Sequence record: NZ_CP035507.1
Source: a plasmid
Length of the DNA stretch: 64,000 nt
Reading direction: 5' to 3' (one strand)
Part shown: in pieces, positions 1-64,000 of the stretch
How the letters are laid out: each line of letters starts with the position of its first letter
Numbering within the stretch: the stretch's first letter is position 1
Notes under the pieces: generated by a model
Seen by the model: the letters and a program-made list of their open reading frames with translations, nothing else
Told to the model about the DNA's origin: nothing
Databases searched by the model: none
Made by a program: the position numbers and the translations under genes

Positions 1-1
1 C

Positions 2-574
2 ATGATGAGCGCCCTTCGCTTCCACCCGAAGTGCTGGCATCGGGATGAGGGCCAGACCCGCGGCATCCCCAGGCCGGCGCTGATCGCCGCGGTCACCGAT
101 GGGGCAGGGGCCCTGCAGGGCGTACATCGTACTTGGCTGGCGCCTGACGGACAGGGAAAGGCGCGGGTCGAGACGCAGCGGCGTGCCATGGGTCACCTCT
201 TGGGCAATGCCGTCAGGCTGACCCCGCATGACGACTTCCTCGTGGTCGGCGAAGGCATCGAGACCATGCTGTCCCTCGTTGAGGCCGTGCCCGGTCTTCC
301 CGTTTGGGCGGCGCTGTCATCGGGTCACCTTGGGGCGGTCCTGCTGCCGGAGGGGCTGCAGCGCCTCTACATCGCCATCGACCGCGATCAGGCCGGGCAA
401 CGCGCGGCAGAGAGGTTGAGCGCCAGAGCTCTTGAAGCCGGGATTGCCGTGCGGGTGCTGGAACCGCGGCTCGGGGATTTCAACGATGATCTCCGAGCGA
501 ACGGCAAGGAGGCGCTGCGCCAGCATCTGGCAGGGCAGATCGGGCCCGAGGATTGGCATCGCCTGACAGGCTGA
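2..574 (+). CDS. Toprim-domain protein, C-terminal part (5' end lies outside the window)
   Basis: ORF runs from the window edge; the translation shows a Toprim-like acidic core (GEGIETMLS...YIAIDRDQAG...FNDD), as in ICE/plasmid primase-like proteins. Confidence 0.5.
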   Translation: MMSALRFHPKCWHRDEGQTRGIPRPALIAAVTDGAGALQGVHRTWLAPDGQGKARVETQRRAMGHLLGNAVRLTPHDDFLVVGEGIETMLSLVEAVPGLPVWAALSSGHLGAVLLPEGLQRLYIAIDRDQAGQRAAERLSARALEAGIAVRVLEPRLGDFNDDLRANGKEALRQHLAGQIGPEDWHRLTG

Positions 575-744
575 GCAGCGTCGCGCAGGGGGCGGTCGGG
601 GATAGCGGGGCAGGGGTCACGGCTCCCTGTCGTGGCTCTGGACCGTCGCCTTGCCTATTCCTGGGTAATCTCATCCACCCGTCACCCGAGCGGCCTTCAA
701 GAGATGGGCAGGCGGCCGTCAAAGGGGCCGCCCCTTCAAGGACG

Positions 745-830
745 GGGGGCAACTGATTTCCGCCGGCGGGGACGAGCCCCGCCTTTGCATCGCGAAGAAA
801 ATCAGCTGCCCCCCGTCCTCCTCCACATGC
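745..830. repeat. Intergenic inverted repeat: ~22-bp arms (GGACGGGGGGCAaCTGATTT / AAATCAGcTGCCCCCCGTCC) enclosing a second small GC hairpin
   Basis: Read directly from the sequence between the Toprim gene and the next CDS; a small AAGGGGCcgCCCCTT hairpin lies just upstream. Confidence 0.4.
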
Positions 831-940
831 GTTCCGGCCCCGAAAGGGGGTGAAGGGGCGTCCCCTCCCACGGCTTTCGCAGCCCATGAAGGCCGCGCGG
901 GATGACGCGCGGACGAGACAGGCCAGGAGGCAAGAAACCA

Positions 941-1873
941 ATGACGATCCACACCCACGACGACGCCTATGAACCCGCCCACACCGCATCCCAGACCGCC
1001 CATGCGCTCGACGAGCTGCAGCTCTATGGCTACCGCCCCTTTGACGAGCCCGATCCACGCCCGATGCCCGATGGGCAGCGCCTCGCGGTCGCCGTCGCCG
1101 ACATCTTCGATGCCCTCGTCGCTACCCTGGAAGACACCCGCATGGAACCCGATCTCGAAGAGGTGCTCTGGGGCCAGGTCAACCTCTTCCACCGCGCCAC
1201 GGCCCGGATAGAGCGGTCGCTCGACGAGAACGAGCAGGCACAGCGCCGCCTCCAGCGTGAGCAGGACGGCTCCGAGGTGAAATCCACCGAGCTCGAGCGC
1301 CTGACGGCCGAAGGCCTGACGCTGATCGAACGTCGGAACTGCATGGACATGATGCGCGATCACGCCGCGACCGAGTTCGTCCATCACACGGGCTCCACCT
1401 GGCGTCCCCGCACCGGCTCGATGGCGAACCGCCAGCACATGACCGCAGCGCTGATCGACAGCCGCGATTTCCTGGCTGCCAAGCGCCGTGCAGAAACCGA
1501 GGTGATGCTCCCCGCAGGTCCCAAGGTCGCCCTCACCGGTGGGACCGACTTCAACGATCACCGTCTGATCTGGGGCAAGCTCGACCAGGTCCGGACCAAG
1601 TATTCCGATATGGTCCTTCTGCACGGGGGAAGCCCCAAGGGCGCAGAGCTCATCGCCGCCAAATGGGCCGAATCCCGCGGCGTGACGCAGGTGGCCTTCA
1701 AGCCCGACTGGACCAAGCACGCCAAGGCCGCGCCCTTCAAGCGCAACGACGCCATGCTGGACGTGCTCCCCGTGGGTGTCCTCGTCTTCCCAGGCAATGG
1801 CATCCAGGAGAACCTCGCCGACAAGGCTAAGAAGCTCGGTATCCCGGTCATGAAGTTCGAGAAGGGGGCGTGA
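941..1873 (+). CDS. DUF2493/SLOG-like domain protein (ICE-associated)
   Basis: AGGAGG sits 9 nt upstream of ATG 941 (the ORF track starts at 902); the C-terminal LHGGSPKGAELIAAKWAESRG...FKRNDAMLD segment resembles the DUF2493 (SLOG) family. Confidence 0.5.
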   Translation: MTIHTHDDAYEPAHTASQTAHALDELQLYGYRPFDEPDPRPMPDGQRLAVAVADIFDALVATLEDTRMEPDLEEVLWGQVNLFHRATARIERSLDENEQAQRRLQREQDGSEVKSTELERLTAEGLTLIERRNCMDMMRDHAATEFVHHTGSTWRPRTGSMANRQHMTAALIDSRDFLAAKRRAETEVMLPAGPKVALTGGTDFNDHRLIWGKLDQVRTKYSDMVLLHGGSPKGAELIAAKWAESRGVTQVAFKPDWTKHAKAAPFKRNDAMLDVLPVGVLVFPGNGIQENLADKAKKLGIPVMKFEKGA

Positions 1874-1930
1874 GCCCCCTTTCCCCTCGCGGGGAAATCA
1901 AGGTGGAAGCGCAGGCCTCCACCTGATATT

Positions 1931-2218
1931 GTGGTGAAAACCTCAGTCGATCACTACATGTACCACAGTCCGATCCAGCTCGATGTCTTCCCGACCGAAT
2001 TGCAGATGCGCCGGATCGATCCCGCGCGCAACATGCGTCGCTTCTATCGGCTGAGTGTGCAACGCGACCTTTTCGGTCGCGCCAGCCTTGTGCGCGAATG
2101 GGGCCGGATCGGTTTTCGGGGGCAGATGATGGTCGAGACCCACCCCGATGAAGGCAAGGCCATCACCGCGTTGATGAAGCTCGCAGCGGTGAAGAAGCGG
2201 CGCGGGTACGTCGACTGA
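1931..2218 (+). CDS. WGR-domain protein
   Basis: 95-aa ORF with the RRFYRLSVQRDLFG...WGRIG motif (W-G-R). Confidence 0.6.
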   Translation: MVKTSVDHYMYHSPIQLDVFPTELQMRRIDPARNMRRFYRLSVQRDLFGRASLVREWGRIGFRGQMMVETHPDEGKAITALMKLAAVKKRRGYVD

Positions 2219-2334
2219 CGCTGAAACCAGACGAGCGCGCCATGAAGCACTGACGGTTCATTATCGTCATGTGCTCGCCCGATTTGCGTTGAAAAACCGA
2301 AGCCTAAGCCATAGGGTCAGCGGAGGCCCAGTTA

Positions 2335-3243
2335 TTGGGCGCGCATAGTTTTAATGCGCACGGTTATGCTTGGGGGGAAGTCGTGTCGAACGACAAGTCG
2401 GATCTACGCTGGGGAGTCGAGCAACGTCTCGAGTTCATCGAGTTCCGCCTGTTCTGGGAGGGGCACGTGAACCGCATTGATCTGATGGATCAATTCGGGG
2501 TTTCGGTGAACCAGGCATCAATGGACCTTAATCGCTATATCGGTTTTGCCCCCGAGAACATGGTCTATGACAAGAGTGCCCGGACCTACGTGCGCGGGCC
2601 AGGGTTCAAGCCACAGTTTCTAGAGCCTGACGCAAGCCGGTATCTGGCCCAGCTGCGGTCTGTAGCTGACGGTATCCTCGATAGAGAAGACTCTTGGATA
2701 GCCGACTTGCCGCCCTACGCAGCCTCGCCTACGCCCGTGCGTGGCGTTGACCCTATCACCCTCCGGTCAGTCGTTGGGGCAATCCGGCGTTCGGAGGCGA
2801 TCGAGGTCAAATATCAGTCCTTGTCGAACCCTGAGCCACGTTGGCGCTGGATTGCGCCCCATGCCATCGCTTTTGATGGCTTCAGGTGGCATGCGCGCGC
2901 CTATTGTCTCTCCGACGAAGTCTTCAAGGATTTCCTACTCTCTCGGATGATCGAAATTCGTGGGTGCACTGAGAGCGCCGCGGTGCCTTCGGCGGACGCG
3001 GATTGGAATGATAACGTGGTCCTCGAGATAGGCCCGCATCCTGATCTTTCCCCGACACAGGCAAAGGTCATTGCGCTCGACTACGGCATGGATGGGGGAA
3101 AGGCGGCGATCAAGGTTAGGCGCGCCCTTCTCTATTACGCATTGCGACGGCTTGGACTGGATACCGATCCAAGCGCGCGACCGCCCCAAGATCAGCAAAT
3201 CGTGCTGCTTAACCGAGAGACACTGGAGGCGACAGCGCCATGA
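2335..3243 (+). CDS. WYL-domain transcriptional regulator (BrxR/CapW-like; N-terminal wHTH then WYL)
   Basis: N-terminal LRWGVEQRLEFIEFRLFWEGHVNRIDLMDQFGVSVNQASMDL looks like an HTH; it sits immediately upstream of the defence operon. The true start may be GTG 2383. Confidence 0.65.
   Translation: MGAHSFNAHGYAWGEVVSNDKSDLRWGVEQRLEFIEFRLFWEGHVNRIDLMDQFGVSVNQASMDLNRYIGFAPENMVYDKSARTYVRGPGFKPQFLEPDASRYLAQLRSVADGILDREDSWIADLPPYAASPTPVRGVDPITLRSVVGAIRRSEAIEVKYQSLSNPEPRWRWIAPHAIAFDGFRWHARAYCLSDEVFKDFLLSRMIEIRGCTESAAVPSADADWNDNVVLEIGPHPDLSPTQAKVIALDYGMDGGKAAIKVRRALLYYALRRLGLDTDPSARPPQDQQIVLLNRETLEATAP
2339..2357. promoter_or_regulatory. Palindrome GCGCAT-N7-ATGCGC at the 5' end of the WYL regulator gene (candidate auto-operator)
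   Basis: Read directly from the sequence; it overlaps the annotated ATG 2335, and an alternative GTG start at 2383 is preceded by GGGGGAAG. Confidence 0.35.
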
Positions 3244-3316
3244 GAAAAATGGTTCTCTCGTCTGCTGTCGAACACTTACGGCTCGCCAGGTTTGGATTGA
3301 AAAGAGTGCGTCTCAA

Positions 3317-6268
3317 ATGAGTTCAGCAATCCCCACCCCCGGGTCCGTCATCAGCCTCCGCTCCGCCACCTGGAAGGTGCTGGGCACCTCGACGCTGAAG
3401 CGCGGATTCCGGGAGGTCCACTGTCGGGGCCTGAACGGTCTGGTTCGTGACAAGGAGGCCCGGTTCGTCTGGGATCTCGAGAAGGGTGCGCGCGTCCTTG
3501 ACCCCGCGGCGGTCGGGCTCGTCCCGGACACGTCCCCCGGTCTGATCGACACGAAGCTGCACCTAGCAGCCGCGTTCCGGGCGACACCGACGACGACGCG
3601 TCGCCCCCTGACGCTCGGCCGGGCCGCGATTGACGATCTGACGTTCCAGCACCTACCGGTCGAGCGGGCGCTGGCCCAGGACCGTGTGCGCCTCCTAATC
3701 GCGGATGATGTCGGCCTCGGGAAGACCCTTGAAGCGGGCCTGATCACCTCGGAGCTTGCCCTGCGCGGCCGGGCGGACCGGATCCTCGTAGTCACGACCC
3801 GTGCCATGCTTACTCAGTTCCAGAAAGAATTCTGGACGCGGTTTTCGATCCCGCTTTCCCGGCTCGACAGCGCCGCTATCCGACGGATGCGGAACAAGAT
3901 CCCGGCCCATTACAACGTGTTCGACCAGTTCGACCGGTCCATCGTCTCGATCGACACCCTGAAAAGGGACAACCAGATCAGGGACGCGCTGAAACATTCC
4001 TATTGGGATCTGATCATCATCGACGAGGCGCACAACGCCGCCGAACGGAAGTCGGCCGCCGGGTCGAACTCGCAGCGGGCGGAACTGGCGCAGCTACTGT
4101 CTCGCCGGACCGACTCCCTGCTCCTACTGACCGCGACCCCGCATGATGGGTCGCAGGAAAGCTTCGCAAGTCTTATCAAGATGCTGGACCCGACCAGGGT
4201 TCCAGACCCGACGCGGCTGCACCGGTCTGACATCGAGGATCTTGTTGTACGCCGGTTCCGCTCGTCGCCGGAGGTGGTCGCCGATATCGGCCGAGAGGTT
4301 CCAAAACGGCAGCTGTTCCCGCGCCGCTTCCCGCTCAGCCCGCAGGAGGAGGTGGCCTATCAGGCGATCGCGGACCTCCACCTCGATCTTGATGAGGAAC
4401 AGACCCGAGGGCGCGCAATCGATCTGTTCCGGACTACGATCGCCAAAGCGATCTTTTCCAGCCCGGCCGCTTGCTACGAGACGCTCTCACGCCGGATACG
4501 TGGAATTGAAAACAAAACTGCCCGTGGCAGCGAGGCGGACCTGCATCGACTGCGGGCGTTGGCAGAGCAAGTAGATGCGATCGATACGGGTGCTTTCAGC
4601 AAGTATCAGGAACTTCTTCGCCTGCTGCGCCAGTTGAACTGGACCGGGCGGGCAGCGCGGGATCGGCTGGTCATCTTTTCGGAACGGATCGCAACTGTGT
4701 CCTGGCTCGCGGACCGGTTGCGCGAGGACCTTGGGCTCTCGGCCGACCAGGTAGCGCGGGTGGATGGGGGGAGCGTCGAGGCTGACGTGCGGACCCAGGA
4801 GGTGATTGAGGCGTTCGGTCAGGAGCGGTCACCGATCCGGATCCTGATCGCCTCCGACATGGCGTCCGAGGGGCTCAACCTCCACTTCCAGTGCCACCGG
4901 CTCATCCATTTCGACCTCCCCTGGTCCCTTCTGCGGTTCCAGCAGCGCAACGGGCGGATCGACCGGTACGGGCAGGACCGGCCCCCGCAGATCAGCTACT
5001 TCGTTGGCGAGAGCACGCATCCGAAGGTGCGTCAGATGTGGGTGCTCGAGAAGCTTGTCGCGAAGGACGAAGCGGCTCAGGCGGGCGTCGGTGATCCGGC
5101 TGTGTTCCTCGGCGCGGGGGACGCGGACGGGGAGGAGGCGGTCGTCGCGGAGGCGGTCGCCGCCGGCATAGGCGCGGAGGAGTTCGAGCGCCAGATGGAC
5201 GACCGGGCCGCGGAGGCCGTGACCCATTTGTCGATCGACGATGAGTTTGCGGCCCTATTCGGGGATTACGCAGCCCCGGCAACGGCCGACGCGGCTCCCC
5301 CGACGGATCAGGCCCCGCCTCGCCTGTACCCGGACACCTTCACTTACGCTCAGGCGATGATCGAGCGGCTGTCCAGACCGGAGGAGAAAGCCTTCCCGGA
5401 GCTGCCGAAGATCCAAGCTGCCGACCGTCTCATCCAGCTCGCCATCCCTGATGATATGCGCGCGCGCGATGGGTTTGGCTACGCGAGCGAAGGGGCGGTG
5501 GATGGGCGATTCATGCCGGAGGAGGCGGTCGGCCCCGGAGGCCGGATCGAGCTGACCGACCAACCCGAAGTGATCAACCAAGCTATCAACAATGCGAAAG
5601 CGCAGGAGCGTGCCTGGCCTACCGTCCAATATCTCTGGGACGGGCACCCGATCCTGCAATGGTTCGCAGACCGGGCCAGCACCTTCTTCCCGGAGCATGC
5701 CGCCCCGGTGGCGTCCCTCCACGGACGCATGCCTCCGGGGGAGGTGGCCGTGGTCCTGCATGGGGCGATCCCGAACGCGAACGGGGCCCCGGTCGTGGAC
5801 CGGTGGGCCGTGGTGATCCGGTCGGCTGATGGGACCGTGCGGATCGAGGAGGTGGGCACATTTCTGGAACGGACCCGGCTCGCCGGGGACACCCCGAGCC
5901 GCCCATTGGAGGACCTCTCGGCGGCGCAGGCAGCGATCCCGGTCGCGGTGGACCGGTTTCAGACGCATCTTGTCGAGCTGCGGAAGGCACGAGAGGCGGA
6001 TATCCAGCGGGACCTCGACGCGGTTCTTGACCGGCTGACCACCCTGGAGACGCGTTTCCGAGCCCAGCTTACGCTTGATCTTGGCGACGTGCCCGGCGCT
6101 GATGAAGGGCTCAGCCCGGTTGAGAAGAGACGCCTGACAATCCGCCGCAGGCGGGAACAGGAGATCGAAAAGCTGTTCCACGACTGGACAGACTGGTTCG
6201 AGCGGACCCGGAAGATGATTCCGGACCCGAACCCGCATGTCGACGTCAAAGCTGTGTTTGTGGGGTGA
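3317..6268 (+). CDS. SNF2-family DEAH helicase (DISARM DrmD-like)
   Basis: Motif I LLIADDVGLGKT, motif II IIIDEAHNA, LLLTATP, helicase-C region (ILIASDMASEGLNLHF...QRNGRIDRYGQ); ATG 3317 chosen as the first Met after the WYL gene stop. Confidence 0.8.
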   Translation: MSSAIPTPGSVISLRSATWKVLGTSTLKRGFREVHCRGLNGLVRDKEARFVWDLEKGARVLDPAAVGLVPDTSPGLIDTKLHLAAAFRATPTTTRRPLTLGRAAIDDLTFQHLPVERALAQDRVRLLIADDVGLGKTLEAGLITSELALRGRADRILVVTTRAMLTQFQKEFWTRFSIPLSRLDSAAIRRMRNKIPAHYNVFDQFDRSIVSIDTLKRDNQIRDALKHSYWDLIIIDEAHNAAERKSAAGSNSQRAELAQLLSRRTDSLLLLTATPHDGSQESFASLIKMLDPTRVPDPTRLHRSDIEDLVVRRFRSSPEVVADIGREVPKRQLFPRRFPLSPQEEVAYQAIADLHLDLDEEQTRGRAIDLFRTTIAKAIFSSPAACYETLSRRIRGIENKTARGSEADLHRLRALAEQVDAIDTGAFSKYQELLRLLRQLNWTGRAARDRLVIFSERIATVSWLADRLREDLGLSADQVARVDGGSVEADVRTQEVIEAFGQERSPIRILIASDMASEGLNLHFQCHRLIHFDLPWSLLRFQQRNGRIDRYGQDRPPQISYFVGESTHPKVRQMWVLEKLVAKDEAAQAGVGDPAVFLGAGDADGEEAVVAEAVAAGIGAEEFERQMDDRAAEAVTHLSIDDEFAALFGDYAAPATADAAPPTDQAPPRLYPDTFTYAQAMIERLSRPEEKAFPELPKIQAADRLIQLAIPDDMRARDGFGYASEGAVDGRFMPEEAVGPGGRIELTDQPEVINQAINNAKAQERAWPTVQYLWDGHPILQWFADRASTFFPEHAAPVASLHGRMPPGEVAVVLHGAIPNANGAPVVDRWAVVIRSADGTVRIEEVGTFLERTRLAGDTPSRPLEDLSAAQAAIPVAVDRFQTHLVELRKAREADIQRDLDAVLDRLTTLETRFRAQLTLDLGDVPGADEGLSPVEKRRLTIRRRREQEIEKLFHDWTDWFERTRKMIPDPNPHVDVKAVFVG

Positions 6269-6272
6269 TCGA

Positions 6273-9200
6273 ATGGACCTGATCGGGATCGAAAACGAAG
6301 CCGAGTTCTTCCCGTCCGGGACCCTTTCGGACGTGCTGAAGGAGGAGCTTCAGGACATCACCGCCCGCTGGGCCGGTCTGGACCGGGCCGCCCATCCGGT
6401 CGAGCGGCTGGCCCGCGTCGCCGGCCCGACCGTCGAGGCGCTGCGCCAGGTGCGTAACAGTTCGGATCGGTCCCGGCGCGCCGAACTGGTCAGGGACGCG
6501 CACCACGACGTGCTGACCGCCCTCGGCTACGTGTGGCGGCGCGAGGGGGCCTACACGGCTCTCGACGGGGCGCCGGTAATCCCACTCGTGTCCCGCGCAG
6601 CAGATACCAGCGGTCGTGATGCGCTCTGGGTGATCGAGGCGCCGATCCCGGCCCCGGAGGACGAGGCGTCGGACCCGCTGGGGACCTGCTTCACGGAGGA
6701 GCAGCTTCCACCGGACCAGCGCGAGGCAGCCCTGACCGACCGGACCATCGAGTCCGTCCTCGCCGAGGGGGTGTTCGAGCTGTCCGACGGCCCTCGTCAC
6801 GTGCTTGTCCTCGGCCTGTCGCAGATCGTGCTGATCGACAAGAGGAAATGGCCGGCCCGGTCCGTCCTCCGGTTCGACCTTCAAGAAATCTTCGCCCGGG
6901 CGGACCGGGACACGCTCACCGTGATGGCCTGCCTGATCTCCCGAGAGGCGCGCGTCCCGGATCAGGGGGCGCCGATCTCGGATCGGCTCGAGGAGGAGGC
7001 GCAGCGGAACGCAAACGCAGTCACGACCTCCCTGAAGCGAACCGTCCGGGACGCGATCGAGCTGCTCGGCCAGGAGGTGATTGCGGTCACCGGCGGGAAG
7101 TACCCGTCCAGCTTCCCGGACCCGGCCCGGCGCGGGGTCTGGATCGACGGGCCGGAATTGTCGCGCGAATGCCTGCGTTACATGTACCGGCTGTTGTTCC
7201 TGTTCTACGCGGAGGCGAACCCCCGTCTGAACCTGCTCGACATGCGGAACCCGATCTACGCGACCGGATATTCGCTTGAGGCGCTGCGAGAACTGGAATC
7301 CGTTCCGCTCCGGACCACGGCGGACCGGGAGGGGACGTTCCTCTGGGAAAGCCTTCAGCGGACCCTCGACCTCCTCTACACTGGGCTCGACCTCGCCGAT
7401 GAGGAACGGGGGTCCGGTCTTCGCCTACCGGCCGTGAAGGTTTCCCTGCTCGACCCGGAGAGCACGCCACTCCTGAACGGGCTGCGGCTGCGGAACGAGG
7501 CAGTTCAACAGGTGATCCGCCTGCTGTCGCTCCGGTCCACCGGCAAGAGCACGGGCCGGATATCTTACGCGAAGCTTGGGATCGGCCAGTTGGGCGCGGT
7601 CTATGAGACCCTGATTTCGTTCACCGGAGTGGTCGCCAAGACCGACCTCATCGAGCTGAAACCCCGGAAGGGCCGGTCGAATGACGCGGCCGAGGACGGG
7701 GAGGAGGCCGAAGCCACCGAACCGGAAGAGGACGGCGAGGAGGACCTGTTCGGTGAGGAAGAGGCCGAACAGGAGGACGCGTTCCGCCGTGATAAGGTGG
7801 ACAAGCTGGCGCCCAGCTGGTTCGTCCCCCGCAGCCGGATCAACGAATTCGCCCCGGAAGAGATCGTCTTCAACGGGTCCGAGGCGCTCGTCTATGAAAA
7901 GGGGACCTTCATCTACCGCCTCGCCGGCCGGGACCGGGAGAAGTCCGCCTCCTACTACACGCCCGAACCCCTCGCCCGGTTGCTGGTCAAGCACGCGCTG
8001 ATGGAGCGGTGCCGGGACCTGACCGCCGATCAGCTTCTGGACCTGAAGATCCTCGAACCCGCGATGGGCTCTGCGGCCTTCCTCGTGGAGACCACGAACC
8101 AGCTGGCCGACCTCTACCTCGAGCGGAAACAGAAGGCGACGGGCCGGACCATCCCGCAGGAGGACATCGTCCTCGAGAAGCAGCGGGTCCGGGCCTACAT
8201 CGCAGACCGGAACTGCTTCGGGGTAGACCTCAACCCGATCGCCGTCGAACTGGGGGCGATCTCGCTGTGGCTGAACAGCCTGCACGGGAGCGAGTTCTCG
8301 CCCTGGTTCGGGGACCAGCTTCACGCCGGGAACTCCCTGATCGGCGCGCGCCGGGCCGCCTATGCCCCCGCGCTTCTCAGCGCCAAGGCGCAGGGCGACC
8401 TGTGGTTCAACGGGAAGCCCGATGAGATCGGCTGGCGCAAACGCCTGCCGGACGGGCACGTCTGGCAGTGGCTCCTCCCCGCCAAGGACATGGCGAACTT
8501 CGACAAGGACAAGTCGATCGCCCCCTTCGCGAAATCCGCGCAGGATCAGATCAAGGCGTGGCGCAAGGACGGCTTCTTCAAGAAGCTCGAACCCCACGAG
8601 ATCAAGCTGGTCCAGAAGCTCAGCCGGGTCGCCGAGGCGCTGTTCGAGCAGGTGGCCGAGGACCTCGCCAAGACGCGCGCAGCCGCGAATGACGAGATCA
8701 CGCTCTGGCCGAACAAGGTCATGCCGGGGAACAAGCGGCTAGACTTCCACGAAAAGGCTCGCCTGAACGCCCACCTGACCGGGGCTGACCACGCGACCAA
8801 CACGCTCCCCTACAAGCGGCTGAAAACAGCGATGGACGCGTGGTGCGCCCTCTGGCTCTGGCCGCTGGACAAGGCGGACCTTCTGCCCGGCCGGGCGGAG
8901 TTCCTTCAGGGGATGGCGATGATCCTTGAGGGCGGGTTCACCGCTGACGGATCGCTGGCCGCGCCGAGCGTGTCGGAGTTCGCCGATCCGGCCCCGGACT
9001 TCCTCGACCTGCTGGAACCCGACGCCCCCGCCCGCGACCTGTTCAAGGCCGCCGCCAAGCGGCAGGACGGGCTGTTCCGGGAAACGAATGTCGAGGCGCT
9101 GATCGAGAATTTCGACTGGCTGAAGACGGCGGTCGAGGTGGCCGAGCGCGAGCGCTTCGTGCATTTCGACCTGATCTTCGCCGACGTGATGAAGGCGCGC

Positions 9201-11225
9201 GGCGGCTTTGACGTCATCGTCGGAAACCCGCCCTGGGCCAAGCCCTCGTGGAACGAGGGGCTGGTGTTGGCGGATATCGACCCGCTTCATGCGGGGCTGT
9301 CGGCGTCGGACGCGAAGAAGGTCCTGCCCGAGGCGCTGCCTAAGGCCCCGCCCGTGCGGCGCGAGGGGAGGACGGTTCCGGCCGTCGAGGCGTTCCTACA
9401 GGATTTCGTGTCGACTCGGGGGGCGATGGAGGTAACTTCGTCCGAGGTGATGAACCCCTTTGCCGGGGGCGGGTCGAACAACCTCTATCGCTGCTTCATC
9501 GACCTGTCGTTCCGGTTGGTCGCGCAGCAGGGTTATGCGGCGCTGATCCATCAGGACGGGCATCTGGGCGACCCGAAGTCGGGGGTGTTCCGGCGGCACT
9601 GGTATGCGCGGATCGCGAAGCATTTCGAATTCATCAACCGGATGAAATCGCGGAACTTCATGGAGGTTGATCACAACGTCAGATTCAGCCTGAACATCTA
9701 TCGCGGCGAGCAGCGCGCGCCAGATTTCGAGAAATTCACTTACGCCTTCACAGCCGCACAGGTCGAAGATTCGTATGCGGATCAGGACGGGATCGGCCCG
9801 GTCCCCAGTATCAAGAATTCAGAAGGGAACTGGGACACCCGCGGCCATCGTGACCGCGTGATGCGGATCGACCGCGATGCGCTGGCGGTGATCCATGCCC
9901 TTTCTGAAGATGAGACGGTCGCGGTTGAAGAGGCCCGGTTCATTCAGCCTTATTCGGCCCGAACCCTGGACGTCTTCCGCCAGATGGCGCGGTTTCCAAA
10001 ACTCGACGCCGCGATCCCACGGATCGAGCGTTCGGTGAGCGCGGGTGCTGGAGAGCGGATAATTGAAATTCCGTTGTGGCAACAGTCGCCCCACTGGCAT
10101 GAAACGGCTGCCCAAAAAGACGGGACAATCCGGCGTGAGACTGGCTTCCGAGCAGCGGATCAGATGATACTTCAGGGACCGCTGTTTCACGTCGGGAACC
10201 CGATTTACAAGACGCCCAAGGCGATCTCACGGACAAATGCGGATTACCTCGTTGTCGACCTGACCACCGCGCCTGAAGACTATCTGCCGCGCACGAATTA
10301 CGGTCCGGCGCTGGAGATGAAAGATTACCGGAGCCGGATGACCCAGTGCCGCTGGGACCCGACGAAAGGCCACGCCGATTTCTATCGCGTGGCGTTTCGG
10401 AACATGATTGCTCTAAACGGAGAGCGCAGCTTGATCGGTGCGATGATCCCGCCGGGCGCGGCGCACATACACAAGGTTGAAAGCATCGCTTGTGCGGACG
10501 TTTCAGTTTCTCTCGCAATACACTCGTTCGCTTGTTCGATCCCGTTCGACTATTTGGTCAAGGCAAACGGACGCGGTGATCTTTTTGCCTCTGATATAGG
10601 CCGATGGCCGTTTCCAGAACTGGAGGATACCGCCAGGCACCGCTCCCTGCGACTCGCCTGTATCACCTCGGCCTACGCCGACCTCTGGAACTGCCACGCT
10701 ACCACACTTGATGTCCTCCCGTGGTCCTCCCCTGACCCCCGACTCCACCTCGAAGGTCCGGTCGAAGGCCCGGTCACTTGGGACCGAACCGCAGGCCTCC
10801 GGACCGAATTCGCCCGCCGCATGGCGCTTGTCGAGATTGACGTGCTGGTCGCGCAGGCGCTCGGCCTGACCCTCGACCAGTTGATCGAGATCTATCGGAT
10901 CTACTTCCCGGTCCTTCAGGAGAACGAGGCGGGCACCTGGTATGACCAGAAGGGCCGGATCGTCTGGACCTGCTCCAAGGGCCTGCCCGGCGTCGGCTGG
11001 CTCGACGACCGCGGCAAAAGCCCCGGCCGCGCCGCCTGGGAGCGTATCCTCGCCGACAACCCGACGGAACTGACCTGCACCGCCATCGACGACACGATGC
11101 CCGGCGGCCCCCGCACCGTCACCCGCCACTTCGTCGGCCCCTTCACCCGGTGCGACCGGATCGAGGACTACCGCCGCGCCTGGGCCCATTTCGAGCGGCT
11201 GAAATCCGAAGAGGCCGCTGAATGA
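6273..11225 (+). CDS. Very large N6-adenine DNA methyltransferase (gamma-class; DrmMI/PglX-like), 1650 aa
   Basis: Motif I ILEPAMGSAAFLVE (~nt 8050), motif IV VIVGNPPWAKP (~nt 9225), acidic low-complexity insert (EDGEEAEATEPEEDGEEDLFGEEEAEQED, ~nt 7690-7790); ATG 6273 lies 4 nt after the SNF2 stop. Confidence 0.75.
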   Translation: MDLIGIENEAEFFPSGTLSDVLKEELQDITARWAGLDRAAHPVERLARVAGPTVEALRQVRNSSDRSRRAELVRDAHHDVLTALGYVWRREGAYTALDGAPVIPLVSRAADTSGRDALWVIEAPIPAPEDEASDPLGTCFTEEQLPPDQREAALTDRTIESVLAEGVFELSDGPRHVLVLGLSQIVLIDKRKWPARSVLRFDLQEIFARADRDTLTVMACLISREARVPDQGAPISDRLEEEAQRNANAVTTSLKRTVRDAIELLGQEVIAVTGGKYPSSFPDPARRGVWIDGPELSRECLRYMYRLLFLFYAEANPRLNLLDMRNPIYATGYSLEALRELESVPLRTTADREGTFLWESLQRTLDLLYTGLDLADEERGSGLRLPAVKVSLLDPESTPLLNGLRLRNEAVQQVIRLLSLRSTGKSTGRISYAKLGIGQLGAVYETLISFTGVVAKTDLIELKPRKGRSNDAAEDGEEAEATEPEEDGEEDLFGEEEAEQEDAFRRDKVDKLAPSWFVPRSRINEFAPEEIVFNGSEALVYEKGTFIYRLAGRDREKSASYYTPEPLARLLVKHALMERCRDLTADQLLDLKILEPAMGSAAFLVETTNQLADLYLERKQKATGRTIPQEDIVLEKQRVRAYIADRNCFGVDLNPIAVELGAISLWLNSLHGSEFSPWFGDQLHAGNSLIGARRAAYAPALLSAKAQGDLWFNGKPDEIGWRKRLPDGHVWQWLLPAKDMANFDKDKSIAPFAKSAQDQIKAWRKDGFFKKLEPHEIKLVQKLSRVAEALFEQVAEDLAKTRAAANDEITLWPNKVMPGNKRLDFHEKARLNAHLTGADHATNTLPYKRLKTAMDAWCALWLWPLDKADLLPGRAEFLQGMAMILEGGFTADGSLAAPSVSEFADPAPDFLDLLEPDAPARDLFKAAAKRQDGLFRETNVEALIENFDWLKTAVEVAERERFVHFDLIFADVMKARGGFDVIVGNPPWAKPSWNEGLVLADIDPLHAGLSASDAKKVLPEALPKAPPVRREGRTVPAVEAFLQDFVSTRGAMEVTSSEVMNPFAGGGSNNLYRCFIDLSFRLVAQQGYAALIHQDGHLGDPKSGVFRRHWYARIAKHFEFINRMKSRNFMEVDHNVRFSLNIYRGEQRAPDFEKFTYAFTAAQVEDSYADQDGIGPVPSIKNSEGNWDTRGHRDRVMRIDRDALAVIHALSEDETVAVEEARFIQPYSARTLDVFRQMARFPKLDAAIPRIERSVSAGAGERIIEIPLWQQSPHWHETAAQKDGTIRRETGFRAADQMILQGPLFHVGNPIYKTPKAISRTNADYLVVDLTTAPEDYLPRTNYGPALEMKDYRSRMTQCRWDPTKGHADFYRVAFRNMIALNGERSLIGAMIPPGAAHIHKVESIACADVSVSLAIHSFACSIPFDYLVKANGRGDLFASDIGRWPFPELEDTARHRSLRLACITSAYADLWNCHATTLDVLPWSSPDPRLHLEGPVEGPVTWDRTAGLRTEFARRMALVEIDVLVAQALGLTLDQLIEIYRIYFPVLQENEAGTWYDQKGRIVWTCSKGLPGVGWLDDRGKSPGRAAWERILADNPTELTCTAIDDTMPGGPRTVTRHFVGPFTRCDRIEDYRRAWAHFERLKSEEAAE

Positions 11226-12070
11226 CGGGGCGGCAGGGCGAACTTCCCTTCGAGGAAGGGATCGACGCGATCCTGCGCGATACGGCGGACCGGATCGACG
11301 AGCTTTACCGCGCCGCCAGCGAACCAGGCGCCCGCCCGCCGTGGGTGGACCTGTTCGACAGGATCGCGGGTCAAACCCACATGGCCCCGTTCAACCTGAT
11401 GCTGGCCGACCTCCAGCGCCCGGGCGCGCGCTACATTGCGTTCCCCGACAAATGGCGGGAGATTGGACGGACGGTGAAACCGGCTTCGATCCCGATCGTC
11501 GTCCTGTGGCCGTTCTGCCCGGTGCGCTGCGCCTATGAACTGGCGGATACAACCGGGGACCCGGTCGACGACGCCCTTCTGGACAAGGTCTTCGGCGAGC
11601 CCGTCGAGGTTCGGGATGGCCTCATCGACCGTGTAGCGCGCCGCGCCCTGAAGGAGGACCGGATCGACGTGAAATCGGTGAGCCTCGCCTCTACCCTTGC
11701 CGGTGATGCCCGCGCGGTTCCGGTGGATCCGACGGCCAAGGGTAAACCCATAGGACCGGGCTGGGTCGTCCGGGTCAACTCGAACCTCAATACGAACGCG
11801 CAATTCACAACGCTCGTCCACGAACTGGGCCATGTCTACCTCGGCCATCTGGGCGGGAACGGGAAGAAGTGGCCGGATCGGCGGCCCCCTCAATTGGATG
11901 TACGGGAGTTCGAAGCAGAGGCGGTGACATACATCGTCTGCAAGCGATTTGGCTTGCAGTCGAACTCGGCTGAATATCTGAATGGTTATTTGAAAGAGAA
12001 AACCATTGAATTTGTAAGTCATTCTGCGATCGCACGGGCTGCGGGAAGGATTGAACAACATGCCCGTTAG
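11222..12070 (+). CDS. ImmA/IrrE-family (DUF955-like) HExxH zinc metallopeptidase
   Basis: TLVHELGHVYLGHLGG motif (~nt 11818-11850); ATGA overlap with the methyltransferase stop. Confidence 0.6.
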   Translation: MTGRQGELPFEEGIDAILRDTADRIDELYRAASEPGARPPWVDLFDRIAGQTHMAPFNLMLADLQRPGARYIAFPDKWREIGRTVKPASIPIVVLWPFCPVRCAYELADTTGDPVDDALLDKVFGEPVEVRDGLIDRVARRALKEDRIDVKSVSLASTLAGDARAVPVDPTAKGKPIGPGWVVRVNSNLNTNAQFTTLVHELGHVYLGHLGGNGKKWPDRRPPQLDVREFEAEAVTYIVCKRFGLQSNSAEYLNGYLKEKTIEFVSHSAIARAAGRIEQHAR

Positions 12071-12096
12071 TGCAGGTTTGGCGGAGTGATGACAGT

Positions 12097-15000
12097 ATGA
12101 ACCCGATCCTCCTCGCCCGTCATGTGCAGGACAGCCTGCGCGAACTGGTCCACACGACGCTGAACAGCACCAGCCCCGCCTTTGAGGGAATGGTGGACCG
12201 GTTCATCACCGAGCCCGCGAACTTCCTGAAGGGGCCGTGGATCTCGGTCGACATGCCGTTCCGGCAGATCGACGGGGCGAAGGAGGGGACGTGGGCGCAG
12301 CCCTTCCCGGAGGTTCCGCTGAAATTCGCGCCCTACCAGCACCAGACGGACGCCTTTGCCCGGCTGAGCGGGACGGCGATGCGCTCGACCCTGGTCGCGA
12401 CCGGGACCGGGTCGGGGAAAACTGAATCCTACCTGTGGCCGATCCTGGACCACTGTCGGCGGAACAAGGGGAAGCCCGGGATCAAGGCGATCCTGATCTA
12501 CCCGATGAACGCGCTGGCGACGGACCAGGCGCGCCGCATTGCGGATGCGCTGACCCGGATCCCGTCGCTGAACGGGGTGCGGGCCGGGATCTATGCGGAC
12601 GCGGAGCCGCAGAACCCGGCGCATGAGGTGACCGAGGACAGCGTGATCACGCATCGCGAGACGATGCGGAAGAACCCGCCGGACATCCTGCTCACGAACT
12701 ACAAGATGTTGGATTACCTGCTTCTACGCGGCCGGGACAAGCCGCTCTGGGCGCAGAACGACCCGGAAACGCTCCGGTTTCTGGTGGTCGACGAGATGCA
12801 CACCTTCGACGGGGCGCAGGGGGCGGACCTGGCCCTGCTGCTGCGCCGCCTGAAGTACCGGCTGAACACCCCGGAAGGACACCTGATCTGCGTGGGGTCG
12901 TCGGCAACGCTTGGCTCCGGGGAAGAGGCGGCGACGGACTTGCGCCAATACGCCGAGACAATCTTCGGCGAGCCGTTCGACGCGGGCGCGGTGGTCCGGG
13001 AGACCCGGAAATCCCCCAACGAGGTGTTCGGCGACGCGGAGTATCTGGACCGGCCGGATCCCGCCGATATCCACGGCGCCTTGAGAGCGGCGACGGAAAT
13101 GGACCAGCCGGGTGCCGCGCGACGGCTCGCTGTCTGTCTGTTCCCGGATCGGACCGACCCCGACCTCGCCTTTCTGGACACAGGTGATCCAGCGGACCCG
13201 GCTTGGCGGATCGCACTCGGGGACCGGCTTGTCCAGCATCACCTGTGTCAGCGGACCCTGAAGATCATCGCCGAGCACAAGGGACCCGCTTCGCTTGAGG
13301 CGATTGCGGCTGGGCTGGGACAAGTCCGGGTCCTTCGTGACTGGCCCGAGGCAGACCTGACTGCGCTCGCCGAGCTGGTCGTAGGGCTGGTCGCCTGGGC
13401 CCGGTCCGGGTCGGCTGAGAGCCCGCGCCCTCTATTCAACGTCAGGCTCCAGCTCTGGATCCGGGAGATGGCCCGGATGGTGACAACCCTGCCGCGACTC
13501 GAGGCGGGCGGGGTCCGTTCACAGATCGACCTTTTCCATGAAATGGACCTGGAAAGGGACCAGCTTTGCCGGGCCCTTCCGGTCGTGAACTGCAACCGGT
13601 GCGGGGCGACCGCGCATCTCGGACGGCAGGACGCCCGGTCGAAGTCGCTACATGCGGACCTGGAGCAGCTCTACCAGGAGTTCTTCGACGAGAACGGGGC
13701 GGACCGGATCCGGCTCATCTATCACGAGTCGATCGACCGGATGGTCCCGGCCAGCGGCGCCGGTGGTCAGATCGTGAAGGGGGTCCTGAACGCGGAAACG
13801 GTCGAGTTCACCCCGGCCGATCACAAGGATCTCGGCCCGGGACCGGCCTCACAGGTCTGGTTGTACAACCCGACCGACGCGAACGGACGGATCGACCGGA
13901 CCTGCCCTGCCTGCGGGCAGGCGCGCGGGCTTCTCCTCTTCGGGATGCGGGCGGCGCGTTTGACGACCGGCATCACCGGTACCCTTTACACCTCCGAACA
14001 GAACGAAGAGAGCCCCGAGGCAAAACCGCGCTTCCTGATGTTCTCGGATTCGGTTCAGGACGCGGCGCACCGGGCGGCGGTGGCCGAAACCCGGAACGCA
14101 CTGTCGGTCTACCAGAAGGCACTCTACGGGGCGCTTCGGTCCGCGGAAACGGGCGCGATGAGCCTGAAAGAGGTGATCGAGGACGTCCCGCGCGCCCAGT
14201 TGAACGACCTCGGCCCGGACGGGTTCACAGCGCTGTTCATCCCGAAGGAGTTGACCTGGCGGCGGCGCTACCGGGAGCTGGTCGAAAGCGGGGCCACCAT
14301 CACCGACCCGGTGTTTCTCGACCATATCCGGATCCGGCTCGGCTGGGAGTATTTCGTCGACCTGAGCTACAGGGCGCATTTCAACCACACGCTTGAATTG
14401 AACGGCATGGCGGCGGCGGATGTGCCCACGGATCTGCTGCGCCTGTCCGCGGAGCGGCTGGCACGGGAGCTGCGAAACGATCTGCCGGGCGCGCCGGAGT
14501 TCGACCCGGCCCTTCTGACCCGGCTCCTCGCCGGGGTGACGCAGCGGATGCGGCGGCAGGGGTCCGTGGCGCACCCCTATCTCGAGAGCGCGATCGCGAA
14601 CGGGAAAGGGAACTACGGGCTGAACTGGTACGCGGCCGCCATCCAGGTGGGCGTGGGGAAGACCGGTTCCCTGCCAAGCCCGGACAGCCGGCGGGGCCTC
14701 GCGCCGATCCCGGTGACCCTCGGCGCCGCCCCGACCGGGTTTGAGAAGATCACCCGGACCGGCCCCGCGAGCTGGTACCGGGACTGGCTGTTCCGGCTGA
14801 TCGGACCGTCCGACCTGCGCTACGGCGCGGACCCTGACGCGATCTATCCGCTCCTCCTGCGCCGACTTGAGGCCGACGACATCGTCCGACGCGTGAACGG
14901 GCCCGAGGGGCAGAACCGGCATGCCTGGCTTCTCGTGCCGGAACGGGTCACCGTCTCCACCGCGACGATCGGGCTGTGCTGCGACTTGTGCGGTCGGCGC

Positions 15001-18000
15001 GAGACCGGGCTTTCGGAAAACGCAGGTGTCCTGATCGGCTCCCCCTGTACGCGGATCGGTTGTGACGGGCACCTAGCAGCGGTTGAGCAGGCTGACCGGC
15101 CCGCCCTGCGCCGCGCCCTTCGCTCGGACCGAAACCACCGGGTGGTGGCGCGAGAACATACCGGCATCCTCGAAACGGATGAGCGGCTGCGGATCGAGAC
15201 CGGGTTCATCAAGAGCGAAACCCGCTGGGCCCCGAACCTGATCTCGGCCACTCCGACCCTGGAGATGGGGATCGATATCGGGGACCTGTCCACCCTGCTT
15301 CTGAGCTCGGTCCCCCCGGAGGAGGCGAATTACGTCCAGCGGATGGGGCGGAGCGGGCGGCGCGACGGGAACGCGCTGAACATTGTGCTGGCGAATGCGC
15401 GTGCCCATGACCTCCAGTTCTGGGAAGACCCAACCCCGATGCTGGCAGGCCAGGTCCGGCCGCCGGGCGTGTTCCTCGCGGCCGAAGAGGTGCTGCTTCG
15501 TCAGGTGACCGCCTATACCCTCGACGCCTATGTCGCGGCCACGAAGGAGAGCGGGGATTACGGGAAGGTCCGGGACGTGCTGAAACGCCGGGCCTCCGGC
15601 GCGACCGAAGGGTTCCCGGTTGAGTGGCTTGAACTGGTTCGCGAAACCGGGCCGGAACTGGCAGACCGGTTCCTGTCTGGCCTGCCGCAAGAGGTGCAGG
15701 ACCGGACGGATCTGGCCGACCGGATCCGATCTTACCTGACCGGAACGGACCCGAAATCGATCGGCTGGCGCGTCGGGGAGGCCTTCGACGGAGCTGCCAC
15801 CGAACGGGCCCGGCTGGTGGAAAAGCGCGAGGAAGCGACCAAGGAACTTGGTCGGCTCAAGAAGCGCCGGGCCGAGCTGACCGATGAAGAATATGAGCGT
15901 CGTGAACAGGACCTGACCCGGGACCGGACCGAGATCAACCGTCTGATCCGAAGCGGGATCGACGATGTGCCGGTGATCAAGTTTCTGACCGACAAGGGAA
16001 TCTTGCCGAACTACGCCTTCCCCGAAGAAGGGGTGAAGCTGACGTCGATCCTGTCGCGGCGCAACGATGGCGCGACAGCACGGGACGAGGACGGGCTTCT
16101 GCACGTCGAATACTCCCGGCCCGCCAGCTCCGCCCTGTCGGAATTCGCGCCGGGCCAGTTCTTCTACGCCAACGGGCGCCAGGTGCAGATCGACCGGATC
16201 GAGATCGGCAAGGAAGATTTGGCCCGCTGGACCTTTTGCCCAGCCTGTTCGCATGTCGCGCACCGGATTGAGGGCGCCGAGACCCGCACCTGCCCGCAAT
16301 GCGGGGACGAGATGTGGTCGGATAGCGGCTCCGCGCATGACGTGGTCCAGCTCAAGTCTGTCATCGCGATCGACAGCGAGGAAAAGGCGGCGATCCGGGA
16401 CGGGGATCAGCGGGACCAGCGTCAGTTCGACCGGGTTCTCATGCCCTTCCATGGACCGGAAGACATCGCCGCCTCCTGGTTCACCAGCCGGGAGAACGGT
16501 GCCCCGTTCGGGTTTGAATTCCTGCCCAGTTGCACGTTCCGCGACTTCAACTTCGGGACGAAGTCCACCCTCCCCGGGCCGCGGATCGCGGGCGAGCGTC
16601 GGCCCGCACAGCCGTTCCGGATCTGTCGCCACTGCGGGTCCCTTCAGGGTCCCCCACGCGGCGAGGACGATCGCGGAACGCACCCGCCGAACTGTCTTGT
16701 CATGCGGGATGAGGACCTGCTTCGCGAGCAGTGGGAAACCGGCGTGTTCCTGATGCGAAAGTTCGACACGGAGGCGATCCGGATCGTGATCCCGGTGGTC
16801 GGGGACGCGGATGATGATGACCTGAAAAGCTTCGTCGCGGCGATCAACCTCGGGATGCGGCGTCACTTCGCGGGGAAGGTCGACCATATCCGGTCCACCA
16901 TCTTCCAGGCGCAGCTGAACGGAATGACCACGGTTCGCAGCCTTTACCTCTACGATTCCGTGCCGGGCGGATCAGGCTATCTGCGTCAGATCGCGGAACA
17001 TCCGAACACGATGCGCGAGGTTGTCAGCCGCGCGGCGGAGGCGCTCCGGGACTGCCCCTGCAACCAGGAGCCGGACCGGAACGGGTGCTTCCGCTGTGTG
17101 AAGCCCTACCGGTCACAGTTCGGGCCCGGCGAGCCAGATCGGGACCGGGCGCGGCAGATGATGGAGGCGATCCTCGAGAAATGGGACAGCCTGACCCAGA
17201 CCGAGACCGGGATCGACGCGTCAATTCGGGGCGCGCTGGTCGAGAGCGTGCTGGAGAAGCGGTTGCTGCGCGCCCTTTCCGGCTTCTATGGAGACGGGGC
17301 GCTGACGCCGCAGGTGCTGCCGGGTGGACGGCGTGGGTTCGTCCTGCGCGCGGGTCGGCCGGACGCGCCGCGCCTCTGGACGATCGAGCCGCAGGTGCAG
17401 ATTGACGCGCGGTTCCGGGGCCTGCCCCGCAAGCGTGTCGACTTCCTGCTCACCCCGGTTGGCCGCAGCAGCGGCCTGCCGATCGTCATCGAAATGGACG
17501 GGATCGAGTATCACGCGGGTACGGTCGCCCAGGACCTGTTGGACCGGATGTTGATGATCAGGTCCGGGCAGGTGCGGGTCTGGACCCTGTCCTGGCGCGA
17601 TCTTGACCCGGAGGACAAGGGCTACCTGAACCCGCTCTCTGAAACCGCCCTCGGGGCGCAGATGACCGGGCCCCTTGGGCGTGCGCTGGCGCATCCGCTG
17701 CTCGCCCCACATGCAGAGGCGGTCCGGACGCTTCAGACAATCAGCACGCTCGATGCACTGAGGCGCCTTCTGGACGGGGATGCGGACGGGGATGCGGTGA
17801 TCCGGTCCGTCCTGATCCGGGGCCTCGTGAAGGGCGGTCGCCCCATCGACCAGCTTCCCCGGCAGGCGGCCCTTTCAGAGGCGGGGCGCCTGTTTCTCTC
17901 CGGTACACAGGCGGTGGAACAGGTCGGGGTCGGGGCGCTCGATCTCTATCTGGCCTGTGAGAAGATCTCGCCCACCGAATGGGCCCAATCGGTTCGCGAC

Positions 18001-18498
18001 CTTCGTCTTCTCCTGCGTTCGGTCCTGCCCGATCCGGGCGAGGTTCCGGCCGCGAAAACCCTCTACACGGAGGCCTGGCGCGGGCTCTGGCGGATCGTGA
18101 ACCTGTTCCAGGGCGTGCGTGGTCTTCATGTCGAGTTCGACGGGCTGGACACGTTGGCCCCACCCGATATGGTGGAACCCGTCGACCAGGGGGACCAGGG
18201 CCCCGGCTTGGCCGCTTGGGAAGAGGTGCGGGCGCTGTGCGACGACGCGTTCCACCCGTTGATTGACGCGTTGATCGCGGCCGAGGCGCCCGGGCCGGAC
18301 CACTTCGGGGACGATCTGGTTGCGGGCGGACGCGTGGTGGGCGCTATGGAATTCGGATGGTCGGATACCCGCGTCGCGGTTGCCGAAACATCCCTTGAGG
18401 GGGTCGGCTGGGCGCTGATCCCGTTTGATCCGGAAACCGATCAGATGGGGGAGACGGTCTCGCGAATTATCACGGCCCTTCAGGAGGCACGGACATGA
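12097..18498 (+). CDS. Giant DExH helicase / DUF1998-like Zn module / DUF559(Vsr-like) nuclease fusion protein (DrmA+DrmB-like), ~2133 aa
   Basis: Motif I ATGTGSGKT (~12415), DEMH, SAT, helicase-C LEMGIDIGDL...QRMGRSGRRDG (~15250-15370), CPACS...CPQCG Zn ribbon (~16240-16310), CPCNQEPDRNGCFRC (~17055-17100), DUF559-like VDFLL...IVIEMDGIEYHAG (~17440-17520). An alternative GTG start at 12070 overlaps the preceding stop. Confidence 0.75.
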   Translation: MNPILLARHVQDSLRELVHTTLNSTSPAFEGMVDRFITEPANFLKGPWISVDMPFRQIDGAKEGTWAQPFPEVPLKFAPYQHQTDAFARLSGTAMRSTLVATGTGSGKTESYLWPILDHCRRNKGKPGIKAILIYPMNALATDQARRIADALTRIPSLNGVRAGIYADAEPQNPAHEVTEDSVITHRETMRKNPPDILLTNYKMLDYLLLRGRDKPLWAQNDPETLRFLVVDEMHTFDGAQGADLALLLRRLKYRLNTPEGHLICVGSSATLGSGEEAATDLRQYAETIFGEPFDAGAVVRETRKSPNEVFGDAEYLDRPDPADIHGALRAATEMDQPGAARRLAVCLFPDRTDPDLAFLDTGDPADPAWRIALGDRLVQHHLCQRTLKIIAEHKGPASLEAIAAGLGQVRVLRDWPEADLTALAELVVGLVAWARSGSAESPRPLFNVRLQLWIREMARMVTTLPRLEAGGVRSQIDLFHEMDLERDQLCRALPVVNCNRCGATAHLGRQDARSKSLHADLEQLYQEFFDENGADRIRLIYHESIDRMVPASGAGGQIVKGVLNAETVEFTPADHKDLGPGPASQVWLYNPTDANGRIDRTCPACGQARGLLLFGMRAARLTTGITGTLYTSEQNEESPEAKPRFLMFSDSVQDAAHRAAVAETRNALSVYQKALYGALRSAETGAMSLKEVIEDVPRAQLNDLGPDGFTALFIPKELTWRRRYRELVESGATITDPVFLDHIRIRLGWEYFVDLSYRAHFNHTLELNGMAAADVPTDLLRLSAERLARELRNDLPGAPEFDPALLTRLLAGVTQRMRRQGSVAHPYLESAIANGKGNYGLNWYAAAIQVGVGKTGSLPSPDSRRGLAPIPVTLGAAPTGFEKITRTGPASWYRDWLFRLIGPSDLRYGADPDAIYPLLLRRLEADDIVRRVNGPEGQNRHAWLLVPERVTVSTATIGLCCDLCGRRETGLSENAGVLIGSPCTRIGCDGHLAAVEQADRPALRRALRSDRNHRVVAREHTGILETDERLRIETGFIKSETRWAPNLISATPTLEMGIDIGDLSTLLLSSVPPEEANYVQRMGRSGRRDGNALNIVLANARAHDLQFWEDPTPMLAGQVRPPGVFLAAEEVLLRQVTAYTLDAYVAATKESGDYGKVRDVLKRRASGATEGFPVEWLELVRETGPELADRFLSGLPQEVQDRTDLADRIRSYLTGTDPKSIGWRVGEAFDGAATERARLVEKREEATKELGRLKKRRAELTDEEYERREQDLTRDRTEINRLIRSGIDDVPVIKFLTDKGILPNYAFPEEGVKLTSILSRRNDGATARDEDGLLHVEYSRPASSALSEFAPGQFFYANGRQVQIDRIEIGKEDLARWTFCPACSHVAHRIEGAETRTCPQCGDEMWSDSGSAHDVVQLKSVIAIDSEEKAAIRDGDQRDQRQFDRVLMPFHGPEDIAASWFTSRENGAPFGFEFLPSCTFRDFNFGTKSTLPGPRIAGERRPAQPFRICRHCGSLQGPPRGEDDRGTHPPNCLVMRDEDLLREQWETGVFLMRKFDTEAIRIVIPVVGDADDDDLKSFVAAINLGMRRHFAGKVDHIRSTIFQAQLNGMTTVRSLYLYDSVPGGSGYLRQIAEHPNTMREVVSRAAEALRDCPCNQEPDRNGCFRCVKPYRSQFGPGEPDRDRARQMMEAILEKWDSLTQTETGIDASIRGALVESVLEKRLLRALSGFYGDGALTPQVLPGGRRGFVLRAGRPDAPRLWTIEPQVQIDARFRGLPRKRVDFLLTPVGRSSGLPIVIEMDGIEYHAGTVAQDLLDRMLMIRSGQVRVWTLSWRDLDPEDKGYLNPLSETALGAQMTGPLGRALAHPLLAPHAEAVRTLQTISTLDALRRLLDGDADGDAVIRSVLIRGLVKGGRPIDQLPRQAALSEAGRLFLSGTQAVEQVGVGALDLYLACEKISPTEWAQSVRDLRLLLRSVLPDPGEVPAAKTLYTEAWRGLWRIVNLFQGVRGLHVEFDGLDTLAPPDMVEPVDQGDQGPGLAAWEEVRALCDDAFHPLIDALIAAEAPGPDHFGDDLVAGGRVVGAMEFGWSDTRVAVAETSLEGVGWALIPFDPETDQMGETVSRIITALQEART

Positions 18499-20666
18499 CA
18501 GACACAATGACCAAGCGGGTCTCCTACGACATCGGCTGCATGAAGAGCCTGCGGAAACTGCCGGACCGGGTTGCGCTCCGGTTCATGGACCTGATGACCA
18601 AGTATATGTCGGACCCGTCCGCGAATGGGCTGAACCTGGAAACGGTGGAAGGATCGAGGGACAGCTCGATCAAGTCCATGCGGGTCGACCAGGGGTATCG
18701 GGCCATCGCCTTCGAGGTCGGCCGCGACATCATGTTCGTGCATGTCAACGAGCACGACAAGGCCTACCGCTGGGCGGCAGGGCGCCGGGTCAAGCTCGAC
18801 CCGGAAACGAACCGGATCCGGGTGATTGAGGAGGTGGACGCGGTTGTCGAACCGGTGGCGACGCCGGATACCTACGCTCCTCGCCTCTTCGACGAGGTGA
18901 CGGATGCAAGGCTGCGCGCCCTCGGCGTGCCGGAGGAGGAGCTGACGGCCGTTCGTCAGATCCCCACGATCGAGGCGCTGGAAGGCGCGGAGGACCGGTT
19001 CGATCCGCTCACCTATCAGATCCTTTACGCGGTCGCGGCCGGTTATGCGGATGAGGAAATCCAGTCCCTGACCGGGGTCGGCGCGGAACCGGACGCGGAA
19101 CCGCAGCAGCCCGCCGCGGAGCTGACCTTCGGAAAGCTGATCGAGACCGAGCAGAGCCGCCAGACCATCTTCATTCCCGAAAGCGAGGAGGAGCTGCGCC
19201 GCGTTTTCGAGGAGGGGCTTGAGGGCTGGCGCGTGTTCCTGCACCCCGAACAGCGCAAGATCGCCTACCGGGACTACAACGGGCCGGTTCTGGTCCGGGG
19301 CGGGGCTGGTACCGGCAAGACTGTCGTCGCGATGCACCGGGCCAAGCACCTTGCAGACCAGATCAAAAACGATCCGACCCGATCCGGCCAGCGGGTCCTT
19401 CTGACCACCTTCACGACCAGCCTCGCGCATGACATCGAGGCGAACCTCCGGACCCTGTGCCCTGACCATCTGGACGCCCGCCCGCCCCGGATCGAGGTGA
19501 TCAACCTCGACCGCTGGGTCTCTCAGTTCCTCAAGCGCAAGAGCTTCGCCCGCGAGGTCGCCTTCTTCGGCGAGGCGCGGGACCGGCTGGACCAGGTGTG
19601 GAAGGAGGTCTTCGATGATCACGAGCTGCCCGAGGGGCTGTCTGAGCCGTTCGTTCGCGCGGAATGGGCGCAGATCGTCCAGGCGAAGGGGCTGACCGAT
19701 CAGAAGGGATACCTGAAGGCGTCCCGGGCCGGCCGGGGCACCCCTCTCGACCGCAAGAAGCGGGCGGTGCTGTGGGACATCTTCGCCGATTACCGGGCCC
19801 GGCTGATCAGCGAAGGGCTCGCGGAGCCTGACGACGCTTACCGCGAGGCGACCGAGATCCTGACCTCCGAAGCGCCGAACCTGCCCTACAGCGCGGTCAT
19901 CGTCGATGAGGCGCAGGACATGGGCGAACAGGCGTTCCGGCTGATCCGCGCGATCATGCCCGAGACCCCGGCGGGGGACCGGAACTCCCTCTTCATCGTG
20001 GGCGACGCGCATCAGCGGATCTATGGGCGGCGGGCCGCCATGTCCGCCTGCGGGATCAACGTGCGCGGCCGCTCGAAGCGCCTCCGCCTGAACTACCGGA
20101 CCACGCAGGAGATCCGGGCCTGGGCGGTCTCGGTTCTCGAGGGGGTCAGCGTTGACGATCTTGATGAAGGGACGGATACCCTACGCGGTTATGTCAGCCT
20201 CATGCGCGGGGCCGCCCCCGAGCTGGTCGGGTGCCGGACAGAGGCGGAGGAGCTGGACGGGCTGGTGGCCTGGGTCCGGGCCCTGCCGCCCGACCAGATC
20301 CGCCTCTCCGACATCGGGGTCCTGTGCGCGCGTCGCGCCGACGCGGACCGGGTTCAGGCGGCGCTCCGCGCGGCCGGTATCGAGACGGTGATGCTCCAGT
20401 CCGGTGCGGACGACCGGTCCGTTCCGGGGATTCGGATCACCACGATGCACCGGGCGAAGGGGCTCGAGTTCTTCGCCGTGGCGATCCCCTTCCTGTCCGA
20501 GGCGGCCTTCCCGCCACCGGGTGCGCTCCGGGCCGCCGTGGATCCGGCAGATAAGGAGGACATTATCATGCAGTACCGGTCCCTCCTGCATGTCGCTGCG
20601 ACCCGGGCGAAAAAAGCTCTCCGCATTTCATGGTCGGGGACGCCAACTGGCATTTTCACGGTCTGA
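18495..20666 (+). CDS. UvrD-like SF1 helicase with an ~120-aa N-terminal accessory domain
   Basis: Walker A VLVRGGAGTGKTVVAMHRA (~19300), VIVDEAQDM, C-terminal ITTMHRAKGLEF; ATGA overlap with the upstream giant gene. Confidence 0.75.
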   Translation: MTDTMTKRVSYDIGCMKSLRKLPDRVALRFMDLMTKYMSDPSANGLNLETVEGSRDSSIKSMRVDQGYRAIAFEVGRDIMFVHVNEHDKAYRWAAGRRVKLDPETNRIRVIEEVDAVVEPVATPDTYAPRLFDEVTDARLRALGVPEEELTAVRQIPTIEALEGAEDRFDPLTYQILYAVAAGYADEEIQSLTGVGAEPDAEPQQPAAELTFGKLIETEQSRQTIFIPESEEELRRVFEEGLEGWRVFLHPEQRKIAYRDYNGPVLVRGGAGTGKTVVAMHRAKHLADQIKNDPTRSGQRVLLTTFTTSLAHDIEANLRTLCPDHLDARPPRIEVINLDRWVSQFLKRKSFAREVAFFGEARDRLDQVWKEVFDDHELPEGLSEPFVRAEWAQIVQAKGLTDQKGYLKASRAGRGTPLDRKKRAVLWDIFADYRARLISEGLAEPDDAYREATEILTSEAPNLPYSAVIVDEAQDMGEQAFRLIRAIMPETPAGDRNSLFIVGDAHQRIYGRRAAMSACGINVRGRSKRLRLNYRTTQEIRAWAVSVLEGVSVDDLDEGTDTLRGYVSLMRGAAPELVGCRTEAEELDGLVAWVRALPPDQIRLSDIGVLCARRADADRVQAALRAAGIETVMLQSGADDRSVPGIRITTMHRAKGLEFFAVAIPFLSEAAFPPPGALRAAVDPADKEDIIMQYRSLLHVAATRAKKALRISWSGTPTGIFTV

Positions 20667-20685
20667 TGATTGTAGCGGTTTTATC

Positions 20686-21786
20686 TCAAACCATGAGCCA
20701 ATACCGCGTATGGCGCCGCTCCCCGGTACGGCTAAGCGCGCCCATCTCCACCAGGTCCTGCAGGTCCCGCGTTGTGGTGGCGCGTGACGTGCCGGTTATG
20801 GCGATGTAGTTCTCGGCGCTGAGGCCGCCTTTGAACCCGTCGGGCCCCTCGCGGAACATGCGCTCAATCACCTTGGCTTGTCGCTCGTTCAGTCGATCAC
20901 GGAACTGGTCGTAGAACTTCGCCTTGGCGATGAAGAACGCGACCCGTGTCAGCGTTACCTGCTGCGCCTTCAGAACGATCTCGGCGAACCAGATCAGCCA
21001 GCCGGTTACGTCCAGCGTCTTCTGGTGGGTTTCGAGCTGGTCGTAGTAGGCTTTCCGGTCCCGTTCGATCGTATAGGCCAGCGCGATTAGGCTCGGCTGG
21101 CCGATGTTCTGCGCAAGGGACTTTTCCGCCAAGGCGCGGCCGAGGCGACCATTGCCGTCCTCGAAGGGATGGATGCTTTCGAACCAGAGGTGCCCAAGCG
21201 CCGCGCGGGTTAGTGCTGGCAGGGGCGTTGTGCCGTCTGGCGCCGTTCGGTTGAACCAGTCGACGAACACGTCCATCTCGCCCTGGACCTGCGCGGAGGG
21301 CGGCGCCTCGAAATGCACCGTCGGCCGGTCGATGCGACCGGAGACGATCTGCATCGCGTCGGCATGTCGCCGGTAGGCCCCGATGGTTTCGAGCCCGCGG
21401 TCATGTGCCAGGAGCATCCCGTGCCATCGGCTGAGGGTCTCGTGGGTCAGAGGCGCGCCGTAGGTCGAGTAGACGTCGACCATCATCTCTGCGACGCCCT
21501 GTTCCTTGGGCTTCGATGGCGCACCGTCAGTGATCAGACCGAATTGCCGCCGGAGGGAGGATTGCACACTGCCCCTGTCTAGCACCTCGCCTTCGATGGC
21601 GCTTGTCCGCATCGCCTCTTCACTCAGAAGTTCGATGCGCAGGCGGTCGCGTTCATTGCCGGTCACATGGCGGACGGCGCCGAGAATCTCGCCGGATGAC
21701 AGTAGGAACCGCCGCTCGAGAGGTTCGATGGCAGCGCTGTCATAGACGAAATTCGGCCAGTCGGGTTGATTCCAGTTCCAGCGCAT
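20686..21786 (-). CDS. Fic/DOC family protein with a C-terminal wHTH
   Basis: HPFEDGNGRLGRAL motif (~21140-21185 on the minus strand). Confidence 0.85.
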   Translation of the reverse strand: MRWNWNQPDWPNFVYDSAAIEPLERRFLLSSGEILGAVRHVTGNERDRLRIELLSEEAMRTSAIEGEVLDRGSVQSSLRRQFGLITDGAPSKPKEQGVAEMMVDVYSTYGAPLTHETLSRWHGMLLAHDRGLETIGAYRRHADAMQIVSGRIDRPTVHFEAPPSAQVQGEMDVFVDWFNRTAPDGTTPLPALTRAALGHLWFESIHPFEDGNGRLGRALAEKSLAQNIGQPSLIALAYTIERDRKAYYDQLETHQKTLDVTGWLIWFAEIVLKAQQVTLTRVAFFIAKAKFYDQFRDRLNERQAKVIERMFREGPDGFKGGLSAENYIAITGTSRATTTRDLQDLVEMGALSRTGERRHTRYWLMV

Positions 21787-21900
21787 GAGCTATAGGATCC
21801 ATTTCTATAACTCACAATAATGGCGACTCATGATGCATGAAAGCGAATTCTATGCATCATCCCGAGCGCTGGCGTTTAACCAGCGGGGCGTCTCCCCGCT

Positions 21901-22071
21901 TCAGGCGGCCTGTACCATGGGCTCGTAGCGGACCTCGGCCATGGCCTCGTTGATCCATGCCGGTTGGAGGTCGCCGTTGTTCCACTGGTAAAGATAGCCC
22001 ACAAGGGCGTCGGTCTTCTTGCAGAGGATGCGCATGATGGGTTCGCCTGTCAGGCGGGCTGTGTTGGACAT
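21901..22071 (-). CDS. Small hypothetical protein (56 aa; below the ORF-track cutoff)
   Basis: ATG preceded by GAGGAG; a clean ORF MSNTARLTGEPIMRIL...EPMVQAA read from the sequence. Confidence 0.3.
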   Translation of the reverse strand: MSNTARLTGEPIMRILCKKTDALVGYLYQWNNGDLQPAWINEAMAEVRYEPMVQAA

Positions 22072-22228
22072 AATCTGCTCCTCTACCTGGACCTCTGCAC
22101 CGGGAAAAAGGAGGCCACTCTATCCTTGGCAGGGTTGTTAATGACTGGTTTCTGCAACTGCAAGATGAACAGGTGCTTTCGGGAAAATTGTGATCGGATG
22201 CTTGTCGGAAACGCGCCTAAACAATGGG

Positions 22229-22876
22229 TTAGACTTCGTCATCTCCGTGCGGCACCGCAGCATAGGCGGCGATCTCGCTCAGGATAGCGTCGATCTCGGC
22301 CCAGACTCGGGGCTCCAACTGCCCGCGGATCAGGGTCCATTTGCTCATCACGTTGAGCGGGTCGTGGGCGCGCAGGAGGGTGGTCACAGTGGCGTCATCG
22401 ACTGCCAGCGAGGTTCGTGCACGCCATTCGGTGATCCGCGTGCGCCGCTCCTCGGCGGGAGGGATGAAGTCGGGCCCGAGCTCCCAGTTCTTCACTGCAC
22501 GGCGCAGGGCGGCGCGGATGACATGGGCCGGATCGACGCCGCAGTCGATCAGGGCTTCCTCCTGCCGTTCCAGCGCGTTCACCCGGATGTCGATCTTGCG
22601 CGTCGCCGGAATTCGGCGTGGGCGGATGGGAGATACCATGGCAGCGGATGCTGCACGCCCGGCTGTCTCCTGGCTGGGCTGAGAAGCGGGCGCAGGCTGC
22701 GTACTTGGCGGCGAAACAGCGTGACTGTCCAAGACCACAGGCTCGACGTTTGCAGGTTCTGCCTTCGTCTCAGTTCGCAGAACCTTTTCCCTTCCCGAGT
22801 CTTCTCCCACCTCTGGACGCAGGGATGCAGCATAAGCCGGGTCGGGCCGTGTGATGGTCGGGATCTTCTTCCTCAC
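22229..22876 (-). CDS. Hypothetical protein downstream of parA (possible RHH ParG-like partner)
   Basis: GTG 22876 lies 11 nt after the parA stop with a GAGG upstream; the C-terminal IRVNALERQEEALIDCGVDPAHVIRAALRRAV segment is RHH-like. Start is uncertain. Confidence 0.4.
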   Translation of the reverse strand: MRKKIPTITRPDPAYAASLRPEVGEDSGREKVLRTETKAEPANVEPVVLDSHAVSPPSTQPAPASQPSQETAGRAASAAMVSPIRPRRIPATRKIDIRVNALERQEEALIDCGVDPAHVIRAALRRAVKNWELGPDFIPPAEERRTRITEWRARTSLAVDDATVTTLLRAHDPLNVMSKWTLIRGQLEPRVWAEIDAILSEIAAYAAVPHGDDEV

Positions 22877-22886
22877 AACCCCGTCC

Positions 22887-23606
22887 TCACGCGGCCAGGA
22901 TGTTGTTGAGGATGTCGGTCGCCTCTTCGAGGGCCTCCACCACATGGCGCACATGGGGGCGCATGAGGGGGTTCGGATCGGCCTGCTTTTGCAAGGCCAC
23001 AGCGTGCAGGAGGCCCTTCTCGTCCATCTCCTTGTAGACGTTCCGCCGCATCATCACCGTCTCGACTACCGGAAACCGCGCGATCGCCGCCTCAATGAGG
23101 GTAGCATCGGCACGGGTGGTCTTGGGGTCGACCATGTTCAGGACCACGTGGTGGCGGGGCAGGCTGTCGGGGTCATCGACGCGGGCGCGGAGCTTCTCGA
23201 ACCAGTCGGCGGTCTGCGCGCCGACATCGAGATCCGAAGTCGAGAGCATCACAGGCGTCACGATGTGATCGGCCAGAATGGCGATCCCGTCCGACCACTC
23301 AGCCCCGACGCCGGCCGTGTCGATGAAGATGAAATCGGCCGATCCCGCCGCATAGACCTGCTCGATCCGGCGATCCACGGCCCCCACGCTTTCGACGGTT
23401 GCCGAGCGCAGGAGCGGTGATCCCAGCCCCGCGGCTTCAGCCCGCTTGTGCCAGGTGCCAAGCACGCCGGTGCTGTCGGTATCGATCAGAAGGACGCGAC
23501 GGCCAGCGGCAACAGCAGCGCTGATCAGGGCGCGCGAGAGCGTGGTCTTGCCACTCCCCCCTTTCCGGGCCATCGCGGCGATCACCACGAGATTGTCGTT
23601 CGGCAT
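22887..23606 (-). CDS. parA: ParA-family partition ATPase
   Basis: Deviant Walker A KGGSGKTT and overall ParA/MinD-like architecture. Confidence 0.8.
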   Translation of the reverse strand: MPNDNLVVIAAMARKGGSGKTTLSRALISAAVAAGRRVLLIDTDSTGVLGTWHKRAEAAGLGSPLLRSATVESVGAVDRRIEQVYAAGSADFIFIDTAGVGAEWSDGIAILADHIVTPVMLSTSDLDVGAQTADWFEKLRARVDDPDSLPRHHVVLNMVDPKTTRADATLIEAAIARFPVVETVMMRRNVYKEMDEKGLLHAVALQKQADPNPLMRPHVRHVVEALEEATDILNNILAA

Positions 23607-24167
23607 GGGGGCGGACCTCTCACAAGAATAGTGAAACGCAGCAAAGATGTTTCATCGTCGCTAACCCCCGCGCGCGACGGCGTCAAGCAGAAGACGGGAT
23701 GCGGGCTGCCTCAGGCGGAATGCGGGGTCCATGGTGCATCGCGCAGGGAGCGAAAAGCACCACGCTCGTGACACCTGACGTTCTCCCGTCCGCGCGATGC
23801 GGTCCCCAGATGACGCGCGACATGCCACATCGGCCATAGTGCGCGACGCAGGAAGCGTGACGCATACCGCACGGGACGTGGACCATCGGGCACCACGCGC
23901 GATGCGGGCAGCACGGGCCATCTGACACTTGCCAGAAGCCGTGCTGCAGGGCGCGCAAGACGCAGTCCAAAGGACGCGATGCGCGGTGCAGGCAACGCGG
24001 GACGCGTTGCATTGAGCGCCTTGCGCGCTGCATTTGCCAAAGGACGTCAAATCGGCCCGAGAGGCCGATTTTCTACATTGAGTACAAGCCCTTGGTGCCT
24101 TCTCCGCTTGTGCTGGGAGAAGGCGGGCTTGTACGAAGTTGGCAAGAAATAGGAACGTATACTTCAC
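23607..24167. promoter_or_regulatory. Divergent parA/mobC control region with repeated GCGCGAYG(C)GG-type motifs and two hairpins (24049-24071 AAATCGGCCcgagaGGCCGATTT; 24082-24134 GTACAAGCCC...GGGCTTGTAC); candidate oriT/centromere
   Basis: Read directly from the sequence; the 60-170-aa ORFs here are low-complexity artefacts. Confidence 0.4.
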
Positions 24168-24770
24168 ATGGGTAGCACCCGCCGACTGACCGATCAGGAG
24201 CGCCGTCAGATCGTCCGGGAACGGGCGAAAGGCGTCTCAGTCAGTGCGATCAGTGCAGCGCTGAAGGTCTCCCCGAAGACCGTCTACAACGTGCTGAGCC
24301 GGGGTCGTTCCGCCGTCTCCGGCAACGACAGCCGCACCCGTGTGCTGACCATGCGGGTCACTGATCGCGACCTTCGCGGCTTCGATGCAGCCCTTGCGCG
24401 GCGTGGGATCGCGCATCGTTCGGATGCCATGCGCTGCCTGATGCTCGCGGCCGACGATCTCCTGCGCCCGGATCATGGCATGACGGATGAGCTGAAAGGG
24501 ATGAGCGCGGCGCTGAACCGGGTCGGAAATAACGTGAACCAGGTCGCGCGTCGACTGAACGAGGCAAAGCTCAAGGGGGAGCGTCTGCCCTACACCCCCG
24601 CTAGCCATGCCGAAATCCGCGATCTCGCGGTGTTGGTCTTTGACATGGCCGATCAGATTCAGGAGATGTTCCGCGCGCGTCGCCGCGAACTGGACCTCGA
24701 AGTGACCAAGGCCCTCGCTGGCCTGACGCGGCGGGAAGCGGAGCAGGTGGCCGAGCATGGCGCGGAGTGA
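24168..24770 (+). CDS. mobC: MobC-family relaxosome accessory protein
   Basis: LNRVGNNVNQVARRLN signature. Confidence 0.8.
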   Translation: MGSTRRLTDQERRQIVRERAKGVSVSAISAALKVSPKTVYNVLSRGRSAVSGNDSRTRVLTMRVTDRDLRGFDAALARRGIAHRSDAMRCLMLAADDLLRPDHGMTDELKGMSAALNRVGNNVNQVARRLNEAKLKGERLPYTPASHAEIRDLAVLVFDMADQIQEMFRARRRELDLEVTKALAGLTRREAEQVAEHGAE

Positions 24771-27108
24771 GGCGCGCGGCGTTGGGCCCGCCCTCTTCGA
24801 TCGTAACTGGAGCCGGGTCTCGGGCAGCTGGCAGGGACTCGCGAAGAAGGCGCAGATGGTCCGGGCAGCGCGTGGCTACTCGCCGGCCATCTTCAAGCCC
24901 ATCTCGAAAGGCGGGTGCCACACGGGCGCCCAGCTCAAGGCCCAGCTGACCTACCTCACCACAAAGTCGAGCCACATCCTCGACAGCCGCGGCACCCATG
25001 ATGGCAAGAAGACCCTGACCGAGGCCGAGATCGACCGGGTCGTGCGGCGCTTCGAGAACCAGTGGGGCGAGCGGCACAGTCCGAAGCTCGGCCATACCTC
25101 GCATCTCCTGATGGCCTTTCCTGTGGGCACCAGCGGCGAAGAGGTGCGCGCGATCACCGAGGCGGTCTGCGAGCGGTTCTTTCAAGGTGAGGGGTCGCAA
25201 TTCGACTATATTGCTGCAATACACCAAGATCGCGCGCATCCACATGCGCATATCGTTCTGAACCGCCGCAGCAAGGATGGCGAAATGTTCTTTCTCGGGA
25301 AGGATCACCACTTCAACTACGACGCCTTCCGGGTGGCGATGGTCGAGGCGGCGCAGGTCCACGGGATCCGACTCGAGGCCACACGGCGTCTTGACCGGGG
25401 GGTCACGACCTACCGTGCCGAGATCGACGAGGTCTACAAGGCACGTGACGAAGGCCGACCGCCCGTCGAGCGCCAGCGCACAGGCGCTGATCTCGCCGCA
25501 GCCCTGGAGACGGTGGCGCGCAATGCGCTGACTTATCGCGGTCTTGCAGCAGAGGCATCCCGGTCGAACTTCGATGACGCGGCCGAGGCGCTCGAGCGGG
25601 CCAGCACCATCCTTGCCAGTGGCGGTCAGATTCAATCTGACGGAGCCATCTACATGTCCCAAGACGAAACAGCGTTCGACACGCTGATCACCGAGTTTTC
25701 CCAGAACATCCGTCAGATCGAAGCGGCGATCGACCGGGCACCCGCATCCGAGCGACCGGAGATCGAGCGCAAGCTCACCGATGTGCTGGCCTCCGTTGCG
25801 CATCTCAATCCGCTTGGAGACCGCTCGGCTGCACTTCTCGACGCACCATCCCGGGATGGGGTCTATGCGCGGGCCAACATGCGTGAGGACCAGATGGGAC
25901 GCCTTGACGACGCCTCGGTGAAGGCGCGCCTCAGCGAGGCGCTGCAAGGCACGGGCATCGACCCCGAAGCCGTAGCCGCCCGCATGCGCGAGGGTGCTGG
26001 CAACGCCGCGCTCGAACGACAATGGCTGGCGCAGGATCTGCGCGCCATCGCCAACGCGGGTGACCTCGATCTGGAGAAGGGCGAGGACCGCGAGGAAGCG
26101 CTCGACCGGCTGGAAGCCGTACATGTCCGCCTGGGCGATACTCTGACCGATGCGCGCATCCTGCGGGCTGTCGATGAGGTGGATGAGACCGAGGATGACC
26201 AGGTTGCCCTGGCCGAAAGGTTGACGCTGCCTGAGCGCGAGCGCGCGGCGGGTGAGCCCGACATCTTCGCCCCATCCGAGCGCCGGGATTTCCAGGAGCT
26301 CGTCGCCCAGTTCCGTCGAACGGATTTCGACCATCCCTTCTCGGACGATCCGTCCGTGCGCCGAGCCGGTGCCGTCGAGGTGGAAGAAGCCCGCGCCGCC
26401 TTCAACGCCTTCGCGCAGCGGTCGCCCGATCATGCCGAACTGGCCTCGATGGCCTGGGACAAGATCACCGACAGCCGCAAACCGCAGGAGTTCGCCGTCG
26501 AGGAAAAAGACCGCACCCTCAACGCCGGCGACATGGACCTCGCGCTGCGCGATCCGATGCAACATCTCGGCCCGATCACCGAAGACGACCGCACCCTCGC
26601 GCGCTACCGCGCGGAGATGCCGGACGAGGAGTTCGGGGCGGCGGTGCAGGAGGAAATCAACCAGCTGCGCGCCATGGGCGCATCACGCGCCTACATCAGC
26701 GAACGGAGCTTCGACATCGAGGATCAGGCGCGGCAGGATTACGCCGAGCGGCGTTTCATGGCTGAGACTGCCCCTGATGTGTTGACCTTCCTGCAGCGGG
26801 CCGAGGCCGAGGATGTGAAGCCGCTCTCCGAGACCGACGGGCAGCGCCTGATCGCCCAGATCGACCGCAACCTCACGCCGAACGCTGTGACTGCCCTCCG
26901 CGCAGGACACGCGGATGTGCTGGACAAGTTCACCGAGGACCCAATTCGGCAGTTGGAACTTGCCAAGGCCTATCTGGAAAGCAGCGAAGTAACGGCGCAC
27001 GGCCCCGCGATGGAACGGGTGCTGGATGCCCTGGCCGAGGAGCAGATCGAGGCGCAGCGCGCCCGCCATGCCGCGGCCTATGGCGAAAAGGGGATCACCC
27101 ATGGATAA
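24757..27108 (+). CDS. Relaxase (MobA/MobL, MOBQ-like)
   Basis: Three-His motif HQDRAHPHAHIVLNR; overlaps the mobC stop. Confidence 0.8.
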   Translation: MARSEARGVGPALFDRNWSRVSGSWQGLAKKAQMVRAARGYSPAIFKPISKGGCHTGAQLKAQLTYLTTKSSHILDSRGTHDGKKTLTEAEIDRVVRRFENQWGERHSPKLGHTSHLLMAFPVGTSGEEVRAITEAVCERFFQGEGSQFDYIAAIHQDRAHPHAHIVLNRRSKDGEMFFLGKDHHFNYDAFRVAMVEAAQVHGIRLEATRRLDRGVTTYRAEIDEVYKARDEGRPPVERQRTGADLAAALETVARNALTYRGLAAEASRSNFDDAAEALERASTILASGGQIQSDGAIYMSQDETAFDTLITEFSQNIRQIEAAIDRAPASERPEIERKLTDVLASVAHLNPLGDRSAALLDAPSRDGVYARANMREDQMGRLDDASVKARLSEALQGTGIDPEAVAARMREGAGNAALERQWLAQDLRAIANAGDLDLEKGEDREEALDRLEAVHVRLGDTLTDARILRAVDEVDETEDDQVALAERLTLPERERAAGEPDIFAPSERRDFQELVAQFRRTDFDHPFSDDPSVRRAGAVEVEEARAAFNAFAQRSPDHAELASMAWDKITDSRKPQEFAVEEKDRTLNAGDMDLALRDPMQHLGPITEDDRTLARYRAEMPDEEFGAAVQEEINQLRAMGASRAYISERSFDIEDQARQDYAERRFMAETAPDVLTFLQRAEAEDVKPLSETDGQRLIAQIDRNLTPNAVTALRAGHADVLDKFTEDPIRQLELAKAYLESSEVTAHGPAMERVLDALAEEQIEAQRARHAAAYGEKGITHG

Positions 27109-29071
27109 GGGCAAGATCGCGGGCGGGATCCTCAGCCTGACGCTGGTTGGCCTCGCCATCGGCTATGTCGTGGCCACGGGCTACCTCACCATTCGCTATG
27201 GACTGTCAACGCAAGCCTTCGATGCCACCCTGCTCGCGCGGGAATACCGGGCGCTTGGTGCCAGCGCCCCGCGGGACTTCCTCTGGGTGAACCTGATCCT
27301 CGCAGGCTTCGGCGTTGCCTCGCTCATGTTGAGTGTCACGCTTCTCGGCGATGCCCTGACGCGCTTCGGCACGACGCATTGGCAGACCCGGGGCGAGATG
27401 AAGAGGAATGGTTTCTTCGCCAAGCCGGGTGGCGGCTTCCTTCTCGGCAAGCTCGGCCCCCCGAAATCGAAGCGCCCCTTCCTCGTCTCGAAGACCTTCC
27501 CACACGCACTGATCGTGGCACCCACGGGTCGGGGCAAGGGCGTGGGCTTCGTGATTCCGAACCTGCTCACCTACAAGGGCTCGGCCGTGGTGCTTGACGT
27601 GAAGGGAGAGAACTTCCGCGAGACATCGCGCTTCCGTGCCACCATGGGCGACAAGGTGTTCCGGTTCGCGCCGACCGACTGGGACCGCCCGACGCATCGC
27701 TATAACCCGCTGGCGCGCATCGCGGCGATGACCAATCCCGACCGGCAACAGATGGAACTGAAGCTCACCGCGAAGCTCTTCCTGCAGACCGACAACGAAA
27801 AGCTGAGTGGGCTACTAGCAGGCGGCATTGATCTGTTCGTGGCGGCCGGTCTTCTGGCCTTCGAGCGCGGCGTGCCGACCATCGGTGAGATCTACCGCAT
27901 CACCGCCTCGGGCGGTGACAAGCAGAAGGAGTACCTGAAGCGCGCGCAGGAGGTGAAGAACACCTCGGCCAAGCTGATCTTCGAGCGCATGGCCTCGACC
28001 AACAACGACACCCTGACCTCTTACCTCTCTCTGCTGATGACCTCGGGTCTCGACACCTGGGACAACCGTGCGATCGACGCGGCCACTGCGACCTCGGACT
28101 TCTCTTTCCGGGATATCCGGCGTCGCCCTCACGCGATCTACCTCGTGGTCGAGTCCGAAATGATCCGCCCTTTGGCCCCGCTGATCCGGCTGTTCTTCTC
28201 GGACCTGATTGCCTCGCTGCAGGCGCAGGAGCCCGACGATGACGAGCCATGGCCCGTGATGATCATGCTCGACGAGTTCGACCGCCTTGGGAAAATGCCG
28301 ATCGTAGCCGAGAGCATCAAGACTCTGCGCTCCTTCGGCGGCAACCTTGCCATTGTCACCCAGACCATCCCGGCGCTGGACGAGATCTATGGCGAGAACA
28401 CACGCCGGTCGCTGCAGGGCGGCGCGGGCGTGAAGCTCTACCTCACCCCGTCCGAGCAGAAGACCATCGAAGAGCTGAGCCAGGCCGTCGGCAAGACCAC
28501 CAAGCGCGTCGTAACCCGATCCCGCGCGGTCGGACGTAACCCCTTCGAGGGCCGGAGTGTTTCCGAGCGGACAGAGGACACGCCGCTCCTGACCGAGGAT
28601 CAGGCTCGGCGGATGGACCTCGACGAGGTGATCCTCGTGATCGACGCGCAGATGCCGATCCGGGCGCGGCGGATCAAGTATTTCGAAGACCCGGCGCTGA
28701 AGGTGCTTCACGCGGGTCAGGCGGGGAGTTTCCCGTACCCTGATGAGGACGGGCTGAGGCGGGATCGGCAGATGACCGAAACGCGGGAGACGGTTGAGAA
28801 GCTGAAACAGGAGTTACAGGAGGTTCGGGCGGCGGCAGGGGCGCAGGGAGTTGCAAAGGTGCCAAATGAAGAGCCACCCAAGGGGCCACATGTGCGAAAA
28901 CCTGAAATCGTAAGTCGGGCGCGTGGCCGAGCGGCCCGGGCTGCTGCGGGTATTGCCGGAGGAAGTCAATTGTCGTTCGACCCTGAAGCACTTGGGTTGA
29001 AGGAGGCAGACAAGACCATGCTGGCGGCGGCGGTTCAGACGACACGGGCCATTATTGCCGAGTATGCGTGA
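27101..29071 (+). CDS. virD4: Type IV coupling protein VirD4/TraG
   Basis: N-terminal transmembrane segments, Walker A IVAPTGRGKGVG; ATG 27101 overlaps the relaxase stop. Confidence 0.85.
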   Translation: MDKGKIAGGILSLTLVGLAIGYVVATGYLTIRYGLSTQAFDATLLAREYRALGASAPRDFLWVNLILAGFGVASLMLSVTLLGDALTRFGTTHWQTRGEMKRNGFFAKPGGGFLLGKLGPPKSKRPFLVSKTFPHALIVAPTGRGKGVGFVIPNLLTYKGSAVVLDVKGENFRETSRFRATMGDKVFRFAPTDWDRPTHRYNPLARIAAMTNPDRQQMELKLTAKLFLQTDNEKLSGLLAGGIDLFVAAGLLAFERGVPTIGEIYRITASGGDKQKEYLKRAQEVKNTSAKLIFERMASTNNDTLTSYLSLLMTSGLDTWDNRAIDAATATSDFSFRDIRRRPHAIYLVVESEMIRPLAPLIRLFFSDLIASLQAQEPDDDEPWPVMIMLDEFDRLGKMPIVAESIKTLRSFGGNLAIVTQTIPALDEIYGENTRRSLQGGAGVKLYLTPSEQKTIEELSQAVGKTTKRVVTRSRAVGRNPFEGRSVSERTEDTPLLTEDQARRMDLDEVILVIDAQMPIRARRIKYFEDPALKVLHAGQAGSFPYPDEDGLRRDRQMTETRETVEKLKQELQEVRAAAGAQGVAKVPNEEPPKGPHVRKPEIVSRARGRAARAAAGIAGGSQLSFDPEALGLKEADKTMLAAAVQTTRAIIAEYA

Positions 29072-29072
29072 C

Positions 29073-29094
29073 TGGCCCATACCGGCCAGTCGGC
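29073..29094. terminator. Hairpin GACTGGCC-cataccg-GGCCAGTC immediately after the virD4 stop
   Basis: Read directly from the sequence; no T-tract (high-GC genome). Confidence 0.3.
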
Positions 29095-29195
29095 GTTATG
29101 CAAAGGCGCTGCTCTCGCAGCGTGTATAGCTGCCATTCGATAGGGCAAGCACAATGCCTCGATCCGCCTTCAGTCACAGTGTGCAGGCGAAGGAG

Positions 29196-30644
29196 CTACA
29201 TAAAGAAGCTATAGCGCGTTTGCACCCGGTCATTTTCTCTAACGTACTTGAGTATCTTTCCCACCTTGCGTGACGCAGCGATAGTAATCGGGTCTCGGTT
29301 GTCGAATTGCGTATTGTTCCAATTCATCTTGCTCAATGCCAATATCTCTGCGGCATTGTGGGTGACCGGTTGAGAAGGAGCCTGTGACCGGATCATCAAA
29401 GGCTTGGGAATGTACATCCCGGTGTATGTTTTGAAGAAGTCCACACCGCCCCGGCTGTACAATATCGCACGGTCGCGATCCAAACGCAGCAACGTACCGC
29501 GCAAGGGTGGAAACTGCCCGTCGCGGAACAGCCGGAAGGCGCTTGGGGCGACCGCCATGCAGTCCAAGTTATCAATTCGGCATTCCTCTACGGCGGCGTC
29601 GAAACCCGCCATTTCTTCCCTGTGAAAGGGCGACGTCTTATGCAGCACCACCCGGGCCGGATACTGCGAATGCTGGTCGTAGTAAGCCTGCATCGAGCGG
29701 GAAAGCAGGTCGTGCGCGTGAGCCTCTGTCATATAGGGCCGCCGGTCGTCCGACAGCTTGGCGGCGCGCCCCCCGCGCAGGATCATGCCTTCGCCCCGCT
29801 CGTCGAACATCTGCGCGGTGCTGGTTTCAAGGTACTCGCCGCCGCACGACTCGTGGAAGCTAATTCCCACGAAGCAGGAACGCATCTGCCGGGAATCCCG
29901 CGCCAAACGCCACGGTAGACCGCCCGCCTTGTAGTACAGCGCCGTGAACAAGTTCCATGCGCGGGTTGCGTCCTCCTGCACCTCGCGAAAACTGTCAGTT
30001 TTCGTCTTTCGGGGAATCTTGATCGTTGGATCGTACAGCGTGGGCCAGAAGATCTGAATGGGCAGGCCGAACTCCATCGCAGCGATCTTCAATCGCGCAC
30101 GGAAGTCCAACCCTGAGGGCGCCGCCGCGTCCTCCACCACATCATCGTCGTCGGCGCTCACATTCACCGCCGCAATCACGTCCAGCGGCAGGCCGATTAG
30201 CACCACGTCTGGCCGGGTGTTGCCCTCGGCCAGCGCCCGCAGCTCCGCCACGAACAGGTCGGCGTAGCGATCCGCTAGGTCCAGCGGATTTGTGTTCTTC
30301 AACTTATTCAGTGTTCGGGCCGGTATTGTGCGGGTGTCCTGCTCGTCGCAGGTGAAGGCAACTCGGAACGGGCCGTCAGACGTGCAGCCTGGGAACGGCG
30401 GATACAGGTTCGTCAGGCGGGTGTCCGCTTTGCCATCGATGCCAGCGGCGCAACGCGCGAACCAGCCTTGGGTGCCCTCCACCGTTTCCGTGTCACCGAT
30501 CAGACCCACTCGCACGGCGGTCGGCGCGCCGGTTTGTCCGGCGTCCAGCGGGCCGTAGTCCATGAGGCCGAACCGAATGTCGATGTGGCGATGCGCCTGC
30601 CCGAACTCCAACTCGGGTTCCGGCAAGTGGGACAGCTTCATCAT
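29196..30644 (-). CDS. Short prokaryotic Argonaute (MID-PIWI), SPARDA-type partner
   Basis: PIWI-type LYYKAGGLPWRL motif (~29915-29950), ~480 aa; GGAGG lies 10 nt upstream of ATG 30644; ATGA overlap with the upstream gene. Confidence 0.7.
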   Translation of the reverse strand: MMKLSHLPEPELEFGQAHRHIDIRFGLMDYGPLDAGQTGAPTAVRVGLIGDTETVEGTQGWFARCAAGIDGKADTRLTNLYPPFPGCTSDGPFRVAFTCDEQDTRTIPARTLNKLKNTNPLDLADRYADLFVAELRALAEGNTRPDVVLIGLPLDVIAAVNVSADDDDVVEDAAAPSGLDFRARLKIAAMEFGLPIQIFWPTLYDPTIKIPRKTKTDSFREVQEDATRAWNLFTALYYKAGGLPWRLARDSRQMRSCFVGISFHESCGGEYLETSTAQMFDERGEGMILRGGRAAKLSDDRRPYMTEAHAHDLLSRSMQAYYDQHSQYPARVVLHKTSPFHREEMAGFDAAVEECRIDNLDCMAVAPSAFRLFRDGQFPPLRGTLLRLDRDRAILYSRGGVDFFKTYTGMYIPKPLMIRSQAPSQPVTHNAAEILALSKMNWNNTQFDNRDPITIAASRKVGKILKYVRENDRVQTRYSFFM

Positions 30645-31933
30645 AGCAGCAAGCCCTCCGTGTCCGGTGGGGTGGCGCGCACGGGTTTCCAAAGGTCGTC
30701 GGGCACACCAAAGTCCGCAACCAGCTTGTCGACTGGCGCGAGGGTCAGATATGGATATGCTCGCCGAAACATATCCTCCTGCTCACCCGTACAGAGGTAA
30801 GCCCGCCACATGCCGAATTGGCCGCGCACGTCGGGATTCCACTCCATGCGCTTGATCTTGGACAGATGGTCGCCGCCGTATCCGTCTTTCTCTCTGCCGT
30901 CTCGCGTGAAGTGGTAGGTTGGCGTTATCTGCACGAACCACTCTTCGCCGATTCGCATAAACTGCCAACTAAATGCCGAATGCCGCCAGAAGCTCCGATA
31001 CTGCTTGGCGACGAAGCGGTCAGTATTCTTCTTTTCCGCATAGTAAGTAATCTTGCGATCACGCTTGCCAGGGTTCGGGCGGAAATAGAGCGTGTGGTGA
31101 TCGCGGTCGTAACTCATATCCTGGCGCACCATTTCCTTCATCGCGCGGTTCAGCAGATCCACGAAATCGCGCTCCCTGTCCGGGTCGTCCGATAGCGCCC
31201 ATTCAGACAAATCGAACTCTTCCATAGCGCCCGTGTCGCAGGCTTCTCGCCACGGTAGCTCGTCCAGGTTGCGGAAAGACAGCACCGCCCCGCCGCGTAA
31301 AATTGCCTCGCCCGGCGGATAGGGGTTGTGTTCCTTCACCCTGCGCCAGAACTCACCCACGCTCTTGGCATCGGTCGGCGCCCAGTACAGCTTCGTCGCC
31401 ATGGCCGAGACGCGCAGCAGATTGGTAGTCAATTCTTCGGTTCGACGTGGGGCCGAGTAGTAGCTGCCAGGCCGCGCGGTGGCGGCCACCTCTCGCAGCG
31501 CCCTGGCAGCGTCGGCGGTGAACAGGTCCGCCGTCTTATCGAACTGCACCTTGCGGTTGGCCCGGTTCTGGGGGTCTCTGAACCAAGTGCGTACGTCCTT
31601 CCAGTAGGCGCGGTCTGCGGTTAAGTCTACCACGATCAGCACCACGGGCGCGGTGCCGAATGTCCAGTAGTCGATATCGCGCTCGTCGCAGGGCCAGTGA
31701 AAGCCAGTGTCCGTGTCTCCTGGCAGACGATTTCCAGTGGCCTTGCTCTGAAACTGGACAATCTGGTTGGCAACCTCACCCGTTACCGGGTCGCGGATTT
31801 CGATGGTGCCGTCGATACCGGCTTCCACGCCACCAGTTTCGTAGAACAGGTACTCCATTGCAGCCACAACCTTTCGGATGTGCGCTATTCCTTGTTCACC
31901 TTTTACCCCAGAAGTATGTATTTTCTTGCCCAA
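30641..31933 (-). CDS. DREN(DUF4365, PD-(D/E)xK)-APAZ effector of a short-pAgo system
   Basis: N-terminal GIDGTIEIRD...QFQSK nuclease-like motif, ~430 aa, directly upstream of and coupled to the short pAgo. Confidence 0.7.
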   Translation of the reverse strand: MGKKIHTSGVKGEQGIAHIRKVVAAMEYLFYETGGVEAGIDGTIEIRDPVTGEVANQIVQFQSKATGNRLPGDTDTGFHWPCDERDIDYWTFGTAPVVLIVVDLTADRAYWKDVRTWFRDPQNRANRKVQFDKTADLFTADAARALREVAATARPGSYYSAPRRTEELTTNLLRVSAMATKLYWAPTDAKSVGEFWRRVKEHNPYPPGEAILRGGAVLSFRNLDELPWREACDTGAMEEFDLSEWALSDDPDRERDFVDLLNRAMKEMVRQDMSYDRDHHTLYFRPNPGKRDRKITYYAEKKNTDRFVAKQYRSFWRHSAFSWQFMRIGEEWFVQITPTYHFTRDGREKDGYGGDHLSKIKRMEWNPDVRGQFGMWRAYLCTGEQEDMFRRAYPYLTLAPVDKLVADFGVPDDLWKPVRATPPDTEGLLL

Positions 31934-32046
31934 GGAACGACACCACTAGAATTTGTTGCTGCTCGACGAGCGAGCACCATAGGGTGTGCTGGCGACAATT
32001 TCAATGTCATCGGTCTGCCATCACCTAAGCAAGGCTGTGGTCAAGA

Positions 32047-32140
32047 GGGCTTTGATGGTGTGACCGCCCTCTTCGTGGATCATCGATGACTCACCCTGGC
32101 ACACAGATGCCGTCGGGTGGCGGTCACACCATCAAAGCCC
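32047..32140. repeat. Perfect 22-bp inverted repeat GGGCTTTGATGGTGTGACCGCC / GGCGGTCACACCATCAAAGCCC with a 50-bp spacer
   Basis: Read directly from the sequence; it lies between the short-pAgo/DREN-APAZ pair and the 3' end of virB6. Confidence 0.5.
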
Positions 32141-32141
32141 T

Positions 32142-33167
32142 TCACCGCCCCAACCGCTTTGCCCTCTCAGCCATCCGCACCACTTTCGCGCTCGCGGTCG
32201 CCGCAGCGCTCCGAACGGCAGCGGGTGCTTGCACCGCCCCCCGCCCGATCGCCTCACCCGTGGTCAGCGCACCGATCCGCGCCCTACCCTGCACGCCTGA
32301 CGTGTTCACCAAGCCCCGGAGCACCCCCGCAGATCCGCTGACAATCGCAGGTGCCGCGGCCACCATCAGGTTCCCCGAGATCCCGCGCACGATCAGGGGC
32401 GTAGCCGCGACGAACCCCTTTGCCAAGAACACCATGACGAAGAACGGCACTAGTGAGCCGATGTTGGTGGCCGAGTTCGGATCGCCGAGCTGGGCCAGCA
32501 GCGAATTCGCCATGCCGACGACGGTCGAGAACATGGCGGCGATGACGACGGGATAGAAGGCGTAGCTGATCGTCGTCGAGACCCATCTGTGGAAGAAATC
32601 CTTGGTCGCATCGAAGAGCGACAGAGCGATCATGATCGGCGCAAGGCCAAGCATCAGGGTCAGCATCATCTTGGCGAAGATGAGGACGATTCCGGTCATG
32701 AAGCCGAGCAGACTCAAGAGCACCAGGCCGATGCCGCCGAGGATCGCGCCCGTCATCCAGTTCAGATTGCTGCCGATCGCGTTCAAATATGTCGCGAAGC
32801 GCTCGATCAGGTTGTCGAATTCTCCCGCGAAATGGGTTGCGCCTGCGCCACCTCCGCCGACCGACGAAACCAGCGCGCCGGCGACATAGTCGAGGCCTCC
32901 GATCACGGCGTTGGACACCGCGTTGAAATTGGCCCAGTTAAACGCGAAGAGACCTATCAGCGTCAGCTTGATCAGGTACCAGAAGAAGCTGGCCCCATCC
33001 ATGCTGCGGAATTGGAAGGCCATGTTGATACAGACGCCGATCAGGGAAAGCGTGACCATCAGAAGGACGATCGTGCCGGTATTGCTGGCCACAGCCCCGA
33101 ACTGGGACTCGGCAGCATCGACAAGGAAACCGTCGGCGGTTTCGACCATCCAACTGACGACGCTCAT
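32142..33167 (-). CDS. virB6: VirB6/TrbL-family T4SS inner-membrane protein
   Basis: Multi-TM protein with Gly-rich stretches at the end of the virB operon. Confidence 0.7.
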   Translation of the reverse strand: MSVVSWMVETADGFLVDAAESQFGAVASNTGTIVLLMVTLSLIGVCINMAFQFRSMDGASFFWYLIKLTLIGLFAFNWANFNAVSNAVIGGLDYVAGALVSSVGGGGAGATHFAGEFDNLIERFATYLNAIGSNLNWMTGAILGGIGLVLLSLLGFMTGIVLIFAKMMLTLMLGLAPIMIALSLFDATKDFFHRWVSTTISYAFYPVVIAAMFSTVVGMANSLLAQLGDPNSATNIGSLVPFFVMVFLAKGFVAATPLIVRGISGNLMVAAAPAIVSGSAGVLRGLVNTSGVQGRARIGALTTGEAIGRGAVQAPAAVRSAAATASAKVVRMAERAKRLGR

Positions 33168-33607
33168 TACCAGTTGCCCTGAGCTTCGCAGATATCCTGA
33201 ACCGCATGGCGCAGATCGTTGCGCTTCTGCCGGATGTCCCGCTGCGCAGCTGTGTGTTCCGCGGCTGAGGCCAAGAGGTAACGTTCATCGAACTCTTCTG
33301 AGGCATCTTCCCATACCGGGAAGCGGACGTCGCAGCCGCAGTTGCCTGTCTCGACGATCTGTTCCCATGCCCGCAGTTCATAGAGGTCCATCAGCGTCAA
33401 AGCCTTGTAGGCCTCACGTGGATGAACCTCGTCCATCCAGGTTGGGCGTGCGGGGCGATCGTTGCAGATCCGGTATTGCTGGGGCGTGATGGTCACGGTC
33501 AAATCGTTCGTGACCTGAGGCGAGGTCTGGGCCGCGAGGGGCGCGGCCAGCAGGGTGACAGCTGCGGCGAGGGTGATCTTGCGCATGGGGGTTTCCTTTC
33601 GTTTCAT
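33167..33607 (-). CDS. Exported hypothetical protein inside the virB operon
   Basis: Signal peptide MKRKETPMRKITLAAAVTLLAAPLAAQ; ATGA overlap with the virB11 stop. Confidence 0.4.
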   Translation of the reverse strand: MKRKETPMRKITLAAAVTLLAAPLAAQTSPQVTNDLTVTITPQQYRICNDRPARPTWMDEVHPREAYKALTLMDLYELRAWEQIVETGNCGCDVRFPVWEDASEEFDERYLLASAAEHTAAQRDIRQKRNDLRHAVQDICEAQGNW

Positions 33608-34638
33608 TCGGCCGCGACCGCAGCGCGCTCGGCTGCCCCGGTTCGATCCGTGTTCTGATTTGGATGCCTTGCCTGCCCCGGCAGGAAGAACTCGGTGATT
33701 CCGCGGGCGCCGTCATCGCGACCGGCCTGGATGATCACGTCGATTGAGCCTTCGATGTAGTCGACCATATCGGCATAGGTCATGGGCACATCGGTCTTGA
33801 GCGCGGCAATGGCGAGGCGGCGGACGGCCAGTTGCGGGGTCTCGGCGTGCAAGGTGGTCAGCGAGCCGCCATGGCCGGTGTTGATCGCCTCAAGGAAGGT
33901 CATCGCCTCGCGGCCGCGAACTTCGCCCAGCACGATCCGATCAGGCCGCATGCGCAGGGTCGAGGCCAGAAGCACATCCGCGCTGCGAGCGTCCGCGTCC
34001 CGGTCCGCGATCAACGTTACGGCATTCGGCTGCTCGGGGCGCAACTCGGCTGCCTCCTCGATGGTAATGATCCGCTCCTCGGGTGGGATCAGCGAGAGTA
34101 TCTTGCGCGCTGCGACCGTCTTGCCGGTAGAAGTGCCGCCCGAGACGATCATGTTGAGTTTGTTTTCGACGCAGAACCGCAGGGCGGCGTCGATGTCACC
34201 TGAGGCCACCACATCGCGCAAGGCGGCGTTCCGTTCGCGGCGCAAGCCTTCGAGGCTACGCTCCTTGCCATAGAGGAACCCGAGCCGGATTGCCTCCAGC
34301 GGCAGGGAGGAAAAAAACCGCAGCGAGATGGAGAACCCGCCCTCGACGGCGGGCGGCTGGATAACCTGCGCGCGGATCGGACGATCCCGGTAGAGGATCG
34401 AGACCGAGACGATGGGCTTTTTGGTGCTGAGTGTGGTCGAGGCGGCCGAGGCGATCTGGTTACCGAGATCCTTGATCTCGGTCTGGGTCAGCGGCGTACC
34501 GAGACCACGCATGAAATGATCGCCCTGGAACTCGCCCCAGACCTGTCCGTCGGGGTTGATACAGATCTCGATCGTGTCGTCCCGTTGCACGGGGGCACCC
34601 AGACGGTCGAGCGAGGCTTCGAGATAGCTTGCTGCCAT
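33604..34638 (-). CDS. virB11: VirB11/TrbB secretion ATPase
   Basis: Walker A VSGGTSTGKT; ATGA-type coupling with virB10. Confidence 0.85.
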   Translation of the reverse strand: MAASYLEASLDRLGAPVQRDDTIEICINPDGQVWGEFQGDHFMRGLGTPLTQTEIKDLGNQIASAASTTLSTKKPIVSVSILYRDRPIRAQVIQPPAVEGGFSISLRFFSSLPLEAIRLGFLYGKERSLEGLRRERNAALRDVVASGDIDAALRFCVENKLNMIVSGGTSTGKTVAARKILSLIPPEERIITIEEAAELRPEQPNAVTLIADRDADARSADVLLASTLRMRPDRIVLGEVRGREAMTFLEAINTGHGGSLTTLHAETPQLAVRRLAIAALKTDVPMTYADMVDYIEGSIDVIIQAGRDDGARGITEFFLPGQARHPNQNTDRTGAAERAAVAAE

Positions 34639-34639
34639 G

Positions 34640-35965
34640 TCAGAAGATCTCCAGGTCACGGTCGACCATGACCGTGATCCGCGTGCCCTGGTCGACATGG
34701 ATCACGGGCCGGATCGCCAGATAGTCCTGCATGACGCTCTGGGTGCTGTCGCGTAGATCGGTCCCGACATCACTCGCGATGTCGGCCGCAGCCTCATCCT
34801 CGATTTGTCCGGCGGCGGCCGCAGGCAAGGCCCCGATCAGCGAGATCAGCGCCGCGGAGCCGAAGCGCTGCGCAAAACGGGTATCGACAAATCCGGTGGT
34901 GCCTGTGCGACCAAGCTCATCCCCACCGAAGGCGCTGATCTCCACGGTCTGGTTGTCGGGCAGGATGATGCGGTCCCAAGCCACCATCACCCGCGACTGC
35001 GCGAGCGCCACATCGGAGCGATAGCGCCCGACAAGGCGCGCGCCGCGCGGGATCAGGACCCGTGCGCCGTCGAAGGAATGGACGTCCTCAGAGACGATGG
35101 CGCGGATCGCGCCGGGCAGCGTGCTGTCGAGGGCCGTCTCGGTCACAGCCTGGATCATCGTGCCCTGCACGACGGTGTTGGCGGGGTTCACGATCACTTC
35201 GGCCCGCGTCACCGGAGCGGGCCTTGCGCCTGCGCGCACGAAGGCTTCGTCTTCATTCAAGCGCGCGGCCTCGAGGCTGTTCTCTCGGTCGGTCCCTGCC
35301 CCCATCCCAGAAAACGCGATCATGGGCGAGGCAATGCGTTCGGCCCGGGCCTCCGCTTCGGCGATGCGCCGGCGTTCAAGTTCCGCGAGCCGCAACTCCT
35401 CCTCGTTCGGGCCGAGGTCAGTCGGCTCAGGCGGGGTCAGCCGCGCGACCTCGAGGTCCATGCGCAGCTGGTCGAGCTCGCGATCGCGTTCGGTCAACTG
35501 CCGTTCGAGCGCGCGCTGCGCCTCGGTCGAGGCGGTCTGCAGTGCCGCGATTTGCGCTGTCAGATCAGCGATGGCCTGTTCTGCCCCGCTGTCCGATGCC
35601 TCGACGGGCCGCGCGCGCAGGTCTTCGAGTTCCGCGCGTAGCGTCGCGAGGCTTTCCATCAACGCAAGTTCCGACGTGGTGGGGCTGGTCTCGGCCGTCG
35701 GCGGCGGTGCAGGATCGGCCATCGGCATGGGGGCGAGATCGCCGAAGCCTGATCCCGTGGTCTGGAATTCTTCCGGGGCAGCGGTCGGCAGTGGGGCTTC
35801 CGGCGACGGTTGCAAGACGGCCCAAGCCAAACCGCCAACAGCCACGATCCCGGCCACGCCGAGGATGGCGGTAAGCGGGGAGGGACGTGCTGCGCCACGA
35901 TTCTTGTCGCCCGTTGCTTCAAGCGCCGCGAGGCGCGCGGCCAAGTCTTCGGTGTCCTGGCTCAT
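34640..35965 (-). CDS. virB10: VirB10/TrbI
   Basis: N-terminal TM, Pro/Ala-rich linker, conserved C-terminal domain; ATGA overlap with virB9. Confidence 0.8.
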   Translation of the reverse strand: MSQDTEDLAARLAALEATGDKNRGAARPSPLTAILGVAGIVAVGGLAWAVLQPSPEAPLPTAAPEEFQTTGSGFGDLAPMPMADPAPPPTAETSPTTSELALMESLATLRAELEDLRARPVEASDSGAEQAIADLTAQIAALQTASTEAQRALERQLTERDRELDQLRMDLEVARLTPPEPTDLGPNEEELRLAELERRRIAEAEARAERIASPMIAFSGMGAGTDRENSLEAARLNEDEAFVRAGARPAPVTRAEVIVNPANTVVQGTMIQAVTETALDSTLPGAIRAIVSEDVHSFDGARVLIPRGARLVGRYRSDVALAQSRVMVAWDRIILPDNQTVEISAFGGDELGRTGTTGFVDTRFAQRFGSAALISLIGALPAAAAGQIEDEAAADIASDVGTDLRDSTQSVMQDYLAIRPVIHVDQGTRITVMVDRDLEIF

Positions 35966-36675
35966 GACGTGGGTCCGCCCATATCCTGAACACAGACCTC
36001 GTCTTCGCCGAGGCGCAGGACCCATTGGCGATTGACGCCCGACACGCGGATGACGCCGTCCTCGAGTGCCGTGCTGTTCACCGCCCGCTCGCCGCCATTG
36101 GCATAGCGGAAGATCGCCGGGACCGGCGCGTTTCGCGCGAAGCGGAAATAGGTGAAGGTGCCATCATCCCAGACGGCCGTCGGTGTGAACTCCTCGCTAG
36201 CGCTGACCGCGTAGTTCGCATTCGGCGCATCAGCGGCAACCGTGCGGGCCGGTTGTGCGCGGCTCTCGGGATAGCGGAACTGCACTACGTAATGCGGGGT
36301 CTCGCGAGCCTCGACCACATGGAAATAGTAGGAACGGCGGTTCGTGTAGACCGTGATGTTGGTGGCCACACCCGAGGCTGCAGGCTTGATCGCGAAGGCG
36401 CGTCCGCCCGGCACACCGTCGAACTGGAAGCCCACCGTATCGCCCGCGATGATCGAGCGGATGGTCTCGCCCTCGCCGAATTCGACGGTGGTGACCCGGG
36501 TCAGGGTGGTGACGATCCGGTAGACCTGCCCCTCGGTCCAGCTCGCGATCCGGACGCGGTTGTCATGGGCGCCGGGGCGCGGCGTGGTCTCGGCCGACGC
36601 TGCGAGTGAAGTGAGCGCCAGGGCACTGACGACCAGCAGGGCGTGAACAGGGGCAAGAACGGGAACAGAAGTCAT
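35962..36675 (-). CDS. virB9: VirB9/TrbG
   Basis: Signal peptide MTSVPVLAPVHALLVVSALALTSLAASA; CagX/VirB9-like; ATGA overlap with virB8. Confidence 0.8.
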   Translation of the reverse strand: MTSVPVLAPVHALLVVSALALTSLAASAETTPRPGAHDNRVRIASWTEGQVYRIVTTLTRVTTVEFGEGETIRSIIAGDTVGFQFDGVPGGRAFAIKPAASGVATNITVYTNRRSYYFHVVEARETPHYVVQFRYPESRAQPARTVAADAPNANYAVSASEEFTPTAVWDDGTFTYFRFARNAPVPAIFRYANGGERAVNSTALEDGVIRVSGVNRQWVLRLGEDEVCVQDMGGPTS

Positions 36676-37349
36676 TCGGAACGGTCCGATCGGATGGCAT
36701 ATTGGGTGACGGTGAAGCCGAAGGGGTTCTGCCAGACATCGTCGATCGAGCGGGTCCGTTCGGGTTGGAAGGCAAACATCAGTGTGGCGGTGAAAGATCC
36801 GTCCTGCGCCCCTTGCGGGCTGGTCAGGCGCTTTCTGAGACGCACCTGCGCGCGGTTGTCGCCGATGAGCGTGATCGAGGCGATCTCGACGGCCATCTCT
36901 GCGGCTGGGCCGTAGCGGGTCGGCGGGTAGCTCTCCTGCCCCGAGGTCCACATGGCGCGCATGCTGGCCTCGGCAGCACCGCTGGATTGCGCCAACACAC
37001 GGCGCACGCGTAGATCGTTGTCGAGCTGGTTGTACGCCTCGCGATCCAGAATGTAGCGATAGATCTGCGCCTCGATGATGGCCGGGCGCTCGGCAAGCGA
37101 TACCGTCTCAACCGTTGCATTCGGCAGGGCCAGACCCGTGGCGGGATCATAGGGCACGACGACCGGTGGGGGCGTCTCGACCATCAGGGCGACAGCAGCG
37201 GCCGCAAGGCAGCCTAAAACGCCGAAGCCTGCCCCGCCAAGGCCGATCATCCGCCAGAGCTGCTCCCGGCGCAGTGCGCCATGGATCAGTTCCTCTTCGA
37301 CGATTTCTCGCGTGCTCATACCTGCCGTCATGTCTGGAGCCTTGCTCAT
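36672..37349 (-). CDS. virB8: VirB8
   Basis: Single TM then an NTF2-like region; typical size and position. Confidence 0.7.
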   Translation of the reverse strand: MSKAPDMTAGMSTREIVEEELIHGALRREQLWRMIGLGGAGFGVLGCLAAAAVALMVETPPPVVVPYDPATGLALPNATVETVSLAERPAIIEAQIYRYILDREAYNQLDNDLRVRRVLAQSSGAAEASMRAMWTSGQESYPPTRYGPAAEMAVEIASITLIGDNRAQVRLRKRLTSPQGAQDGSFTATLMFAFQPERTRSIDDVWQNPFGFTVTQYAIRSDRSE

Positions 37350-38143
37350 GGCGCGAGGCTCGGCAGGGTGAAGTCCATATAGCGGCGCTCTTCGGCGACG
37401 GCGGCAGCATCCACCACGCCGGCATTGCCCGCGCCGAGGGTCTGGATGGCTTCAAGTTCCCACATCCGCGTCATCGCGATGGCCAGTTCCGCCGTAACAC
37501 GGGTGTTGTGGTCCATCGACGCCTTCAGATCCTCCATGTCGGGGATCATCGCGACGAGCTGTTCGACGCGTTCGAGCGACTGGGCCGCCTCTGCATGGCT
37601 ATTCTGGGCGGCAGCCGACATCACAGCGCCGGTCGTGGCGCGGGTGGCGACACCTTCAGCGCCGGGATTGCCGCTCGTGGCGATCTCGCGCAGCGAGTCC
37701 TCGTCGAACCCGGCGCTGGCCAGAGCCTGTTCCATCTGCGTGCGTAGGGGACCTGCGTTGGGGCCGATCAGGCTCGACCAATCGCCCGCCTGGATACCCC
37801 GGATCAGACCGGGAATGTCTTCGAAATTGGCCTGCAGGAGGCCGTCGAGATCGCCGCCCATGGCGAGACCGAGAATGCTGCGCGGCCCGGTCAGCGAGGC
37901 ATACATCTCCTCGAGCTGGTCGAACTGCTGCTGCAGGAGGTCGAGCTGTGCCAACGCATTGTCCAGAAGATCGGTCTGGATCCCGAAATCCTGCAGCATC
38001 TGCTGAAGCTGGCGGATTTCCTGGGCGATGTTCTGGGTATCGACCGTGGGCACGCCCTGTGCGGTGACTGGCCCCGCAAGGGCAGTGGTCAGCGCGAGGG
38101 TCGCGGCGGTGGTGGTGAGGGAACGGTACAAACGCCGGATCAT
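37346..38143 (-). CDS. VirB5/TrbJ-like secreted coiled-coil protein
   Basis: Signal peptide plus QNIAQEIRQLQQMLQ coiled coil. Confidence 0.55.
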   Translation of the reverse strand: MIRRLYRSLTTTAATLALTTALAGPVTAQGVPTVDTQNIAQEIRQLQQMLQDFGIQTDLLDNALAQLDLLQQQFDQLEEMYASLTGPRSILGLAMGGDLDGLLQANFEDIPGLIRGIQAGDWSSLIGPNAGPLRTQMEQALASAGFDEDSLREIATSGNPGAEGVATRATTGAVMSAAAQNSHAEAAQSLERVEQLVAMIPDMEDLKASMDHNTRVTAELAIAMTRMWELEAIQTLGAGNAGVVDAAAVAEERRYMDFTLPSLAP

Positions 38144-39318
38144 CGCAATGTCTCCTGGGTGAAATCCATGAACTGCCGCTCAGCGGCTTGGGCCGCGGCC
38201 ATGGCGAGCTGTTCCTCGCTCAGCGGCTGGGTATGGGCGGCCTTGATCCGGGTGCGGATCGCGACCAGCCGGGCCAGCTCGGCGCGCGCATAAGTGTTGA
38301 GCGCGATCGCCTCGTGCAGATCTTCGGTCTCGCCGATGCGGGTGATGATGTCCTGCACGCGCAGGGCGGCAGCGCGGACCGAGACCAGCGAGTAGTCGCC
38401 ATAAACGCCTGCACCATGGGCCGAGAGGCTGAAACTTGCGTTGGCAAGGAGCACAGGGTCGATGGTGCCGAGCGCATCGATGCCGCCCACGGCGGCGAGG
38501 TAGCTGTTGTACTGCTGCGGGATCACCACAACGTAATGCTGGGTTTCCGCGAAGGGCGGGACGCCGCCGTAGTCCTGCACGTTGCCTGGGCCTGCGTTGT
38601 AAGCGGCAAGCGCATGGATGATGTTGCCATCGAACATGTTCAGCATCATCGCGAGGTAACGCGCACCGCCTGTGACCTGCAGGTACGGGTCGTCGTAATA
38701 GGCCGGGTTGATGCCAAGATCGCTCGCGGTAGCGGGCATGATCTGCGTGAGCCCGAAAGCCCCAACGGGGGAGCGTGCCCCGATCTGGAACCGGCTTTCC
38801 TGCCAGATCAGCGCTTGCAGCAGGCAGCGCCACTGGACCAGCGACAGCCCCGCGCGGCTTACACCCGGTAGGCTATGCGTGTCGCGTGCGGCACGGATAA
38901 TCAGCTCCTCGATCCCTTCCCGGGCATCGCCGAACATCCGGGCTGCGGCCGGGTTGTTGTCCTCGGGCGCGTAGAGGCTGGCCGCAGCACTCTCGACGTC
39001 CTCAACCGCCCCCTGCCCCGCCTCGAGCCCGGCCGCGGTGCCAGCCACATCGCCCGAGCCGAGGGACATGGCATCCATCAGCCCTTCGAGCGAGGCGAGT
39101 TGCTGGCGTTCGATCTCGGCCAGCTCCTCCTCGCGCGTCAGCCGGTCCTGCTGTAGCGCCAGATCCTGATCGGTCTGATCGAGGATTGCCTGCCGCTCTG
39201 CGAAGAGGCGCAGGTCGAATGTCGGCACGCCCTGTCCGATCGCTGGCCCCGCCGTGGGACCTGCAAGTGCGAGGCCGATCATCGAGAGGGGGAGCCAGCT
39301 CCGCATCCGCTCAGCCAC
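38140..39318 (-). CDS. Lytic transglycosylase (SLT domain) with an N-terminal coiled coil
   Basis: ESRFQ...GAFGLTQIMPATA...AYNAGPGNV SLT motifs. Confidence 0.75.
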   Translation of the reverse strand: MAERMRSWLPLSMIGLALAGPTAGPAIGQGVPTFDLRLFAERQAILDQTDQDLALQQDRLTREEELAEIERQQLASLEGLMDAMSLGSGDVAGTAAGLEAGQGAVEDVESAAASLYAPEDNNPAAARMFGDAREGIEELIIRAARDTHSLPGVSRAGLSLVQWRCLLQALIWQESRFQIGARSPVGAFGLTQIMPATASDLGINPAYYDDPYLQVTGGARYLAMMLNMFDGNIIHALAAYNAGPGNVQDYGGVPPFAETQHYVVVIPQQYNSYLAAVGGIDALGTIDPVLLANASFSLSAHGAGVYGDYSLVSVRAAALRVQDIITRIGETEDLHEAIALNTYARAELARLVAIRTRIKAAHTQPLSEEQLAMAAAQAAERQFMDFTQETLR

Positions 39319-39532
39319 CCGCCCCCAGCAGCACGAAATCGCACGCCGTATCGCGGCGCGTGACCTCCGCGCCCATGGTCGAGATCGTCGTCGTGGCGGT
39401 GGCAGTTCCTGCCTGTAGAGGCGCGTCGCGGAAGTTGAAGCAGTTGGCCTGCGCGGGGTTATACTGCGCGCAGGCTGTCAGGCTCAGGCCAACGCCAAGC
39501 AGCACGGCGCTGCGCGTGATGGTACGGGTCAT
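39311..39532 (-). CDS. Small lipoprotein (VirB7-like position)
   Basis: Lipobox LSLTAC; ATGA overlap with the virB4 stop. Confidence 0.4.
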   Translation of the reverse strand: MTRTITRSAVLLGVGLSLTACAQYNPAQANCFNFRDAPLQAGTATATTTISTMGAEVTRRDTACDFVLLGAGG

Positions 39533-41925
39533 ATCACTCTCCAGAAATCAGGGCGGTCGCGGTAATCGGAGCCAACAAGAGCCTCGCCCTTCTCCATGCC
39601 GCCAAGGATGGTCACGAGGGGACCGAGGGCGCTGAGATCGGCGTCGATCACCACCGCGCCACGGTCATCGCGCACTAGCGCGAGGCGAGAGGCGGAGCCG
39701 ACGCCCAGAAGCACGTCGAGTTCTTTCTCGCTGAGGCCGAGCATGGCGTAGTCGGCAGCCGAGGCGCGGATGTTGGGCAGGAGCACCTGGGTTGGCACGG
39801 CTTCGACGATGGTCTTGCCGGTCCGGGTGCGCTCGAGCTGGCTGGCATACTGGGTCATCATCACGACGACCGCGTTCTGTTTGCGGGCGGTCACCAGCCA
39901 GTTCGAGAGCCGCTCGGCGAAATACGCGTTGTCGAGCGCCTTCCAGGCCTCGTCGATGACGATGATGGTTGGCTTGCGGTCCTCGATCACCCGTTCGACT
40001 CGGCGGAAGAGATAGGAAAGGACCGCCATGCGTTCCCGCTCGCTCTCTGAGTCGAGGATGCCGGTCAGGTCGAAGCCCGCGACGTCAGCGTCGGTGCTGC
40101 CCCCGATCTGGAACGTGTCTTCCGCGTTCGCCCCAAAGATCCAGCCATAGCGTCCCTCGGCTGTCCATTCCTGCATCCTCTCGAAGAGGTCGCCCTCGTC
40201 GTCGGTCGAGACGAGGAGTGAGGCGAAGTCGGACCAGTTGCGCAGCCCCGCGTTCCCCGCACTGGCGTTCTGGCGCACGACCTCCTGCAGGCGGTTAGTC
40301 TGCACCGGGGTCAGGGGCCGGTCCCGGCGCTCGAGGAGGCTTGCAAGCCAGTCGGCAAGCCAGGCCTGCCCGCGGGCGTCGATCTCGGTCTGGAGGGGAT
40401 TGAGGCCAGTGGGTCGCCCTGCCCGCACGGTCGAATAGCTGCCGCCGAGCGCGCGGACCGCCATTTCCATGCCGACGCGATAGTCGAAGACGAAGACCCG
40501 CGCACCTGCCCGCCGTGCCATGGTCATGAGGAAAGCCGCCAGCACGGATTTGCCCGATCCGGGGCGGCCGAGGATCAACGTGTGGCCACCTGTGGGCTCA
40601 CGGTCCGGCGCGCCCTGTTCGTGAAAGTTGAAGCGGAACCCGCTGCGCTCAGGCGTCGGGAACAGCGTGATCGGTACGCCCCAGGGCACTTCCCTGCCAG
40701 TTTTGCCCAGTGGCGTGCGGTGGAAGGTGGCGAGATCGGCAAAGTTGTGGTTCGTGATCGCGGCCTTGCGGCTGCGCGCCCCGGTGTTCCCGGGATGCTG
40801 CGCCATGAAATGCGCCCGCGCCCCGAAGGCTTCCGAGATCAGGTTGATGCCGGAGGTGGCGGATATGTTGCGGATTTCGGCCGCGATGTCGTCGAGGGCG
40901 GCCTGGCTGCGCGCGTAAACGGCCACCGTCATGTGGTGCTCGCCGAAGATCAGGCGTTTTGATTCCAGATCGTCCTGCGCGAGTTCCAACTCCTGAGCGA
41001 GGCTGACCGCCCCGTCATTGGCGGCCTGCATGAGGCGCAGCTGCCGCTTGATCCGGCCTGCCATGATGTTGGCGTTGATCGGCACGAAAGAGTGGGTGAC
41101 CACCATGTCGACGGGCAGGTTGAGCTCGTCGAGCATCAGGCTGTCGGTCTTGGCGGGATAGTTCTTCACCGCGAAGATCGCGCCGAGCTTGTCGCCGACG
41201 GCGCCGTCGGAGAGCGCGATGGTCGTGCCGCGGAAGGTGACGCGGGTATTGGCCACATCCTCGGCAATCACCCCCAGGCGCGACCGCGGAAAAAGCGGGT
41301 GCTCTTCGCCCGTGTTCAGGGATCCGAGAAACCCGAGAAGCTCGCCAGTGCTGGCGGCAAGCATCCGGGGTTTCAGCTCATCAAAAGACGACAGGAGGAA
41401 GCCCACGACCTCGTCGAGCTTGCGCAAGCGCCGGGTCGTGTCCGCCGCATGCCGCGCGCGGGACGCCCCAAGTCGGAAGGGCAAGCGACTGCCGGTCTCT
41501 GGTCGCTTCAGCACAGTCAGGGTCAGTGTCTTGTCGCGCAGGCCAGATTGACCCAGATGCGCGCGCCAGCGCTGGTCCACGGCGGCCGCAAACCCCTCGC
41601 CCGGAATGGGCGGCAGGGTCACATCGACCGCTTTCGAGACCTTGTGCAGGTAGAAGGAGAACTCGGTCCCGACCTGCGCCACGATGCCAGCCAGCAACCC
41701 TCCGATCCGGTCGAGATGCCCGTCCTCGCTCGTGGTGCTGTTCACTCCTTCGAGGCGAATGCATTGCATCAGCTCGTTGCCCCGCGTCCGGATCGTCCGG
41801 TCGGTCACGAGGCTCACATAAGGCAGCATCGACGAGAGCCGCTTCTCGCCCTTGACCCACGCAGGCAGCGCGGTCACCGGATCGAGGGCGTTCTCAACCT
41901 CATCGGCAATTCCATCACGGGGCAT
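39529..41925 (-). CDS. virB4: VirB4/TrbE T4SS ATPase
   Basis: ~800 aa, Walker A LILGRPGSGKS, conserved C-terminal region. Confidence 0.9.
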   Translation of the reverse strand: MPRDGIADEVENALDPVTALPAWVKGEKRLSSMLPYVSLVTDRTIRTRGNELMQCIRLEGVNSTTSEDGHLDRIGGLLAGIVAQVGTEFSFYLHKVSKAVDVTLPPIPGEGFAAAVDQRWRAHLGQSGLRDKTLTLTVLKRPETGSRLPFRLGASRARHAADTTRRLRKLDEVVGFLLSSFDELKPRMLAASTGELLGFLGSLNTGEEHPLFPRSRLGVIAEDVANTRVTFRGTTIALSDGAVGDKLGAIFAVKNYPAKTDSLMLDELNLPVDMVVTHSFVPINANIMAGRIKRQLRLMQAANDGAVSLAQELELAQDDLESKRLIFGEHHMTVAVYARSQAALDDIAAEIRNISATSGINLISEAFGARAHFMAQHPGNTGARSRKAAITNHNFADLATFHRTPLGKTGREVPWGVPITLFPTPERSGFRFNFHEQGAPDREPTGGHTLILGRPGSGKSVLAAFLMTMARRAGARVFVFDYRVGMEMAVRALGGSYSTVRAGRPTGLNPLQTEIDARGQAWLADWLASLLERRDRPLTPVQTNRLQEVVRQNASAGNAGLRNWSDFASLLVSTDDEGDLFERMQEWTAEGRYGWIFGANAEDTFQIGGSTDADVAGFDLTGILDSESERERMAVLSYLFRRVERVIEDRKPTIIVIDEAWKALDNAYFAERLSNWLVTARKQNAVVVMMTQYASQLERTRTGKTIVEAVPTQVLLPNIRASAADYAMLGLSEKELDVLLGVGSASRLALVRDDRGAVVIDADLSALGPLVTILGGMEKGEALVGSDYRDRPDFWRVI

Positions 41926-42193
41926 AGCTGTCGCCCCCGTGGAGCTTGCGGTTCGCCGTGGGTGGGGTTTCCTGCAAGGTGATCACGAGGACATCGAGAA
42001 AGTTCGGATCCCAGTCCGCGGCTTTCCAAAGCGCGGGCCAGGCCAGCCCCGCGAAGACGGCCACCACCCAGCTCTGCACCCAGAGGAACAGGAGCGTCGA
42101 GCCGAAGAGCCAGACCATGGCGTACATGATTGGCAGGCCCATCAGCTTGGGCGGCCTGAGAAGGCCGATGAATACGCGGGACTGGTCGGACAT
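41915..42193 (-). CDS. virB3: VirB3/TrbD
   Basis: 92 aa, two TM segments, immediately upstream of virB4. Confidence 0.65.
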   Translation of the reverse strand: MSDQSRVFIGLLRPPKLMGLPIMYAMVWLFGSTLLFLWVQSWVVAVFAGLAWPALWKAADWDPNFLDVLVITLQETPPTANRKLHGGDSYAP

Positions 42194-42202
42194 CGGTTTG
42201 GC

Positions 42203-42493
42203 TCAGGTCGTCCAGATGGCGGCGACGATGGTGGGTGCTGCAGCGATGCCCGCGATCGCGACCACGACCCAGAGCGCTTGGCGGAAATCGAGGATGCCGA
42301 AGAGCCAGGACAGAAACACACCGATCAGCGCGAGCGTGCCGATCACGATGCCCAAGGGGCCGGTGATCGCGTCTACGATGCCTTGCAGCAGCGTCTGCAC
42401 GGGTGACAGGTCAATGCTTTGGGCCAGCGCAGGGCCTGCCATCACGATAAGGGCCATCGCGCCGAGCGCGACAAAGGAAGATTTGGACTTCAC
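42203..42493 (-). CDS. virB2: VirB2/TrbC pilin
   Basis: 96 aa, signal peptide plus two hydrophobic segments. Confidence 0.65.
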   Translation of the reverse strand: MKSKSSFVALGAMALIVMAGPALAQSIDLSPVQTLLQGIVDAITGPLGIVIGTLALIGVFLSWLFGILDFRQALWVVVAIAGIAAAPTIVAAIWTT

Positions 42494-43212
42494 GAAAGGT
42501 CTCCTCTCAGCCGCTGGAACACGGCTGTCACACGGGCCACATGGCCTTGGGTTTCTCGAAAGGGGGGAATACCGCCATGGCGGGTGACCGCATGGGGACC
42601 GGCATTGTAGGCAGCGAGCGCCAACGCGGGATCGCCGAACTGCTCGAGCATCATCAACAGGTATCGCGCCGAGCCGTCGAGGTTCTGGGCGACGTCATGG
42701 GGATCGACGCCGAGATCGCGCGCGGTGTCGGGCATCAGCTGGCCGAGCCCAATGGCTCCAACCGGGCTCAGCGCACGCGGGTTATAGGCGCTCTCGACCT
42801 CGATGTTGGCGCGATAGAACAGCGCCCAATCGGTGACCGACAGACCCGCCTGGCGCAAAGCGTCATGACTGCCGTAACGCAAGGCGGTGGTCTCGATGGC
42901 GTGGAGGATTTCGGGGGAGGCGCGGACGGCGCGCGGGGCGATCGCTGCGGCAGCTGTCACATCGCTCAGGGGAGCATCATTCCCACGGGACTGCGGTGCT
43001 GCAAAGAGAAAGAGACGATCTGGAAGGGGCCCATTCTGGGCATCTTCGTCGCCAGTGAACGAGCGCAAGGTGCTCGCAGTCTCGGCGGTGTCGATCAGTC
43101 GGCCATCAGGGCTGACCTGGAAGATGAAACCGTCGGCCAGGGCCAGGGGCGCGGTACAAACGCCTGTACCCAATGCAACGACGAGCGCAAACGCGCAGTC
43201 AGTTGTCCTTGA
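42490..43212 (-). CDS. Second lytic transglycosylase (VirB1-like); start codon not resolved
   Basis: SLT motifs ESAYNPRALSPVGAIGLGQLMP...AYNAGPHAV; no canonical start was found near the expected signal peptide. Confidence 0.55.
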   Translation of the reverse strand, partial: SRTTDCAFALVVALGTGVCTAPLALADGFIFQVSPDGRLIDTAETASTLRSFTGDEDAQNGPLPDRLFLFAAPQSRGNDAPLSDVTAAAAIAPRAVRASPEILHAIETTALRYGSHDALRQAGLSVTDWALFYRANIEVESAYNPRALSPVGAIGLGQLMPDTARDLGVDPHDVAQNLDGSARYLLMMLEQFGDPALALAAYNAGPHAVTRHGGIPPFRETQGHVARVTAVFQRLRGDLS

Positions 43213-43558
43213 CCAGAACCGGGCCGGTCCGCGGCTCGGACGTGCGCCCGGGTGCTGCGTGACGTTCGCGGGCGCCTTCAATAAGCGGGATGCTGGCGGT
43301 CGTGCAACCCATGTCGGCAAGGAAGCTGACAAGGCCGACGATGGTCTTGAAATCGCGCAGCTTGAGGACGCTGCGACTGGTGACCAGCATCTTGTCGTCG
43401 CGCCCATCCGGGGCAACGGCTCGGATGACCCAGGCGCCGTACCAACTGTTGTGGCGCTTCTCGGCCCCTTCCTTGCAGACCACCTCGATGAGGTAGCCTT
43501 CGGCAAGGAGGCCGCGCAGTCCGTCTTCTGTAACCACATTCGGGGCTTCTTCTATCAT
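43199..43558 (-). CDS. Hypothetical protein (first gene of the virB transcription unit?)
   Basis: ATG 43558 preceded by AAGGGAAGG; 119 aa. Confidence 0.35.
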   Translation of the reverse strand: MIEEAPNVVTEDGLRGLLAEGYLIEVVCKEGAEKRHNSWYGAWVIRAVAPDGRDDKMLVTSRSVLKLRDFKTIVGLVSFLADMGCTTASIPLIEGARERHAAPGRTSEPRTGPVLVKDN

Positions 43559-43752
43559 GGCCTTCCCTTGGGTCCTTTTTCTGCTTGGGTGCAGTCTCGG
43601 GCCCACGGAGTCGCAACACCGCGGGCGATACAAGACAACATGAACGATAGCAAGACAATTAAAACAACTTGACGAAGATCGCCTTGCTCCGATAACGGTG
43701 ATAGCTGACAAAATCATAATCTTAAAGGCGGCAAAGGAGTTTTGCCCTGCAC
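43559..43752. promoter_or_regulatory. AT-richer divergent promoter region upstream of the virB operon; small hairpin GGCAAAggagtTTTGCC at the start of the + strand ORF
   Basis: Read directly from the sequence. Confidence 0.3.
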
Positions 43753-44028
43753 ATGACCTGTGCGCGCAACATCCCCCTAGTGCTGCTGATCACCGTGCTC
43801 GTGGCGGGTGGTCCGGCTCACGCTTGCACCCCGCCGGAGCGGCCGTTCCTGCCCGCGTCACGCGAAGACATGCGCGCCTATGCGGATCTGATCCGGAGGG
43901 ACTTTGAAGCCTATGTCGCCGACGTGCAGGATTACTTCCGCTGCCTCGACGAGGAGCGGGCGCGAGCCTTTATCGAAGCGAGGGAAGTGAGCGAGGAGTA
44001 CGGGCGGTTTCTCGACGCAGTGGAGTAG
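43753..44028 (+). CDS. Small secreted hypothetical protein
   Basis: Signal peptide NIPLVLLITVLVAGGPAHA. Confidence 0.35.
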   Translation: MTCARNIPLVLLITVLVAGGPAHACTPPERPFLPASREDMRAYADLIRRDFEAYVADVQDYFRCLDEERARAFIEAREVSEEYGRFLDAVE

Positions 44029-44104
44029 TGGCCCCCGCCCGGTCCTGAATCCCTGAACGGAGTACCAGCTCATGCACTGCCTGTTTCAAGCGAGCTTTCA
44101 GTCC

Positions 44105-45367
44105 TCAGTCTTCCCGGTCAGGAAAGAGCCCCGGCATCCATCGACCTGCATATTTGGCGGGGAACGCCAGCTTTAGGGGGGCACGTGTCGATACTGAGGA
44201 TAGCGCGCCAGCCTCGAGAAGCGCTGAGGTCACACGTCGCGCCGTACGGTCGCTCGTACCCAGGATGGACTCGACCTCGCCCCGCTCGATCTGTCCCTGA
44301 TAAAGAACAGCTTTCAGAACAATATCGGATTTCACAGGCAGGGATCCGGCACGTATTTCCTCTTCCGCCCAGATCAAAATGCGGTCCCGCAACCGGTCTG
44401 GCCGCATGAGCCCTGCCATGAACTCCACTTGGTCGATGCAAATGCGCAGAAAGAACTGCGCGAAGGAGGCAAGCGCAGCCTCGCTGAGCGTGCCGCGGCC
44501 GTCGCGGTCGCCACGGCGCGGCCCATCACAGGCGGCGAGGTGTTCCTTGTAGGCTGCCTCCTGCCGCGCCAGCCCGCGCGCCACTGACCAAAGGCCGCGC
44601 GTGTCCAGGGTCTTGCGCAGCATGGCGTAGGACATGAGACGTGCAACGCGCCCATTCCCATCAAGGAAGGGGTGCACCCAGAGAAGCCGGTGATGGGCGC
44701 AAGCCGCGGCAAGGATCGGCTCGATCCTGCCGGGAATGCTGTAGGCTTTGTGCATCCGCTCCAGAAAGCGGGGAACAGCACCAGGGCTGATGGCGACATG
44801 GCGCCCAACTTCAACGTATCGGGTGCGCAGTTCGCCAGGTACTATCGGGATTTTTTCACCTGTCTTTGGGCTTTCGACGAAGAGAAGTTCGGGCGGCAAG
44901 AGTTCACAAAACCGGCGATGCAGTTCGATGATTGACGCAGGCGCGGTCGGTGGTTCCACCATGCTATCTTCGTCGATCCATTTCTGAACGGCGACATGCG
45001 CCTTGGCTTCAAGCTGAAGGTTTCGCTTTTTTGGATCGGCGCTGTAATCGTTCCGCATGGCGCGTTCGATGTCGATGGGATGGGTGTCATGCCCCTCGAT
45101 GAGGTTGCTGTAGTAGCAGTTCATCGCCCGCACGAGATCAGCAAGCGGCTCTGCAATTGAAGCGGGCAAGCTGCTGCGGAATGCGGCGGATTTCTCCGCC
45201 AACTCGAGTACAAGATCATTCAAGCCTGAGCGGACAGGAGAGCCCTCCGAGACCATGAGGGGCTCGAACAAGCCTACCGTTTCGCCGTCATCACGGACCA
45301 TCACATTACCTTCCTGCTGGCCGCTTTCTTGACCGTACGCATTCTCCATAAAATGAATATTTATCAT
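44105..45367 (-). CDS. Fic family protein (second copy)
   Basis: HPFLDGNGRVARL motif (~44650-44690 on the minus strand). Confidence 0.8.
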   Translation of the reverse strand: MINIHFMENAYGQESGQQEGNVMVRDDGETVGLFEPLMVSEGSPVRSGLNDLVLELAEKSAAFRSSLPASIAEPLADLVRAMNCYYSNLIEGHDTHPIDIERAMRNDYSADPKKRNLQLEAKAHVAVQKWIDEDSMVEPPTAPASIIELHRRFCELLPPELLFVESPKTGEKIPIVPGELRTRYVEVGRHVAISPGAVPRFLERMHKAYSIPGRIEPILAAACAHHRLLWVHPFLDGNGRVARLMSYAMLRKTLDTRGLWSVARGLARQEAAYKEHLAACDGPRRGDRDGRGTLSEAALASFAQFFLRICIDQVEFMAGLMRPDRLRDRILIWAEEEIRAGSLPVKSDIVLKAVLYQGQIERGEVESILGTSDRTARRVTSALLEAGALSSVSTRAPLKLAFPAKYAGRWMPGLFPDRED

Positions 45368-45602
45368 AGTAGAGCGCTACAGGCTACGGAGATCACGTCC
45401 GGTTATTTGGCCGGTTCGATGTCCACTTATGCTTGGCTCAGGGATCCCATTGCCCAATCGGTGCCCTGAAGCCACGTCACGCGTCAGACCGACATCTGCG
45501 ACCAGCCCTTAGGGGGTCACACCGCAACTCCCGCGATGAAATCTCCTTGCTATCGTGCGTGTTGTTTTGTATCGCCGAACCATTATAGCGGGAGTAGGCG
45601 TC

Positions 45603-46259
45603 ATGAAGCACAGGGTCCGGACCGCGGCGGCTGCCGCGGCCATCACCGTAGCGAGCCTCGTCGGGCCGGTCGAGCCGGCGCAGGCCTATCAGGTCGACTG
45701 CGCCATCTTGCTTTGCCTGGCAGGTGGCTGGCCGGCATCCGCACCCTGTGCCCATGCACGCGCGGTCTTCATCCGTCGGATCACGCCTTGGCCGATCGAA
45801 CCTCCCTTGCAGATCTGGCGTTGCCCGATGGGGGCGTCGTTCAACGCCCCTGCCCCGCTCTCGCCAATGGAACGGCTCTACGACATCGCCTTCCAGGAGG
45901 CGCCTCAGGCCAGCGAACCGCAAGATCCCCTACCCCTGATCCAAGTCCAGTCAGACGAGCACGCTGACATCGATATCTCGGGTGATGCCTTCGATTTCGT
46001 CCGCAGCATCCGCGTGTTTCACATCCAGTTCAGCCAGCGCCGGAACCGAGACGGCGACTGCATCACCTCGGACTCCACGCGCCTCGGCTCCTACGGGGTC
46101 CAAGGCGACTATCACTGGACCCGGTCCAGCGTCGCCCAGGTGCCGCCCGCCTCCGATCTGCCCAACACCGGACACTGCAACTGGGTGAGCTATCGCTCGG
46201 TCTTCGTCGACTGGCGCGATCATGAAGGCAACTACGGCTTCGAAGAGGTCCGCTACTGA
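45603..46259 (+). CDS. Secreted hypothetical protein
   Basis: GGGAGTAGG then ATG 45603; signal peptide MKHRVRTAAAAAAITVASLVGPVEPAQA. Confidence 0.4.
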   Translation: MKHRVRTAAAAAAITVASLVGPVEPAQAYQVDCAILLCLAGGWPASAPCAHARAVFIRRITPWPIEPPLQIWRCPMGASFNAPAPLSPMERLYDIAFQEAPQASEPQDPLPLIQVQSDEHADIDISGDAFDFVRSIRVFHIQFSQRRNRDGDCITSDSTRLGSYGVQGDYHWTRSSVAQVPPASDLPNTGHCNWVSYRSVFVDWRDHEGNYGFEEVRY

Positions 46260-46400
46260 ACCCGGCCGGGCCTCCATCGGGCAGGCCCGCCTCCGACACA
46301 ACTTGCACCGGAGACTGTGCACCGAACCCGAAAAGGGAAACGACGCCAGACCGTAAAGCCTGACGCCGCGCTAGAAGAACCCGTGAACAAGGATCTTCTA

Positions 46401-47264
46401 GGCTCAGGACCCATTGATCTGCTTGAGGCCGCTCGGCTTGCGTGATTCAAGCTACCGAACTGACGGTGGTGATCATGAGCAACCTTTTCTGGCTGACCGA
46501 CGAGCAGATGGAGCGGTTGAAGCCGTTCTTTCCAAAGAGCCATGGCAAGCCGCGGGTCGATGACCGGCGCGTGCTGAGTGGCATAATCTTCATCAACCGC
46601 AATGGGTTAAGATGGTGCGACGTGCCCACTGAGTATGGCCCGCCGAAGACCCTTTACAACCGCTGGAAGCGATGGGGCGATATGGGGGTCTTCGCCCGGA
46701 TGATGGAGGGATTGGCCTCAGAAGGCTGCGAGGAGAAGGTCGTCATGATCGACGCGACCTACCTGAAGGCGCACCGCACGGCCTCAAGCCTGCGGGCGAA
46801 AAAGGGGGGCCCGACGATCAACGCGGGCGTCTGATCGGGCGCACAAAGGGCGGGCTGAACACGAAGCTGCATGCTGTGACCGATGCCAGGGGACGGCCCC
46901 TGAAGTTCTTTATGACGGCGGGCCAAGTCAGCGACTACACCGGCGCCGCCGCCCTGCTGGGCAGCCTGCCCGGTGCCGAATGGCTGATTGCCGACCGGGG
47001 CTACGATGCCGACTGGTTCAGGGAAGCGTTGAAAGACAAGGGGATAAAGCCCTGCATCCCAGGCCGGAAGTCGCGCGGCAAGGCCGTCCGCTACGACAAG
47101 CGCCGCTACAAACGGCGTAATCGCATCGAGATCATGTTCGGCAGGCTCAAGGACTGGCGCCGCGTCGCTACCCGCTACGATAGATGTGCGAAGACCTTCC
47201 TCTCCGCCGTCGCACTGGCCGCAACCGTCTTGTTCTGGCTTTGACGATCAATGAGTCTGGACCC
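46401..47264 (+). mobile_element. IS5-family (IS427-group) insertion sequence, copy 1, 864 bp, flanked by TA/TA
   Basis: Ends defined by comparison with the identical copy at 52112-52975; imperfect terminal inverted repeats GGCTCAGGACCCATTGATC / GATCAATGAGTCTGGACCC. Confidence 0.85.
46442..47244 (+). CDS. IS5-family transposase orfA/orfB with a probable programmed -1 frameshift (A5G6 slippery run near 46798)
   Basis: ORFs 46442-46834 and 46672-47244 overlap; DDE-type C-terminal region. Confidence 0.8.
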
Positions 47265-47357
47265 TACAAGGCCGCGATCGATACCGAGCGTGAAGCTGTG
47301 CTCGATCAACTGGCCGCCGACGCTCAAGAGCAGGACATGGGCTACCGCTCGAAATGA
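47265..47357 (+). pseudogene. 3' remnant (30 codons) of a putative antitoxin gene truncated by IS copy 1
   Basis: Open frame ...YKAAIDTEREAVLDQLAADAQEQDMGYRSK* ends in an ATGA overlap with the PIN gene start. Confidence 0.4.
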
Positions 47358-48319
47358 GCCAGTACACGGTCCTGTTCGATGCGAACGTCCTTTATCCCGC
47401 GCCGATGCGCGATGCACTGATGCAGTTGGCGGTCACAGACCTTTTCAAGGCCAAGTGGACGGCTGACATTCATCGGGAATGGATTGATGCGCTTCTGCGC
47501 AATGAACCTCATCGGGACCGCGCCGCGCTGGAGCGAACCCGCGATTTGATGGACAGGGCCACACGCGACTGTCTGATCACCGGCTACGAGGCATTGGTGC
47601 CGGCCCTGACACTGCCGGACCCTGACGACCGGCACGTTCTGGCGGCGGCAATCGTTGGGCGCTGTGACGCGATCGTCACGCAGAACCTGAAGGATTTCCC
47701 ACCAGAGACACTTGCGCCCTTCGGCATCGAGACCCAGCACCCCGACGACTTTTTCCGGAACCAACTGTCTCTCGCACCCGGTCTAGTCTGTTCTGCGCTG
47801 CGGAAAGTTCGCGCGCGCCTCAAGAATCCTCCCAAAAGCGTAGACGAGTATCTCGCGATCCTGACGCAGCAAGGGCTGGTCAGCGCGCTGGCCTTGGGGA
47901 TCGTGGTGTCCTTCGCGGTGGGCGCGGCGATCGCGGCGGCCTTCGGCTATACCGATGCGGTCAGCATGGCGACGATCGGCGGGGGTGCGGCGACCTATAT
48001 CGTGGGTCCGGTGACCGGCACCGCCTTGGGCGCCAGTTCCGAGGTCATCGCCCTGTCGGTCGCTGCCGGGCTGCTGAAGGCGGTGCTGGTGATGATCGGC
48101 ACGCCGCTGGTCGCGCCGCTGATCGGGCTGAACAACCCGAAATCGGCCATGGCCTATGGCGGGCTGATGGGCACGACCAGCGGCGTGGCCGGGGGGCTGG
48201 CCGCGACCGACAAGCGGCTGGTGCCCTATGGCGCGATGACGGCGACCTTCTTCACCGGGCTGGGCTGTCTGATGGGGCCGTCGGTCCTCTATCTGGCGCT
48301 GCTGGCCGTGACGGGCTGA
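47354..48319 (+). CDS. PIN-domain (VapC-like) protein fused in frame to a Gly/Ala-rich polytopic membrane segment (probable chimera)
   Basis: The N-terminal ~195 aa look like a PIN domain; the C-terminal ~125 aa are hydrophobic and Gly/Ala-rich. Confidence 0.5.
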   Translation: MSQYTVLFDANVLYPAPMRDALMQLAVTDLFKAKWTADIHREWIDALLRNEPHRDRAALERTRDLMDRATRDCLITGYEALVPALTLPDPDDRHVLAAAIVGRCDAIVTQNLKDFPPETLAPFGIETQHPDDFFRNQLSLAPGLVCSALRKVRARLKNPPKSVDEYLAILTQQGLVSALALGIVVSFAVGAAIAAAFGYTDAVSMATIGGGAATYIVGPVTGTALGASSEVIALSVAAGLLKAVLVMIGTPLVAPLIGLNNPKSAMAYGGLMGTTSGVAGGLAATDKRLVPYGAMTATFFTGLGCLMGPSVLYLALLAVTG

Positions 48320-49421
48320 CCGTCTCGACCGCCAGCACCACGAGGCCCAGCCCCGCGGCCAAGGCCCACAGATGCCACAGGATGGGCGCGATCTCGGGCA
48401 GGGTCGCGCCCATCTGCGTGACCCGCACCAGCCCGTCGATGGCCGCCGTCGACGGGATCAGCTGCGCCAGCGCGTTGAGATGGGCCGGGATCGCCTCGAC
48501 CGGCCAAGCGAAGCCCGACAGGAAGAAGAACGGCATCCCGAGCGCCAGCAGCACGACCTGCACGACCTCGCCCCGCCGGAACAGCGCCGCGACCAGCTGC
48601 GCCAGAAACCCGGCCGCCAGCAGGAAGGGCAGGCCCAGCATCATCAGCGCCCCCGGCCCGCCCAGGATCGGCAGGCCATAGAGCACCGGCAGCACGATCA
48701 GATAGACCGGCAGCAGCCCCGCCCAGATGGCCAGCCACGCCCCCGCCCGGCCCAGCAGCCGCCAGACCGGATGGCCGGGCAGCGGCCCGCGCCGGGTCGC
48801 AGCCAAGGCCAGCCCCATCATCATCGTCTGCTGCAGGATCAGCACGAAGGCCGCGGGCAGCACATAGGTCGCGTAGCCCGCCGCGGGGTTGAACAGCGGC
48901 ACCTCGATCTGGTTCGCGGGGCTGACCTGGGCGGTGGCCACGGCGCGGGGCGTGCCTTGGGCGATCAGGCGCCCGGCCTCGACCTCGGCGCCCATCTGGC
49001 GCAGGGGGACGGCGGCGCCCTGCATCACGCGCTGATACATCAGGAAATAGCTGGCATCGGCATAAAGCGCGACGGGGCTCTGATCGCCGCGCAGCAGGGC
49101 GCGTTCGAACCCGTCGGGGATCAGCATGACGCCATAGGCGCGGCGTTCGTGGACCAGCCGCGTGGCCTCGGCCATGTCGGGGGCGTGGTGGGTCAGGGCG
49201 ACCGCCTCCGACGCGTCCACTCGCCGCGCCAGATCGGCCGATGCGGTCGAGCCGTCCTGATCGACCAGCACCACCGGCACGTCACGCAGCAGTTCGGCCC
49301 GATAGGGCAGCGGATAGATCACCGCATAAAGGATCAGCGCCAGCAGCACGATCATCCGCACCTGTTTGTCGCCCAGCACGGCGGCCAGTTCCGCCCGAAA
49401 GGCGGTGGCAAGCGCGCTCAT
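48252..49421 (-). CDS. ABC-2 type transporter permease
   Basis: 6-TM ABC-2 permease; ATGA overlap with the upstream permease. Confidence 0.7.
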   Translation of the reverse strand: MSALATAFRAELAAVLGDKQVRMIVLLALILYAVIYPLPYRAELLRDVPVVLVDQDGSTASADLARRVDASEAVALTHHAPDMAEATRLVHERRAYGVMLIPDGFERALLRGDQSPVALYADASYFLMYQRVMQGAAVPLRQMGAEVEAGRLIAQGTPRAVATAQVSPANQIEVPLFNPAAGYATYVLPAAFVLILQQTMMMGLALAATRRGPLPGHPVWRLLGRAGAWLAIWAGLLPVYLIVLPVLYGLPILGGPGALMMLGLPFLLAAGFLAQLVAALFRRGEVVQVVLLALGMPFFFLSGFAWPVEAIPAHLNALAQLIPSTAAIDGLVRVTQMGATLPEIAPILWHLWALAAGLGLVVLAVETVSPSRPAAPDRGPTAPSDSPAR

Positions 49422-50569
49422 GGCGCGGCCTCCTGACGGGCCAGGCGCGACAGCTGCGCCAGGATCAGCGCCGCCAGAACGCCCGCGATCACCGCCAGCC
49501 ACAGGACCGACATGGCGGATATGTCCAGGGGCGTCGCGCGCAGCGACTGGTCGATGCGCAGCTGCACATACCAGGTGCCGGGAATGGCCGCGCCCCAGGC
49601 CTGGGCCAGGGTCGACATCGCCTCACGCGGGAAACCCAGGCCCATGAATCCGAAGGCCGGCGCGGTGATCAGCGCGATCATGCTGGCCGCCCGGCCCATG
49701 TCGCGGGTCAGCACAAAGGCCAGCGCCCCGATCATCTGCGACGCCAGCACGAACAGCACCGCGCCCAGGGCCATCAGCCACAGCGACCCGCGCAGCGGCA
49801 CCGCCAGCCAGCCATACAGCGCCACATCCGACAGGCCCAGGATCAGCAGGAAGATCACCGTATAGGGCAGGATCTTGCCCAGCATCGCGGGCAGGATGCC
49901 ACCCGCCATGCGCATCAGCACGCGCGGATGCCGCCCCGGCCCGAAATCCAGCGACACGGCATAGGCGGTCGCGGCGGCGGCGATGATCTGCAGGACCGTG
50001 GGGATCAGCGCGGCCAGCAGGAAATGCACATAATCAAAGGCCGGGTTGAACAGCGCATGGGCCTGCATCGGGATGGGCTGCAGCGCGACCATGGCCTGCA
50101 CGGGCGCCTCTCCCTGACCCTGGCGCACCGACAGGCGCAGGCCCGCCAGCGCCGTGTCGATGGCATTGCGGGCGCCGCGGGCGACCAGCGATCCGGCGCT
50201 CATGTGCTGGTTGTCGTAGAAGGTGACGATCTCGGGGCGCGCGCCCCGGGTGATGTCGCGTTCCAGGTTCTGGGGCATCAGCACCGCGCCGCGCACCGCA
50301 CCGGACACGATCAGCGACCGCGCCTCGGACAGGTCTGATGCGCGATGGGTCACGGTCAGTTCGGGCGCCGCGTCCAGCATCCGCGTGACCGCCCGCGACA
50401 GGTCCGACCGGTCCAGGTCGATCACCGCCACCGCCATGCCCGTGGGAATGCCTGCGCGAAAGATGCCGCCCAGGACCAGCAACATGATCAGCGGCAGCAC
50501 GATCACCAGCCCCGCCAGCGCCGGGCGGCGCGGCAGCAGGCGGATCTCGCGCGCCATGACGGCCAGCAT
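49418..50569 (-). CDS. ABC-2 type transporter permease
   Basis: 383 aa polytopic permease. Confidence 0.7.
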   Translation of the reverse strand: MLAVMAREIRLLPRRPALAGLVIVLPLIMLLVLGGIFRAGIPTGMAVAVIDLDRSDLSRAVTRMLDAAPELTVTHRASDLSEARSLIVSGAVRGAVLMPQNLERDITRGARPEIVTFYDNQHMSAGSLVARGARNAIDTALAGLRLSVRQGQGEAPVQAMVALQPIPMQAHALFNPAFDYVHFLLAALIPTVLQIIAAAATAYAVSLDFGPGRHPRVLMRMAGGILPAMLGKILPYTVIFLLILGLSDVALYGWLAVPLRGSLWLMALGAVLFVLASQMIGALAFVLTRDMGRAASMIALITAPAFGFMGLGFPREAMSTLAQAWGAAIPGTWYVQLRIDQSLRATPLDISAMSVLWLAVIAGVLAALILAQLSRLARQEAAP

Positions 50570-50573
50570 GGCC

Positions 50574-51623
50574 CTAGCGGTCCAGCTGGATCAGCGCGGA
50601 CATGCCGGGGCGCAGACCCTCCAGCGGCGCGACGGGCCGGGCCCGCAGCTCGAAGCTGCGCAGGTCGAAATCGCCCGTCGCGCGGGTGGCGCGCCAGCTG
50701 GCGAACTGGCCCTGCACGTTGATCAGGGTGATCTCGGCCTCGGTCTCCGTGTCCAGCGCGGGGATGCGGATGGTCAGCCGGTCGCCCATCGCCAGCCCCG
50801 CCAGCAGGTCCTCGCGCAGGTTGAAGGTGAACCAGGCCTGATCCAGATCGACGATGGTGAACAGCGGCGCGCCCGGGCCGACATTCTCGCCCAGCTCGAT
50901 CGTGCGGCCCGAGATCTCGCCCGACATGGGCGCGAAGATCCGCAATTCGTCCAGATCGGCCTGGCGTTGGGCCAGCGCGGCCTCGGCCTGGGCGACCTGG
51001 GCCGCGGCGACCTCGCGTTCCTCGGGCGAGGCCCCGGCCCGGGCCAGGTCCAGCTGCGCCTCGGCGGCCTCGACCCGGCCTGCGGCGGCGTCGAGGTTGC
51101 GCGTCGACTGGTCCAGCGCCGCCTGCGGGCGCAGGCCCTGCTGCGACAGGCCCGTGTCGCGGCCCAGCTGCTCCTCGGCCAGGCGCAGATCGGCCTGGGC
51201 CGCGGCCAGCTCGGCCTCGCGGGCGCGGATCACCTCGGGGCGGGTGGCGCCGGCCGCGGCCTCCGAGGCGCGGGCGACCTCCAGCCCTGATGCTGCGGCG
51301 GCATGGGCGGTGACCAGCTGCGGGTTCGACAGTTCGGCCAGCAGCTGGCCGCCCTCGACCCGCTGGCCCAGATCGGCCTCGATCCGCGTGACCCGGCCCG
51401 AGGTGCGGGCCGAGACATCGACCCGCGGGGCCGCGACCTCGCCCTGGATCAGCAGGGGGCCGGGGCGCGTCGCCCACCAGACGGCACCGATGACCAGCCC
51501 GGCCAGAACGGCCAGGACCAGCAGCGGCAGAAGGGATCGGCGGGGCGCTTGGGCAGGTTTCATCGGTTCGGTCCCTGACATTCGACTGAGGGCCAGACTA
51601 CGCCCGGCCCGCGCCGGGGACAA
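50574..51623 (-). CDS. HlyD-family membrane fusion protein
   Basis: N-terminal TM, long coiled coil, beta-barrel C-terminus; start uncertain (Met at 51623, 51581 or 51563). Confidence 0.7.
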   Translation of the reverse strand: MSPARAGRSLALSRMSGTEPMKPAQAPRRSLLPLLVLAVLAGLVIGAVWWATRPGPLLIQGEVAAPRVDVSARTSGRVTRIEADLGQRVEGGQLLAELSNPQLVTAHAAAASGLEVARASEAAAGATRPEVIRAREAELAAAQADLRLAEEQLGRDTGLSQQGLRPQAALDQSTRNLDAAAGRVEAAEAQLDLARAGASPEEREVAAAQVAQAEAALAQRQADLDELRIFAPMSGEISGRTIELGENVGPGAPLFTIVDLDQAWFTFNLREDLLAGLAMGDRLTIRIPALDTETEAEITLINVQGQFASWRATRATGDFDLRSFELRARPVAPLEGLRPGMSALIQLDR

Positions 51624-51641
51624 TGAATAGCCCCGGGTTTT

Positions 51642-52111
51642 CTAGACGCCTTCGTGTTTCATCACCTGCCGCCGTTCGAACTCCGCAGGCGACAGCATCC
51701 CGTTCCTCGCATGCTTGCGCTTGGGATTGTAGAACATTTCGATGTAATCGAACACATCCTGCCTTGCCTCTTCGCGTGTCCGGTAGGTTCTGCGCCTGAT
51801 CCGTTCGCGCTTGAGCAGGTTGAAGAAGCTCTCGGCGACAGCGTTGTCATGGCAATTCCCGCGGCGGCTCATCGAATGCTCAAGATTGTGGCTACGCAGG
51901 AAGGCCGTCCAGTCCATGCTTGTGAACTGGCTGCCCTATCGGAGTGGATCAGCACCTTTCTCTTTGGCTTGCGACGCCAGACCGCCATGAGCAAGGCCTG
52001 CAAGACGAGATCTGTCGTTTGCCTGCTTTGCATTGACCAGCCGATCACACGCCGGGAATAGAGGTCGATGACCACCGCCAGATAGGCGAAGCCCTCTTGC
52101 ATCCGGATGTA
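51642..52111 (-). pseudogene. IS3-family transposase OrfB 3' fragment, cut by IS copy 2
   Basis: [16 protein letters not shown] and GNCHDNAVAESFF...YNPKRKHARNGMLSPAEFE. Confidence 0.7.
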
Positions 52112-52975
52112 GGCTCAGGACCCATTGATCTGCTTGAGGCCGCTCGGCTTGCGTGATTCAAGCTACCGAACTGACGGTGGTGATCATGAGCAACCTTTTC
52201 TGGCTGACCGACGAGCAGATGGAGCGGTTGAAGCCGTTCTTTCCAAAGAGCCATGGCAAGCCGCGGGTCGATGACCGGCGCGTGCTGAGTGGCATAATCT
52301 TCATCAACCGCAATGGGTTAAGATGGTGCGACGTGCCCACTGAGTATGGCCCGCCGAAGACCCTTTACAACCGCTGGAAGCGATGGGGCGATATGGGGGT
52401 CTTCGCCCGGATGATGGAGGGATTGGCCTCAGAAGGCTGCGAGGAGAAGGTCGTCATGATCGACGCGACCTACCTGAAGGCGCACCGCACGGCCTCAAGC
52501 CTGCGGGCGAAAAAGGGGGGCCCGACGATCAACGCGGGCGTCTGATCGGGCGCACAAAGGGCGGGCTGAACACGAAGCTGCATGCTGTGACCGATGCCAG
52601 GGGACGGCCCCTGAAGTTCTTTATGACGGCGGGCCAAGTCAGCGACTACACCGGCGCCGCCGCCCTGCTGGGCAGCCTGCCCGGTGCCGAATGGCTGATT
52701 GCCGACCGGGGCTACGATGCCGACTGGTTCAGGGAAGCGTTGAAAGACAAGGGGATAAAGCCCTGCATCCCAGGCCGGAAGTCGCGCGGCAAGGCCGTCC
52801 GCTACGACAAGCGCCGCTACAAACGGCGTAATCGCATCGAGATCATGTTCGGCAGGCTCAAGGACTGGCGCCGCGTCGCTACCCGCTACGATAGATGTGC
52901 GAAGACCTTCCTCTCCGCCGTCGCACTGGCCGCAACCGTCTTGTTCTGGCTTTGACGATCAATGAGTCTGGACCC
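52112..52975 (+). mobile_element. IS5-family (IS427-group) insertion sequence, copy 2, identical to copy 1, flanked by TA/TA
   Basis: 864 bp identical to 46401-47264, same orientation. Confidence 0.85.
52153..52955 (+). CDS. IS5-family transposase orfA/orfB (copy 2)
   Basis: Translations identical to copy 1. Confidence 0.8.
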
Positions 52976-53852
52976 TAAGCAGATCGTCGTGGACTCCGCC
53001 AAGGAATTTCAGAGCAGTACCTTTACGAAAGGATGCGCCGACTTCGGGATCACCGTCCGAACCCGGAACAAGGGCACAGTTCACCGAGGTGGGGTTGTCG
53101 AGCGCCTCCTTGGAAAAGTGAACACGGTGCTTCGCTCTCTTCCTGGCAAGACCGGACGGTCGATCGCGGATCGCGGCGACTATTCGTCCGATGAGAGGGC
53201 AAGTCTGACCTTCGCGGCCCTCGAGCGTTGCATCGCCCTGGCAATCGTCGATCACAACCAGACCCAGAACGCGCGCAAGCTGACTGTGCCTCGCCTCGAA
53301 TGGGAGCTGCGACTTCCACCGACGGACCGGCCGATCGATGATCCTGACCAAGTCCTGCTCAACTTTCTCCCCCGCACAACACGCCGCATCTCTCCCCAGG
53401 GCGTCAGCCTGTTCGCCATCGACTACTTCGAGCAATGGCTTGGGCCTCTCGTCGCCCGCCGTGACCGGTTGCCACCTCTGGATCTATGCTACGACCCCCG
53501 GGACATCAGCCGGATCTACATCGCCGATCCCGACACGCGGATCTGGCGTCCGGTAAAGCGGCGGGATGGGGTGACCATGCCGGTCACGCTCTGGCAACAT
53601 GAAGCCGACCGAACGCGCCAACGCGAGAGCACGCAACTCCCCGTGCAGGACAAGACCATGTTGCGCCGAGAAATCGCGGCAACGGTCGCGGGGGCCAAAT
53701 CAAAGAAGGCTCACCTGCGGGAGATGACGCGCGCCCGACACGCCGCAGGCGAGAAAAAACCATATCAGGATGCGGAAACTGGCTCAGGGACGGCCAATCC
53801 TGGACCAGAGCCCGACCGACCCCGCCGCGTCTTTCCCGTGGAGACCTGGTGA
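52962..53852 (+). pseudogene. TniA (Mu/Tn402-Tn5053-type DDE transposase) C-terminal fragment; its ATG is supplied by the IS right end
   Basis: 296-aa ORF begins inside the IS terminal repeat; the N-terminal part of tniA is absent. Confidence 0.6.
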
Positions 53853-53853
53853 C

Positions 53854-54735
53854 ATGGTCGAGCATCTCCTTCCGACAACTTCAGCGTTTCTGGAGGCTGA
53901 TGTTGCCGCCCGCATCGCGCATATCAGGGCGCCGCGCTGGATCGGTCATCCCGGCGCCTCTGCCGCGCATGTTGCGATGCAACAGTTGCTCGAACGACCC
54001 TCGTCCCTGCGCCCTCGCGGATTGCTGCTCGCCGGCCCCTATCACAACGGCAAGACCATGATCGCCGAACGCTTCGCCGTCGAACATCTGCGCCGTGTTG
54101 ACCGGCAAAGGGTCTGGGTCATCCAGACCCGGGAGGGGGCTGGCCTGTCGCACTTCTACGCCAGCATCCTGTCCGGGCTGCGCGCCCCGCAAGCTGCCGG
54201 CTGGCGCAGCCTGTCCCGCGCCAGCGAACAGGTCGATCATCTTCTGGACAGCCTGAAGCCGCGCCTGCTCATCTTCGACGAATTCCACAGTGCGCTGCGC
54301 GGACGCCGACAGGATGTGAAGGCAATCTTCTCGTTCCTGCGGCGGATCGCACGCGTGCATGACATCTCGCCCGTGCTTGTCGGCGAAATCGCCGTCTACG
54401 ATGCCCTACACGACACCGAAGAAATGGGCTCGCGGTTCGATACGGTCCCGGTGCCGCGATGGGGTTTTGACGAAGACTTCGCCACGCTTCTCGACAGTCT
54501 CGAGGCCAGCATGCCACTTGCCCAAGCGTCCAACCTCTCACGACCTCCCCTGGCCAAAATGATCCATGATCTGTCGGAAGGGCTGATTGGCGAGGTGGTC
54601 GATATCGTCACCCGGGCGGCGGTGGCAGCTGTTGAGAGCGGTGAGGAAAGGATCACGTCCACCACCGTCATGGCCCTCGGCTATGTGCCGCTGTCTCGGC
54701 GACGGAACTCAGCCTTGCGTCATTCAATGACATGA
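53854..54735 (+). CDS. tniB: TniB AAA+ ATPase
   Basis: LLLAGPYHNGKT Walker A; ATG follows the tniA stop by 1 nt. Confidence 0.75.
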   Translation: MVEHLLPTTSAFLEADVAARIAHIRAPRWIGHPGASAAHVAMQQLLERPSSLRPRGLLLAGPYHNGKTMIAERFAVEHLRRVDRQRVWVIQTREGAGLSHFYASILSGLRAPQAAGWRSLSRASEQVDHLLDSLKPRLLIFDEFHSALRGRRQDVKAIFSFLRRIARVHDISPVLVGEIAVYDALHDTEEMGSRFDTVPVPRWGFDEDFATLLDSLEASMPLAQASNLSRPPLAKMIHDLSEGLIGEVVDIVTRAAVAAVESGEERITSTTVMALGYVPLSRRRNSALRHSMT

Positions 54736-55733
54736 CCAGCACTGCGCCGAGGATCACCGTCTCCCCGGCCCGCCGCTATAGTTTGGCAGCGGGACGTCGC
54801 TGGCCGGTGGAGGTCAGGCCAGCTCCCGGTGAGCTTTTGTCAAGCTGGCTGCATCGGCTTGCGCATGCCAATGGTGTGCCGCCGCGCTATTTCGGAGCGG
54901 TGCTCGGAGTGACCGGCGAGACATGGTCGGCACAACTTGACCGGCATCTGCCCGATGCTGTTCGTCACTTGCTGTTCGACCATACGGCGATCTGCCCCGA
55001 CGAGATCGACGGTCTTTGTCTGGCCAACAGTCCACTCTCGACCCTGCGCTTGCGGCTGCGGACCCGGCCGCAAGATGCAGGGACATCGACGGCGCAGTCC
55101 TGTTGGTTGCAGTTCTGTCCCTCCTGCCTGGGGGAAGACGAGGTGCCCTATTTCCGGCGGAGCTGGACCTTGGCAACCCGCGTGTCCTGCTTTCGCCATG
55201 GCTGCCGCTTGCGCGACCGTTGCCCGTCTTGTGGGCAGAGCCTTGCGCCATTTCGTCAGGCTCGCCTCGTGCCACAACAGTACTGCGCCTTCTGCGACGC
55301 CCCTCTCGCAAAAACGACTGGCCCGGCAAGCACGGGCGCCCGGCGCCTCGAGCGGCTGATCGACGATCTGCTGCGCCTTGATTCCGCTGAGCGCGCGCAG
55401 GACGACCGGAAGTCTCTTGCCGTGCAGCTTATGAAACACCCAGTGCCCGTCGGAACGGCGACATCAACGATCCCGTTCTTGTCGCATCGGGTTCGCTACA
55501 ATTTCTTCCAGCGGTTGTCAGAGCGGCAGATCGAGGTAAGAGACCCCACAGAACGCGGCCCGCTGACCTTCTGGCTCGGGCTGGCCCGCGCCTCCGAAAA
55601 CCACAAGGGGTTGGTCGGGACGCTCAGAGATCGGCTTGGCGAAACTGCCGGGCCGGGGCCGGCCTCCTTCTCCAGAGAGCCTGATCTGGCCGCCTTGCTG
55701 CGGGCAGCAATCCGGCTTCACCAAAGTCGCTGA
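54732..55733 (+). CDS. tniQ: TniQ-family protein
   Basis: N-terminal P-x-E-LLSSWLHRLAHANG motif and Cys-rich Zn-finger region; ATGA overlap with tniB. Confidence 0.7.
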   Translation: MTSTAPRITVSPARRYSLAAGRRWPVEVRPAPGELLSSWLHRLAHANGVPPRYFGAVLGVTGETWSAQLDRHLPDAVRHLLFDHTAICPDEIDGLCLANSPLSTLRLRLRTRPQDAGTSTAQSCWLQFCPSCLGEDEVPYFRRSWTLATRVSCFRHGCRLRDRCPSCGQSLAPFRQARLVPQQYCAFCDAPLAKTTGPASTGARRLERLIDDLLRLDSAERAQDDRKSLAVQLMKHPVPVGTATSTIPFLSHRVRYNFFQRLSERQIEVRDPTERGPLTFWLGLARASENHKGLVGTLRDRLGETAGPGPASFSREPDLAALLRAAIRLHQSR

Positions 55734-55759
55734 TTTCCTGCTGAAGCCTGGCCGGTCGC

Positions 55760-56368
55760 CTAACCTTCCATGGCCCCCGATGGGCCTGCCAGGCCTGCAT
55801 CGTCCAATTGCTCGGGGTCTGGCAGGTCGCGCAAGGACTCCATCCCGAAGGCAGCCAAGAACGCCTCGGTGGTGACGAAGGTATGAGGCGCGCCACGGCG
55901 GGGTTCGCGAGGGCCGGTGCCGATCAGGTCCCGCTCGGCAAGTCGGCCGATCAGGTCACGGCTGATCTCTTTTCCGAAGATGTCCTTCAACCCGTCGCGG
56001 CTGATCGGCTGGTGATACGCAATCGCCGCCAGCACGGCCAGATCGTATTCCGACAGGTTCAGCGCTTGGCCGTCCACATCCGCCGCGGCGCGAATCGCTG
56101 GGGCATAGGCCGCGCGCGTGCGCAGCATCCACGCCTTTCCCACCTGTGCCACCTCATAGGGTCGGCCTTCCAGATCCACTGCCAGATCCTCGATCAACAG
56201 ATCGACTGAGGCCCCCTGCCCCACGACCCGCGCCAGATCCTCGCGCGCCACCGGGGTCGTGCTTGCGAACAGCACCGCCTCGATCCGACGCATCCATTCC
56301 CGCCAGCGCAGCTCAGGGGGAAGAACGGCCAATTCGCGGTCAAGTTCTGTGTCCTCGCGCCGCCCCAT
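55760..56368 (-). CDS. ScpB-like segregation/condensation protein
   Basis: Tandem wHTH ScpB-like architecture. Confidence 0.6.
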   Translation of the reverse strand: MGRREDTELDRELAVLPPELRWREWMRRIEAVLFASTTPVAREDLARVVGQGASVDLLIEDLAVDLEGRPYEVAQVGKAWMLRTRAAYAPAIRAAADVDGQALNLSEYDLAVLAAIAYHQPISRDGLKDIFGKEISRDLIGRLAERDLIGTGPREPRRGAPHTFVTTEAFLAAFGMESLRDLPDPEQLDDAGLAGPSGAMEG

Positions 56369-56370
56369 GC

Positions 56371-57258
56371 TCAGACCCCGTAAAGTCGGAACGTGTCCCG
56401 CCCTGTCAGTTCGCGCACGGCGCCGAGCGCCACCAGTCGGTCGCAGAGCCGTCGCGCGGCCCGATCCGACATGAAGGCCAATGCCCCCGGCACCAGCGCA
56501 TCGCGCGACAGGAACAGATCGACCGCCCGGCCCGCCGCCTTGGCGCGCAGCTTCGGGGCCACTGCCCGAAGGCGGGCCGCCGCACGGGCCAGATCGCCGG
56601 CCAGCGGCAGTGCCTGCCGAACGGCAGAGACAACGGCGCGGTGACAGGCCAGCCGCAGATCATCGCCCCGCAAGCGTATATCGCGGGGCTTGAGCGTCAG
56701 CGCCAGAAGCGGCAGCACATGCGTTGCCCCCAACGCTTTTGCCAACGCGGCATCGGACAGGATCAGGGCGGCGGCCTCGGCTCGCGGACTATCGGTCAGC
56801 ACCGCCTCGACGACCTGCGCCGCGCGGTCCACTGGGGTCGGTCCGGTGGCATCAAGGCAAAGCGCGATCCGCTCTGCCGTTACTCCGTCCAGCGTATTGA
56901 CCAGATGCGCGACCGAAACCGGCCGCGCCGCCGCGCGTGACCACTGCCGTGCGATCCGCCCCGCCGGGCCGGGGTCGTCGCCCGGTCCCGTCAGGTGCAG
57001 GGCATCGCGCAAGGCGCCCTGCCCTTCCCTTCGCCCCGCCATCGCAGCGCAGTTCTCGGCCGCCGTCAGGGCCAGACGATCGCGCCACAGCGCCAGAGGC
57101 ACATCCCCCGACGCCATTGCCTGACCCAGATGCGCCAGCGCGGCCCCGGACCGGAAGGCCGCAGCCTCCGGCGGCTCGGACGGCGCAGAGACGATCCAGC
57201 CTGGCAGCGGGGGCAGCATCGGCAAGGTTTCCAAAGGCTCGGCGCGCGGTTTTCTCAT
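56371..57258 (-). CDS. DUF1403-family protein
   Basis: Ala/Leu-rich 295-aa protein paired with an ScpB-like gene. Confidence 0.45.
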   Translation of the reverse strand: MRKPRAEPLETLPMLPPLPGWIVSAPSEPPEAAAFRSGAALAHLGQAMASGDVPLALWRDRLALTAAENCAAMAGRREGQGALRDALHLTGPGDDPGPAGRIARQWSRAAARPVSVAHLVNTLDGVTAERIALCLDATGPTPVDRAAQVVEAVLTDSPRAEAAALILSDAALAKALGATHVLPLLALTLKPRDIRLRGDDLRLACHRAVVSAVRQALPLAGDLARAAARLRAVAPKLRAKAAGRAVDLFLSRDALVPGALAFMSDRAARRLCDRLVALGAVRELTGRDTFRLYGV

Positions 57259-57372
57259 GCCGGCAGCCTACATTGTGACGGCGCTTTCTACCAGATAAAT
57301 GCACCAATAGCGCCGCAGCTTTGTTGGCTCCACAATGTCCAATAAGATTGCATTATCGGACGTAAAAATGAT

Positions 57373-57591
57373 ATGCTCAAAAACATGGGTAGTCTCACAA
57401 ATAGAAGCACCAAAATCGAGGGTTTGGGCGGGTCGGAGTCCGAGATTTCGAGCTCAGCGTCCTATGACTCGTTGAACGGTGACGAACACGACGAGAGAAC
57501 CTCTCGGGATCGAGCCTCAATCGCCCTGCCCGCCAATGTGGCCGGCTCCGGCGCGCTCGACCGGCTGATCGATACCGCCCGGGACTACGCT
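57373..57591 (+). pseudogene. Tyrosine recombinase/integrase, 5' fragment interrupted by the Tn3-family transposon
   Basis: The reading frame continues in phase at 61302 once the transposon plus one target duplication is removed. Confidence 0.6.
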
Positions 57592-57624
57592 GGGGGCTGA
57601 TGCCGGAGGGGGCAGGATCCTACG

Positions 57625-60510
57625 TTAAGCCCTTTTCGGCCACTTGTATTCGCCAGTGAGCAGGACATGGGCCCAACCGAGGGGCGAGATGTGCGCCAGA
57701 AGGTTCGGCGAACAGTCCAGGCCTTCGCGGCGGCGGCTGGCGACGGCCTGGCCGAGATGCTTGGTGTTCCAGTAGATGACGATCGCGGCAAGAAGGTTCA
57801 GCCCGGCCATGCGGAAGTGCTGGGCTTCGGAGGTGCGGTCCCTGATCTCGCCCTGGCGGCCGATGCGGAGAGCGTTCTTCAGCGCGTGGTGGGCTTCGCC
57901 CTTGTTCAGGCCGATCTGGGCGCGGCGCTGCATGCCGGCATCAAGCAGCCAGTCGATGATGAAGAGCGTCCGTTCGACCCGTCCGATTTCCCGCAAGGCG
58001 ACCGCCAGTTCATGTTGCCTCGGGTAGGACGCGAACTTCCGCAGGAGTTGGCTCGGCGGGATGGCTCCTGACGCCATGGTCGCCACGCTGCGCAGGATAT
58101 CGGGCCAGTTCGCGGCGATGAGGGACTGCCTGATCTTGCCGCCGATCAGCCCTTTCAGCTCTTTCGGGCAGGCGGCCGGATCGAAGAGGTAGAGGCGCTT
58201 GGATGGCAGGTCGCGGATGCGGGGGATGAACTGGAAGCCCAGCAGGGCGGTGACGGCGAAGACGTGGTCGGTGAAGCCGCCAGTATCGGCATATTGCTCC
58301 CGGATCTTCTGCCCGGCGCTGGTCATCAGCAGGCCATCGAGGATGTAGGGCGCTTCGTTCACGGTAGCCGGGATGGTCTGTGTGGCGAAGGGACCGAACT
58401 GGTCGGAGACATGGGTGTAGGCTTTCAGCCCGGGCTCATGGCCGTACTTGGCGTTGATCAGATTCATCGCCTCGCCCTGGCGTGTCGTCGGGAAGAACTG
58501 CCCGTCGCTCGATGCGGTCTGTCCGGCGCCCCAGAACTGCGCCATCGGCAGTGCCGACTGCCCGTCGATCACCATGGCCAGGGCGCGGGCCATCGCCTCG
58601 CTTTCGACATGCCAGCGCGACAGGCGGGAAAGCTGGAAGAAGTCGTGCGTGTTCGTGGCCCCGGCCATCTTGCTGAGGCCGAGATTCAGCCCCTCGGCAA
58701 GCAACACGTTCAGCAGGCCGATCCGGTCCCTGCACGGCGCGCCGGTGCGCAGATGCGTAAAGGCCTCGGTGAAGCCAACCTCCGCATCCACTTCGAGCAG
58801 GAGATCGGTGACCCTGACTTCCGGCAGGCGGCCATAGAGGTCGAGCACCAAGGCGTCGGCTTCCTCGGGAACCGCCGCAGCCAGCCGGTCGATTTTCAAG
58901 GTGCCGTCCTCGATGGAGCCTCCCGGCATGGTCCCGGCCCTAGCCGCACGCGCCAGGCGATGCAGGGCGTCAGCCATTCGGGCTTTGCGGTCGGCCAGCC
59001 AGGTTTCCGGCTCGAACGGCATGGCCAGCCTCGGCGTGGCGCGGGCGACGTCGACCGGGACCAGCGCTTCCTTCAGGTCGCCATACCTGCGCGAATGCGC
59101 CAGCCAGATATCACCGGAACGGAAGGCTTCGCGCAGATGGAACAGGACCGCGACCTCCCATATCCGGTGCTCATCTTCGCCATCCAGGTGGCGGTGCCAC
59201 TTCGAGGCGCGGCGCAGAAAGGTCAGCGGCCGGACGTCTGGTGTCGCCGTGCCCGCGATGACCGCGCTTGCCGCCAGCAGCGGCTCCGCCACGGGCGCGG
59301 CACAGATGTCGAGTACCCGCAGCATGCGCGGCGCATAACGCCGGAAGCGATGATATCCGTGACCGACATGCGCCAGCGGATCAGCGGCAAACGTGTCGGT
59401 CAGTTGAGCGGCCGTGGCGACAAGCCCCTTGAGGGATATCCAGCCGCCGGCATTGCCGACGGCCTCTTCGAGAGAGGCCCGATCCTCATGCGCTTCCAGG
59501 AGCGCCGCTCCCAATGTCCTGAAGGATTGCAGGGTGTCCTTCAGCGCCGATCTGGCATCGTCCATCCGGGCGTCACATCGTGACTTCGCCTCGCGCCAGG
59601 TCTTGCCCACGATGCGGTCATGGGTCTCGACGACAGCGTCAGCAATGGCGCAGCGCCATTCCAGCGCGCAGACCGCAAGGATGGCGAGGCGGCGGTCACC
59701 CGAGATATCCCTCAGATCGCCTGCGAAGTATCGCTCTCCCTGCCGACGAAGGCGGGCAACGCGGTGTGGCGGCACATCCGCCAGAATGCCCCGGTCCAGC
59801 GCCAGCGCGCGCAGGTATTCCAGCCGGTCCAGAAGGCGGTTCATGTCGGCCGAATTCTGCCCGGTTTCGAACTGGCGCAGCCAGACGAACCGCGTGACCG
59901 AGCCGCCCGCATCTTCGGTCAGGAGGGCATCGAGACGTGCTCGCATGGCATCGTCCAGCCGGCCACCGATCCGGGCGTCGATCCGGCGCTCGGCCGCGAC
60001 AAGCGCCTCCGCGCAAAGCCGCTCGATGACCGTGATCCCCGGGAAGATGGTCTGGGTTGCCCGGCACTGCTCGACGAAGCGCCGTGCCAGATCCTCGTTC
60101 GACCGGGCGGCTTCGGCGGCATCCTCAAGCCATATTTTCAGGTCACGTGCCCCACGGCCCGCGAACATCTTGTAGCCATAGATCTCGCGCAAGGCGGCCA
60201 GGTGCTCATGCCGGGTCTCTTCCCGGGTCGCATACCCGGCCAGATCGTCAGGCCTCATCCCGAGCTGCGCTGCCAGAAAGCGCGTGACCGCCAGCGGAAT
60301 GACCTCGCCCGGCGCCAGCAGCCGCCCCGGATACCGAAGCGCGCAGAGCTGCAGGGCGAAACCGAAGCGGTTGTGCGGACGACGACGGGCGCGGACGATC
60401 TCCAGATCGTCGTCTGCCAGCGTGTAGTGGCGCAGCATCGACGCGTCATCGGTCGGCAGGTCGAACAATGCCGCCCTTTGCCGGGCGGTCAGGATGCTGC
60501 GTCTTGGCAT
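57625..60510 (-). CDS. tnpA: Tn3-family transposase TnpA
   Basis: 961 aa; the stop codon lies inside IRL. Confidence 0.9.
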   Translation of the reverse strand: MPRRSILTARQRAALFDLPTDDASMLRHYTLADDDLEIVRARRRPHNRFGFALQLCALRYPGRLLAPGEVIPLAVTRFLAAQLGMRPDDLAGYATREETRHEHLAALREIYGYKMFAGRGARDLKIWLEDAAEAARSNEDLARRFVEQCRATQTIFPGITVIERLCAEALVAAERRIDARIGGRLDDAMRARLDALLTEDAGGSVTRFVWLRQFETGQNSADMNRLLDRLEYLRALALDRGILADVPPHRVARLRRQGERYFAGDLRDISGDRRLAILAVCALEWRCAIADAVVETHDRIVGKTWREAKSRCDARMDDARSALKDTLQSFRTLGAALLEAHEDRASLEEAVGNAGGWISLKGLVATAAQLTDTFAADPLAHVGHGYHRFRRYAPRMLRVLDICAAPVAEPLLAASAVIAGTATPDVRPLTFLRRASKWHRHLDGEDEHRIWEVAVLFHLREAFRSGDIWLAHSRRYGDLKEALVPVDVARATPRLAMPFEPETWLADRKARMADALHRLARAARAGTMPGGSIEDGTLKIDRLAAAVPEEADALVLDLYGRLPEVRVTDLLLEVDAEVGFTEAFTHLRTGAPCRDRIGLLNVLLAEGLNLGLSKMAGATNTHDFFQLSRLSRWHVESEAMARALAMVIDGQSALPMAQFWGAGQTASSDGQFFPTTRQGEAMNLINAKYGHEPGLKAYTHVSDQFGPFATQTIPATVNEAPYILDGLLMTSAGQKIREQYADTGGFTDHVFAVTALLGFQFIPRIRDLPSKRLYLFDPAACPKELKGLIGGKIRQSLIAANWPDILRSVATMASGAIPPSQLLRKFASYPRQHELAVALREIGRVERTLFIIDWLLDAGMQRRAQIGLNKGEAHHALKNALRIGRQGEIRDRTSEAQHFRMAGLNLLAAIVIYWNTKHLGQAVASRRREGLDCSPNLLAHISPLGWAHVLLTGEYKWPKRA

Positions 60511-60675
60511 GGCGATCTTTCAGGAAATCGTGATGGACGACCGTCCGTAAGGGGATCGGTGAGCGGACATGTGTCGAGAGGGTTGGGAGCGGTAAGGAAA
60601 CCGCACTCCATCCTATCTCGTATAGATGGTACGATTTGATTCGCACATGCCGCCCCTTATCCGTACACTCGCTAC
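60511..60675. promoter_or_regulatory. Putative res site / divergent tnpA-tnpR promoter region
   Basis: Position between divergent tnpA and tnpR, as in Tn3-family elements. Confidence 0.4.
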
Positions 60676-61263
60676 ATGACCGTGACCAAAATTGGCTATG
60701 CCCGCTGCTCCACCGACCGTCAGGACCTGACAGCGCAACGTGCTGCCCTTGCAGAGCTTGGGGTCACCGTAGACCGCATCTACACGGACCATGGCCTGAC
60801 CGGCACGAACCGCGCCCGCCCCGGTCTCGACCAAGCGCTTGCTGCTGTGCGAGAAGGCGACGTGCTGGTCGTGCCGAAACTCGATCGCCTTGCGCGCTCG
60901 GTCCCGGACGCACGGGCCATCGCGGATCAGTTGGAAAAGAAGGGCGTCAAGCTTGCCCTCGGCGCATCGGTCTACGATCCGACCGACCCGATGGGAAAGA
61001 TGTTCTTCAACATCCTCGCCACCTTCGCCGAGTTCGAGGCCGACCTCATCCGCATGCGTACCCGCGAAGGTATGGCCATCGCCCGAGCCAGGGGCAAGCT
61101 TCGGGGAAAGCAGCCGAAACTCTCGGAAAAACAACAAAAAGAACTGAGCCGGATGCACGCCTCCGGCGAATATTCCATCAGCGATCTCGCTGAGCTCTTT
61201 GCCGTCTCAAGACCGACCGTCTACAGGACGCTGCAGCGAAATCCGGCCAAAACTCAGCCTTAG
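60676..61263 (+). CDS. tnpR: Serine recombinase/resolvase TnpR
   Basis: YARCSTDRQD catalytic-serine motif, C-terminal HTH; the stop lies inside IRR. Confidence 0.85.
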   Translation: MTVTKIGYARCSTDRQDLTAQRAALAELGVTVDRIYTDHGLTGTNRARPGLDQALAAVREGDVLVVPKLDRLARSVPDARAIADQLEKKGVKLALGASVYDPTDPMGKMFFNILATFAEFEADLIRMRTREGMAIARARGKLRGKQPKLSEKQQKELSRMHASGEYSISDLAELFAVSRPTVYRTLQRNPAKTQP

Positions 61264-61301
61264 CGTAGGATTCTGCCCCCTCCGGCATCAGACCCCACGC
61301 T

Positions 61302-62234
61302 GAGGCCTCGACTGCTGGGAACACGAACAAGGCCTACGCCGCCGACTGGAAACACTTCACCCGCTGGTGCCGACTGAAAGGCACAGAACCTCTGCCCCCC
61401 TCACCCGAGATGATTGGACTTTATGTGGCTGATCTGGCTGCACCAACCGGGAAGACCCCTGCCCTTTCGGTCTCCACGATCGAGCGTCGTCTCTCGGGGC
61501 TTTCCTGGAACTATAGGCAGCGCGGCTTCACTCTTGATCGCAAGGATCGCCACATCGCCACTGTTCTGGCTGGGATCAAACGCAAGCATGCGCGCCCGCC
61601 GGTTCAGAAGGAAGCTATCCTGCCTGAGGATATCCAGGCCATGGTGGCCACCCTGCCCTACGATCTCCGCGGGCTCCGAGATCGGGCGATCTTGCTTCTG
61701 GGTTATGCAGGCGGCCTGCGCAGGTCGGAGGTGGTCAACCTCGACATACACAAGGATGATACACCGGACTCCGGCGGCTGGCTGGAGATCTTCGACAAAG
61801 GCGCGCTGCTCACGCTTAACGCCAAGACCGGTTGGCGCGAGGTCGAGGTCGGGCGCGGCTCAAGCGACCAGACCTGTCCCGTCCACGCGCTGGAGCAATG
61901 GCTACACTTTGCCAAGATCGGCTTTGGCCCAGTCTTCGTGCGCACCTCGCGGGACGGCAAAAGCGCCCTCGAGGCGCGCCTTTCCGACAAGCACGTCGCA
62001 AGACTGATCAAGGCAACCGTTCTTAAGAGTGGTGTCAGATCCGATTTGCCGGAAGCCAAACGGTTGGCAATGTTCTCAGGGCATTCCTTGCGTGCCGGGC
62101 TCGCCTCGTCGGCAGAGGTTGATGAGCGCTATGTTCAAAAGCACCTAGGACATGCGTCGGCCGAGATGACCCGGCGCTACCAGCGCAGGCGCGACAGGTT
62201 CCGGGTGAACCTGACCAAAGCGGCAGGGCTGTGA
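61302..62234 (+). pseudogene. Tyrosine recombinase/integrase, 3' part (SAM-like N-terminal domain plus catalytic domain)
   Basis: KAYAADWKHFTRWC N-domain motif; HSLRAG...HLGHAS...TRRY catalytic residues. Confidence 0.6.
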
Positions 62235-62328
62235 AGACCAGGAATCTTGAGGCGTTGGTGAAGCGCTAAGGTGAAATTCCAGCGCTTCAGTTTCAGCTTA
62301 CTGCTTCAATTGAAATCGGGAGCTAAAC

Positions 62329-63201
62329 GCGACAGCGCGCGTTTCGACCGAGGATCAGACCCCCCTGCCCCAGTCGCAGGCCCTGAAATCCGCGGGCTGC
62401 GTCGAGATCCACGAGGAGCAGGCCTCGGGCGGCAATCGTGCGCGACCGGTGCTTGCGCGGGTGCTGGAGCGGATCGGCAAGGGCGACACGCTGGTCGTCG
62501 TGCGGATCGACCGTCTTGCGCGATCACTCTCGCATCTGCTGGAGGTGATCGAGCGGCTGGAAGCCAGGGGCGCCTTCTTCCGCTCGCTCATGGACCCGAT
62601 CGACACGTCCTCCCCGCAGGGCAAATTCACTCTCCAGGTCCTGGGCGCCGCCGCTGAGTTCGAGCGCGCCCTGATCCGCGAACGCACCAAGGCGGGGTTG
62701 GCCAGCGCACGAACCAAAGGCCGGGTCGGCGGCAATCCGGGCCTGCGCGCCCATGATCCGGCCGCGCTGCGCAAGGTCCGGCTGGCGCGGCAGGACGGCT
62801 ACATGGAACGCCTGAACGAGACGGCGCAGGACTGGGTGCCCCATGTGCGACGCCTGCGGCCCGACATGGCCTGGGAAGACGTGCTGCGCATCGTCAACGG
62901 CCCCCTGCCCCGCGAGCGCCAATGGACGCAAAGCCGCCTTTTGCGCGCAGTCAACGCCTATGTGCGGGACGGCTTCCTACCGCCCACGGTACTGGACCGC
63001 GCCGGCCGCCGCGAAACCGACGACCGCCTGCCCGCCATCGTCGCCGCCATCAAGGGCGCGGACCCCGACATCACGCTTCAGGCGATTTGCACCCGGCTGG
63101 AGGCGATGCGCGAGCGAACACCCCGTGGGCGGACAAGCTGGCAACCCTCCTCGGTGAAGATGCTGCTGGAGCGAGCCGAGAGGCTGGGGCTGCTTGAGTA
63201 G
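62329..63201 (+). pseudogene. Serine recombinase (resolvase/invertase family) lacking a start codon, probably 5'-truncated
   Basis: The frame is open from 62329 (NRELNATARVSTEDQ) with no ATG or GTG; the first Met is at 62449, after the catalytic Ser. Confidence 0.5.
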
Positions 63202-63279
63202 TCGAGCTACCTTGCAAATCCTCCAAGACGTGGAAGGATTACAAGGCTGTGGTCAGCTCCACGCTCAGTAGCTGTCCGG

Positions 63280-63675
63280 TCATGTAAAGGGGTTGACGAT
63301 GCGAAGCTGGCCTTCCACGAGCAGGCCATCTTGCATGTCCTCGCTCCACAGCGTGGTGCAGCCCGCAACCAAAGCGCTGGCCACGATCATCGCGTCGTAG
63401 ATCGAGAAGCCGTAGCGTTCCGCCAAGGCACGGCCGACGTCATGGGTCTGGAGGGTCAGGTCTTCGACGGGGCACAAAGCACGCACTCCTTCGAGAAACG
63501 CCCCTGCTTCCTCCCAACTCAGGCCAGCCTTGCGGCGACAGTTGACCAGCGTCTCGTTCAGGACTTGAACGCTGATCCGGGGCCCCTGCCCCAGGATGAC
63601 CTCGGCGCGATCGGCCTTCGGGCCGTCGTCGAGCAGGTAAAGAACGACATTCGTATCCGCGAATTCAGCGCTCAT
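63280..63675 (-). CDS. vapC: PIN-domain toxin VapC
   Basis: MSAEFADTNVVLYLLD PIN N-terminus; the alternative start at 63684 overlaps the antitoxin. Confidence 0.65.
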   Translation of the reverse strand: MSAEFADTNVVLYLLDDGPKADRAEVILGQGPRISVQVLNETLVNCRRKAGLSWEEAGAFLEGVRALCPVEDLTLQTHDVGRALAERYGFSIYDAMIVASALVAGCTTLWSEDMQDGLLVEGQLRIVNPFT

Positions 63676-63892
63676 GCGCGTCATCGCGGCTCAGGCGCTC
63701 TGCAGCGGGCAGCTTGCCCCGGAAGCGGCGCAGACCCGTAAGCACCTCATCCGCGCGCGCCAGACGACGGACTCTGACCTGGCCGTCGTCCTTCACCAGA
63801 TCGATCTGATCGCCTTCTTTGAGGCCAAGTTCCCGGACAAGCTCCGCGGGCAAGCGGACGGCGAGCGAGTTGCCCCATTTTGCTACCTGCAT
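63665..63892 (-). CDS. vapB: AbrB/MazE-type antitoxin VapB
   Basis: MQVAKWGNSLAVRLP swapped-hairpin N-terminus; AGGAGG lies 7 nt upstream of ATG 63892. Confidence 0.6.
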   Translation of the reverse strand: MQVAKWGNSLAVRLPAELVRELGLKEGDQIDLVKDDGQVRVRRLARADEVLTGLRRFRGKLPAAERLSRDDAHER

Positions 63893-64000
63893 TTTGGCCT
63901 CCTGTGTGGATATACAATCAGGAATGTATATCACACTAGCTGCATGGGCAAGCCTGTCCGCTGCTTGGGCCGCTCTTGTGCGTCGCGCAGTGGCTGACAC

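Follow-up and report, generated by a model that had tools for sequence, protein, structure and literature searches.

The locus comprises six open reading frames on the + strand of the window (the whole 64,000-nt stretch analysed, a conjugative plasmid backbone), in the order WYL regulator gene, armA, armB, peptidase gene, armC and armD (Table 1). The sequence-only reading of this DNA had described the same six genes: all are present as open reading frames, the four junctions at which it saw them coupled were recovered where it had placed them, and every motif it quoted was located (ADDVGLGKT and DEAH in ArmA, EPAMGSAAF and NPPW in ArmB, HELGH in the peptidase, and GSGKT, DEMH, SAT, QRMGRSGRR, a CxxC cluster and a nuclease motif in ArmC). 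For armC, a GTG at 12070 is a possible start, but MNPILLARH at 12097 is kept in all relatives. A scan of 1850-21800 for sigma-70 promoters and intrinsic terminators gave counts at or below shuffled expectation and so has no bearing on co-transcription; judged from gene coupling only, the operon would be a single transcript.

Table 1. Genes, junctions and predicted domains of the locus; arm names follow the probable assignment to ARMADA Type II.
Feature	Position (nt)	Strand	Description
WYL regulator gene	2383..3243	+	GTG 2383 is the best-supported start; ORF opens at TTG 2335
armA	3317..6268	+	983 aa; BrxHII/DrmD-like SNF2 (RapA-type) helicase
armA/armB junction	6266-6275		TGA, 4 nt, ATG
armB	6273..11225	+	1650 aa; PglX/DrmMI-like N6-adenine DNA methyltransferase
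armB/peptidase gene junction	11222-11225		ATGA overlap
Accessory peptidase gene, ArdC-like by predicted fold	11222..12070	+	282 aa; in the armB/armC cargo slot
Peptidase gene/armC junction	12068-12097		TAG 12068-12070; 26 nt including GGAG; ATG 12097
armC	12097..18498	+	2133 aa; YprA-family DExH helicase-nuclease
ArmC OB-CON-DUF1998 (MZB)	~16840-17100		
ArmC Vsr-type PD-(D/E)xK nuclease (predicted)	~17296-17598		VDFLL, IEMDG-x3-H
armC/armD junction	18495-18498		ATGA overlap
armD	18495..20666	+	723 aa; GajB/UvrD-like SF1 helicase with N-terminal RelE/YoeB-like domain
ArmD RelE/YoeB-like domain	~18495-18800		

The core genes and ARMADA Type II

ARMADA Type II is a named anti-phage system, with armABCD in E. 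coli O157:H7 / NCTC 12900 / EDL933 (Bell et al., bioRxiv 10.1101/2025.09.15.676423; EHEC study, mBio 2026, PMC13463889). In the literature on E. coli, the four proteins jointly give direct, non-abortive protection against many phages, which depends on all four genes, on NPPW in ArmB and on the ATPase motifs in each of ArmA, ArmC and ArmD. These motifs are intact at our locus (Walker A/B of ArmA, ArmC and ArmD; NPPW of ArmB). Compared with the E. coli O157:H7 proteins, ArmA is 38% identical end to end, and ArmB and ArmD are 35% and 39% identical over their full lengths. ArmC is 33% identical over aa 1-1836 (885 bits) to WP_000937974.1, the Type II representative of the ARMADA paper, which is the armC product of E. 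coli O157:H7 SS17 and is encoded beside Zorya II and Druantia III; the YprA helicase of an ARMADA I-like locus scored 252 bits, far below this. With the E. coli system, on which the experiments were done, these proteins share only 33-39% identity. The order armA-armB-armC-armD is that of E. coli O157:H7, and A-B-C-D is kept in dozens of loci across phyla. The strict ARMADA II succession of SNF2 helicase, PglX-like methylase, YprA helicase and GajB-like helicase was found here, with one accessory gene interrupting it between armB and armC.

ArmA matches Pfam SNF2 and has Walker A GLGKT (K136) and Walker B DEAH (D236), numbered identically in E. coli ArmA. ArmB matches Pfam Eco57I/N6_Mtase, with its SAM motif EPAMGSAAF at aa 595 and NPPW at aa 985. 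In PADLOC it matches REase_MTase_IIG (PDLC03614) at 620 bits and close to full length. Given the four-gene synteny across phyla, we reject the reading as a Type IIG RM enzyme beside unrelated helicases.

ArmC matches Pfam DEAD, Helicase_C and MZB (DUF1998). It has an insertion-bearing RecA1/RecA2 pair and several CxxC zinc modules, and carries GSGKT, DEMH, SAT and QRMGRSGRR, seven CxxC pairs and VDFLL...IEMDG. Structure prediction gave a Vsr-like fold for the nuclease, whose residues are invariant in six divergent ArmC proteins. ArmC is predicted to combine OB-CON-DUF1998 with an active-looking C-terminal Vsr nuclease, as ARMADA II requires. The anatomy proposed from sequence, a fused helicase and DUF1998 with a Vsr-type nuclease replacing a PLD-type DrmC, was correct (Pfam MZB, Vsr-like fold). 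The C-terminal ~300 aa are variable and could not be aligned with E. coli ArmC.

ArmD, which the sequence-only reading had set aside as an extra gene, corresponds to a core component that is essential in E. coli. It matches Pfam UvrD-helicase/UvrD_C and PADLOC GajB, and has Walker A GAGTGKT and Walker B VDEAQD. A RelE/YoeB-like domain at the N-terminus of this UvrD-like protein had been missed in that reading. In a profile search, YoeB/RelE proteins were the top three PDB matches over the full domain, marginal but consistent at E 0.006-0.011 (best, YoeB 7v6w, E 0.006; archaeal RelE 1wmi, E 0.011), and the PHROG family 'RelE-like toxin' matched the full domain at E 5.6e-5. Pfam searches with the isolated C-termini of ArmA and ArmB, the nuclease region, tail and insertions of ArmC, and the N-termini of ArmD and the peptidase returned no match.

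The locus had been likened to DISARM class 1, with drmA and drmB fused and drmC replaced. The core anatomy of that comparison stands: ArmA matches DrmD (342 bits in PADLOC), the N-terminal half of ArmB matches DrmMI (PADLOC, 205 bits), and the order resembles drmD-drmMI-drmA-drmB. As in DISARM Class 1, the YprA-family helicase with its DUF1998 module comes after an SNF2 helicase and a large N6A methylase, and methylation-based discrimination is presumed. However, ArmA reached only 357 bits, over the N-terminal half only, against NCBIfam DISARM_DrmD (NF038317; cut-off 610), and the giant helicase is nearer to DruE than to DrmA/DrmB, scoring 47 bits or less with DrmA, 319-325 bits with DruE1/DruE3 (its best PADLOC profiles) and 885 bits with E. 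coli ArmC. These scores agree with the published phylogeny, in which ARMADA helicases group with Druantia and not with DISARM (Bell et al., bioRxiv 10.1101/2025.09.15.676423); in the published YprA tree, the E. coli ArmC homologue falls within the ARMADA/Druantia clade, not the DISARM/Dpd clade. Unlike DISARM Class 1 with its separate PLD DrmC, the locus has helicase and OB-CON-DUF1998 in one polypeptide, no separate DrmB, a fused Vsr nuclease and an extra RelE-UvrD helicase (ArmD), and neither Pfam nor PADLOC matched a PLD domain at the locus. We consider a divergent Class 1 DISARM very unlikely.

A Druantia-type system made of DruE and novel partners is hardly tenable: the giant ~2100-aa YprA-family DExH helicase with zinc modules, DUF1998 and a C-terminal nuclease does resemble DruE of Druantia types I-III, the closest PADLOC profile, but E. 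coli DruE scores 119 + 88 bits where ArmC scores 885, no Druantia partner profile (DruA-D, DruH, DruM/F/G) matched any neighbouring gene in PADLOC, and partners of the SNF2, methylase and UvrD types form the ARMADA II signature.

We conclude that the locus is very probably an ARMADA Type II armABCD on a pMM259-like conjugative alphaproteobacterial plasmid, with two accessory elements attached; we base this class assignment on the published definition together with synteny and pairwise homology, since ARMADA models are missing from PADLOC 2023 and every match to a curated NCBIfam model stays below the cut-off. The sequence-only reading had taken the combination for an undescribed system unless homology searches placed the genes in a described one; by homology, the four core genes are the armA-armB-armC-armD of ARMADA II, published in 2025-2026. 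The locus shares with E. coli ARMADA II the four proteins, their order and tight coupling, the catalytic motifs, a DUF1998 + Vsr ArmC and a RelE-like ArmD N-terminus, and differs in the WYL gene upstream, the peptidase gene at armB/armC and the unalignable ArmC tail.

The WYL gene upstream of armA

The first gene ends 73 nt before armA and runs in the same direction as the defence operon; its product matches WYL in both Pfam and PADLOC. Full-length phmmer matches were CapW (9c5g, E 8e-66; 7tb6) and BrxR (7t8k, E 1e-43), bearing out the earlier description of a WYL/BrxR-like regulator. As it has the wHTH-WYL-WCX architecture of the CapW/BrxR type and its place beside a defence operon, we assign the protein by sequence to the CapW/BrxR family of transcriptional regulators. 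The PGAP annotation of the pMM259 homologue begins VSNDKSD. Related WYL genes also lie upstream of armA in six loci. The BrxR/CapW repressors of BREX and CBASS likewise stand directly upstream of, and co-oriented with, a defence operon, and are homologous over their full length; unlike them, the gene here accompanies ARMADA II. Around the gene, a search for inverted repeats yielded nothing beyond short weak palindromes, none of them convincing as an operator. In the searchable text and supplements of the ARMADA paper, there is no relevant mention of a WYL regulator.

The armB/armC slot and its peptidase gene

Gaps of >300 nt were found between armB and armC in 25/54 ARMADA II loci, compared with 0/42 between armA and armB and 1/77 between armC and armD. 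The armB/armC junction acts as a hotspot where other defence genes insert, and nearly half of ARMADA II loci use it. Most of the slot genes examined have defence-type matches (SIR2, Ham1, GmrSD, Schlafen/AlbA_2, DUF4209, DprA-SLOG, AbiEi/Eii, kinase, DUF5131, Septu PtuAB, PDC-S68/M07A/M41A, Hsp70, Uma2, TerB and OLD-type ATPases), and several have none. Compared with peptidase-less relatives, the peptidase gene is a clean indel at armB/armC, present in a patchy pattern in 5/~13 closely related loci. A mosaic breakpoint lies exactly at the junction, with 88-92% vs 99.5-100% nt identity to pMM259 on its two sides, and separates the armA-armB (modification/specificity) half from the armC-armD (effector) half. 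The peptidase gene is outside the core; it occupies the cargo slot, in translational coupling with armB and armC. The unit of five operon genes first proposed is instead four core genes and one variable cargo gene, because the peptidase is missing from most relatives and from the near-identical locus of pMM259. The searchable text and supplements of the ARMADA paper mention neither the cargo slot nor the peptidase.

The peptidase had been read as an HExxH ImmA/IrrE-type enzyme. The motif is there (HELGH-x3-GH, aa 200-209), but the Pfam M78 match is marginal (20.8 bits, cut-off 22) and the predicted fold is ArdC-like, with an N-terminal ArdC-N-like domain (putatively ssDNA-binding) and a C-terminal zincin/M78-like metalloprotease domain. 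The top fold match is ArdC of IncW plasmid R388 (PDB 6SNA; Gonzalez-Montes et al. 2020, PMC7213743), at ~15% identity structurally aligned and 23-29% by sequence; the fold is also related to CapP and IrrE, and a single-sequence PDB search gave chance matches alone. ArdC and the CapP/IrrE-type proteases are the closest known counterparts. Unlike ArdC, which is a leading-region gene, the peptidase gene is embedded in a defence operon, and unlike the genes of CapP/IrrE-type proteases it has no CapH/ImmR-type HTH substrate gene beside it. In canonical ArdC, protease activity is dispensable for antirestriction. The gene has lower GC3. A pseudogene or spurious ORF is ruled out by dN/dS of 0.07-0.12 (strong purifying selection) and 112 homologue clusters.

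All close homologues of the peptidase lie within ARMADA II, some of them on contigs of 0.47-2 Mb. Other family members adjoin the gene for the YprA helicase within an ARMADA I-like operon, follow armD in Microvirga, stand beside Type I RM systems, adjoin a C5-MTase and TerB, or lie in a VWA/cpYpsA/SIR2 operon; others occur alone, as a Tn3 passenger and on an MGE. Since family members also occur alone, the peptidase may have no part in ARMADA function. Our tentative reading, possible rather than probable, is that armB/armC is a dedicated slot recruiting auxiliary defence genes and that the ArdC-like protease is a domesticated relative of plasmid antirestriction proteins working with methylation-based restriction machines.

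That the peptidase is instead an integral fifth subunit or dedicated regulator of an ARMADA variant, for example by switching the system on, or by cutting the WYL repressor, as an ssDNA-activated protease of the CapP kind, seems to us doubtful. Its tight coupling to armB and short distance to armC, the relatives beside YprA and after armD, the CapP/IrrE-related fold and the purifying selection would all suit such a role. Against this, the peptidase is absent from otherwise intact loci with 87-99.5% identical ArmC, its presence is independent of WYL presence, unrelated and mostly defence-type genes fill the same slot elsewhere, and its family also turns up in isolation or next to other systems. 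The WYL and peptidase genes are found independently of each other across loci, which makes a CapH/CapP-like regulatory pair unlikely too.

Less probable again is an antirestriction ArdC that serves the plasmid in conjugative establishment and hitch-hikes in the operon. The match to R388 ArdC, full-length similarity to plasmid 'ArdC-like' proteins and the conjugative backbone of the window point that way, but pMM259-type plasmids already have a canonical ArdC beside ParB (~26% identical to the peptidase over the protease domain), the close homologues are confined to ARMADA II, large contigs included, and the gene is co-oriented and coupled with defence genes rather than in a leading-region position.

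Proposed mechanism and meaning

By analogy with DISARM, BREX and Druantia, ArmB would methylate adenine in a host-specific motif, marking self DNA, and would form the recognition/modification half together with ArmA, an SNF2 translocase. ArmC would load on ssDNA or ends of unmodified invader DNA, translocate and cut via its C-terminal Vsr-type nuclease, assisted by ArmD with its RelE-like domain and UvrD motor. The most likely role of the CapW/BrxR-type WYL protein is to keep the operon repressed until stress or infection is signalled, and such repression would limit toxicity on plasmid entry into an unmethylated host. For the peptidase, our best guess is a protease module that depends on ssDNA and tunes restriction-type systems. 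It might alleviate restriction, tempering ArmC on the element's own ssDNA intermediates or on unmethylated host DNA, or it might remove proteins that shield invader ssDNA, letting ArmC load.

The main value of the analysis is corrective, as what had been flagged as perhaps a new DISARM-like system very probably belongs to the named and validated ARMADA Type II. Because that system is already named and validated, the locus should not be counted as a discovery; it is a known system in a modestly new variant, with a WYL gene in front and a slot peptidase. It indicates that conjugative plasmids of alphaproteobacteria both carry and reshuffle ARMADA II, and that it can stand under a CapW/BrxR-type repressor, like BREX and CBASS. 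The hotspot offers a cheap guilt-by-embedding handle on new defence genes, with the ArdC-like protease family and several no-match cargo proteins as candidates. If the protease does act from the host side in modulating restriction, it would connect the antirestriction proteins of plasmids with the self-control of defence systems.

Assignment to ARMADA Type II

Searched against plasmids with tblastn, the giant helicase matched three loci closely and one further set at a distance. The closest armC match is from Martelella mediterranea pMM259 (99.5% identical), followed by the giant helicases of Haematobacter and Gemmobacter plasmid loci (94% and 87%) and of E. coli IncY plasmid loci (33%), and the order SNF2 helicase, methylase, giant helicase, UvrD-like helicase is common to the window and all of these loci. 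ARMADA, the "disARM-related Antiviral Defense Array", was defined by Bell et al (2025; bioRxiv 10.1101/2025.09.15.676423), in whose Type II a strict gene order starts with a BrxHII/SNF2 helicase (ArmA) and a PglX-like methylase (ArmB), and the third gene encodes ArmC, a YprA-family helicase (OB-CON-DUF1998) with a C-terminal active Vsr-type nuclease. The armC of the E. coli plasmids shares 98% DNA identity with a chromosomal gene of O157:H7 strains; in strain SS17, this gene adjoins Zorya II and Druantia III and encodes WP_000937974.1, the Type II representative in Bell et al (2025). Compared with the O157 proteins, the window's ArmA (38% identity), ArmB (35%) and ArmD (39%) align end to end, and ArmC aligns over aa 1–1836 (33%). 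When ArmD N-termini of many loci were combined into a profile, its top PDB matches were YoeB/RelE, and this domain of the window's ArmD matches a PHROG RelE-like toxin family. Judged by sequence, these alignments, the gene order and the RelE-like N-terminus place the locus in ARMADA Type II on every feature testable here.

Two related systems were considered and rejected. DISARM Class 1 fails on its defining features, as there is no separate DrmB and no PLD-type DrmC, and the DrmD equivalog model (NCBIfam) scores under its cut-off. For Druantia, no partner genes were found in Pfam, PADLOC and NCBIfam scans; E. coli DruE matches the giant helicase with only 119 bits.

The sequence-only reading had proposed six co-oriented + strand genes, and all were found as ORFs in 2335–20666. 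Every motif it quoted was located in the window proteins, Pfam, PADLOC and NCBIfam scans support the domain families it named, and its coupling junctions were borne out: armA and armB are 4 nt apart, armB and the peptidase gene share an ATGA, 26 nt containing GGAG separate the peptidase gene from armC, and armC and armD again overlap in an ATGA. Its claim that the combination was undescribed is overturned by homology and the literature, through which the four core genes prove to be the ARMADA Type II already defined in Bell et al (2025); homology to a described system was what that reading had itself named as counting against it. The WYL protein is a CapW/BrxR homologue over its full length (E 8e-66 for CapW, 1e-43 for BrxR), and in several other loci, too, a related WYL gene lies ahead of armA.

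Features of the window; limits of the genes of the locus were set from junction reading and comparison with relatives
Feature	Coordinates	Strand
Toprim protein, C-terminus	2–574	
DUF2493 protein	902–1873	
Small WGR protein	1931–2218	
WYL gene (ORF opens at 2335)	2383–3243	+
SNF2 helicase (armA)	3317–6268	+
Methyltransferase (armB)	6273–11225	+
Peptidase-like gene	11222–12070	+
Giant helicase (armC)	12097–18498	+
UvrD-like helicase (armD)	18495–20666	+
First Fic-domain gene	20686–21786	-
DUF4365 and 498-aa protein genes	29196–31933	-
Second Fic-domain gene	44105–45367	-
PIN–MadM ORF	47354–48319	
Transporter gene block	48–52 kb	
Tn3-family transposase	57625–60510	-

The armB–armC junction as a cargo slot

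Comparison with loci lacking the peptidase gene, which encodes a putative 282-aa ArdC-like zincin, shows a clean 871-bp insertion between armB and armC. Peptidase-free loci read ...GCC TGA G ATG AAC... (armB stop, 1 nt, armC start), and in the window and Haematobacter the gene is present with an ATGA overlap with armB. Its dN/dS of 0.07–0.12 against four orthologues indicates that the gene is real, and its GC3 is below that of neighbouring genes. The same position divides the window's relationship to pMM259: identity is only 88–92% in the upstream genes, armA and armB (5–11225), with armB at only 88–90%, and 99.5–100% from armC on (armC, armD, Fic and onward; 12097–28848), a step that puts a recombination breakpoint exactly at the insertion site. 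This suggests that the modification and effector halves of the locus may be exchanged as modules.

To survey the slot, one genome per species was scanned. This gave 80 loci resembling ARMADA II, spread over many phyla, and their junctions of more than 300 nt were counted by gene-boundary analysis. Such lengths were present at 25/54 armB–armC junctions (0.7–8.5 kb), at none of 42 armA–armB junctions and at 1/77 armC–armD junctions. In ARMADA II, insertions concentrate at armB–armC, making this junction a hotspot (window 11226–12096; comparison loci L016–L095). The inserted ORFs are diverse and mostly co-oriented, and the majority of those examined are of defence type (SIR2, Ham1, GmrSD, Schlafen/AlbA_2-HATPase, DUF4209, DprA/SLOG, DEAD-PRTase, SMC-like ATPase, AbiEi/AbiEii, protein kinase, DUF5131, Septu PtuA/PtuB, PDC-S68, PDC-M07A, PDC-M41A, Hsp70-like, Uma2, TerB and OLD-type ATPases are among the contents), with several lacking a family match. 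The searchable text and supplements of Bell et al (2025) mention no slot, WYL regulators or peptidases, though figures or later versions may show the slot.

Members of the peptidase family occupy the slot in Haematobacter, Neoroseomonas, Alloyangia and a 2-Mb metagenomic contig as well as in the window. An operon resembling ARMADA Type I (L012, on a JGI 3300056624 contig) encodes a YprA helicase (1776 aa), directly followed by an ArdC-like peptidase, then an SNF2 helicase and a 1497-aa methylase; therefore, both ARMADA types have recruited the same family to a place beside their YprA helicase. This operon adjoins AbiE and HipA modules. Other relatives lie downstream of armD (two Microvirga genomes), alongside Type I RM operons, near genes for a C5 methylase and TerB, or alone on MGEs. 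Relatives with ~36% identity belong to a conserved operon on metagenomic/MAG contigs (L008–L010, L097–L098), ordered VWA, 297–306-aa unknown, peptidase, cpYpsA, 189-aa unknown, SIR2, with a trypsin-like protease gene after SIR2 in L008/L010. It is divergent from a WYL/WCX regulator, lies beside BREX genes in L097–L098 and resembles a multi-gene defence system not yet characterised. Overall, the peptidase family is strongly associated with defence islands and enriched for methylation-dependent restriction machines, and it is not an obligate ARMADA partner.

Plasmid setting

The backbone of the window is that of a conjugative plasmid resembling pMM259, with toprim/DUF2493/WGR genes upstream of the locus and Fic, ParA, MobC, relaxase, T4CP and VirB T4SS genes downstream. 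In pMM259, the toprim/DUF2493/WGR set is present twice, and it comes after a gene longer than 4.3 kb for a "bifunctional methyltransferase/DEAD-box helicase". Of the window's two Fic-domain genes, the first (DUF4172 + Fic; PADLOC SoFic profile, E 8e-41) runs towards armD, the two stops lying only 19 nt apart, and pMM259 has it too. Between the T4CP and VirB genes, a segment of 3.3 kb differs from pMM259. It encodes a 430-aa DUF4365 (PD-(D/E)xK-like) protein and a 498-aa protein without a Pfam match, in the place of an "ATP-binding protein" gene and a hypothetical gene in pMM259, and may form a second spot on the plasmid that is variable and defence-like. Elsewhere, a single ORF in which a PIN domain is fused with MadM's C-terminal half looks like a rearrangement scar, and a block of GC 0.70 holds ABC-2 and HlyD-type transporter genes.

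Proposed mechanism and significance

In E. coli, ARMADA II gives non-abortive protection from many phages and needs all four genes, with their ATPase and NPPW motifs. In the window's locus, ArmB would mark self DNA, ArmA and ArmB would recognise DNA, and ArmC would translocate along unmodified invader DNA and cut it with its Vsr nuclease, with ArmD assisting; the WYL protein would keep the operon repressed pending a signal. The four-gene need and direct protection are taken from the E. coli homologues, and the individual Arm and WYL roles are those we infer. For the peptidase, the likeliest role, though speculative, is that of an ssDNA-dependent zincin modulating restriction, perhaps for self-protection (restriction alleviation) or perhaps by stripping proteins from invader ssDNA. 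Canonical ArdC does not need its protease activity for antirestriction (Gonzalez-Montes et al, 2020; PMC7213743). As a system, the locus is known, being an ARMADA Type II whose anatomy had been correctly described from sequence; modestly novel are its CapW/BrxR regulator, the ArdC-like gene it carries as cargo and the extension of this finding to a hotspot for cargo.

Follow-up and report, generated by a model that had tools for sequence, protein, structure and literature searches.

The window analysed here, a stretch of 64,000 nucleotides from plasmid record NZ_CP035507.1, encodes on its plus strand a single 2133-aa protein in which a helicase is followed by a possible nuclease domain, and this raises the question of which system the protein serves and whether it carries its own nuclease. 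We conclude, with a probability of about 0.85, that a conjugative plasmid of an alphaproteobacterium here carries an ARMADA type II system against phages (armA-armB-armC-armD), and that the ORF encodes its effector, ArmC.

The arm operon

3317–6268, plus strand: armA, SNF2/BrxHII-like helicase, 38% identical over its full length to E. coli ArmA
6273–11225, plus strand: armB, PglX-like N6-adenine DNA methyltransferase, 35% identical to E. coli ArmB (875 bits)
12097–18498, plus strand: armC, predicted YprA/MrfA-type helicase-nuclease of 2133 aa (ORF and translation)
18495–20666, plus strand: armD, UvrD/GajB-like helicase with an additional domain at its N-terminus, 39% identical to E. coli ArmD

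BLASTP against SpLE6 of E. coli O157 Sakai aligned ArmC with 33% identity over residues 1–1836 (885 bits), with all four proteins collinear and each 33–39% identical to its experimentally validated ARMADA type II counterpart. ARMADA II was defined and validated by gene deletions and by the ArmC substitutions K110A and D234N (PMC12458937), and the E. coli operon confers phage resistance (PMC12458937; EHEC OI-172 study, 10.1101/2025.09.22.677730); the four proteins here are end-to-end orthologues of that proven defence system. The armA product, whose start follows the RefSeq entry for pMM259, matched the PADLOC models DrmD (2.6e-99) and BrxHII, and ArmB matched Pfam Eco57I and N6_Mtase and has a GNPPW motif in its translation. 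ArmD aligned with E. coli ArmD over residues 6–722 (E 4e-160) and matched Pfam UvrD-helicase and UvrD_C and PADLOC GajB. The four genes are co-directional with armC third, and, among 80 related loci, the A-B-C-D order is repeated in all those with sufficiently long flanks. The E. coli ARMADA II systems (NCTC 12900, ATCC 8739, O157 EDL933/Sakai) likewise have this order with overlapping stop and start codons, and their ArmC is of the same length class (2113 versus 2133 aa), with the same Walker A/B residues, five Zn clusters and invariant Vsr-domain residues; however, overall identity is only 33%, the last ~300 residues can barely be aligned, and the E. coli operon lies on a tRNA-integrated island together with Zorya and Druantia rather than on a conjugative plasmid.

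The armC reading frame runs from an ATG at 12097 to a stop codon ending at 18498. An in-frame GTG is present upstream at 12070, overlapping the stop of the preceding gene, but homologues begin with MNPILL, which supports 12097 as the start. The preliminary description had read the ORF as one polypeptide and had named a sequencing error that fuses two ORFs as what could overturn this. The related loci yielded 78 full-length ArmC orthologues, with a continuous armC ORF of >1900 aa in 78 of the 80; uninterrupted orthologues of 2036–2256 aa occur in >70 genomes from many phyla, and the RefSeq plasmid protein WP_018065926.1 is 99.5% identical to the 2133-aa ArmC. Thus the fusion is genuine and armC is not a product of assembly.

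Helicase core and Zn clusters

12319–12996, plus strand: RecA1 lobe, aa ~75–300 (Pfam DEAD at aa 81–273, E 1e-20)
12409–12423, plus strand: Walker A GSGKT, aa 105–109
12790–12801, plus strand: DEMH, aa 232–235
12901–12909, plus strand: SAT, aa 269–271
13009–13941, plus strand: insertion 1, between RecA1 and RecA2, aa ~305–615
13954–14106, plus strand: conserved block, presumed first part of RecA2, aa ~620–670, RFLMFSDSVQDAAHRA
14119–15111, plus strand: insertion 2, inside RecA2, aa ~675–1005, helical/winged-helix domain with a Zn module at its end
15124–15486, plus strand: remainder of RecA2, aa ~1010–1130 (Pfam Helicase_C at aa 1015–1089)
15499–15981, plus strand: helical, coiled-coil-like region, aa ~1135–1295
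15994–17166, plus strand: OB-CON-MZB (DUF1998) module, aa ~1300–1690 (Pfam MZB PF09369 at aa 1582–1668, E 8e-11)
16237–16302, plus strand: Zn site C1381/C1384/C1399/C1402 (CPAC...CPQC)
16624–16695, plus strand: Zn site C1510/C1513/H1529/C1533
17053–17097, plus strand: MZB Cys4 site C1653/C1655/C1664/C1667, CPCNQEPDRNGCFRC (C1653–C1667)

Every motif listed in the preliminary description was recovered where it had placed it in the ORF translation, and its reading as a DExH/SF2 helicase holds: the protein belongs to the MrfA/YprA type, its core is interrupted, and Pfam confirms that its Cys4 domain is a true MZB/DUF1998 domain. In RecA1, residues K108, D232, E233, H235 and S269–T271 are unchanged across 80 orthologues; K108 and D232 align with K110 and D234 of E. 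coli ArmC, where K110A or D234N abolished defence (PMC12458937). In RecA2, motifs V and VI are LEMGIDIGDL (aa 1055–1064) and QRMGRSGRR (aa 1081–1089), and E1056, Q1081, R1085 and R1088 are invariant in the same set. The core had been described as split by one large insertion, and it is indeed interrupted, but at two places, between RecA1 and RecA2 and again within RecA2. An AF2 model of aa 290–1015 (pLDDT 80.6) predicts that in insertion 1 a helical domain precedes a beta-rich Zn module (C499/C502/C603/C606, all 100% conserved in the 80 orthologues), at the position of the published ‘BrxA-like’ domain and ‘beta-barrel ZBM’ of ArmC (PMC12458937). We infer that the following block, which includes the conserved residues F649, S650, D651, S652, Q654, D655 and A656, is the first part of RecA2; its pLDDT is low in this partial model because the remainder of the lobe was omitted. 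Insertion 2 closes with the Zn module C962/C965/C984/C989. The region after RecA2, in which charged heptad-like repeats are abundant, matches by position the published helical extension of ArmC (PMC12458937), from which the OB and CON assignments were also taken.

Additional Zn modules had been proposed and are borne out, yet conservation among the 80 orthologues reveals five Cys/His clusters in place of two Zn ribbons, and the spacer following CPACS is 13 residues, not 16. The Cys residues of all three sites in the OB-CON-MZB module are 100% conserved, and H1529 is invariant among 9 diverse sequences. As for the two DUF1998-like modules, C1653–C1667 does lie in the Pfam MZB/DUF1998 domain, whereas the C1381–C1402 cluster is not a second DUF1998 but a Zn module that interrupts the presumed OB region.

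The putative C-terminal nuclease domain

17209–17616, plus strand: putative Vsr/DUF559-type PD-(D/E)xK nuclease domain, aa 1705–1840, candidate active site E1720/D1782/D1801/H1806/D1835
17632–18495, plus strand: C-terminal ~290 aa, aa 1846–2133, folded in the model (pLDDT mostly >80)

The structures matched by the AF2 model of the nuclease region (pLDDT 81.5) are precisely the three solved ones of the Vsr/DUF559 clade, 3hrl, 3r3p and 1cw0. The region contains VDFLL with D1782 (nt 17440), IEMDGIEYH (aa 1798–1806) and RVWTLSWRDL (aa 1827–1836), and none of E1720, D1782, D1801, G1802, H1806, D1813, R1817, W1829 or D1835 varies among 80 orthologues from many phyla. A DUF559 domain with its signature had been recognized earlier from the sequence; its fold is supported by the structure matches, but the Pfam DUF559 and Vsr HMMs gave no match to ArmC even at E≤10. 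The candidate catalytic residues do not vary, but the ‘E’ of IVIEMDG is not conserved, being replaced by Phe in 62 of the 80 orthologues. Searching with a profile of 39 ArmC nuclease domains found no solved nuclease by sequence. In hhalign, D1782/D1801/H1806 fell on Vsr D51/H64/H69 in a short, weak match of 27 columns (probability 18%), which brings the Asp of the second core strand and the xDGxxxH segment of ArmC (THGxxxH in Vsr) into register and puts Asp at the position of Vsr His64. The model indicates a fold shared with the Vsr/DUF559/I-Bth0305I clade at aa ~1715–1840, with ~35 extra residues separating the first helix from the core strands and without HMM-level similarity; nucleases of that clade stand alone, whereas the ArmC domain is joined to a 1700-aa helicase. 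Modelling and conservation together point to a Vsr/DUF559 fold with an invariant Asp/Asp/His/Asp/Glu constellation as the putative active site.

Alternatively, ArmC may be only a helicase or translocase, with cleavage made by another protein or absent; its Vsr-like domain would then have degenerated into a module that binds DNA or interacts with proteins, as has been suggested for Druantia I and II. This is consistent with the failure of sequence HMMs to see the domain, and with one study in which the PLD domains of DruE were dispensable under the conditions tested; moreover, the ArmC literature (PMC12458937; EHEC OI-172 study) describes neither a biochemical demonstration of nuclease activity nor a Vsr-domain mutant. 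However, nine polar or aromatic residues, including the Vsr D51/H69 equivalents, are invariant among 80 orthologues of about 30% identity, whereas the next ~290 residues have no conserved polar residues, a pattern that fits an active site under selection, and Pfam and PADLOC detected no further nuclease in the core arm operon. We therefore consider this alternative unlikely. A nuclease built into ArmC, with no separate PLD protein, had been suggested earlier and agrees with the published description (PMC12458937); the AF2 match and the invariance of the putative catalytic residues indicate that the idea was right.

The ~300 residues previously noted after RVWTLSWRDL number 297. In aa 1846–2133, conservation of at least 90% in the 80 orthologues is confined to W, L, P and N positions, without conserved catalytic residues. 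The ArmC C-terminal region has been termed inactivated EEP and Vsr domains (PMC12458937), and the last ~290 residues probably comprise degenerate domains that serve structure or regulation rather than catalysis.

The closest characterized relative, DruE, is an ATP-driven helicase-coupled nuclease with 3′-5′ polarity (Loeff et al. 2026; Hu et al. 2026). By analogy with MrfA and DruE, both of which have been shown to translocate 3′ to 5′ with ATP, ArmC may load where invading DNA is single-stranded or forked, move along it with the same polarity by ATP hydrolysis and pass the strand to its built-in Vsr-type endonuclease; this Mg2+-dependent enzyme would nick or degrade the DNA and give direct, non-abortive immunity. 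The nature of the DNA trigger and the roles of the partners are drawn from related systems: as in DISARM and BREX, ArmB and the SNF2 motor ArmA would most likely mark resident DNA by N6-adenine methylation, help target choice, or both, and ArmD may contribute a second helicase activity.

Comparison with Druantia, DISARM and repair helicases

Automated finders on 2023 models would be expected to call the protein DruE of a Druantia system. Its top PADLOC matches were DruE3 (E 2e-97) and DruE1 (E 2e-95), and its best solved relative, 9tu7 (E 9e-46), is a helicase chain of 2108 aa whose length and depositor name make it a probable DruE. DruE of Druantia type III, for which structures have been solved, is likewise an SF2 helicase of the YprA/MrfA type: its RecA2 has embedded domains, several Zn modules accompany OB and DUF1998/MZB, and a nuclease lies at its C-terminus. 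However, PADLOC 2.0 models are older than ARMADA, and the matches to the DruE models and to E. coli DruE (119 and 89 bits for the latter) are local, confined to RecA1 and RecA2-to-MZB, whereas E. coli ArmC aligned across residues 1–1836. Moreover, neither druH nor druA-D/F/G was found next to armC, which is flanked by armA, armB and armD, and the C-terminus has a predicted Vsr fold instead of the tandem PLD nuclease of Druantia III DruE, whose partner is DruH. This reading is already disfavoured and quite improbable.

A further reading, along the lines of the preliminary description, is a fused DrmA-DrmB of DISARM class 1, with the nuclease in the place of DrmC. DISARM does combine a YprA-type helicase (DrmA) and an OB-CON-DUF1998 canopy (DrmB) with an SNF2 helicase and an N6-adenine methyltransferase, and the neighbours here are DrmD-like (PADLOC 2.6e-99; NCBIfam DISARM_DrmD 350 bits) and DrmMI-like (5e-61). 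But DISARM keeps the helicase and DUF1998 parts on different polypeptides, has its PLD nuclease DrmC as an enzyme on its own and lacks ArmD, whereas here armD is present as a conserved fourth gene. The DrmA models cover only ~80 RecA2 residues (E 1e-13), DISARM_DrmAL reached 18.8 bits where its cut-off is 999 and DISARM_DrmD 350 where it is 610, the methyltransferase fits IIG/PglX-like models (E 2e-186) better than DrmMI, and in the published YprA phylogeny ARMADA groups with Druantia and not with DISARM. The DISARM assignment is thus not supported and very unlikely. The fusion had also been called unusual; in fact a Vsr-type nuclease fused to a helicase is the defining architecture of ArmC, a widespread family described in 2025 (Bell et al. 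2025, PMC12458937), of which the 2133-aa protein is an ordinary member.

Matches in NCBIfam (DECH_helic, ligase-associated DEXH helicase and Lhr-like models) and in the PDB (Lhr, 5v9x; MrfA/YprA, 6znp) could suggest a housekeeping helicase for DNA repair, of the MrfA/YprA or Lhr type, that is simply large. Context and orthology disfavour this reading, which is hardly credible: the NCBIfam matches are far under cut-off and confined to RecA1, the gene is plasmid-borne between methyltransferase and UvrD-like genes and next to a Fic protein and a short pAgo system, and the orthologous E. coli operon gives phage resistance. B. subtilis MrfA (751 aa, DNA repair) shares the RecA1/RecA2 motifs and MZB Cys4 domain but has no fused nuclease, no additional Zn modules and neither of the two large insertions.

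Additional genes at the locus

2383–3243, plus strand: WYL-domain protein, upstream of armA (Pfam WYL E 2.6e-10)
11222–12070, plus strand: ImmA/IrrE (M78)-like metallopeptidase gene, 282 aa, HELGH, between armB and armC

Both genes distinguish this locus from E. coli ARMADA II. The metallopeptidase gene is carried by a clean 878-bp insertion (nt 11219–12096) relative to pMM259 and Tabrizicola soli, which is the sole non-standard feature of the system. Its product matched Pfam Peptidase_M78 with E 3.6e-4, below the cut-off, and its homologues are annotated ImmA/IrrE, the remotest ones with ArdcN (PF08401). In other genomes the armB/armC junction is often occupied by other defence genes. The WYL protein, also annotated as WYL in pMM259, is a probable transcriptional regulator; a WYL match lies upstream of armA in three related loci, and in another it lies downstream of armD on the opposite strand.

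An ARMADA type II operon around armC

The armC gene lies in a tightly packed co-directional gene cluster (2383-20666, + strand) composed as follows.

Genes of the armC cluster
2383-3243, +: WYL-domain protein
3317-6268, +: armA, SNF2/BrxHII-like helicase
6273-11225, +: armB, 1650-aa PglX/type-IIG-like N6-adenine methyltransferase with a GNPPW motif
11222-12070, +: 282-aa HELGH metallopeptidase-like protein
12097-18498, +: armC, large helicase
18495-20666, +: armD, UvrD/GajB-like helicase

ARMADA type II was defined in a 2025 preprint (PMC12458937) by the groups of Koonin, Nobrega and Beisel. There, ArmA is a BrxHII-like SNF2 helicase and ArmB a methyltransferase resembling PglX. ArmC is a YprA-like helicase that bears OB-CON-DUF1998 and, at its C-terminus, a Vsr-type nuclease predicted to be active; additional, inactivated nuclease domains are often present. 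ArmD is a RelE-like N-terminal domain fused to a UvrD/GajB-like helicase. The co-directional order of SNF2 helicase, methyltransferase, YprA-like helicase and UvrD helicase in the window matches this system, with the 282-aa gene alone interrupting armB and armC. We compared the locus with the validated ARMADA II of E. coli O157:H7 Sakai (SpLE6/OI-172): window ArmC was 33% identical to its counterpart and collinear with it over residues 1-1836 (885 bits), ArmD was 39% identical over its whole length, and identities were 35% for ArmB and 38% for ArmA. The N-terminal ∼120 residues of ArmD align with the E. coli counterpart, and a Pfam scan of these residues found no domain. Moreover, the A-B-C-D order is repeated across 80 related loci wherever the flank suffices, and residues K110 and D234, whose mutation in E. 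coli ArmC abolishes defence (PMC12458937), correspond to K108 and D232 of window ArmC, both of which are invariant in 80 orthologues. Sequence comparison thus assigns the window system to ARMADA type II, of which it is a further member, and no new class of system is opened. Because the same layout defines a published and widespread family, the architecture is not unusual, contrary to what the preliminary description had held. ‘DEAD/DEAH box helicase’ is the only label that the armC product, its RefSeq counterpart of 99.5% identity and hundreds of relatives carry; their proper label is ArmC of ARMADA type II.

Integrity of the armC reading frame

In the window translation armC has 2133 codons on the + strand, from the ATG at 12097 to the stop at 18498, and upstream of this ATG an in-frame GTG at 12070 shares nucleotides with the stop codon of the gene before it. 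An artificial fusion of two ORFs by sequencing errors had been named as a way in which the first reading could fail. This is ruled out by the orthologues: 78 of the 80 related loci, which span many phyla, have one unbroken ORF of >1900 aa (mostly 2036-2256 aa), and the public protein collection holds an identical 2133-aa protein and >100 homologues of 2115-2170 aa. The 99.5% identical RefSeq protein is that of the Martelella mediterranea plasmid pMM259. On the minus strand and in other frames many long ORFs, the largest of 604 aa, run across armC, for example at 15073-16887 (-); a G+C content of 66% commonly gives rise to such ORFs, and nothing supports them as genes.

Helicase core, zinc modules and inserted domains of ArmC

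Every motif that the preliminary description had listed was recovered in place in the window translation, and the tail after RVWTLSWRDL, put there at about 300 residues, counts 297.

Motifs and Pfam domains of ArmC (residues)
81-273: DEAD (Pfam)
105-109: GSGKT
232-235: DEMH
269-271: SAT
1015-1089: Helicase_C (Pfam)
1055-1064: LEMGIDIGDL
1081-1089: QRMGRSGRR
C1381-C1402: CPAC...CPQC
1582-1668: MZB, the MrfA Zn-binding domain, formerly DUF1998 (PF09369; Pfam 42.9 bits, cut-off 24.2)
C1653-C1667: CPCNQEPDRNGCFRC
D1782: VDFLL
1798-1806: IEMDGIEYH
1827-1836: RVWTLSWRDL

DEAD, Helicase_C and MZB are all contained in one ORF, which has the make-up of a YprA-like helicase with MZB. The DUF1998-type assignment of the cysteine cluster stands, with an MZB match that exceeds the Pfam threshold and a four-cysteine cluster that is invariant. 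We aligned 80 orthologues that are about 30-98% identical to window ArmC, and the two zinc clusters noted earlier are both present in this alignment, but the total of conserved metal-binding clusters is five.

Zinc clusters of ArmC (conservation in 80 orthologues)
Cluster 1: C499/C502/C603/C606, 100%
Cluster 2: C962/C965/C984/C989, 75-94%
Cluster 3: C1381/C1384/C1399/C1402, 100%
Cluster 4: C1510/C1513/C1533, 100%, with H1529
Cluster 5 (MZB): C1653/C1655/C1664/C1667, 100%

An AlphaFold2 model that covers residues 290-1015 (pLDDT 80.6) shows the helicase core interrupted as had been proposed, but by two insertions instead of a single one. The first insertion combines a helical domain with a beta-rich Zn module and separates RecA1 from the putative first element of RecA2, RFLMFSDSVQDA (∼646-657), and the second, within RecA2, is a helical/winged-helix domain with a Zn module at its end. 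The insertions published for ArmC are a BrxA-like helical domain, a beta-barrel Zn module and a MarR-like domain with a Zn module (PMC12458937).

A Vsr-fold domain in the C-terminal part of ArmC

The C-terminal part had been described as a DUF559 endonuclease domain, which proved correct for the fold and not for the family profile. Three C-terminal segments of 452, 187 and 265 residues, scanned with Pfam, gave no match to DUF559 (PF04480) or Vsr (PF03852) even at E<=10, and these families were likewise not matched by the E. coli ArmC C-terminus at the same threshold. Searches against PDB sequences gave chance matches alone, a single SOD match for the C-terminus with phmmer and mitoribosomal mS29 matches (E about 1) for a profile built from 39 diverse nuclease domains of ArmC proteins. 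When the C-terminus by itself served as query in a word-indexed homology search, just 35 close fragments came back, and free-standing nuclease relatives were not among them. In the fold search, the AlphaFold model of the C-terminus matched 3hrl, 3r3p and 1cw0, which are exactly the three structures given for the ‘VSR, DUF559, DUF2726’ clade in a survey of the PD-(D/E)xK superfamily (Steczkiewicz et al., PMC3424549), followed by PvuRts1I (7.1) and BsoBI (7.0), then AbaSI and RAP domains; no PLD fold was among the structural matches. The modelled domain has the restriction-endonuclease-like alpha-beta-beta-beta-alpha-beta core of this clade, and so far as the model goes its membership in Vsr/DUF559 is one of structural clade only and does not extend to the family HMMs.

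The 39-domain profile gave a weak alignment to E. coli Vsr (27 columns, probability 18%, P 0.0013) in a register that is catalytic, pairing D1782 with Vsr D51, D1801 with H64, G1802 with G65 and H1806 with H69. In the model a core strand carries D1782, D1801 closes the strand after it, and H1806 opens the helix that comes next. Ten residues of the region are invariant in 80 of 80 orthologues (E1720, Q1766, D1782, D1801, G1802, H1806, D1813, R1817, W1829 and D1835); the glutamate favoured earlier, E1799 of IEMDG, is not conserved and is replaced by Phe in 62 of the 80. From the fold match and the invariant candidate catalytic residues, the domain that follows DUF1998 has a Vsr fold and a candidate active site kept across the orthologues. 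It occupies the place of the predicted active Vsr-type nuclease of ArmC, and the idea of a built-in nuclease is upheld as a prediction. The invariant residues E1720, D1782, D1801, H1806, D1813, R1817, W1829 and D1835 provide a mutagenesis list for this predicted nuclease.

Beyond residue ∼1850 the positions conserved in the 80 orthologues are Trp, Leu, Pro and Asn alone, and alignment and model together describe the end of ArmC as about 290 folded residues without conserved polar residues. The extreme C-terminus of ArmC is reported to hold, frequently but not obligatorily, further EEP and Vsr domains that are inactivated (PMC12458937), and the conservation pattern seems to fit such inactivated terminal domains.

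Relation to Druantia and DISARM

The best match for ArmC among the PADLOC 2023 models was DruE, over local stretches only, and defence finders built on the 2023 models would name ArmC as DruE. The E. coli DruE encoded next to E. coli ARMADA II gave local matches to window ArmC only (119 and 89 bits), and pairwise scores put window ArmC nearer to E. coli ArmC (885 bits) than to DruE. DruE of Druantia type III ends in a tandem PLD-like nuclease, whereas the C-terminal model of window ArmC matches the Vsr/DUF559 clade, and the two C-termini gave no alignment. Moreover, the Druantia partners (DruH, DruA-D, DruM/F/G) are not among the neighbours of armC, which are ArmA, ArmB, the metallopeptidase and ArmD. 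A Druantia system was rejected, given the local-only similarity and the absence of both the type-specific partners and the tandem PLD.

The earlier attribution to DISARM failed. DrmA models match RecA2 only, and the system is not DISARM because ArmC scores 18.8 bits with the curated NCBIfam model DISARM_DrmAL, whose cut-off is 999. DISARM also carries helicase and DUF1998 as separate genes together with the PLD protein DrmC, whereas the window has one fused ORF and no PLD gene in the operon. A housekeeping role of this helicase was rejected.

Proposed mechanism

Phage resistance has been shown only for E. coli ARMADA II orthologues (PMC12458937; 10.1101/2025.09.22.677730). The E. coli system protects directly, without abortive infection, and requires all four genes (PMC12458937); the requirement for ArmD was weaker in an EHEC study (10.1101/2025.09.22.677730). 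DruE, a relative of ArmC, combines 3'-5' helicase activity with an ATP-driven nuclease, and its substrates are tailed or forked DNA. The sequence of window ArmC has intact ATPase motifs, MZB and the Zn modules. We suggest that ArmC would load onto single-stranded or forked phage DNA, translocate, and then cut with its own Vsr-type nuclease. The cutting step is a prediction, because the accessible part of the ARMADA II literature contained no report of ArmC nuclease activity or of nuclease-site mutants. By analogy with DISARM and BREX, ArmA and ArmB may serve methylation-based self-marking and/or target selection, and ArmD may contribute a second motor.

The armB-armC junction and the 282-aa gene

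A clean insertion of 878 bp (11219-12096), located precisely at the junction of armB and armC, carries the 282-aa gene (11222-12070, +). This insertion is missing from the otherwise ∼90-95% identical loci of pMM259 and Tabrizicola soli, whereas the gene occurs at the equivalent place in Alloyangia pacifica and Neoroseomonas lacus. Its product is an ImmA/IrrE (M78)-like metallopeptidase with HELGH; its most remote homologues carry an ArdC N-terminal domain, and other relatives occur in unrelated conflict-type operons.

The junction holds 0.7-9 kb of other genes, mostly co-directional, in about 25 of the about 55 related loci that have both armB and armC (among them L015, L019, L022, L027, L035, L037, L039, L041-L044, L046, L049, L050, L069, L071-L073, L076, L079, L080 and L082). 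The genes found there elsewhere include SIR2 (SIR2_2), GmrSD, AbiEi with AbiEii, an AAA ATPase (AAA_21) with HNH, a protein kinase (Pkinase) and Schlafen/AlbA (SLFN_AlbA_2). Within the operon the junction seems to be a variable site for defence genes, accessory or embedded, and may be a dedicated accessory-cargo slot of ARMADA II operons; the accessible part of PMC12458937 describes a strict gene order and contains no mention of such a slot. Functional coupling of the inserted genes to ARMADA seems rather unlikely, the alternative being that they merely hitch-hike. If coupled, the 282-aa peptidase could be a protease switch or sensor for ARMADA, or could instead be an ArdC-like factor sparing the plasmid's own transferred strand from ArmC.

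Remote homologues, 36% identical to this peptidase, lie in a conserved operon of three other loci, L085 (7705-14125), L086 and L087, in the order VWA, unknown, M78, cpYpsA(SLOG), unknown, SIR2 and trypsin-like protease, with a divergent WYL regulator adjoining. This operon looks like an uncharacterised conflict system.

Plasmid backbone and neighbouring defence genes

The genes on either side of the operon are the following.

Flanking genes
2-574, + and 902-1873, +: Toprim/DUF7146 protein and DUF2493/YspA-SLOG protein, upstream of the ARMADA operon
20686-21786, -: Fic/DOC protein with N-terminal DUF4172 (PADLOC SoFic, E 8e-41)
22887-23606, -: ParA
24168-24770: MobC
24757-27108: relaxase
27026-29071: T4 coupling protein
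29196-30692, - and 30641-31933, -: short prokaryotic Argonaute (pAgo) and DUF4365/REase-APAZ partner

MobC, relaxase, T4 coupling protein and ParA have their matches on conjugative plasmids from the Rhodobacterales and Hyphomicrobiales, and the backbone (22887-29071) is 92% identical to pMM259 and 80-89% identical to many Rhodobacterales plasmids. pMM259 diverges past the coupling protein, and the pAgo module of the window is not common to both. The short pAgo matched PADLOC pAgo class I (E 6e-166) and its upstream partner Aga_REase-PNTD (E 6e-146), and the pair looks like a SPARDA-type short-pAgo defence system. The window carries ARMADA II, the short pAgo and a SoFic-like protein, and is therefore a plasmid-borne defence island. 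ARMADA II as first described lies in tRNA-integrated islands, whereas the window shows a complete ARMADA II carried by a conjugative plasmid of MOBQ/MPF_T type from marine and soil Alphaproteobacteria, with a short-pAgo system adjoining.

The SoFic-like gene lies directly downstream of armD on the opposite strand. In pMM259 the two upstream genes, Toprim/DUF7146 and DUF2493/YspA-SLOG, come after a large methyltransferase-helicase fusion, and such an arrangement is typical of plasmid leading-region or anti-restriction genes.

Follow-up and report, generated by a model that had tools for sequence, protein, structure and literature searches.

The short prokaryotic Argonaute (pAgo) locus described here, which lies within a plasmid stretch of 64,000 nucleotides (NZ_CP035507.1; hereafter the window), is a genuine SPARDA and thus a further member of a well-studied family. 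Judged from its sequence and its nearest characterized relatives by score, the locus is very probably an intact two-gene system, presumably of short-pAgo clade S2B. It forms a cassette that is complete in itself, some 2.9 kb long, and occupies a small variable slot where the 3' ends of virD4 and the virB operon converge. This slot belongs to a MOBP/MPF_T conjugative element of an alphaproteobacterium, which is most probably a plasmid. Neither gene would receive a name in standard annotation, and homologs in plasmid records go by 'hypothetical' or 'DUF4365', so a correct naming is useful. With 29-44% identity to the SPARDAs studied so far, the locus adds a divergent representative, carried by a conjugative element of marine alphaproteobacteria, and the known SPARDA mechanism is left unchanged by the present findings.

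Both genes are encoded on the minus strand. The upstream gene (30641..31933) encodes an effector of 430 amino acids with an N-terminal DREN/DUF4365 PD-(D/E)xK nuclease domain (amino acids 13-149; 31487..31897, minus strand) and a C-terminal APAZ domain, and it is followed by the pAgo gene (29196..30644), whose product of 482 amino acids consists of MID and PIWI domains only. The two open reading frames, which a preliminary description had placed at exactly these positions, are joined by a 4-nt ATGA overlap of the pAgo ATG (30644-30642) and the DREN-APAZ TGA (30643-30641). The motifs quoted in that description are likewise present, namely GIDGTIEIRD (amino acids 39-48) and QFQSK (amino acids 60-64) in DREN-APAZ and LYYKAGGLPWRL (amino acids 235-246) in the pAgo. 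The cassettes L008, L012 and L013 are arranged in the same way. The DREN-APAZ gene starts with TTG; two further cassettes share this start, and in the alignment with the DREN-APAZ protein of NbaSPARDA it coincides with Met1. As proposed, the pair is located between virD4 (27026-29071, plus strand; NCBIfam VirD4 model, E 1e-130) and the virB operon, whose last gene, a VirB6/TrbL-like gene (32142-33167, minus strand), borders it on the other side. The pair had also been said to run opposite to the flanking transfer genes, which holds true for virD4, the relaxase gene and mobC, towards which it is convergent, but not for the virB operon, which lies on the same strand with the pair directly downstream.

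The effector is matched by the Pfam family DUF4365 over amino acids 13-149 (E 1.8e-23, 83.6 bits with a cut-off of 24.3) and by the PADLOC model Aga_REase-PNTD1-PNTD2 over amino acids 1-422 (6e-146). The PADLOC model pAgo_I covers amino acids 2-482 of the Argonaute with profile positions 1-455 (5e-166). In phmmer searches, both proteins align over their full length with the solved SPARDA complexes 9qbp, 9qbl/9qbq/9qcc and 9jsb; the matches include 9qbp_A (1.9e-46) and 9jsb_D (6.9e-44 over amino acids 1-418) for the effector, and 9qbp_B (2e-114), 9qbl_B (8e-114) and 9jsb_A (2e-103) for the pAgo. Residues 6-8 to 469-479 of the pAgo align with SPARDA Argonautes of 482-485 amino acids, and N and PAZ domains are absent. 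Neither Pfam, the Piwi model included, at E<=1 nor NCBIfam matched the pAgo, so its assignment rests on the PADLOC models and the PDB sequences. NCBIfam also contains no model matching DREN-APAZ, and an Rfam search over 28900-32400 gave no match at E<=1. The DUF4365 and MID-PIWI similarities that had been predicted for the pair are thus borne out, the latter with a silent Pfam Piwi model, and the label 'SPARDA-type' is correct since the partner matches DREN-APAZ along its entire length.

The nearest characterized relatives by score are XauSPARDA of Xanthobacter autotrophicus Py2 and EaeSPARDA of Enhydrobacter aerosaccus (bioRxiv 10.1101/2025.04.08.647717), together with NbaSPARDA of Novosphingopyxis baekryungensis (PDB 9jsb and related; PMC12205087; bioRxiv 10.1101/2023.06.08.544223). 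The PDB entries 9qbl/9qbq/9qcc and 9qbp most likely represent XauSPARDA and EaeSPARDA, and are used here without assigning an organism to each entry. In the literature, the Xau and Eae systems are assigned to clade S2B, and the effector type of NbaSPARDA, DUF4365, is described as the most abundant one in this clade. The system of the window shares the order of effector and pAgo, the domain layout and the pAgo length (482-484 amino acids) with XauSPARDA and EaeSPARDA, and its pAgo is 44% identical to those of 9qbl and 9qbp. The partner, however, is only 33% identical and has 430 amino acids as compared to 458-467 in the deposited chains, which, to judge from the alignments, have about 14-23 additional N-terminal residues, probably tags. 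A T4SS plasmid slot as the genomic setting also differs from these systems. Identity to NbaSPARDA is lower, with 40% for the pAgo and 29% for the partner.

It is extremely unlikely that the locus belongs to another short-pAgo type (SPARTA, SPARSA, SPARHA or SPARMA) or that a long catalytic pAgo was misread as a short one. SPARHA, SPARTA and SPARSA have the short inactive MID-PIWI Argonaute, the APAZ effector and the logic of abortive infection in common with SPARDA, and SIR2-APAZ and TIR-APAZ partners were indeed matched in PADLOC and PDB, though more weakly, as was the HNH-APAZ partner of SPARHA (9om4_A, 6.5e-17; PDB 9om4; PMC12738770), which is restricted to the APAZ part. The SPARHA pAgo matches the Argonaute at 1e-65 and the pAgos of SPARTA and SPARSA at 1e-21 to 1e-30. 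However, these matches extend only over the APAZ or MID-PIWI parts that all the systems have in common, their scores are much lower than those for SPARDA, and the effector enzyme is a DREN PD-(D/E)xK nuclease with its catalytic residues rather than an HNH, TIR or SIR2 domain. A long pAgo was rejected based on the length of 482 amino acids, the absence of N and PAZ domains and an incomplete catalytic tetrad.

The DREN domain contains the residues E37, D41, Q62 and K64, which are invariant across four cassettes and align with E37/D41/Q62/K64 of XauSPARDA, with identical numbering, and with D41/Q60/K62 of NbaSPARDA. Mutagenesis has shown that these residues are needed for the activity of XauSPARDA (10.1101/2025.04.08.647717) and NbaSPARDA (PMC12205087). 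In the MID domain, the 5'-phosphate residues R182, K186 and K239 correspond to R183/K187/K240 of NbaSPARDA, an RK motif plus a further lysine, and F181, W200, Q223 and N231 correspond to F182, W201, Q224 and N232. The pocket positions are near-invariant among the 120 nearest homologs, with K186 and K239 each kept in 119 and R182 in 107 of them. Q223 and N231 are also the counterparts of the glutamine and asparagine that contact g2U in XauSPARDA and EaeSPARDA. By contrast, the asparagine contacting the first guide base (N181 in NbaSPARDA, N179 as g1A contact in XauSPARDA) is replaced by an aspartate, D180, as in about two thirds of the nearest homologs. S447, N451 and R459 of NbaSPARDA, which are said to read the 2'-OH or phosphate groups of the guide, are replaced by N444, D448 and A456, and several residues of the dimer and filament interfaces of NbaSPARDA are not kept either, for instance R301 (D299 in the window) and D480 (R477) of the filament interface.

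The PIWI domain, like that of NbaSPARDA, lacks the catalytic tetrad. In a profile alignment by hhalign with Thermus thermophilus Argonaute TtAgo, whose sequence was taken from pTT27 with D478, E512, D546 and D660 verified in it, D546 falls on T337 within the confident block, while the best registers of D478 and D660, S262 and A457, both lie in low-confidence parts; with a low mact setting, confidence was near zero outside residues 307-445. Residues 453-458 contain no aspartate, glutamate or histidine. The 120 nearest homologs have S, A or N at position 262, T or S at 337 and A at 457, and never an acidic residue. A low-confidence register that places D478 of TtAgo on D281, within a conserved AQMFDERGEG motif, was rejected because of the strand order: FVGISF is presumably strand beta1 and TSTAQMFD strand beta2, as in other Argonautes. 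The DEDX tetrad is therefore incomplete, in line with the anticipated short, inactive pAgo, and the PIWI domain is predicted from its residues to be catalytically inactive.

Both genes are under purifying selection and thus probably retain their function, as indicated by dN/dS values of 0.04-0.07 in comparison to the nearest cassette, L008 (0.042 for the pAgo and 0.071 for DREN-APAZ; a further value was 0.052). A silent or decaying remnant without current activity is hence very unlikely. In support of such a remnant, the copy of Pseudoroseicyclus tamaricis (93% amino acid identity in the best segment) is split into four overlapping open reading frames, so that decay, or an assembly error, occurs in the lineage, and the effector starts with TTG. 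Both reading frames of the window, however, are full length with respect to the solved homologs, all catalytic and guide-binding residues named above as catalytic or 5'-phosphate residues are kept, and the TTG start as well as the promoter-like hexamers are preserved in other cassettes, in addition to the low dN/dS values.

The cassette occupies a variable segment of 3,052 bp (29088..32139), which reaches from the end of the backbone homology behind virD4 to where the VirB6-like gene has its stop codon. In blastn comparisons with seven related plasmid loci, backbone homology extends to 29087 at most and starts again at 32140 at the earliest, with variation among the loci, and the part in common with the metagenomic contig L008 extends from 29079 to 32009 (87% nucleotide identity). 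Nine further backbones that share the virD4|virB6 junction, taken from a plasmid-only collection, were also inspected, and the content of their slots was classed with PADLOC. The ten backbones carry SPARDA, AbiL, Lamassu, PDC-M16, Qat, CBASS or metal transporters in this position; AbiL is found in the closest backbone, Martelella pMM259 (90-94% nucleotide identity). More distant plasmids, which lack an adjoining virD4, carry ordinary variable cargo on the far side of virB6. The closest relatives of the cassette itself have other neighbours: the two nearest ones (95% and 89% amino acid identity) have as neighbours either a reverse-transcriptase gene or a gasdermin-protease gene together with an integrase gene, and a third, more distant one (71-73%) is located beside Qat genes, and none of these three is found in a T4SS plasmid. 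The best genome matches are those of P. tamaricis (93%) and Flavimaricola marinus (86%). Homologous short pAgos are carried by 91 PLSDB plasmids, 44 of which are conjugative, with a best identity of at most 52.5%.

The sharp breakpoints, the other cargo in the same slot of relatives and the unrelated contexts of the nearest cassettes bear out the earlier proposal that the pair was acquired by the conjugative element, and support the view that it would be a swapped-in cargo between the transfer genes. The claim that the pair is less GC-rich than the backbone stands in part: the dip is real, as the variable segment has a GC content of 0.595 compared to a mean of 0.646 and no other 3-kb stretch of the 64 kb is as low, but it is small, and GC3 (0.72-0.76) falls into the range found for the flanking genes (0.72-0.82). 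Composition alone is weak evidence for an insertion, whereas the comparative evidence is strong. Alternatively, the pair could be ancestral to the plasmid backbone and have been lost or replaced elsewhere. Direct repeats flanking the cassette and terminal inverted repeats were not found, and the slot contains neither an integrase nor a transposase, so no such mark of an insertion speaks against ancestry; replacement by recombination leaves no scar, and the direction of the change is thus not visible at the junctions. Yet SPARDA is present in none of the nine other backbones, no plasmid-borne pAgo in PLSDB exceeds the identity given above, the nearest relatives (86-95% amino acid identity) reside in unrelated genomic contexts, and the segment has the lowest GC content of the window. 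An ancestral origin is therefore very unlikely, and acquisition of the cassette is preferred.

Variable hotspots of the SXT-family ICEs are known to carry defence systems, and the slot resembles them in that the defence system at one fixed position of a conserved transfer backbone changes from relative to relative. It differs from them by its MOBP/MPF_T backbone (Rhodobacterales, Martelella), by the presence of metal transporters and in that no dedicated recombination machinery was seen. A narrow literature search found no description of the virD4|virB6 slot. With six different defence systems in the slot of ten backbones, these plasmids provide a natural series for studying the trade of defence cargo among conjugative plasmids.

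Heterodimer formation, RNA-guided DNA recognition, target-induced filaments, collateral nuclease activity and cell death are known only for the Nba, Cme, Xau, Eae and Tmu SPARDA systems; SPARHA also assembles into filaments (PMC12738770). By analogy, the 430-amino-acid DREN-APAZ protein and the inactive pAgo would form a heterodimer, in which the MID pocket (R182, K186, K239) would grip small RNA guides, derived by cleavage of abundant transcripts, at their 5'-phosphate. The complex would be switched on once a guide has paired with complementary DNA of an invader along some 13-15 nt or more, and the activated complexes would polymerize into filaments, thereby bringing the DREN domains together as tetramers. 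The DREN active site could then cut DNA without sequence preference, and the resulting cell death or growth arrest would block the spread of the invader. We infer from these homologs that the two proteins form a complex, use RNA guides against DNA targets, assemble into filaments, cleave DNA collaterally and protect against plasmids or phages; abortive infection and the restriction of plasmids or phages are likewise expected by analogy with systems that are 29-44% identical. Since identity to the characterized systems is only in this range, the type of guide, the preference for its 5' nucleotide, the geometry of the filament and the restriction of phages may differ.

A presumably cell-killing, plasmid-sensing system that rides on a plasmid raises the questions of how its carrier avoids triggering it and whether it has a role in plasmid competition. 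It is conceivable, albeit doubtful, that the plasmid and not its host benefits from the system, either by killing recipients that contain competing plasmids or by stabilizing its carrier, with phage defence being secondary or absent. The conjugative backbone with its adjoining transfer genes and the 44 conjugative plasmids among the 91 that carry a homologous short pAgo are consistent with this idea, and XauSPARDA and EaeSPARDA, the closest solved relatives, act on plasmids and gave no robust protection against 12 phages in E. coli (10.1101/2025.04.08.647717). However, NbaSPARDA and CmeSPARDA protected against some phages, the slots of the sister plasmids hold known anti-phage systems (AbiL, Lamassu, CBASS and Qat), and the nearest cassettes are found in chromosomal-looking defence islands. 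This question concerns the beneficiary and not the mechanism, and either answer is compatible with the reading of the locus as an intact SPARDA cassette. One could further speculate, although this combination is rather unlikely to hold, that the convergent virD4|virB6 junction of this family of marine alphaproteobacterial plasmids is a dedicated exchange point for defence cassettes, which are swapped by recombination in the conserved flanks, that the Argonaute mainly kills recipients of rival plasmids and that D180 marks a subgroup with a guide 5' preference other than 5'-AU. If the latter were true, a SPARDA subgroup would exist whose 5' guide nucleotide differs from the 5'-AU of the studied systems.

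The SPARDA cassette appears to have its own promoter. A consensus scan predicted a site on the minus strand at 31976..32004 (TTGAAA, 17 nt, TATGGT), which precedes the TTG start by 43 nt, and both hexamers are kept in the cassettes L008 and L012 despite diverged surroundings; read-through from the virB operon into the cassette is possible as well. Downstream of the pAgo gene, a 3' untranslated tail (29070..29195, minus strand), which matches L008 for about 117 nt past the stop codon, has at its end a GC-rich hairpin of 8 bp (29070-29091), which was read from the sequence and overlaps the stop codon of virD4. This hairpin may act as a putative terminator for both convergent genes; it was missed by the terminator scan because no T-run follows it. 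The scan found no canonical terminator of the cassette, and its three hits, all on the plus strand inside genes, were no more than expected by chance. A perfect inverted repeat of 23 nt at 32046-32141 was considered as an end of the cassette and rejected; as it lies outside the homology with the nearest cassette and has relatives elsewhere in metagenomes, it is regarded as a separate small palindromic element.

Two genes on the minus strand occupy the interval between virD4 and the virB operon: a DREN-APAZ effector gene (30641-31933, 430 aa) and a short pAgo gene (29196-30644, 482 aa), both placed from the ORF list and the reading of the sequence. The 4-nt ATGA overlap reported in the preliminary description was found, with the pAgo ATG (30644-30642) lying over the effector TGA (30643-30641), and all motifs quoted for the two proteins are present in the translations. 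The effector starts at a TTG, the first start past an in-frame TAG, and this start is credible because it is kept in two other cassettes with diverged upstream DNA and because the resulting N-terminus, MGKKIH, lines up with that of the NbaSPARDA partner from Met1 onward (MTKKIT). A promoter-like sequence, TTGAAA-17-TATGGT (32004-31976, minus strand), has both hexamers kept in L008, a metagenomic contig, and L012, two loci with related cassettes. The neighbours are virD4 (27026-29071, plus strand; NCBIfam VirD4 model, 1e-130) and a 341-aa VirB6-like gene (32142-33167, minus strand; TrbL/VirB6 annotation in related records), next to which come homologues of virB11, virB10, virB9 and virB8; the gene pair begins 208 nt downstream of the last stop codon of the virB operon. 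The pair had been described as opposite to the flanking transfer genes, which holds for the mobC-relaxase-virD4 operon only, whereas the virB operon is on the same strand.

The 430-aa protein is a DREN-APAZ protein. Its proposed N-terminal DUF4365-like nuclease domain was recovered as Pfam DUF4365 at aa 13-149 (83.6 bits, cut-off 24.3). The protein matches PADLOC Aga_REase-PNTD1-PNTD2 over its full length (6e-146) and, in SPARDA complexes of known structure, the DREN-APAZ chains 9qbp_A (1.9e-46) and 9jsb_D (6.9e-44 over aa 1-418), with pairwise identities of 33% and 29% to solved partner chains. The 482-aa protein is a short pAgo; searches of Pfam and NCBIfam returned no match for it, and aa 2-482 match PADLOC pAgo_I (5e-166) and the Argonaute chains of the same solved complexes (2e-114, 8e-114 and 2e-103), to which pairwise alignment gives 44%, 44% and 40% identity. 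SPARHA pAgo is a far weaker match (1e-65), as are the SPARTA/SPARSA pAgos (1e-21 to 1e-30), and the likeness of the SPARHA and SPARTA/SPARSA effectors to the partner is confined to the APAZ part. By every sequence-level criterion that could be tested, the cassette belongs to SPARDA, an already described family for which a number of structures have been solved and activity has been studied in vivo.

The PIWI tetrad was assessed by aligning a profile of 26 pAgo homologues to the reference Argonaute TtAgo (94% probability), whose sequence was taken from plasmid pTT27 and whose tetrad D478/E512/D546/D660 was confirmed in the translation. A confident block places TtAgo 'RVLLLRD546G' opposite 'RVVLHKT337S'; D546 pairs with T337, and one tetrad member is therefore Thr. 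The preferred registers in low-confidence parts of the alignment pair D478 with S262 and D660 with A457, and, whatever the register, neither His nor an acidic side chain occurs within 453-458 (ITIAAS). Among the 120 nearest homologues, positions 262, 337 and 457 are occupied by S/A/N, T/S and A, respectively. The tetrad is thus incomplete, as reported for NbaAgo, and the intact DEDX tetrad, named beforehand as speaking against the SPARDA-type reading, is absent. Domain content and the broken tetrad make it exceedingly improbable that the system is of another short-pAgo type or that its Argonaute is a long, active one.

The putative active site of the effector is preserved. XauSPARDA has lower nuclease activity with E37A and none with D41A, Q62A or K64A (10.1101/2025.04.08.647717), and the catalytic residues of NbaSPARDA are D41, Q60 and K62 (PMC12205087). 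Alignment with the solved chains shows E37, D41, Q62 and K64 in the window protein, and all four are invariant in 4/4 aligned cassettes. NbaSPARDA binds the 5'-phosphate of the guide through R183, K187 and K240, and its base pocket is lined by F182 and W201; the window pAgo has R182, K186, K239, F181 and W200 at these positions and keeps the second-guide-base residues Q223 and N231. The first-guide-base contact differs, being Asn in Nba (N181) and Xau (N179) but D180 here. This is a common natural variant: of the 120 nearest homologues, 82 have D at this position and 37 have N. Three further Nba residues, proposed to touch guide 2'-OH or phosphate groups, are replaced.

Both ORFs are full length, and dN/dS for pAgo is 0.042 against L008, the nearest cassette (87% nucleotide identity), and 0.052 against L012; for the partner, the value against L008 is 0.071. 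The genes thus look functional ('alive') in every test of the sequence, and this integrity and purifying selection contradict the view that the cassette is a decayed remnant, which is very unlikely. The nearest copy among genomes, in Pseudoroseicyclus tamaricis (6683-9448 of NZ_JAAFYS010000001.1; best segment 93% identical in aa), is broken up into four ORFs that overlap and measure 261-315 aa, and is either pseudogenised or affected by assembly frameshifts.

By homology with the Nba, Xau and Eae systems, DREN-APAZ and pAgo would form a heterodimer, in which pAgo would take up 5'-phosphorylated small RNAs from abundant transcripts. A guide paired to complementary DNA along at least some 13-15 nt would rearrange the PIWI domain, activated complexes would build filaments, and the DREN domains would tetramerise and cut DNA indiscriminately; the resulting cell death or dormancy would stop plasmids and, in some systems, phages. 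Quantitative details may differ, given 29-44% identity, D180 and several interface substitutions. A plasmid-centred role in competition or stabilisation is plausible, if less probable, and is compatible with this defence reading. A putative anti-plasmid suicide system on a conjugative plasmid is a mildly interesting setting, and so is a virD4|virB6 junction that serves as an exchange slot rich in defence systems.

The backbone matches MOBP/MPF_T conjugative plasmids of Rhodobacterales and Martelella, with 1-25000 being 94% identical to Martelella mediterranea pMM259. In blastn comparisons with seven related loci, homology stops at 29087, 16 nt past the virD4 stop, and returns at 32140, at the VirB6-like stop. 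The content of this slot (29088-32139) was compared over ten backbones with a convergent virD4|virB6 junction, including the window, which carries SPARDA. Five related plasmids (L001, L003, L004, L007 and L018) hold five different defence systems: AbiL in Martelella (AbiLi, 3.5e-69, and AbiLii), Lamassu in Haematobacter (LmuA and a split LmuB), the candidate system PDC-M16 in Leisingera, Qat in Pukyongiella and CBASS with HTH/ImmA in Thioclava. Metal transporters occupy it in four further plasmids, a nickel transporter in two near-identical Celeribacter plasmids, of which one was examined closely, and a CDF transporter with ArsR in Mameliella and Actibacterium. In more distant plasmids, virD4 lies elsewhere and ordinary variable cargo with IS elements is found beyond virB6. 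A narrow literature search yielded no description of such a slot.

The nearest cassettes lie in unrelated contexts: in L008, a 95%-identical pAgo adjoins a reverse-transcriptase/trypsin gene; in L012, an integrase and a gasdermin-protease gene are next to an 89%-identical pAgo; and in L013, QatABCD-like genes accompany a 71%-identical one. The cassette also occurs on chromosome-sized contigs of Pseudoroseicyclus (93%) and Flavimaricola (86%), whereas pAgo identity does not exceed 52.5% in any PLSDB plasmid. Only 29079-32009, the cassette itself, is common to the window and these loci. The proposal of acquired cargo is borne out by the sharp breakpoints, the other cargo in related backbones and these unrelated contexts; this distribution contradicts a cassette ancestral to the backbone, which is highly doubtful. 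The impression of a lower GC content held for overall GC (0.595, the lowest 3-kb window in the 64 kb) but not for GC3, which is inside the range of the neighbours, and composition agrees weakly with acquisition. No integrase, transposase or flanking repeats were seen at the slot, and cargo replacement through recombination in the conserved flanks would be the simplest explanation for the entry of the cassette.

An inverted repeat (32046-32141), whose perfect 23-nt arms are 50 nt apart, begins one base past the VirB6-like stop, outside the homology of the cassette. Folded as RNA, it reaches -60.9 kcal/mol (z-score -6.5). It is single-copy in the window, absent from the related plasmids searched and without a matching Rfam family; relatives occur in other contexts on two metagenome contigs (L101, 90% over 84 nt; L100, 75% over 94 nt). 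This points to a probable small, repeated element of palindromic type, which could also terminate or stabilise the virB transcript.

A large plus-strand gene set at about 3300-20300, 94% identical to pMM259, encodes WYL, a DEAD/DEAH helicase, a 1649-aa N6 DNA methylase, a 2133-aa DEAD/DEAH helicase and a UvrD-type helicase. The corresponding region of related plasmids carries type I restriction-modification, in one together with Shedu; the backbone thus appears to have a second variable region for defence genes here. Transposon genes lie at 52962-55733 and 57625-60510, comprising a short Mu-transposase C-terminal-domain ORF followed by TniB and TniQ (Tn5053/Tn402-like), and a Tn3-family transposase of 961 aa; 61410-62234 encodes a tyrosine recombinase. 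More than 1,000 enterobacterial plasmids align with some part of 39-64 kb at 90-95%. A single plus-strand ORF (47354-48319) joins an N-terminal PIN domain (aa 6-112) to the C-terminal half of the malonate/sodium symporter MadM (aa 176-318), and was probably fused or truncated where a rearrangement took place; between 48 kb and 52 kb, GC content jumps to about 0.70-0.72. Fic-domain genes, which could encode toxins or transferred effectors, flank the transfer region at 44105-45367 (minus strand) and, by homology to pMM259, at about 20300-21400.
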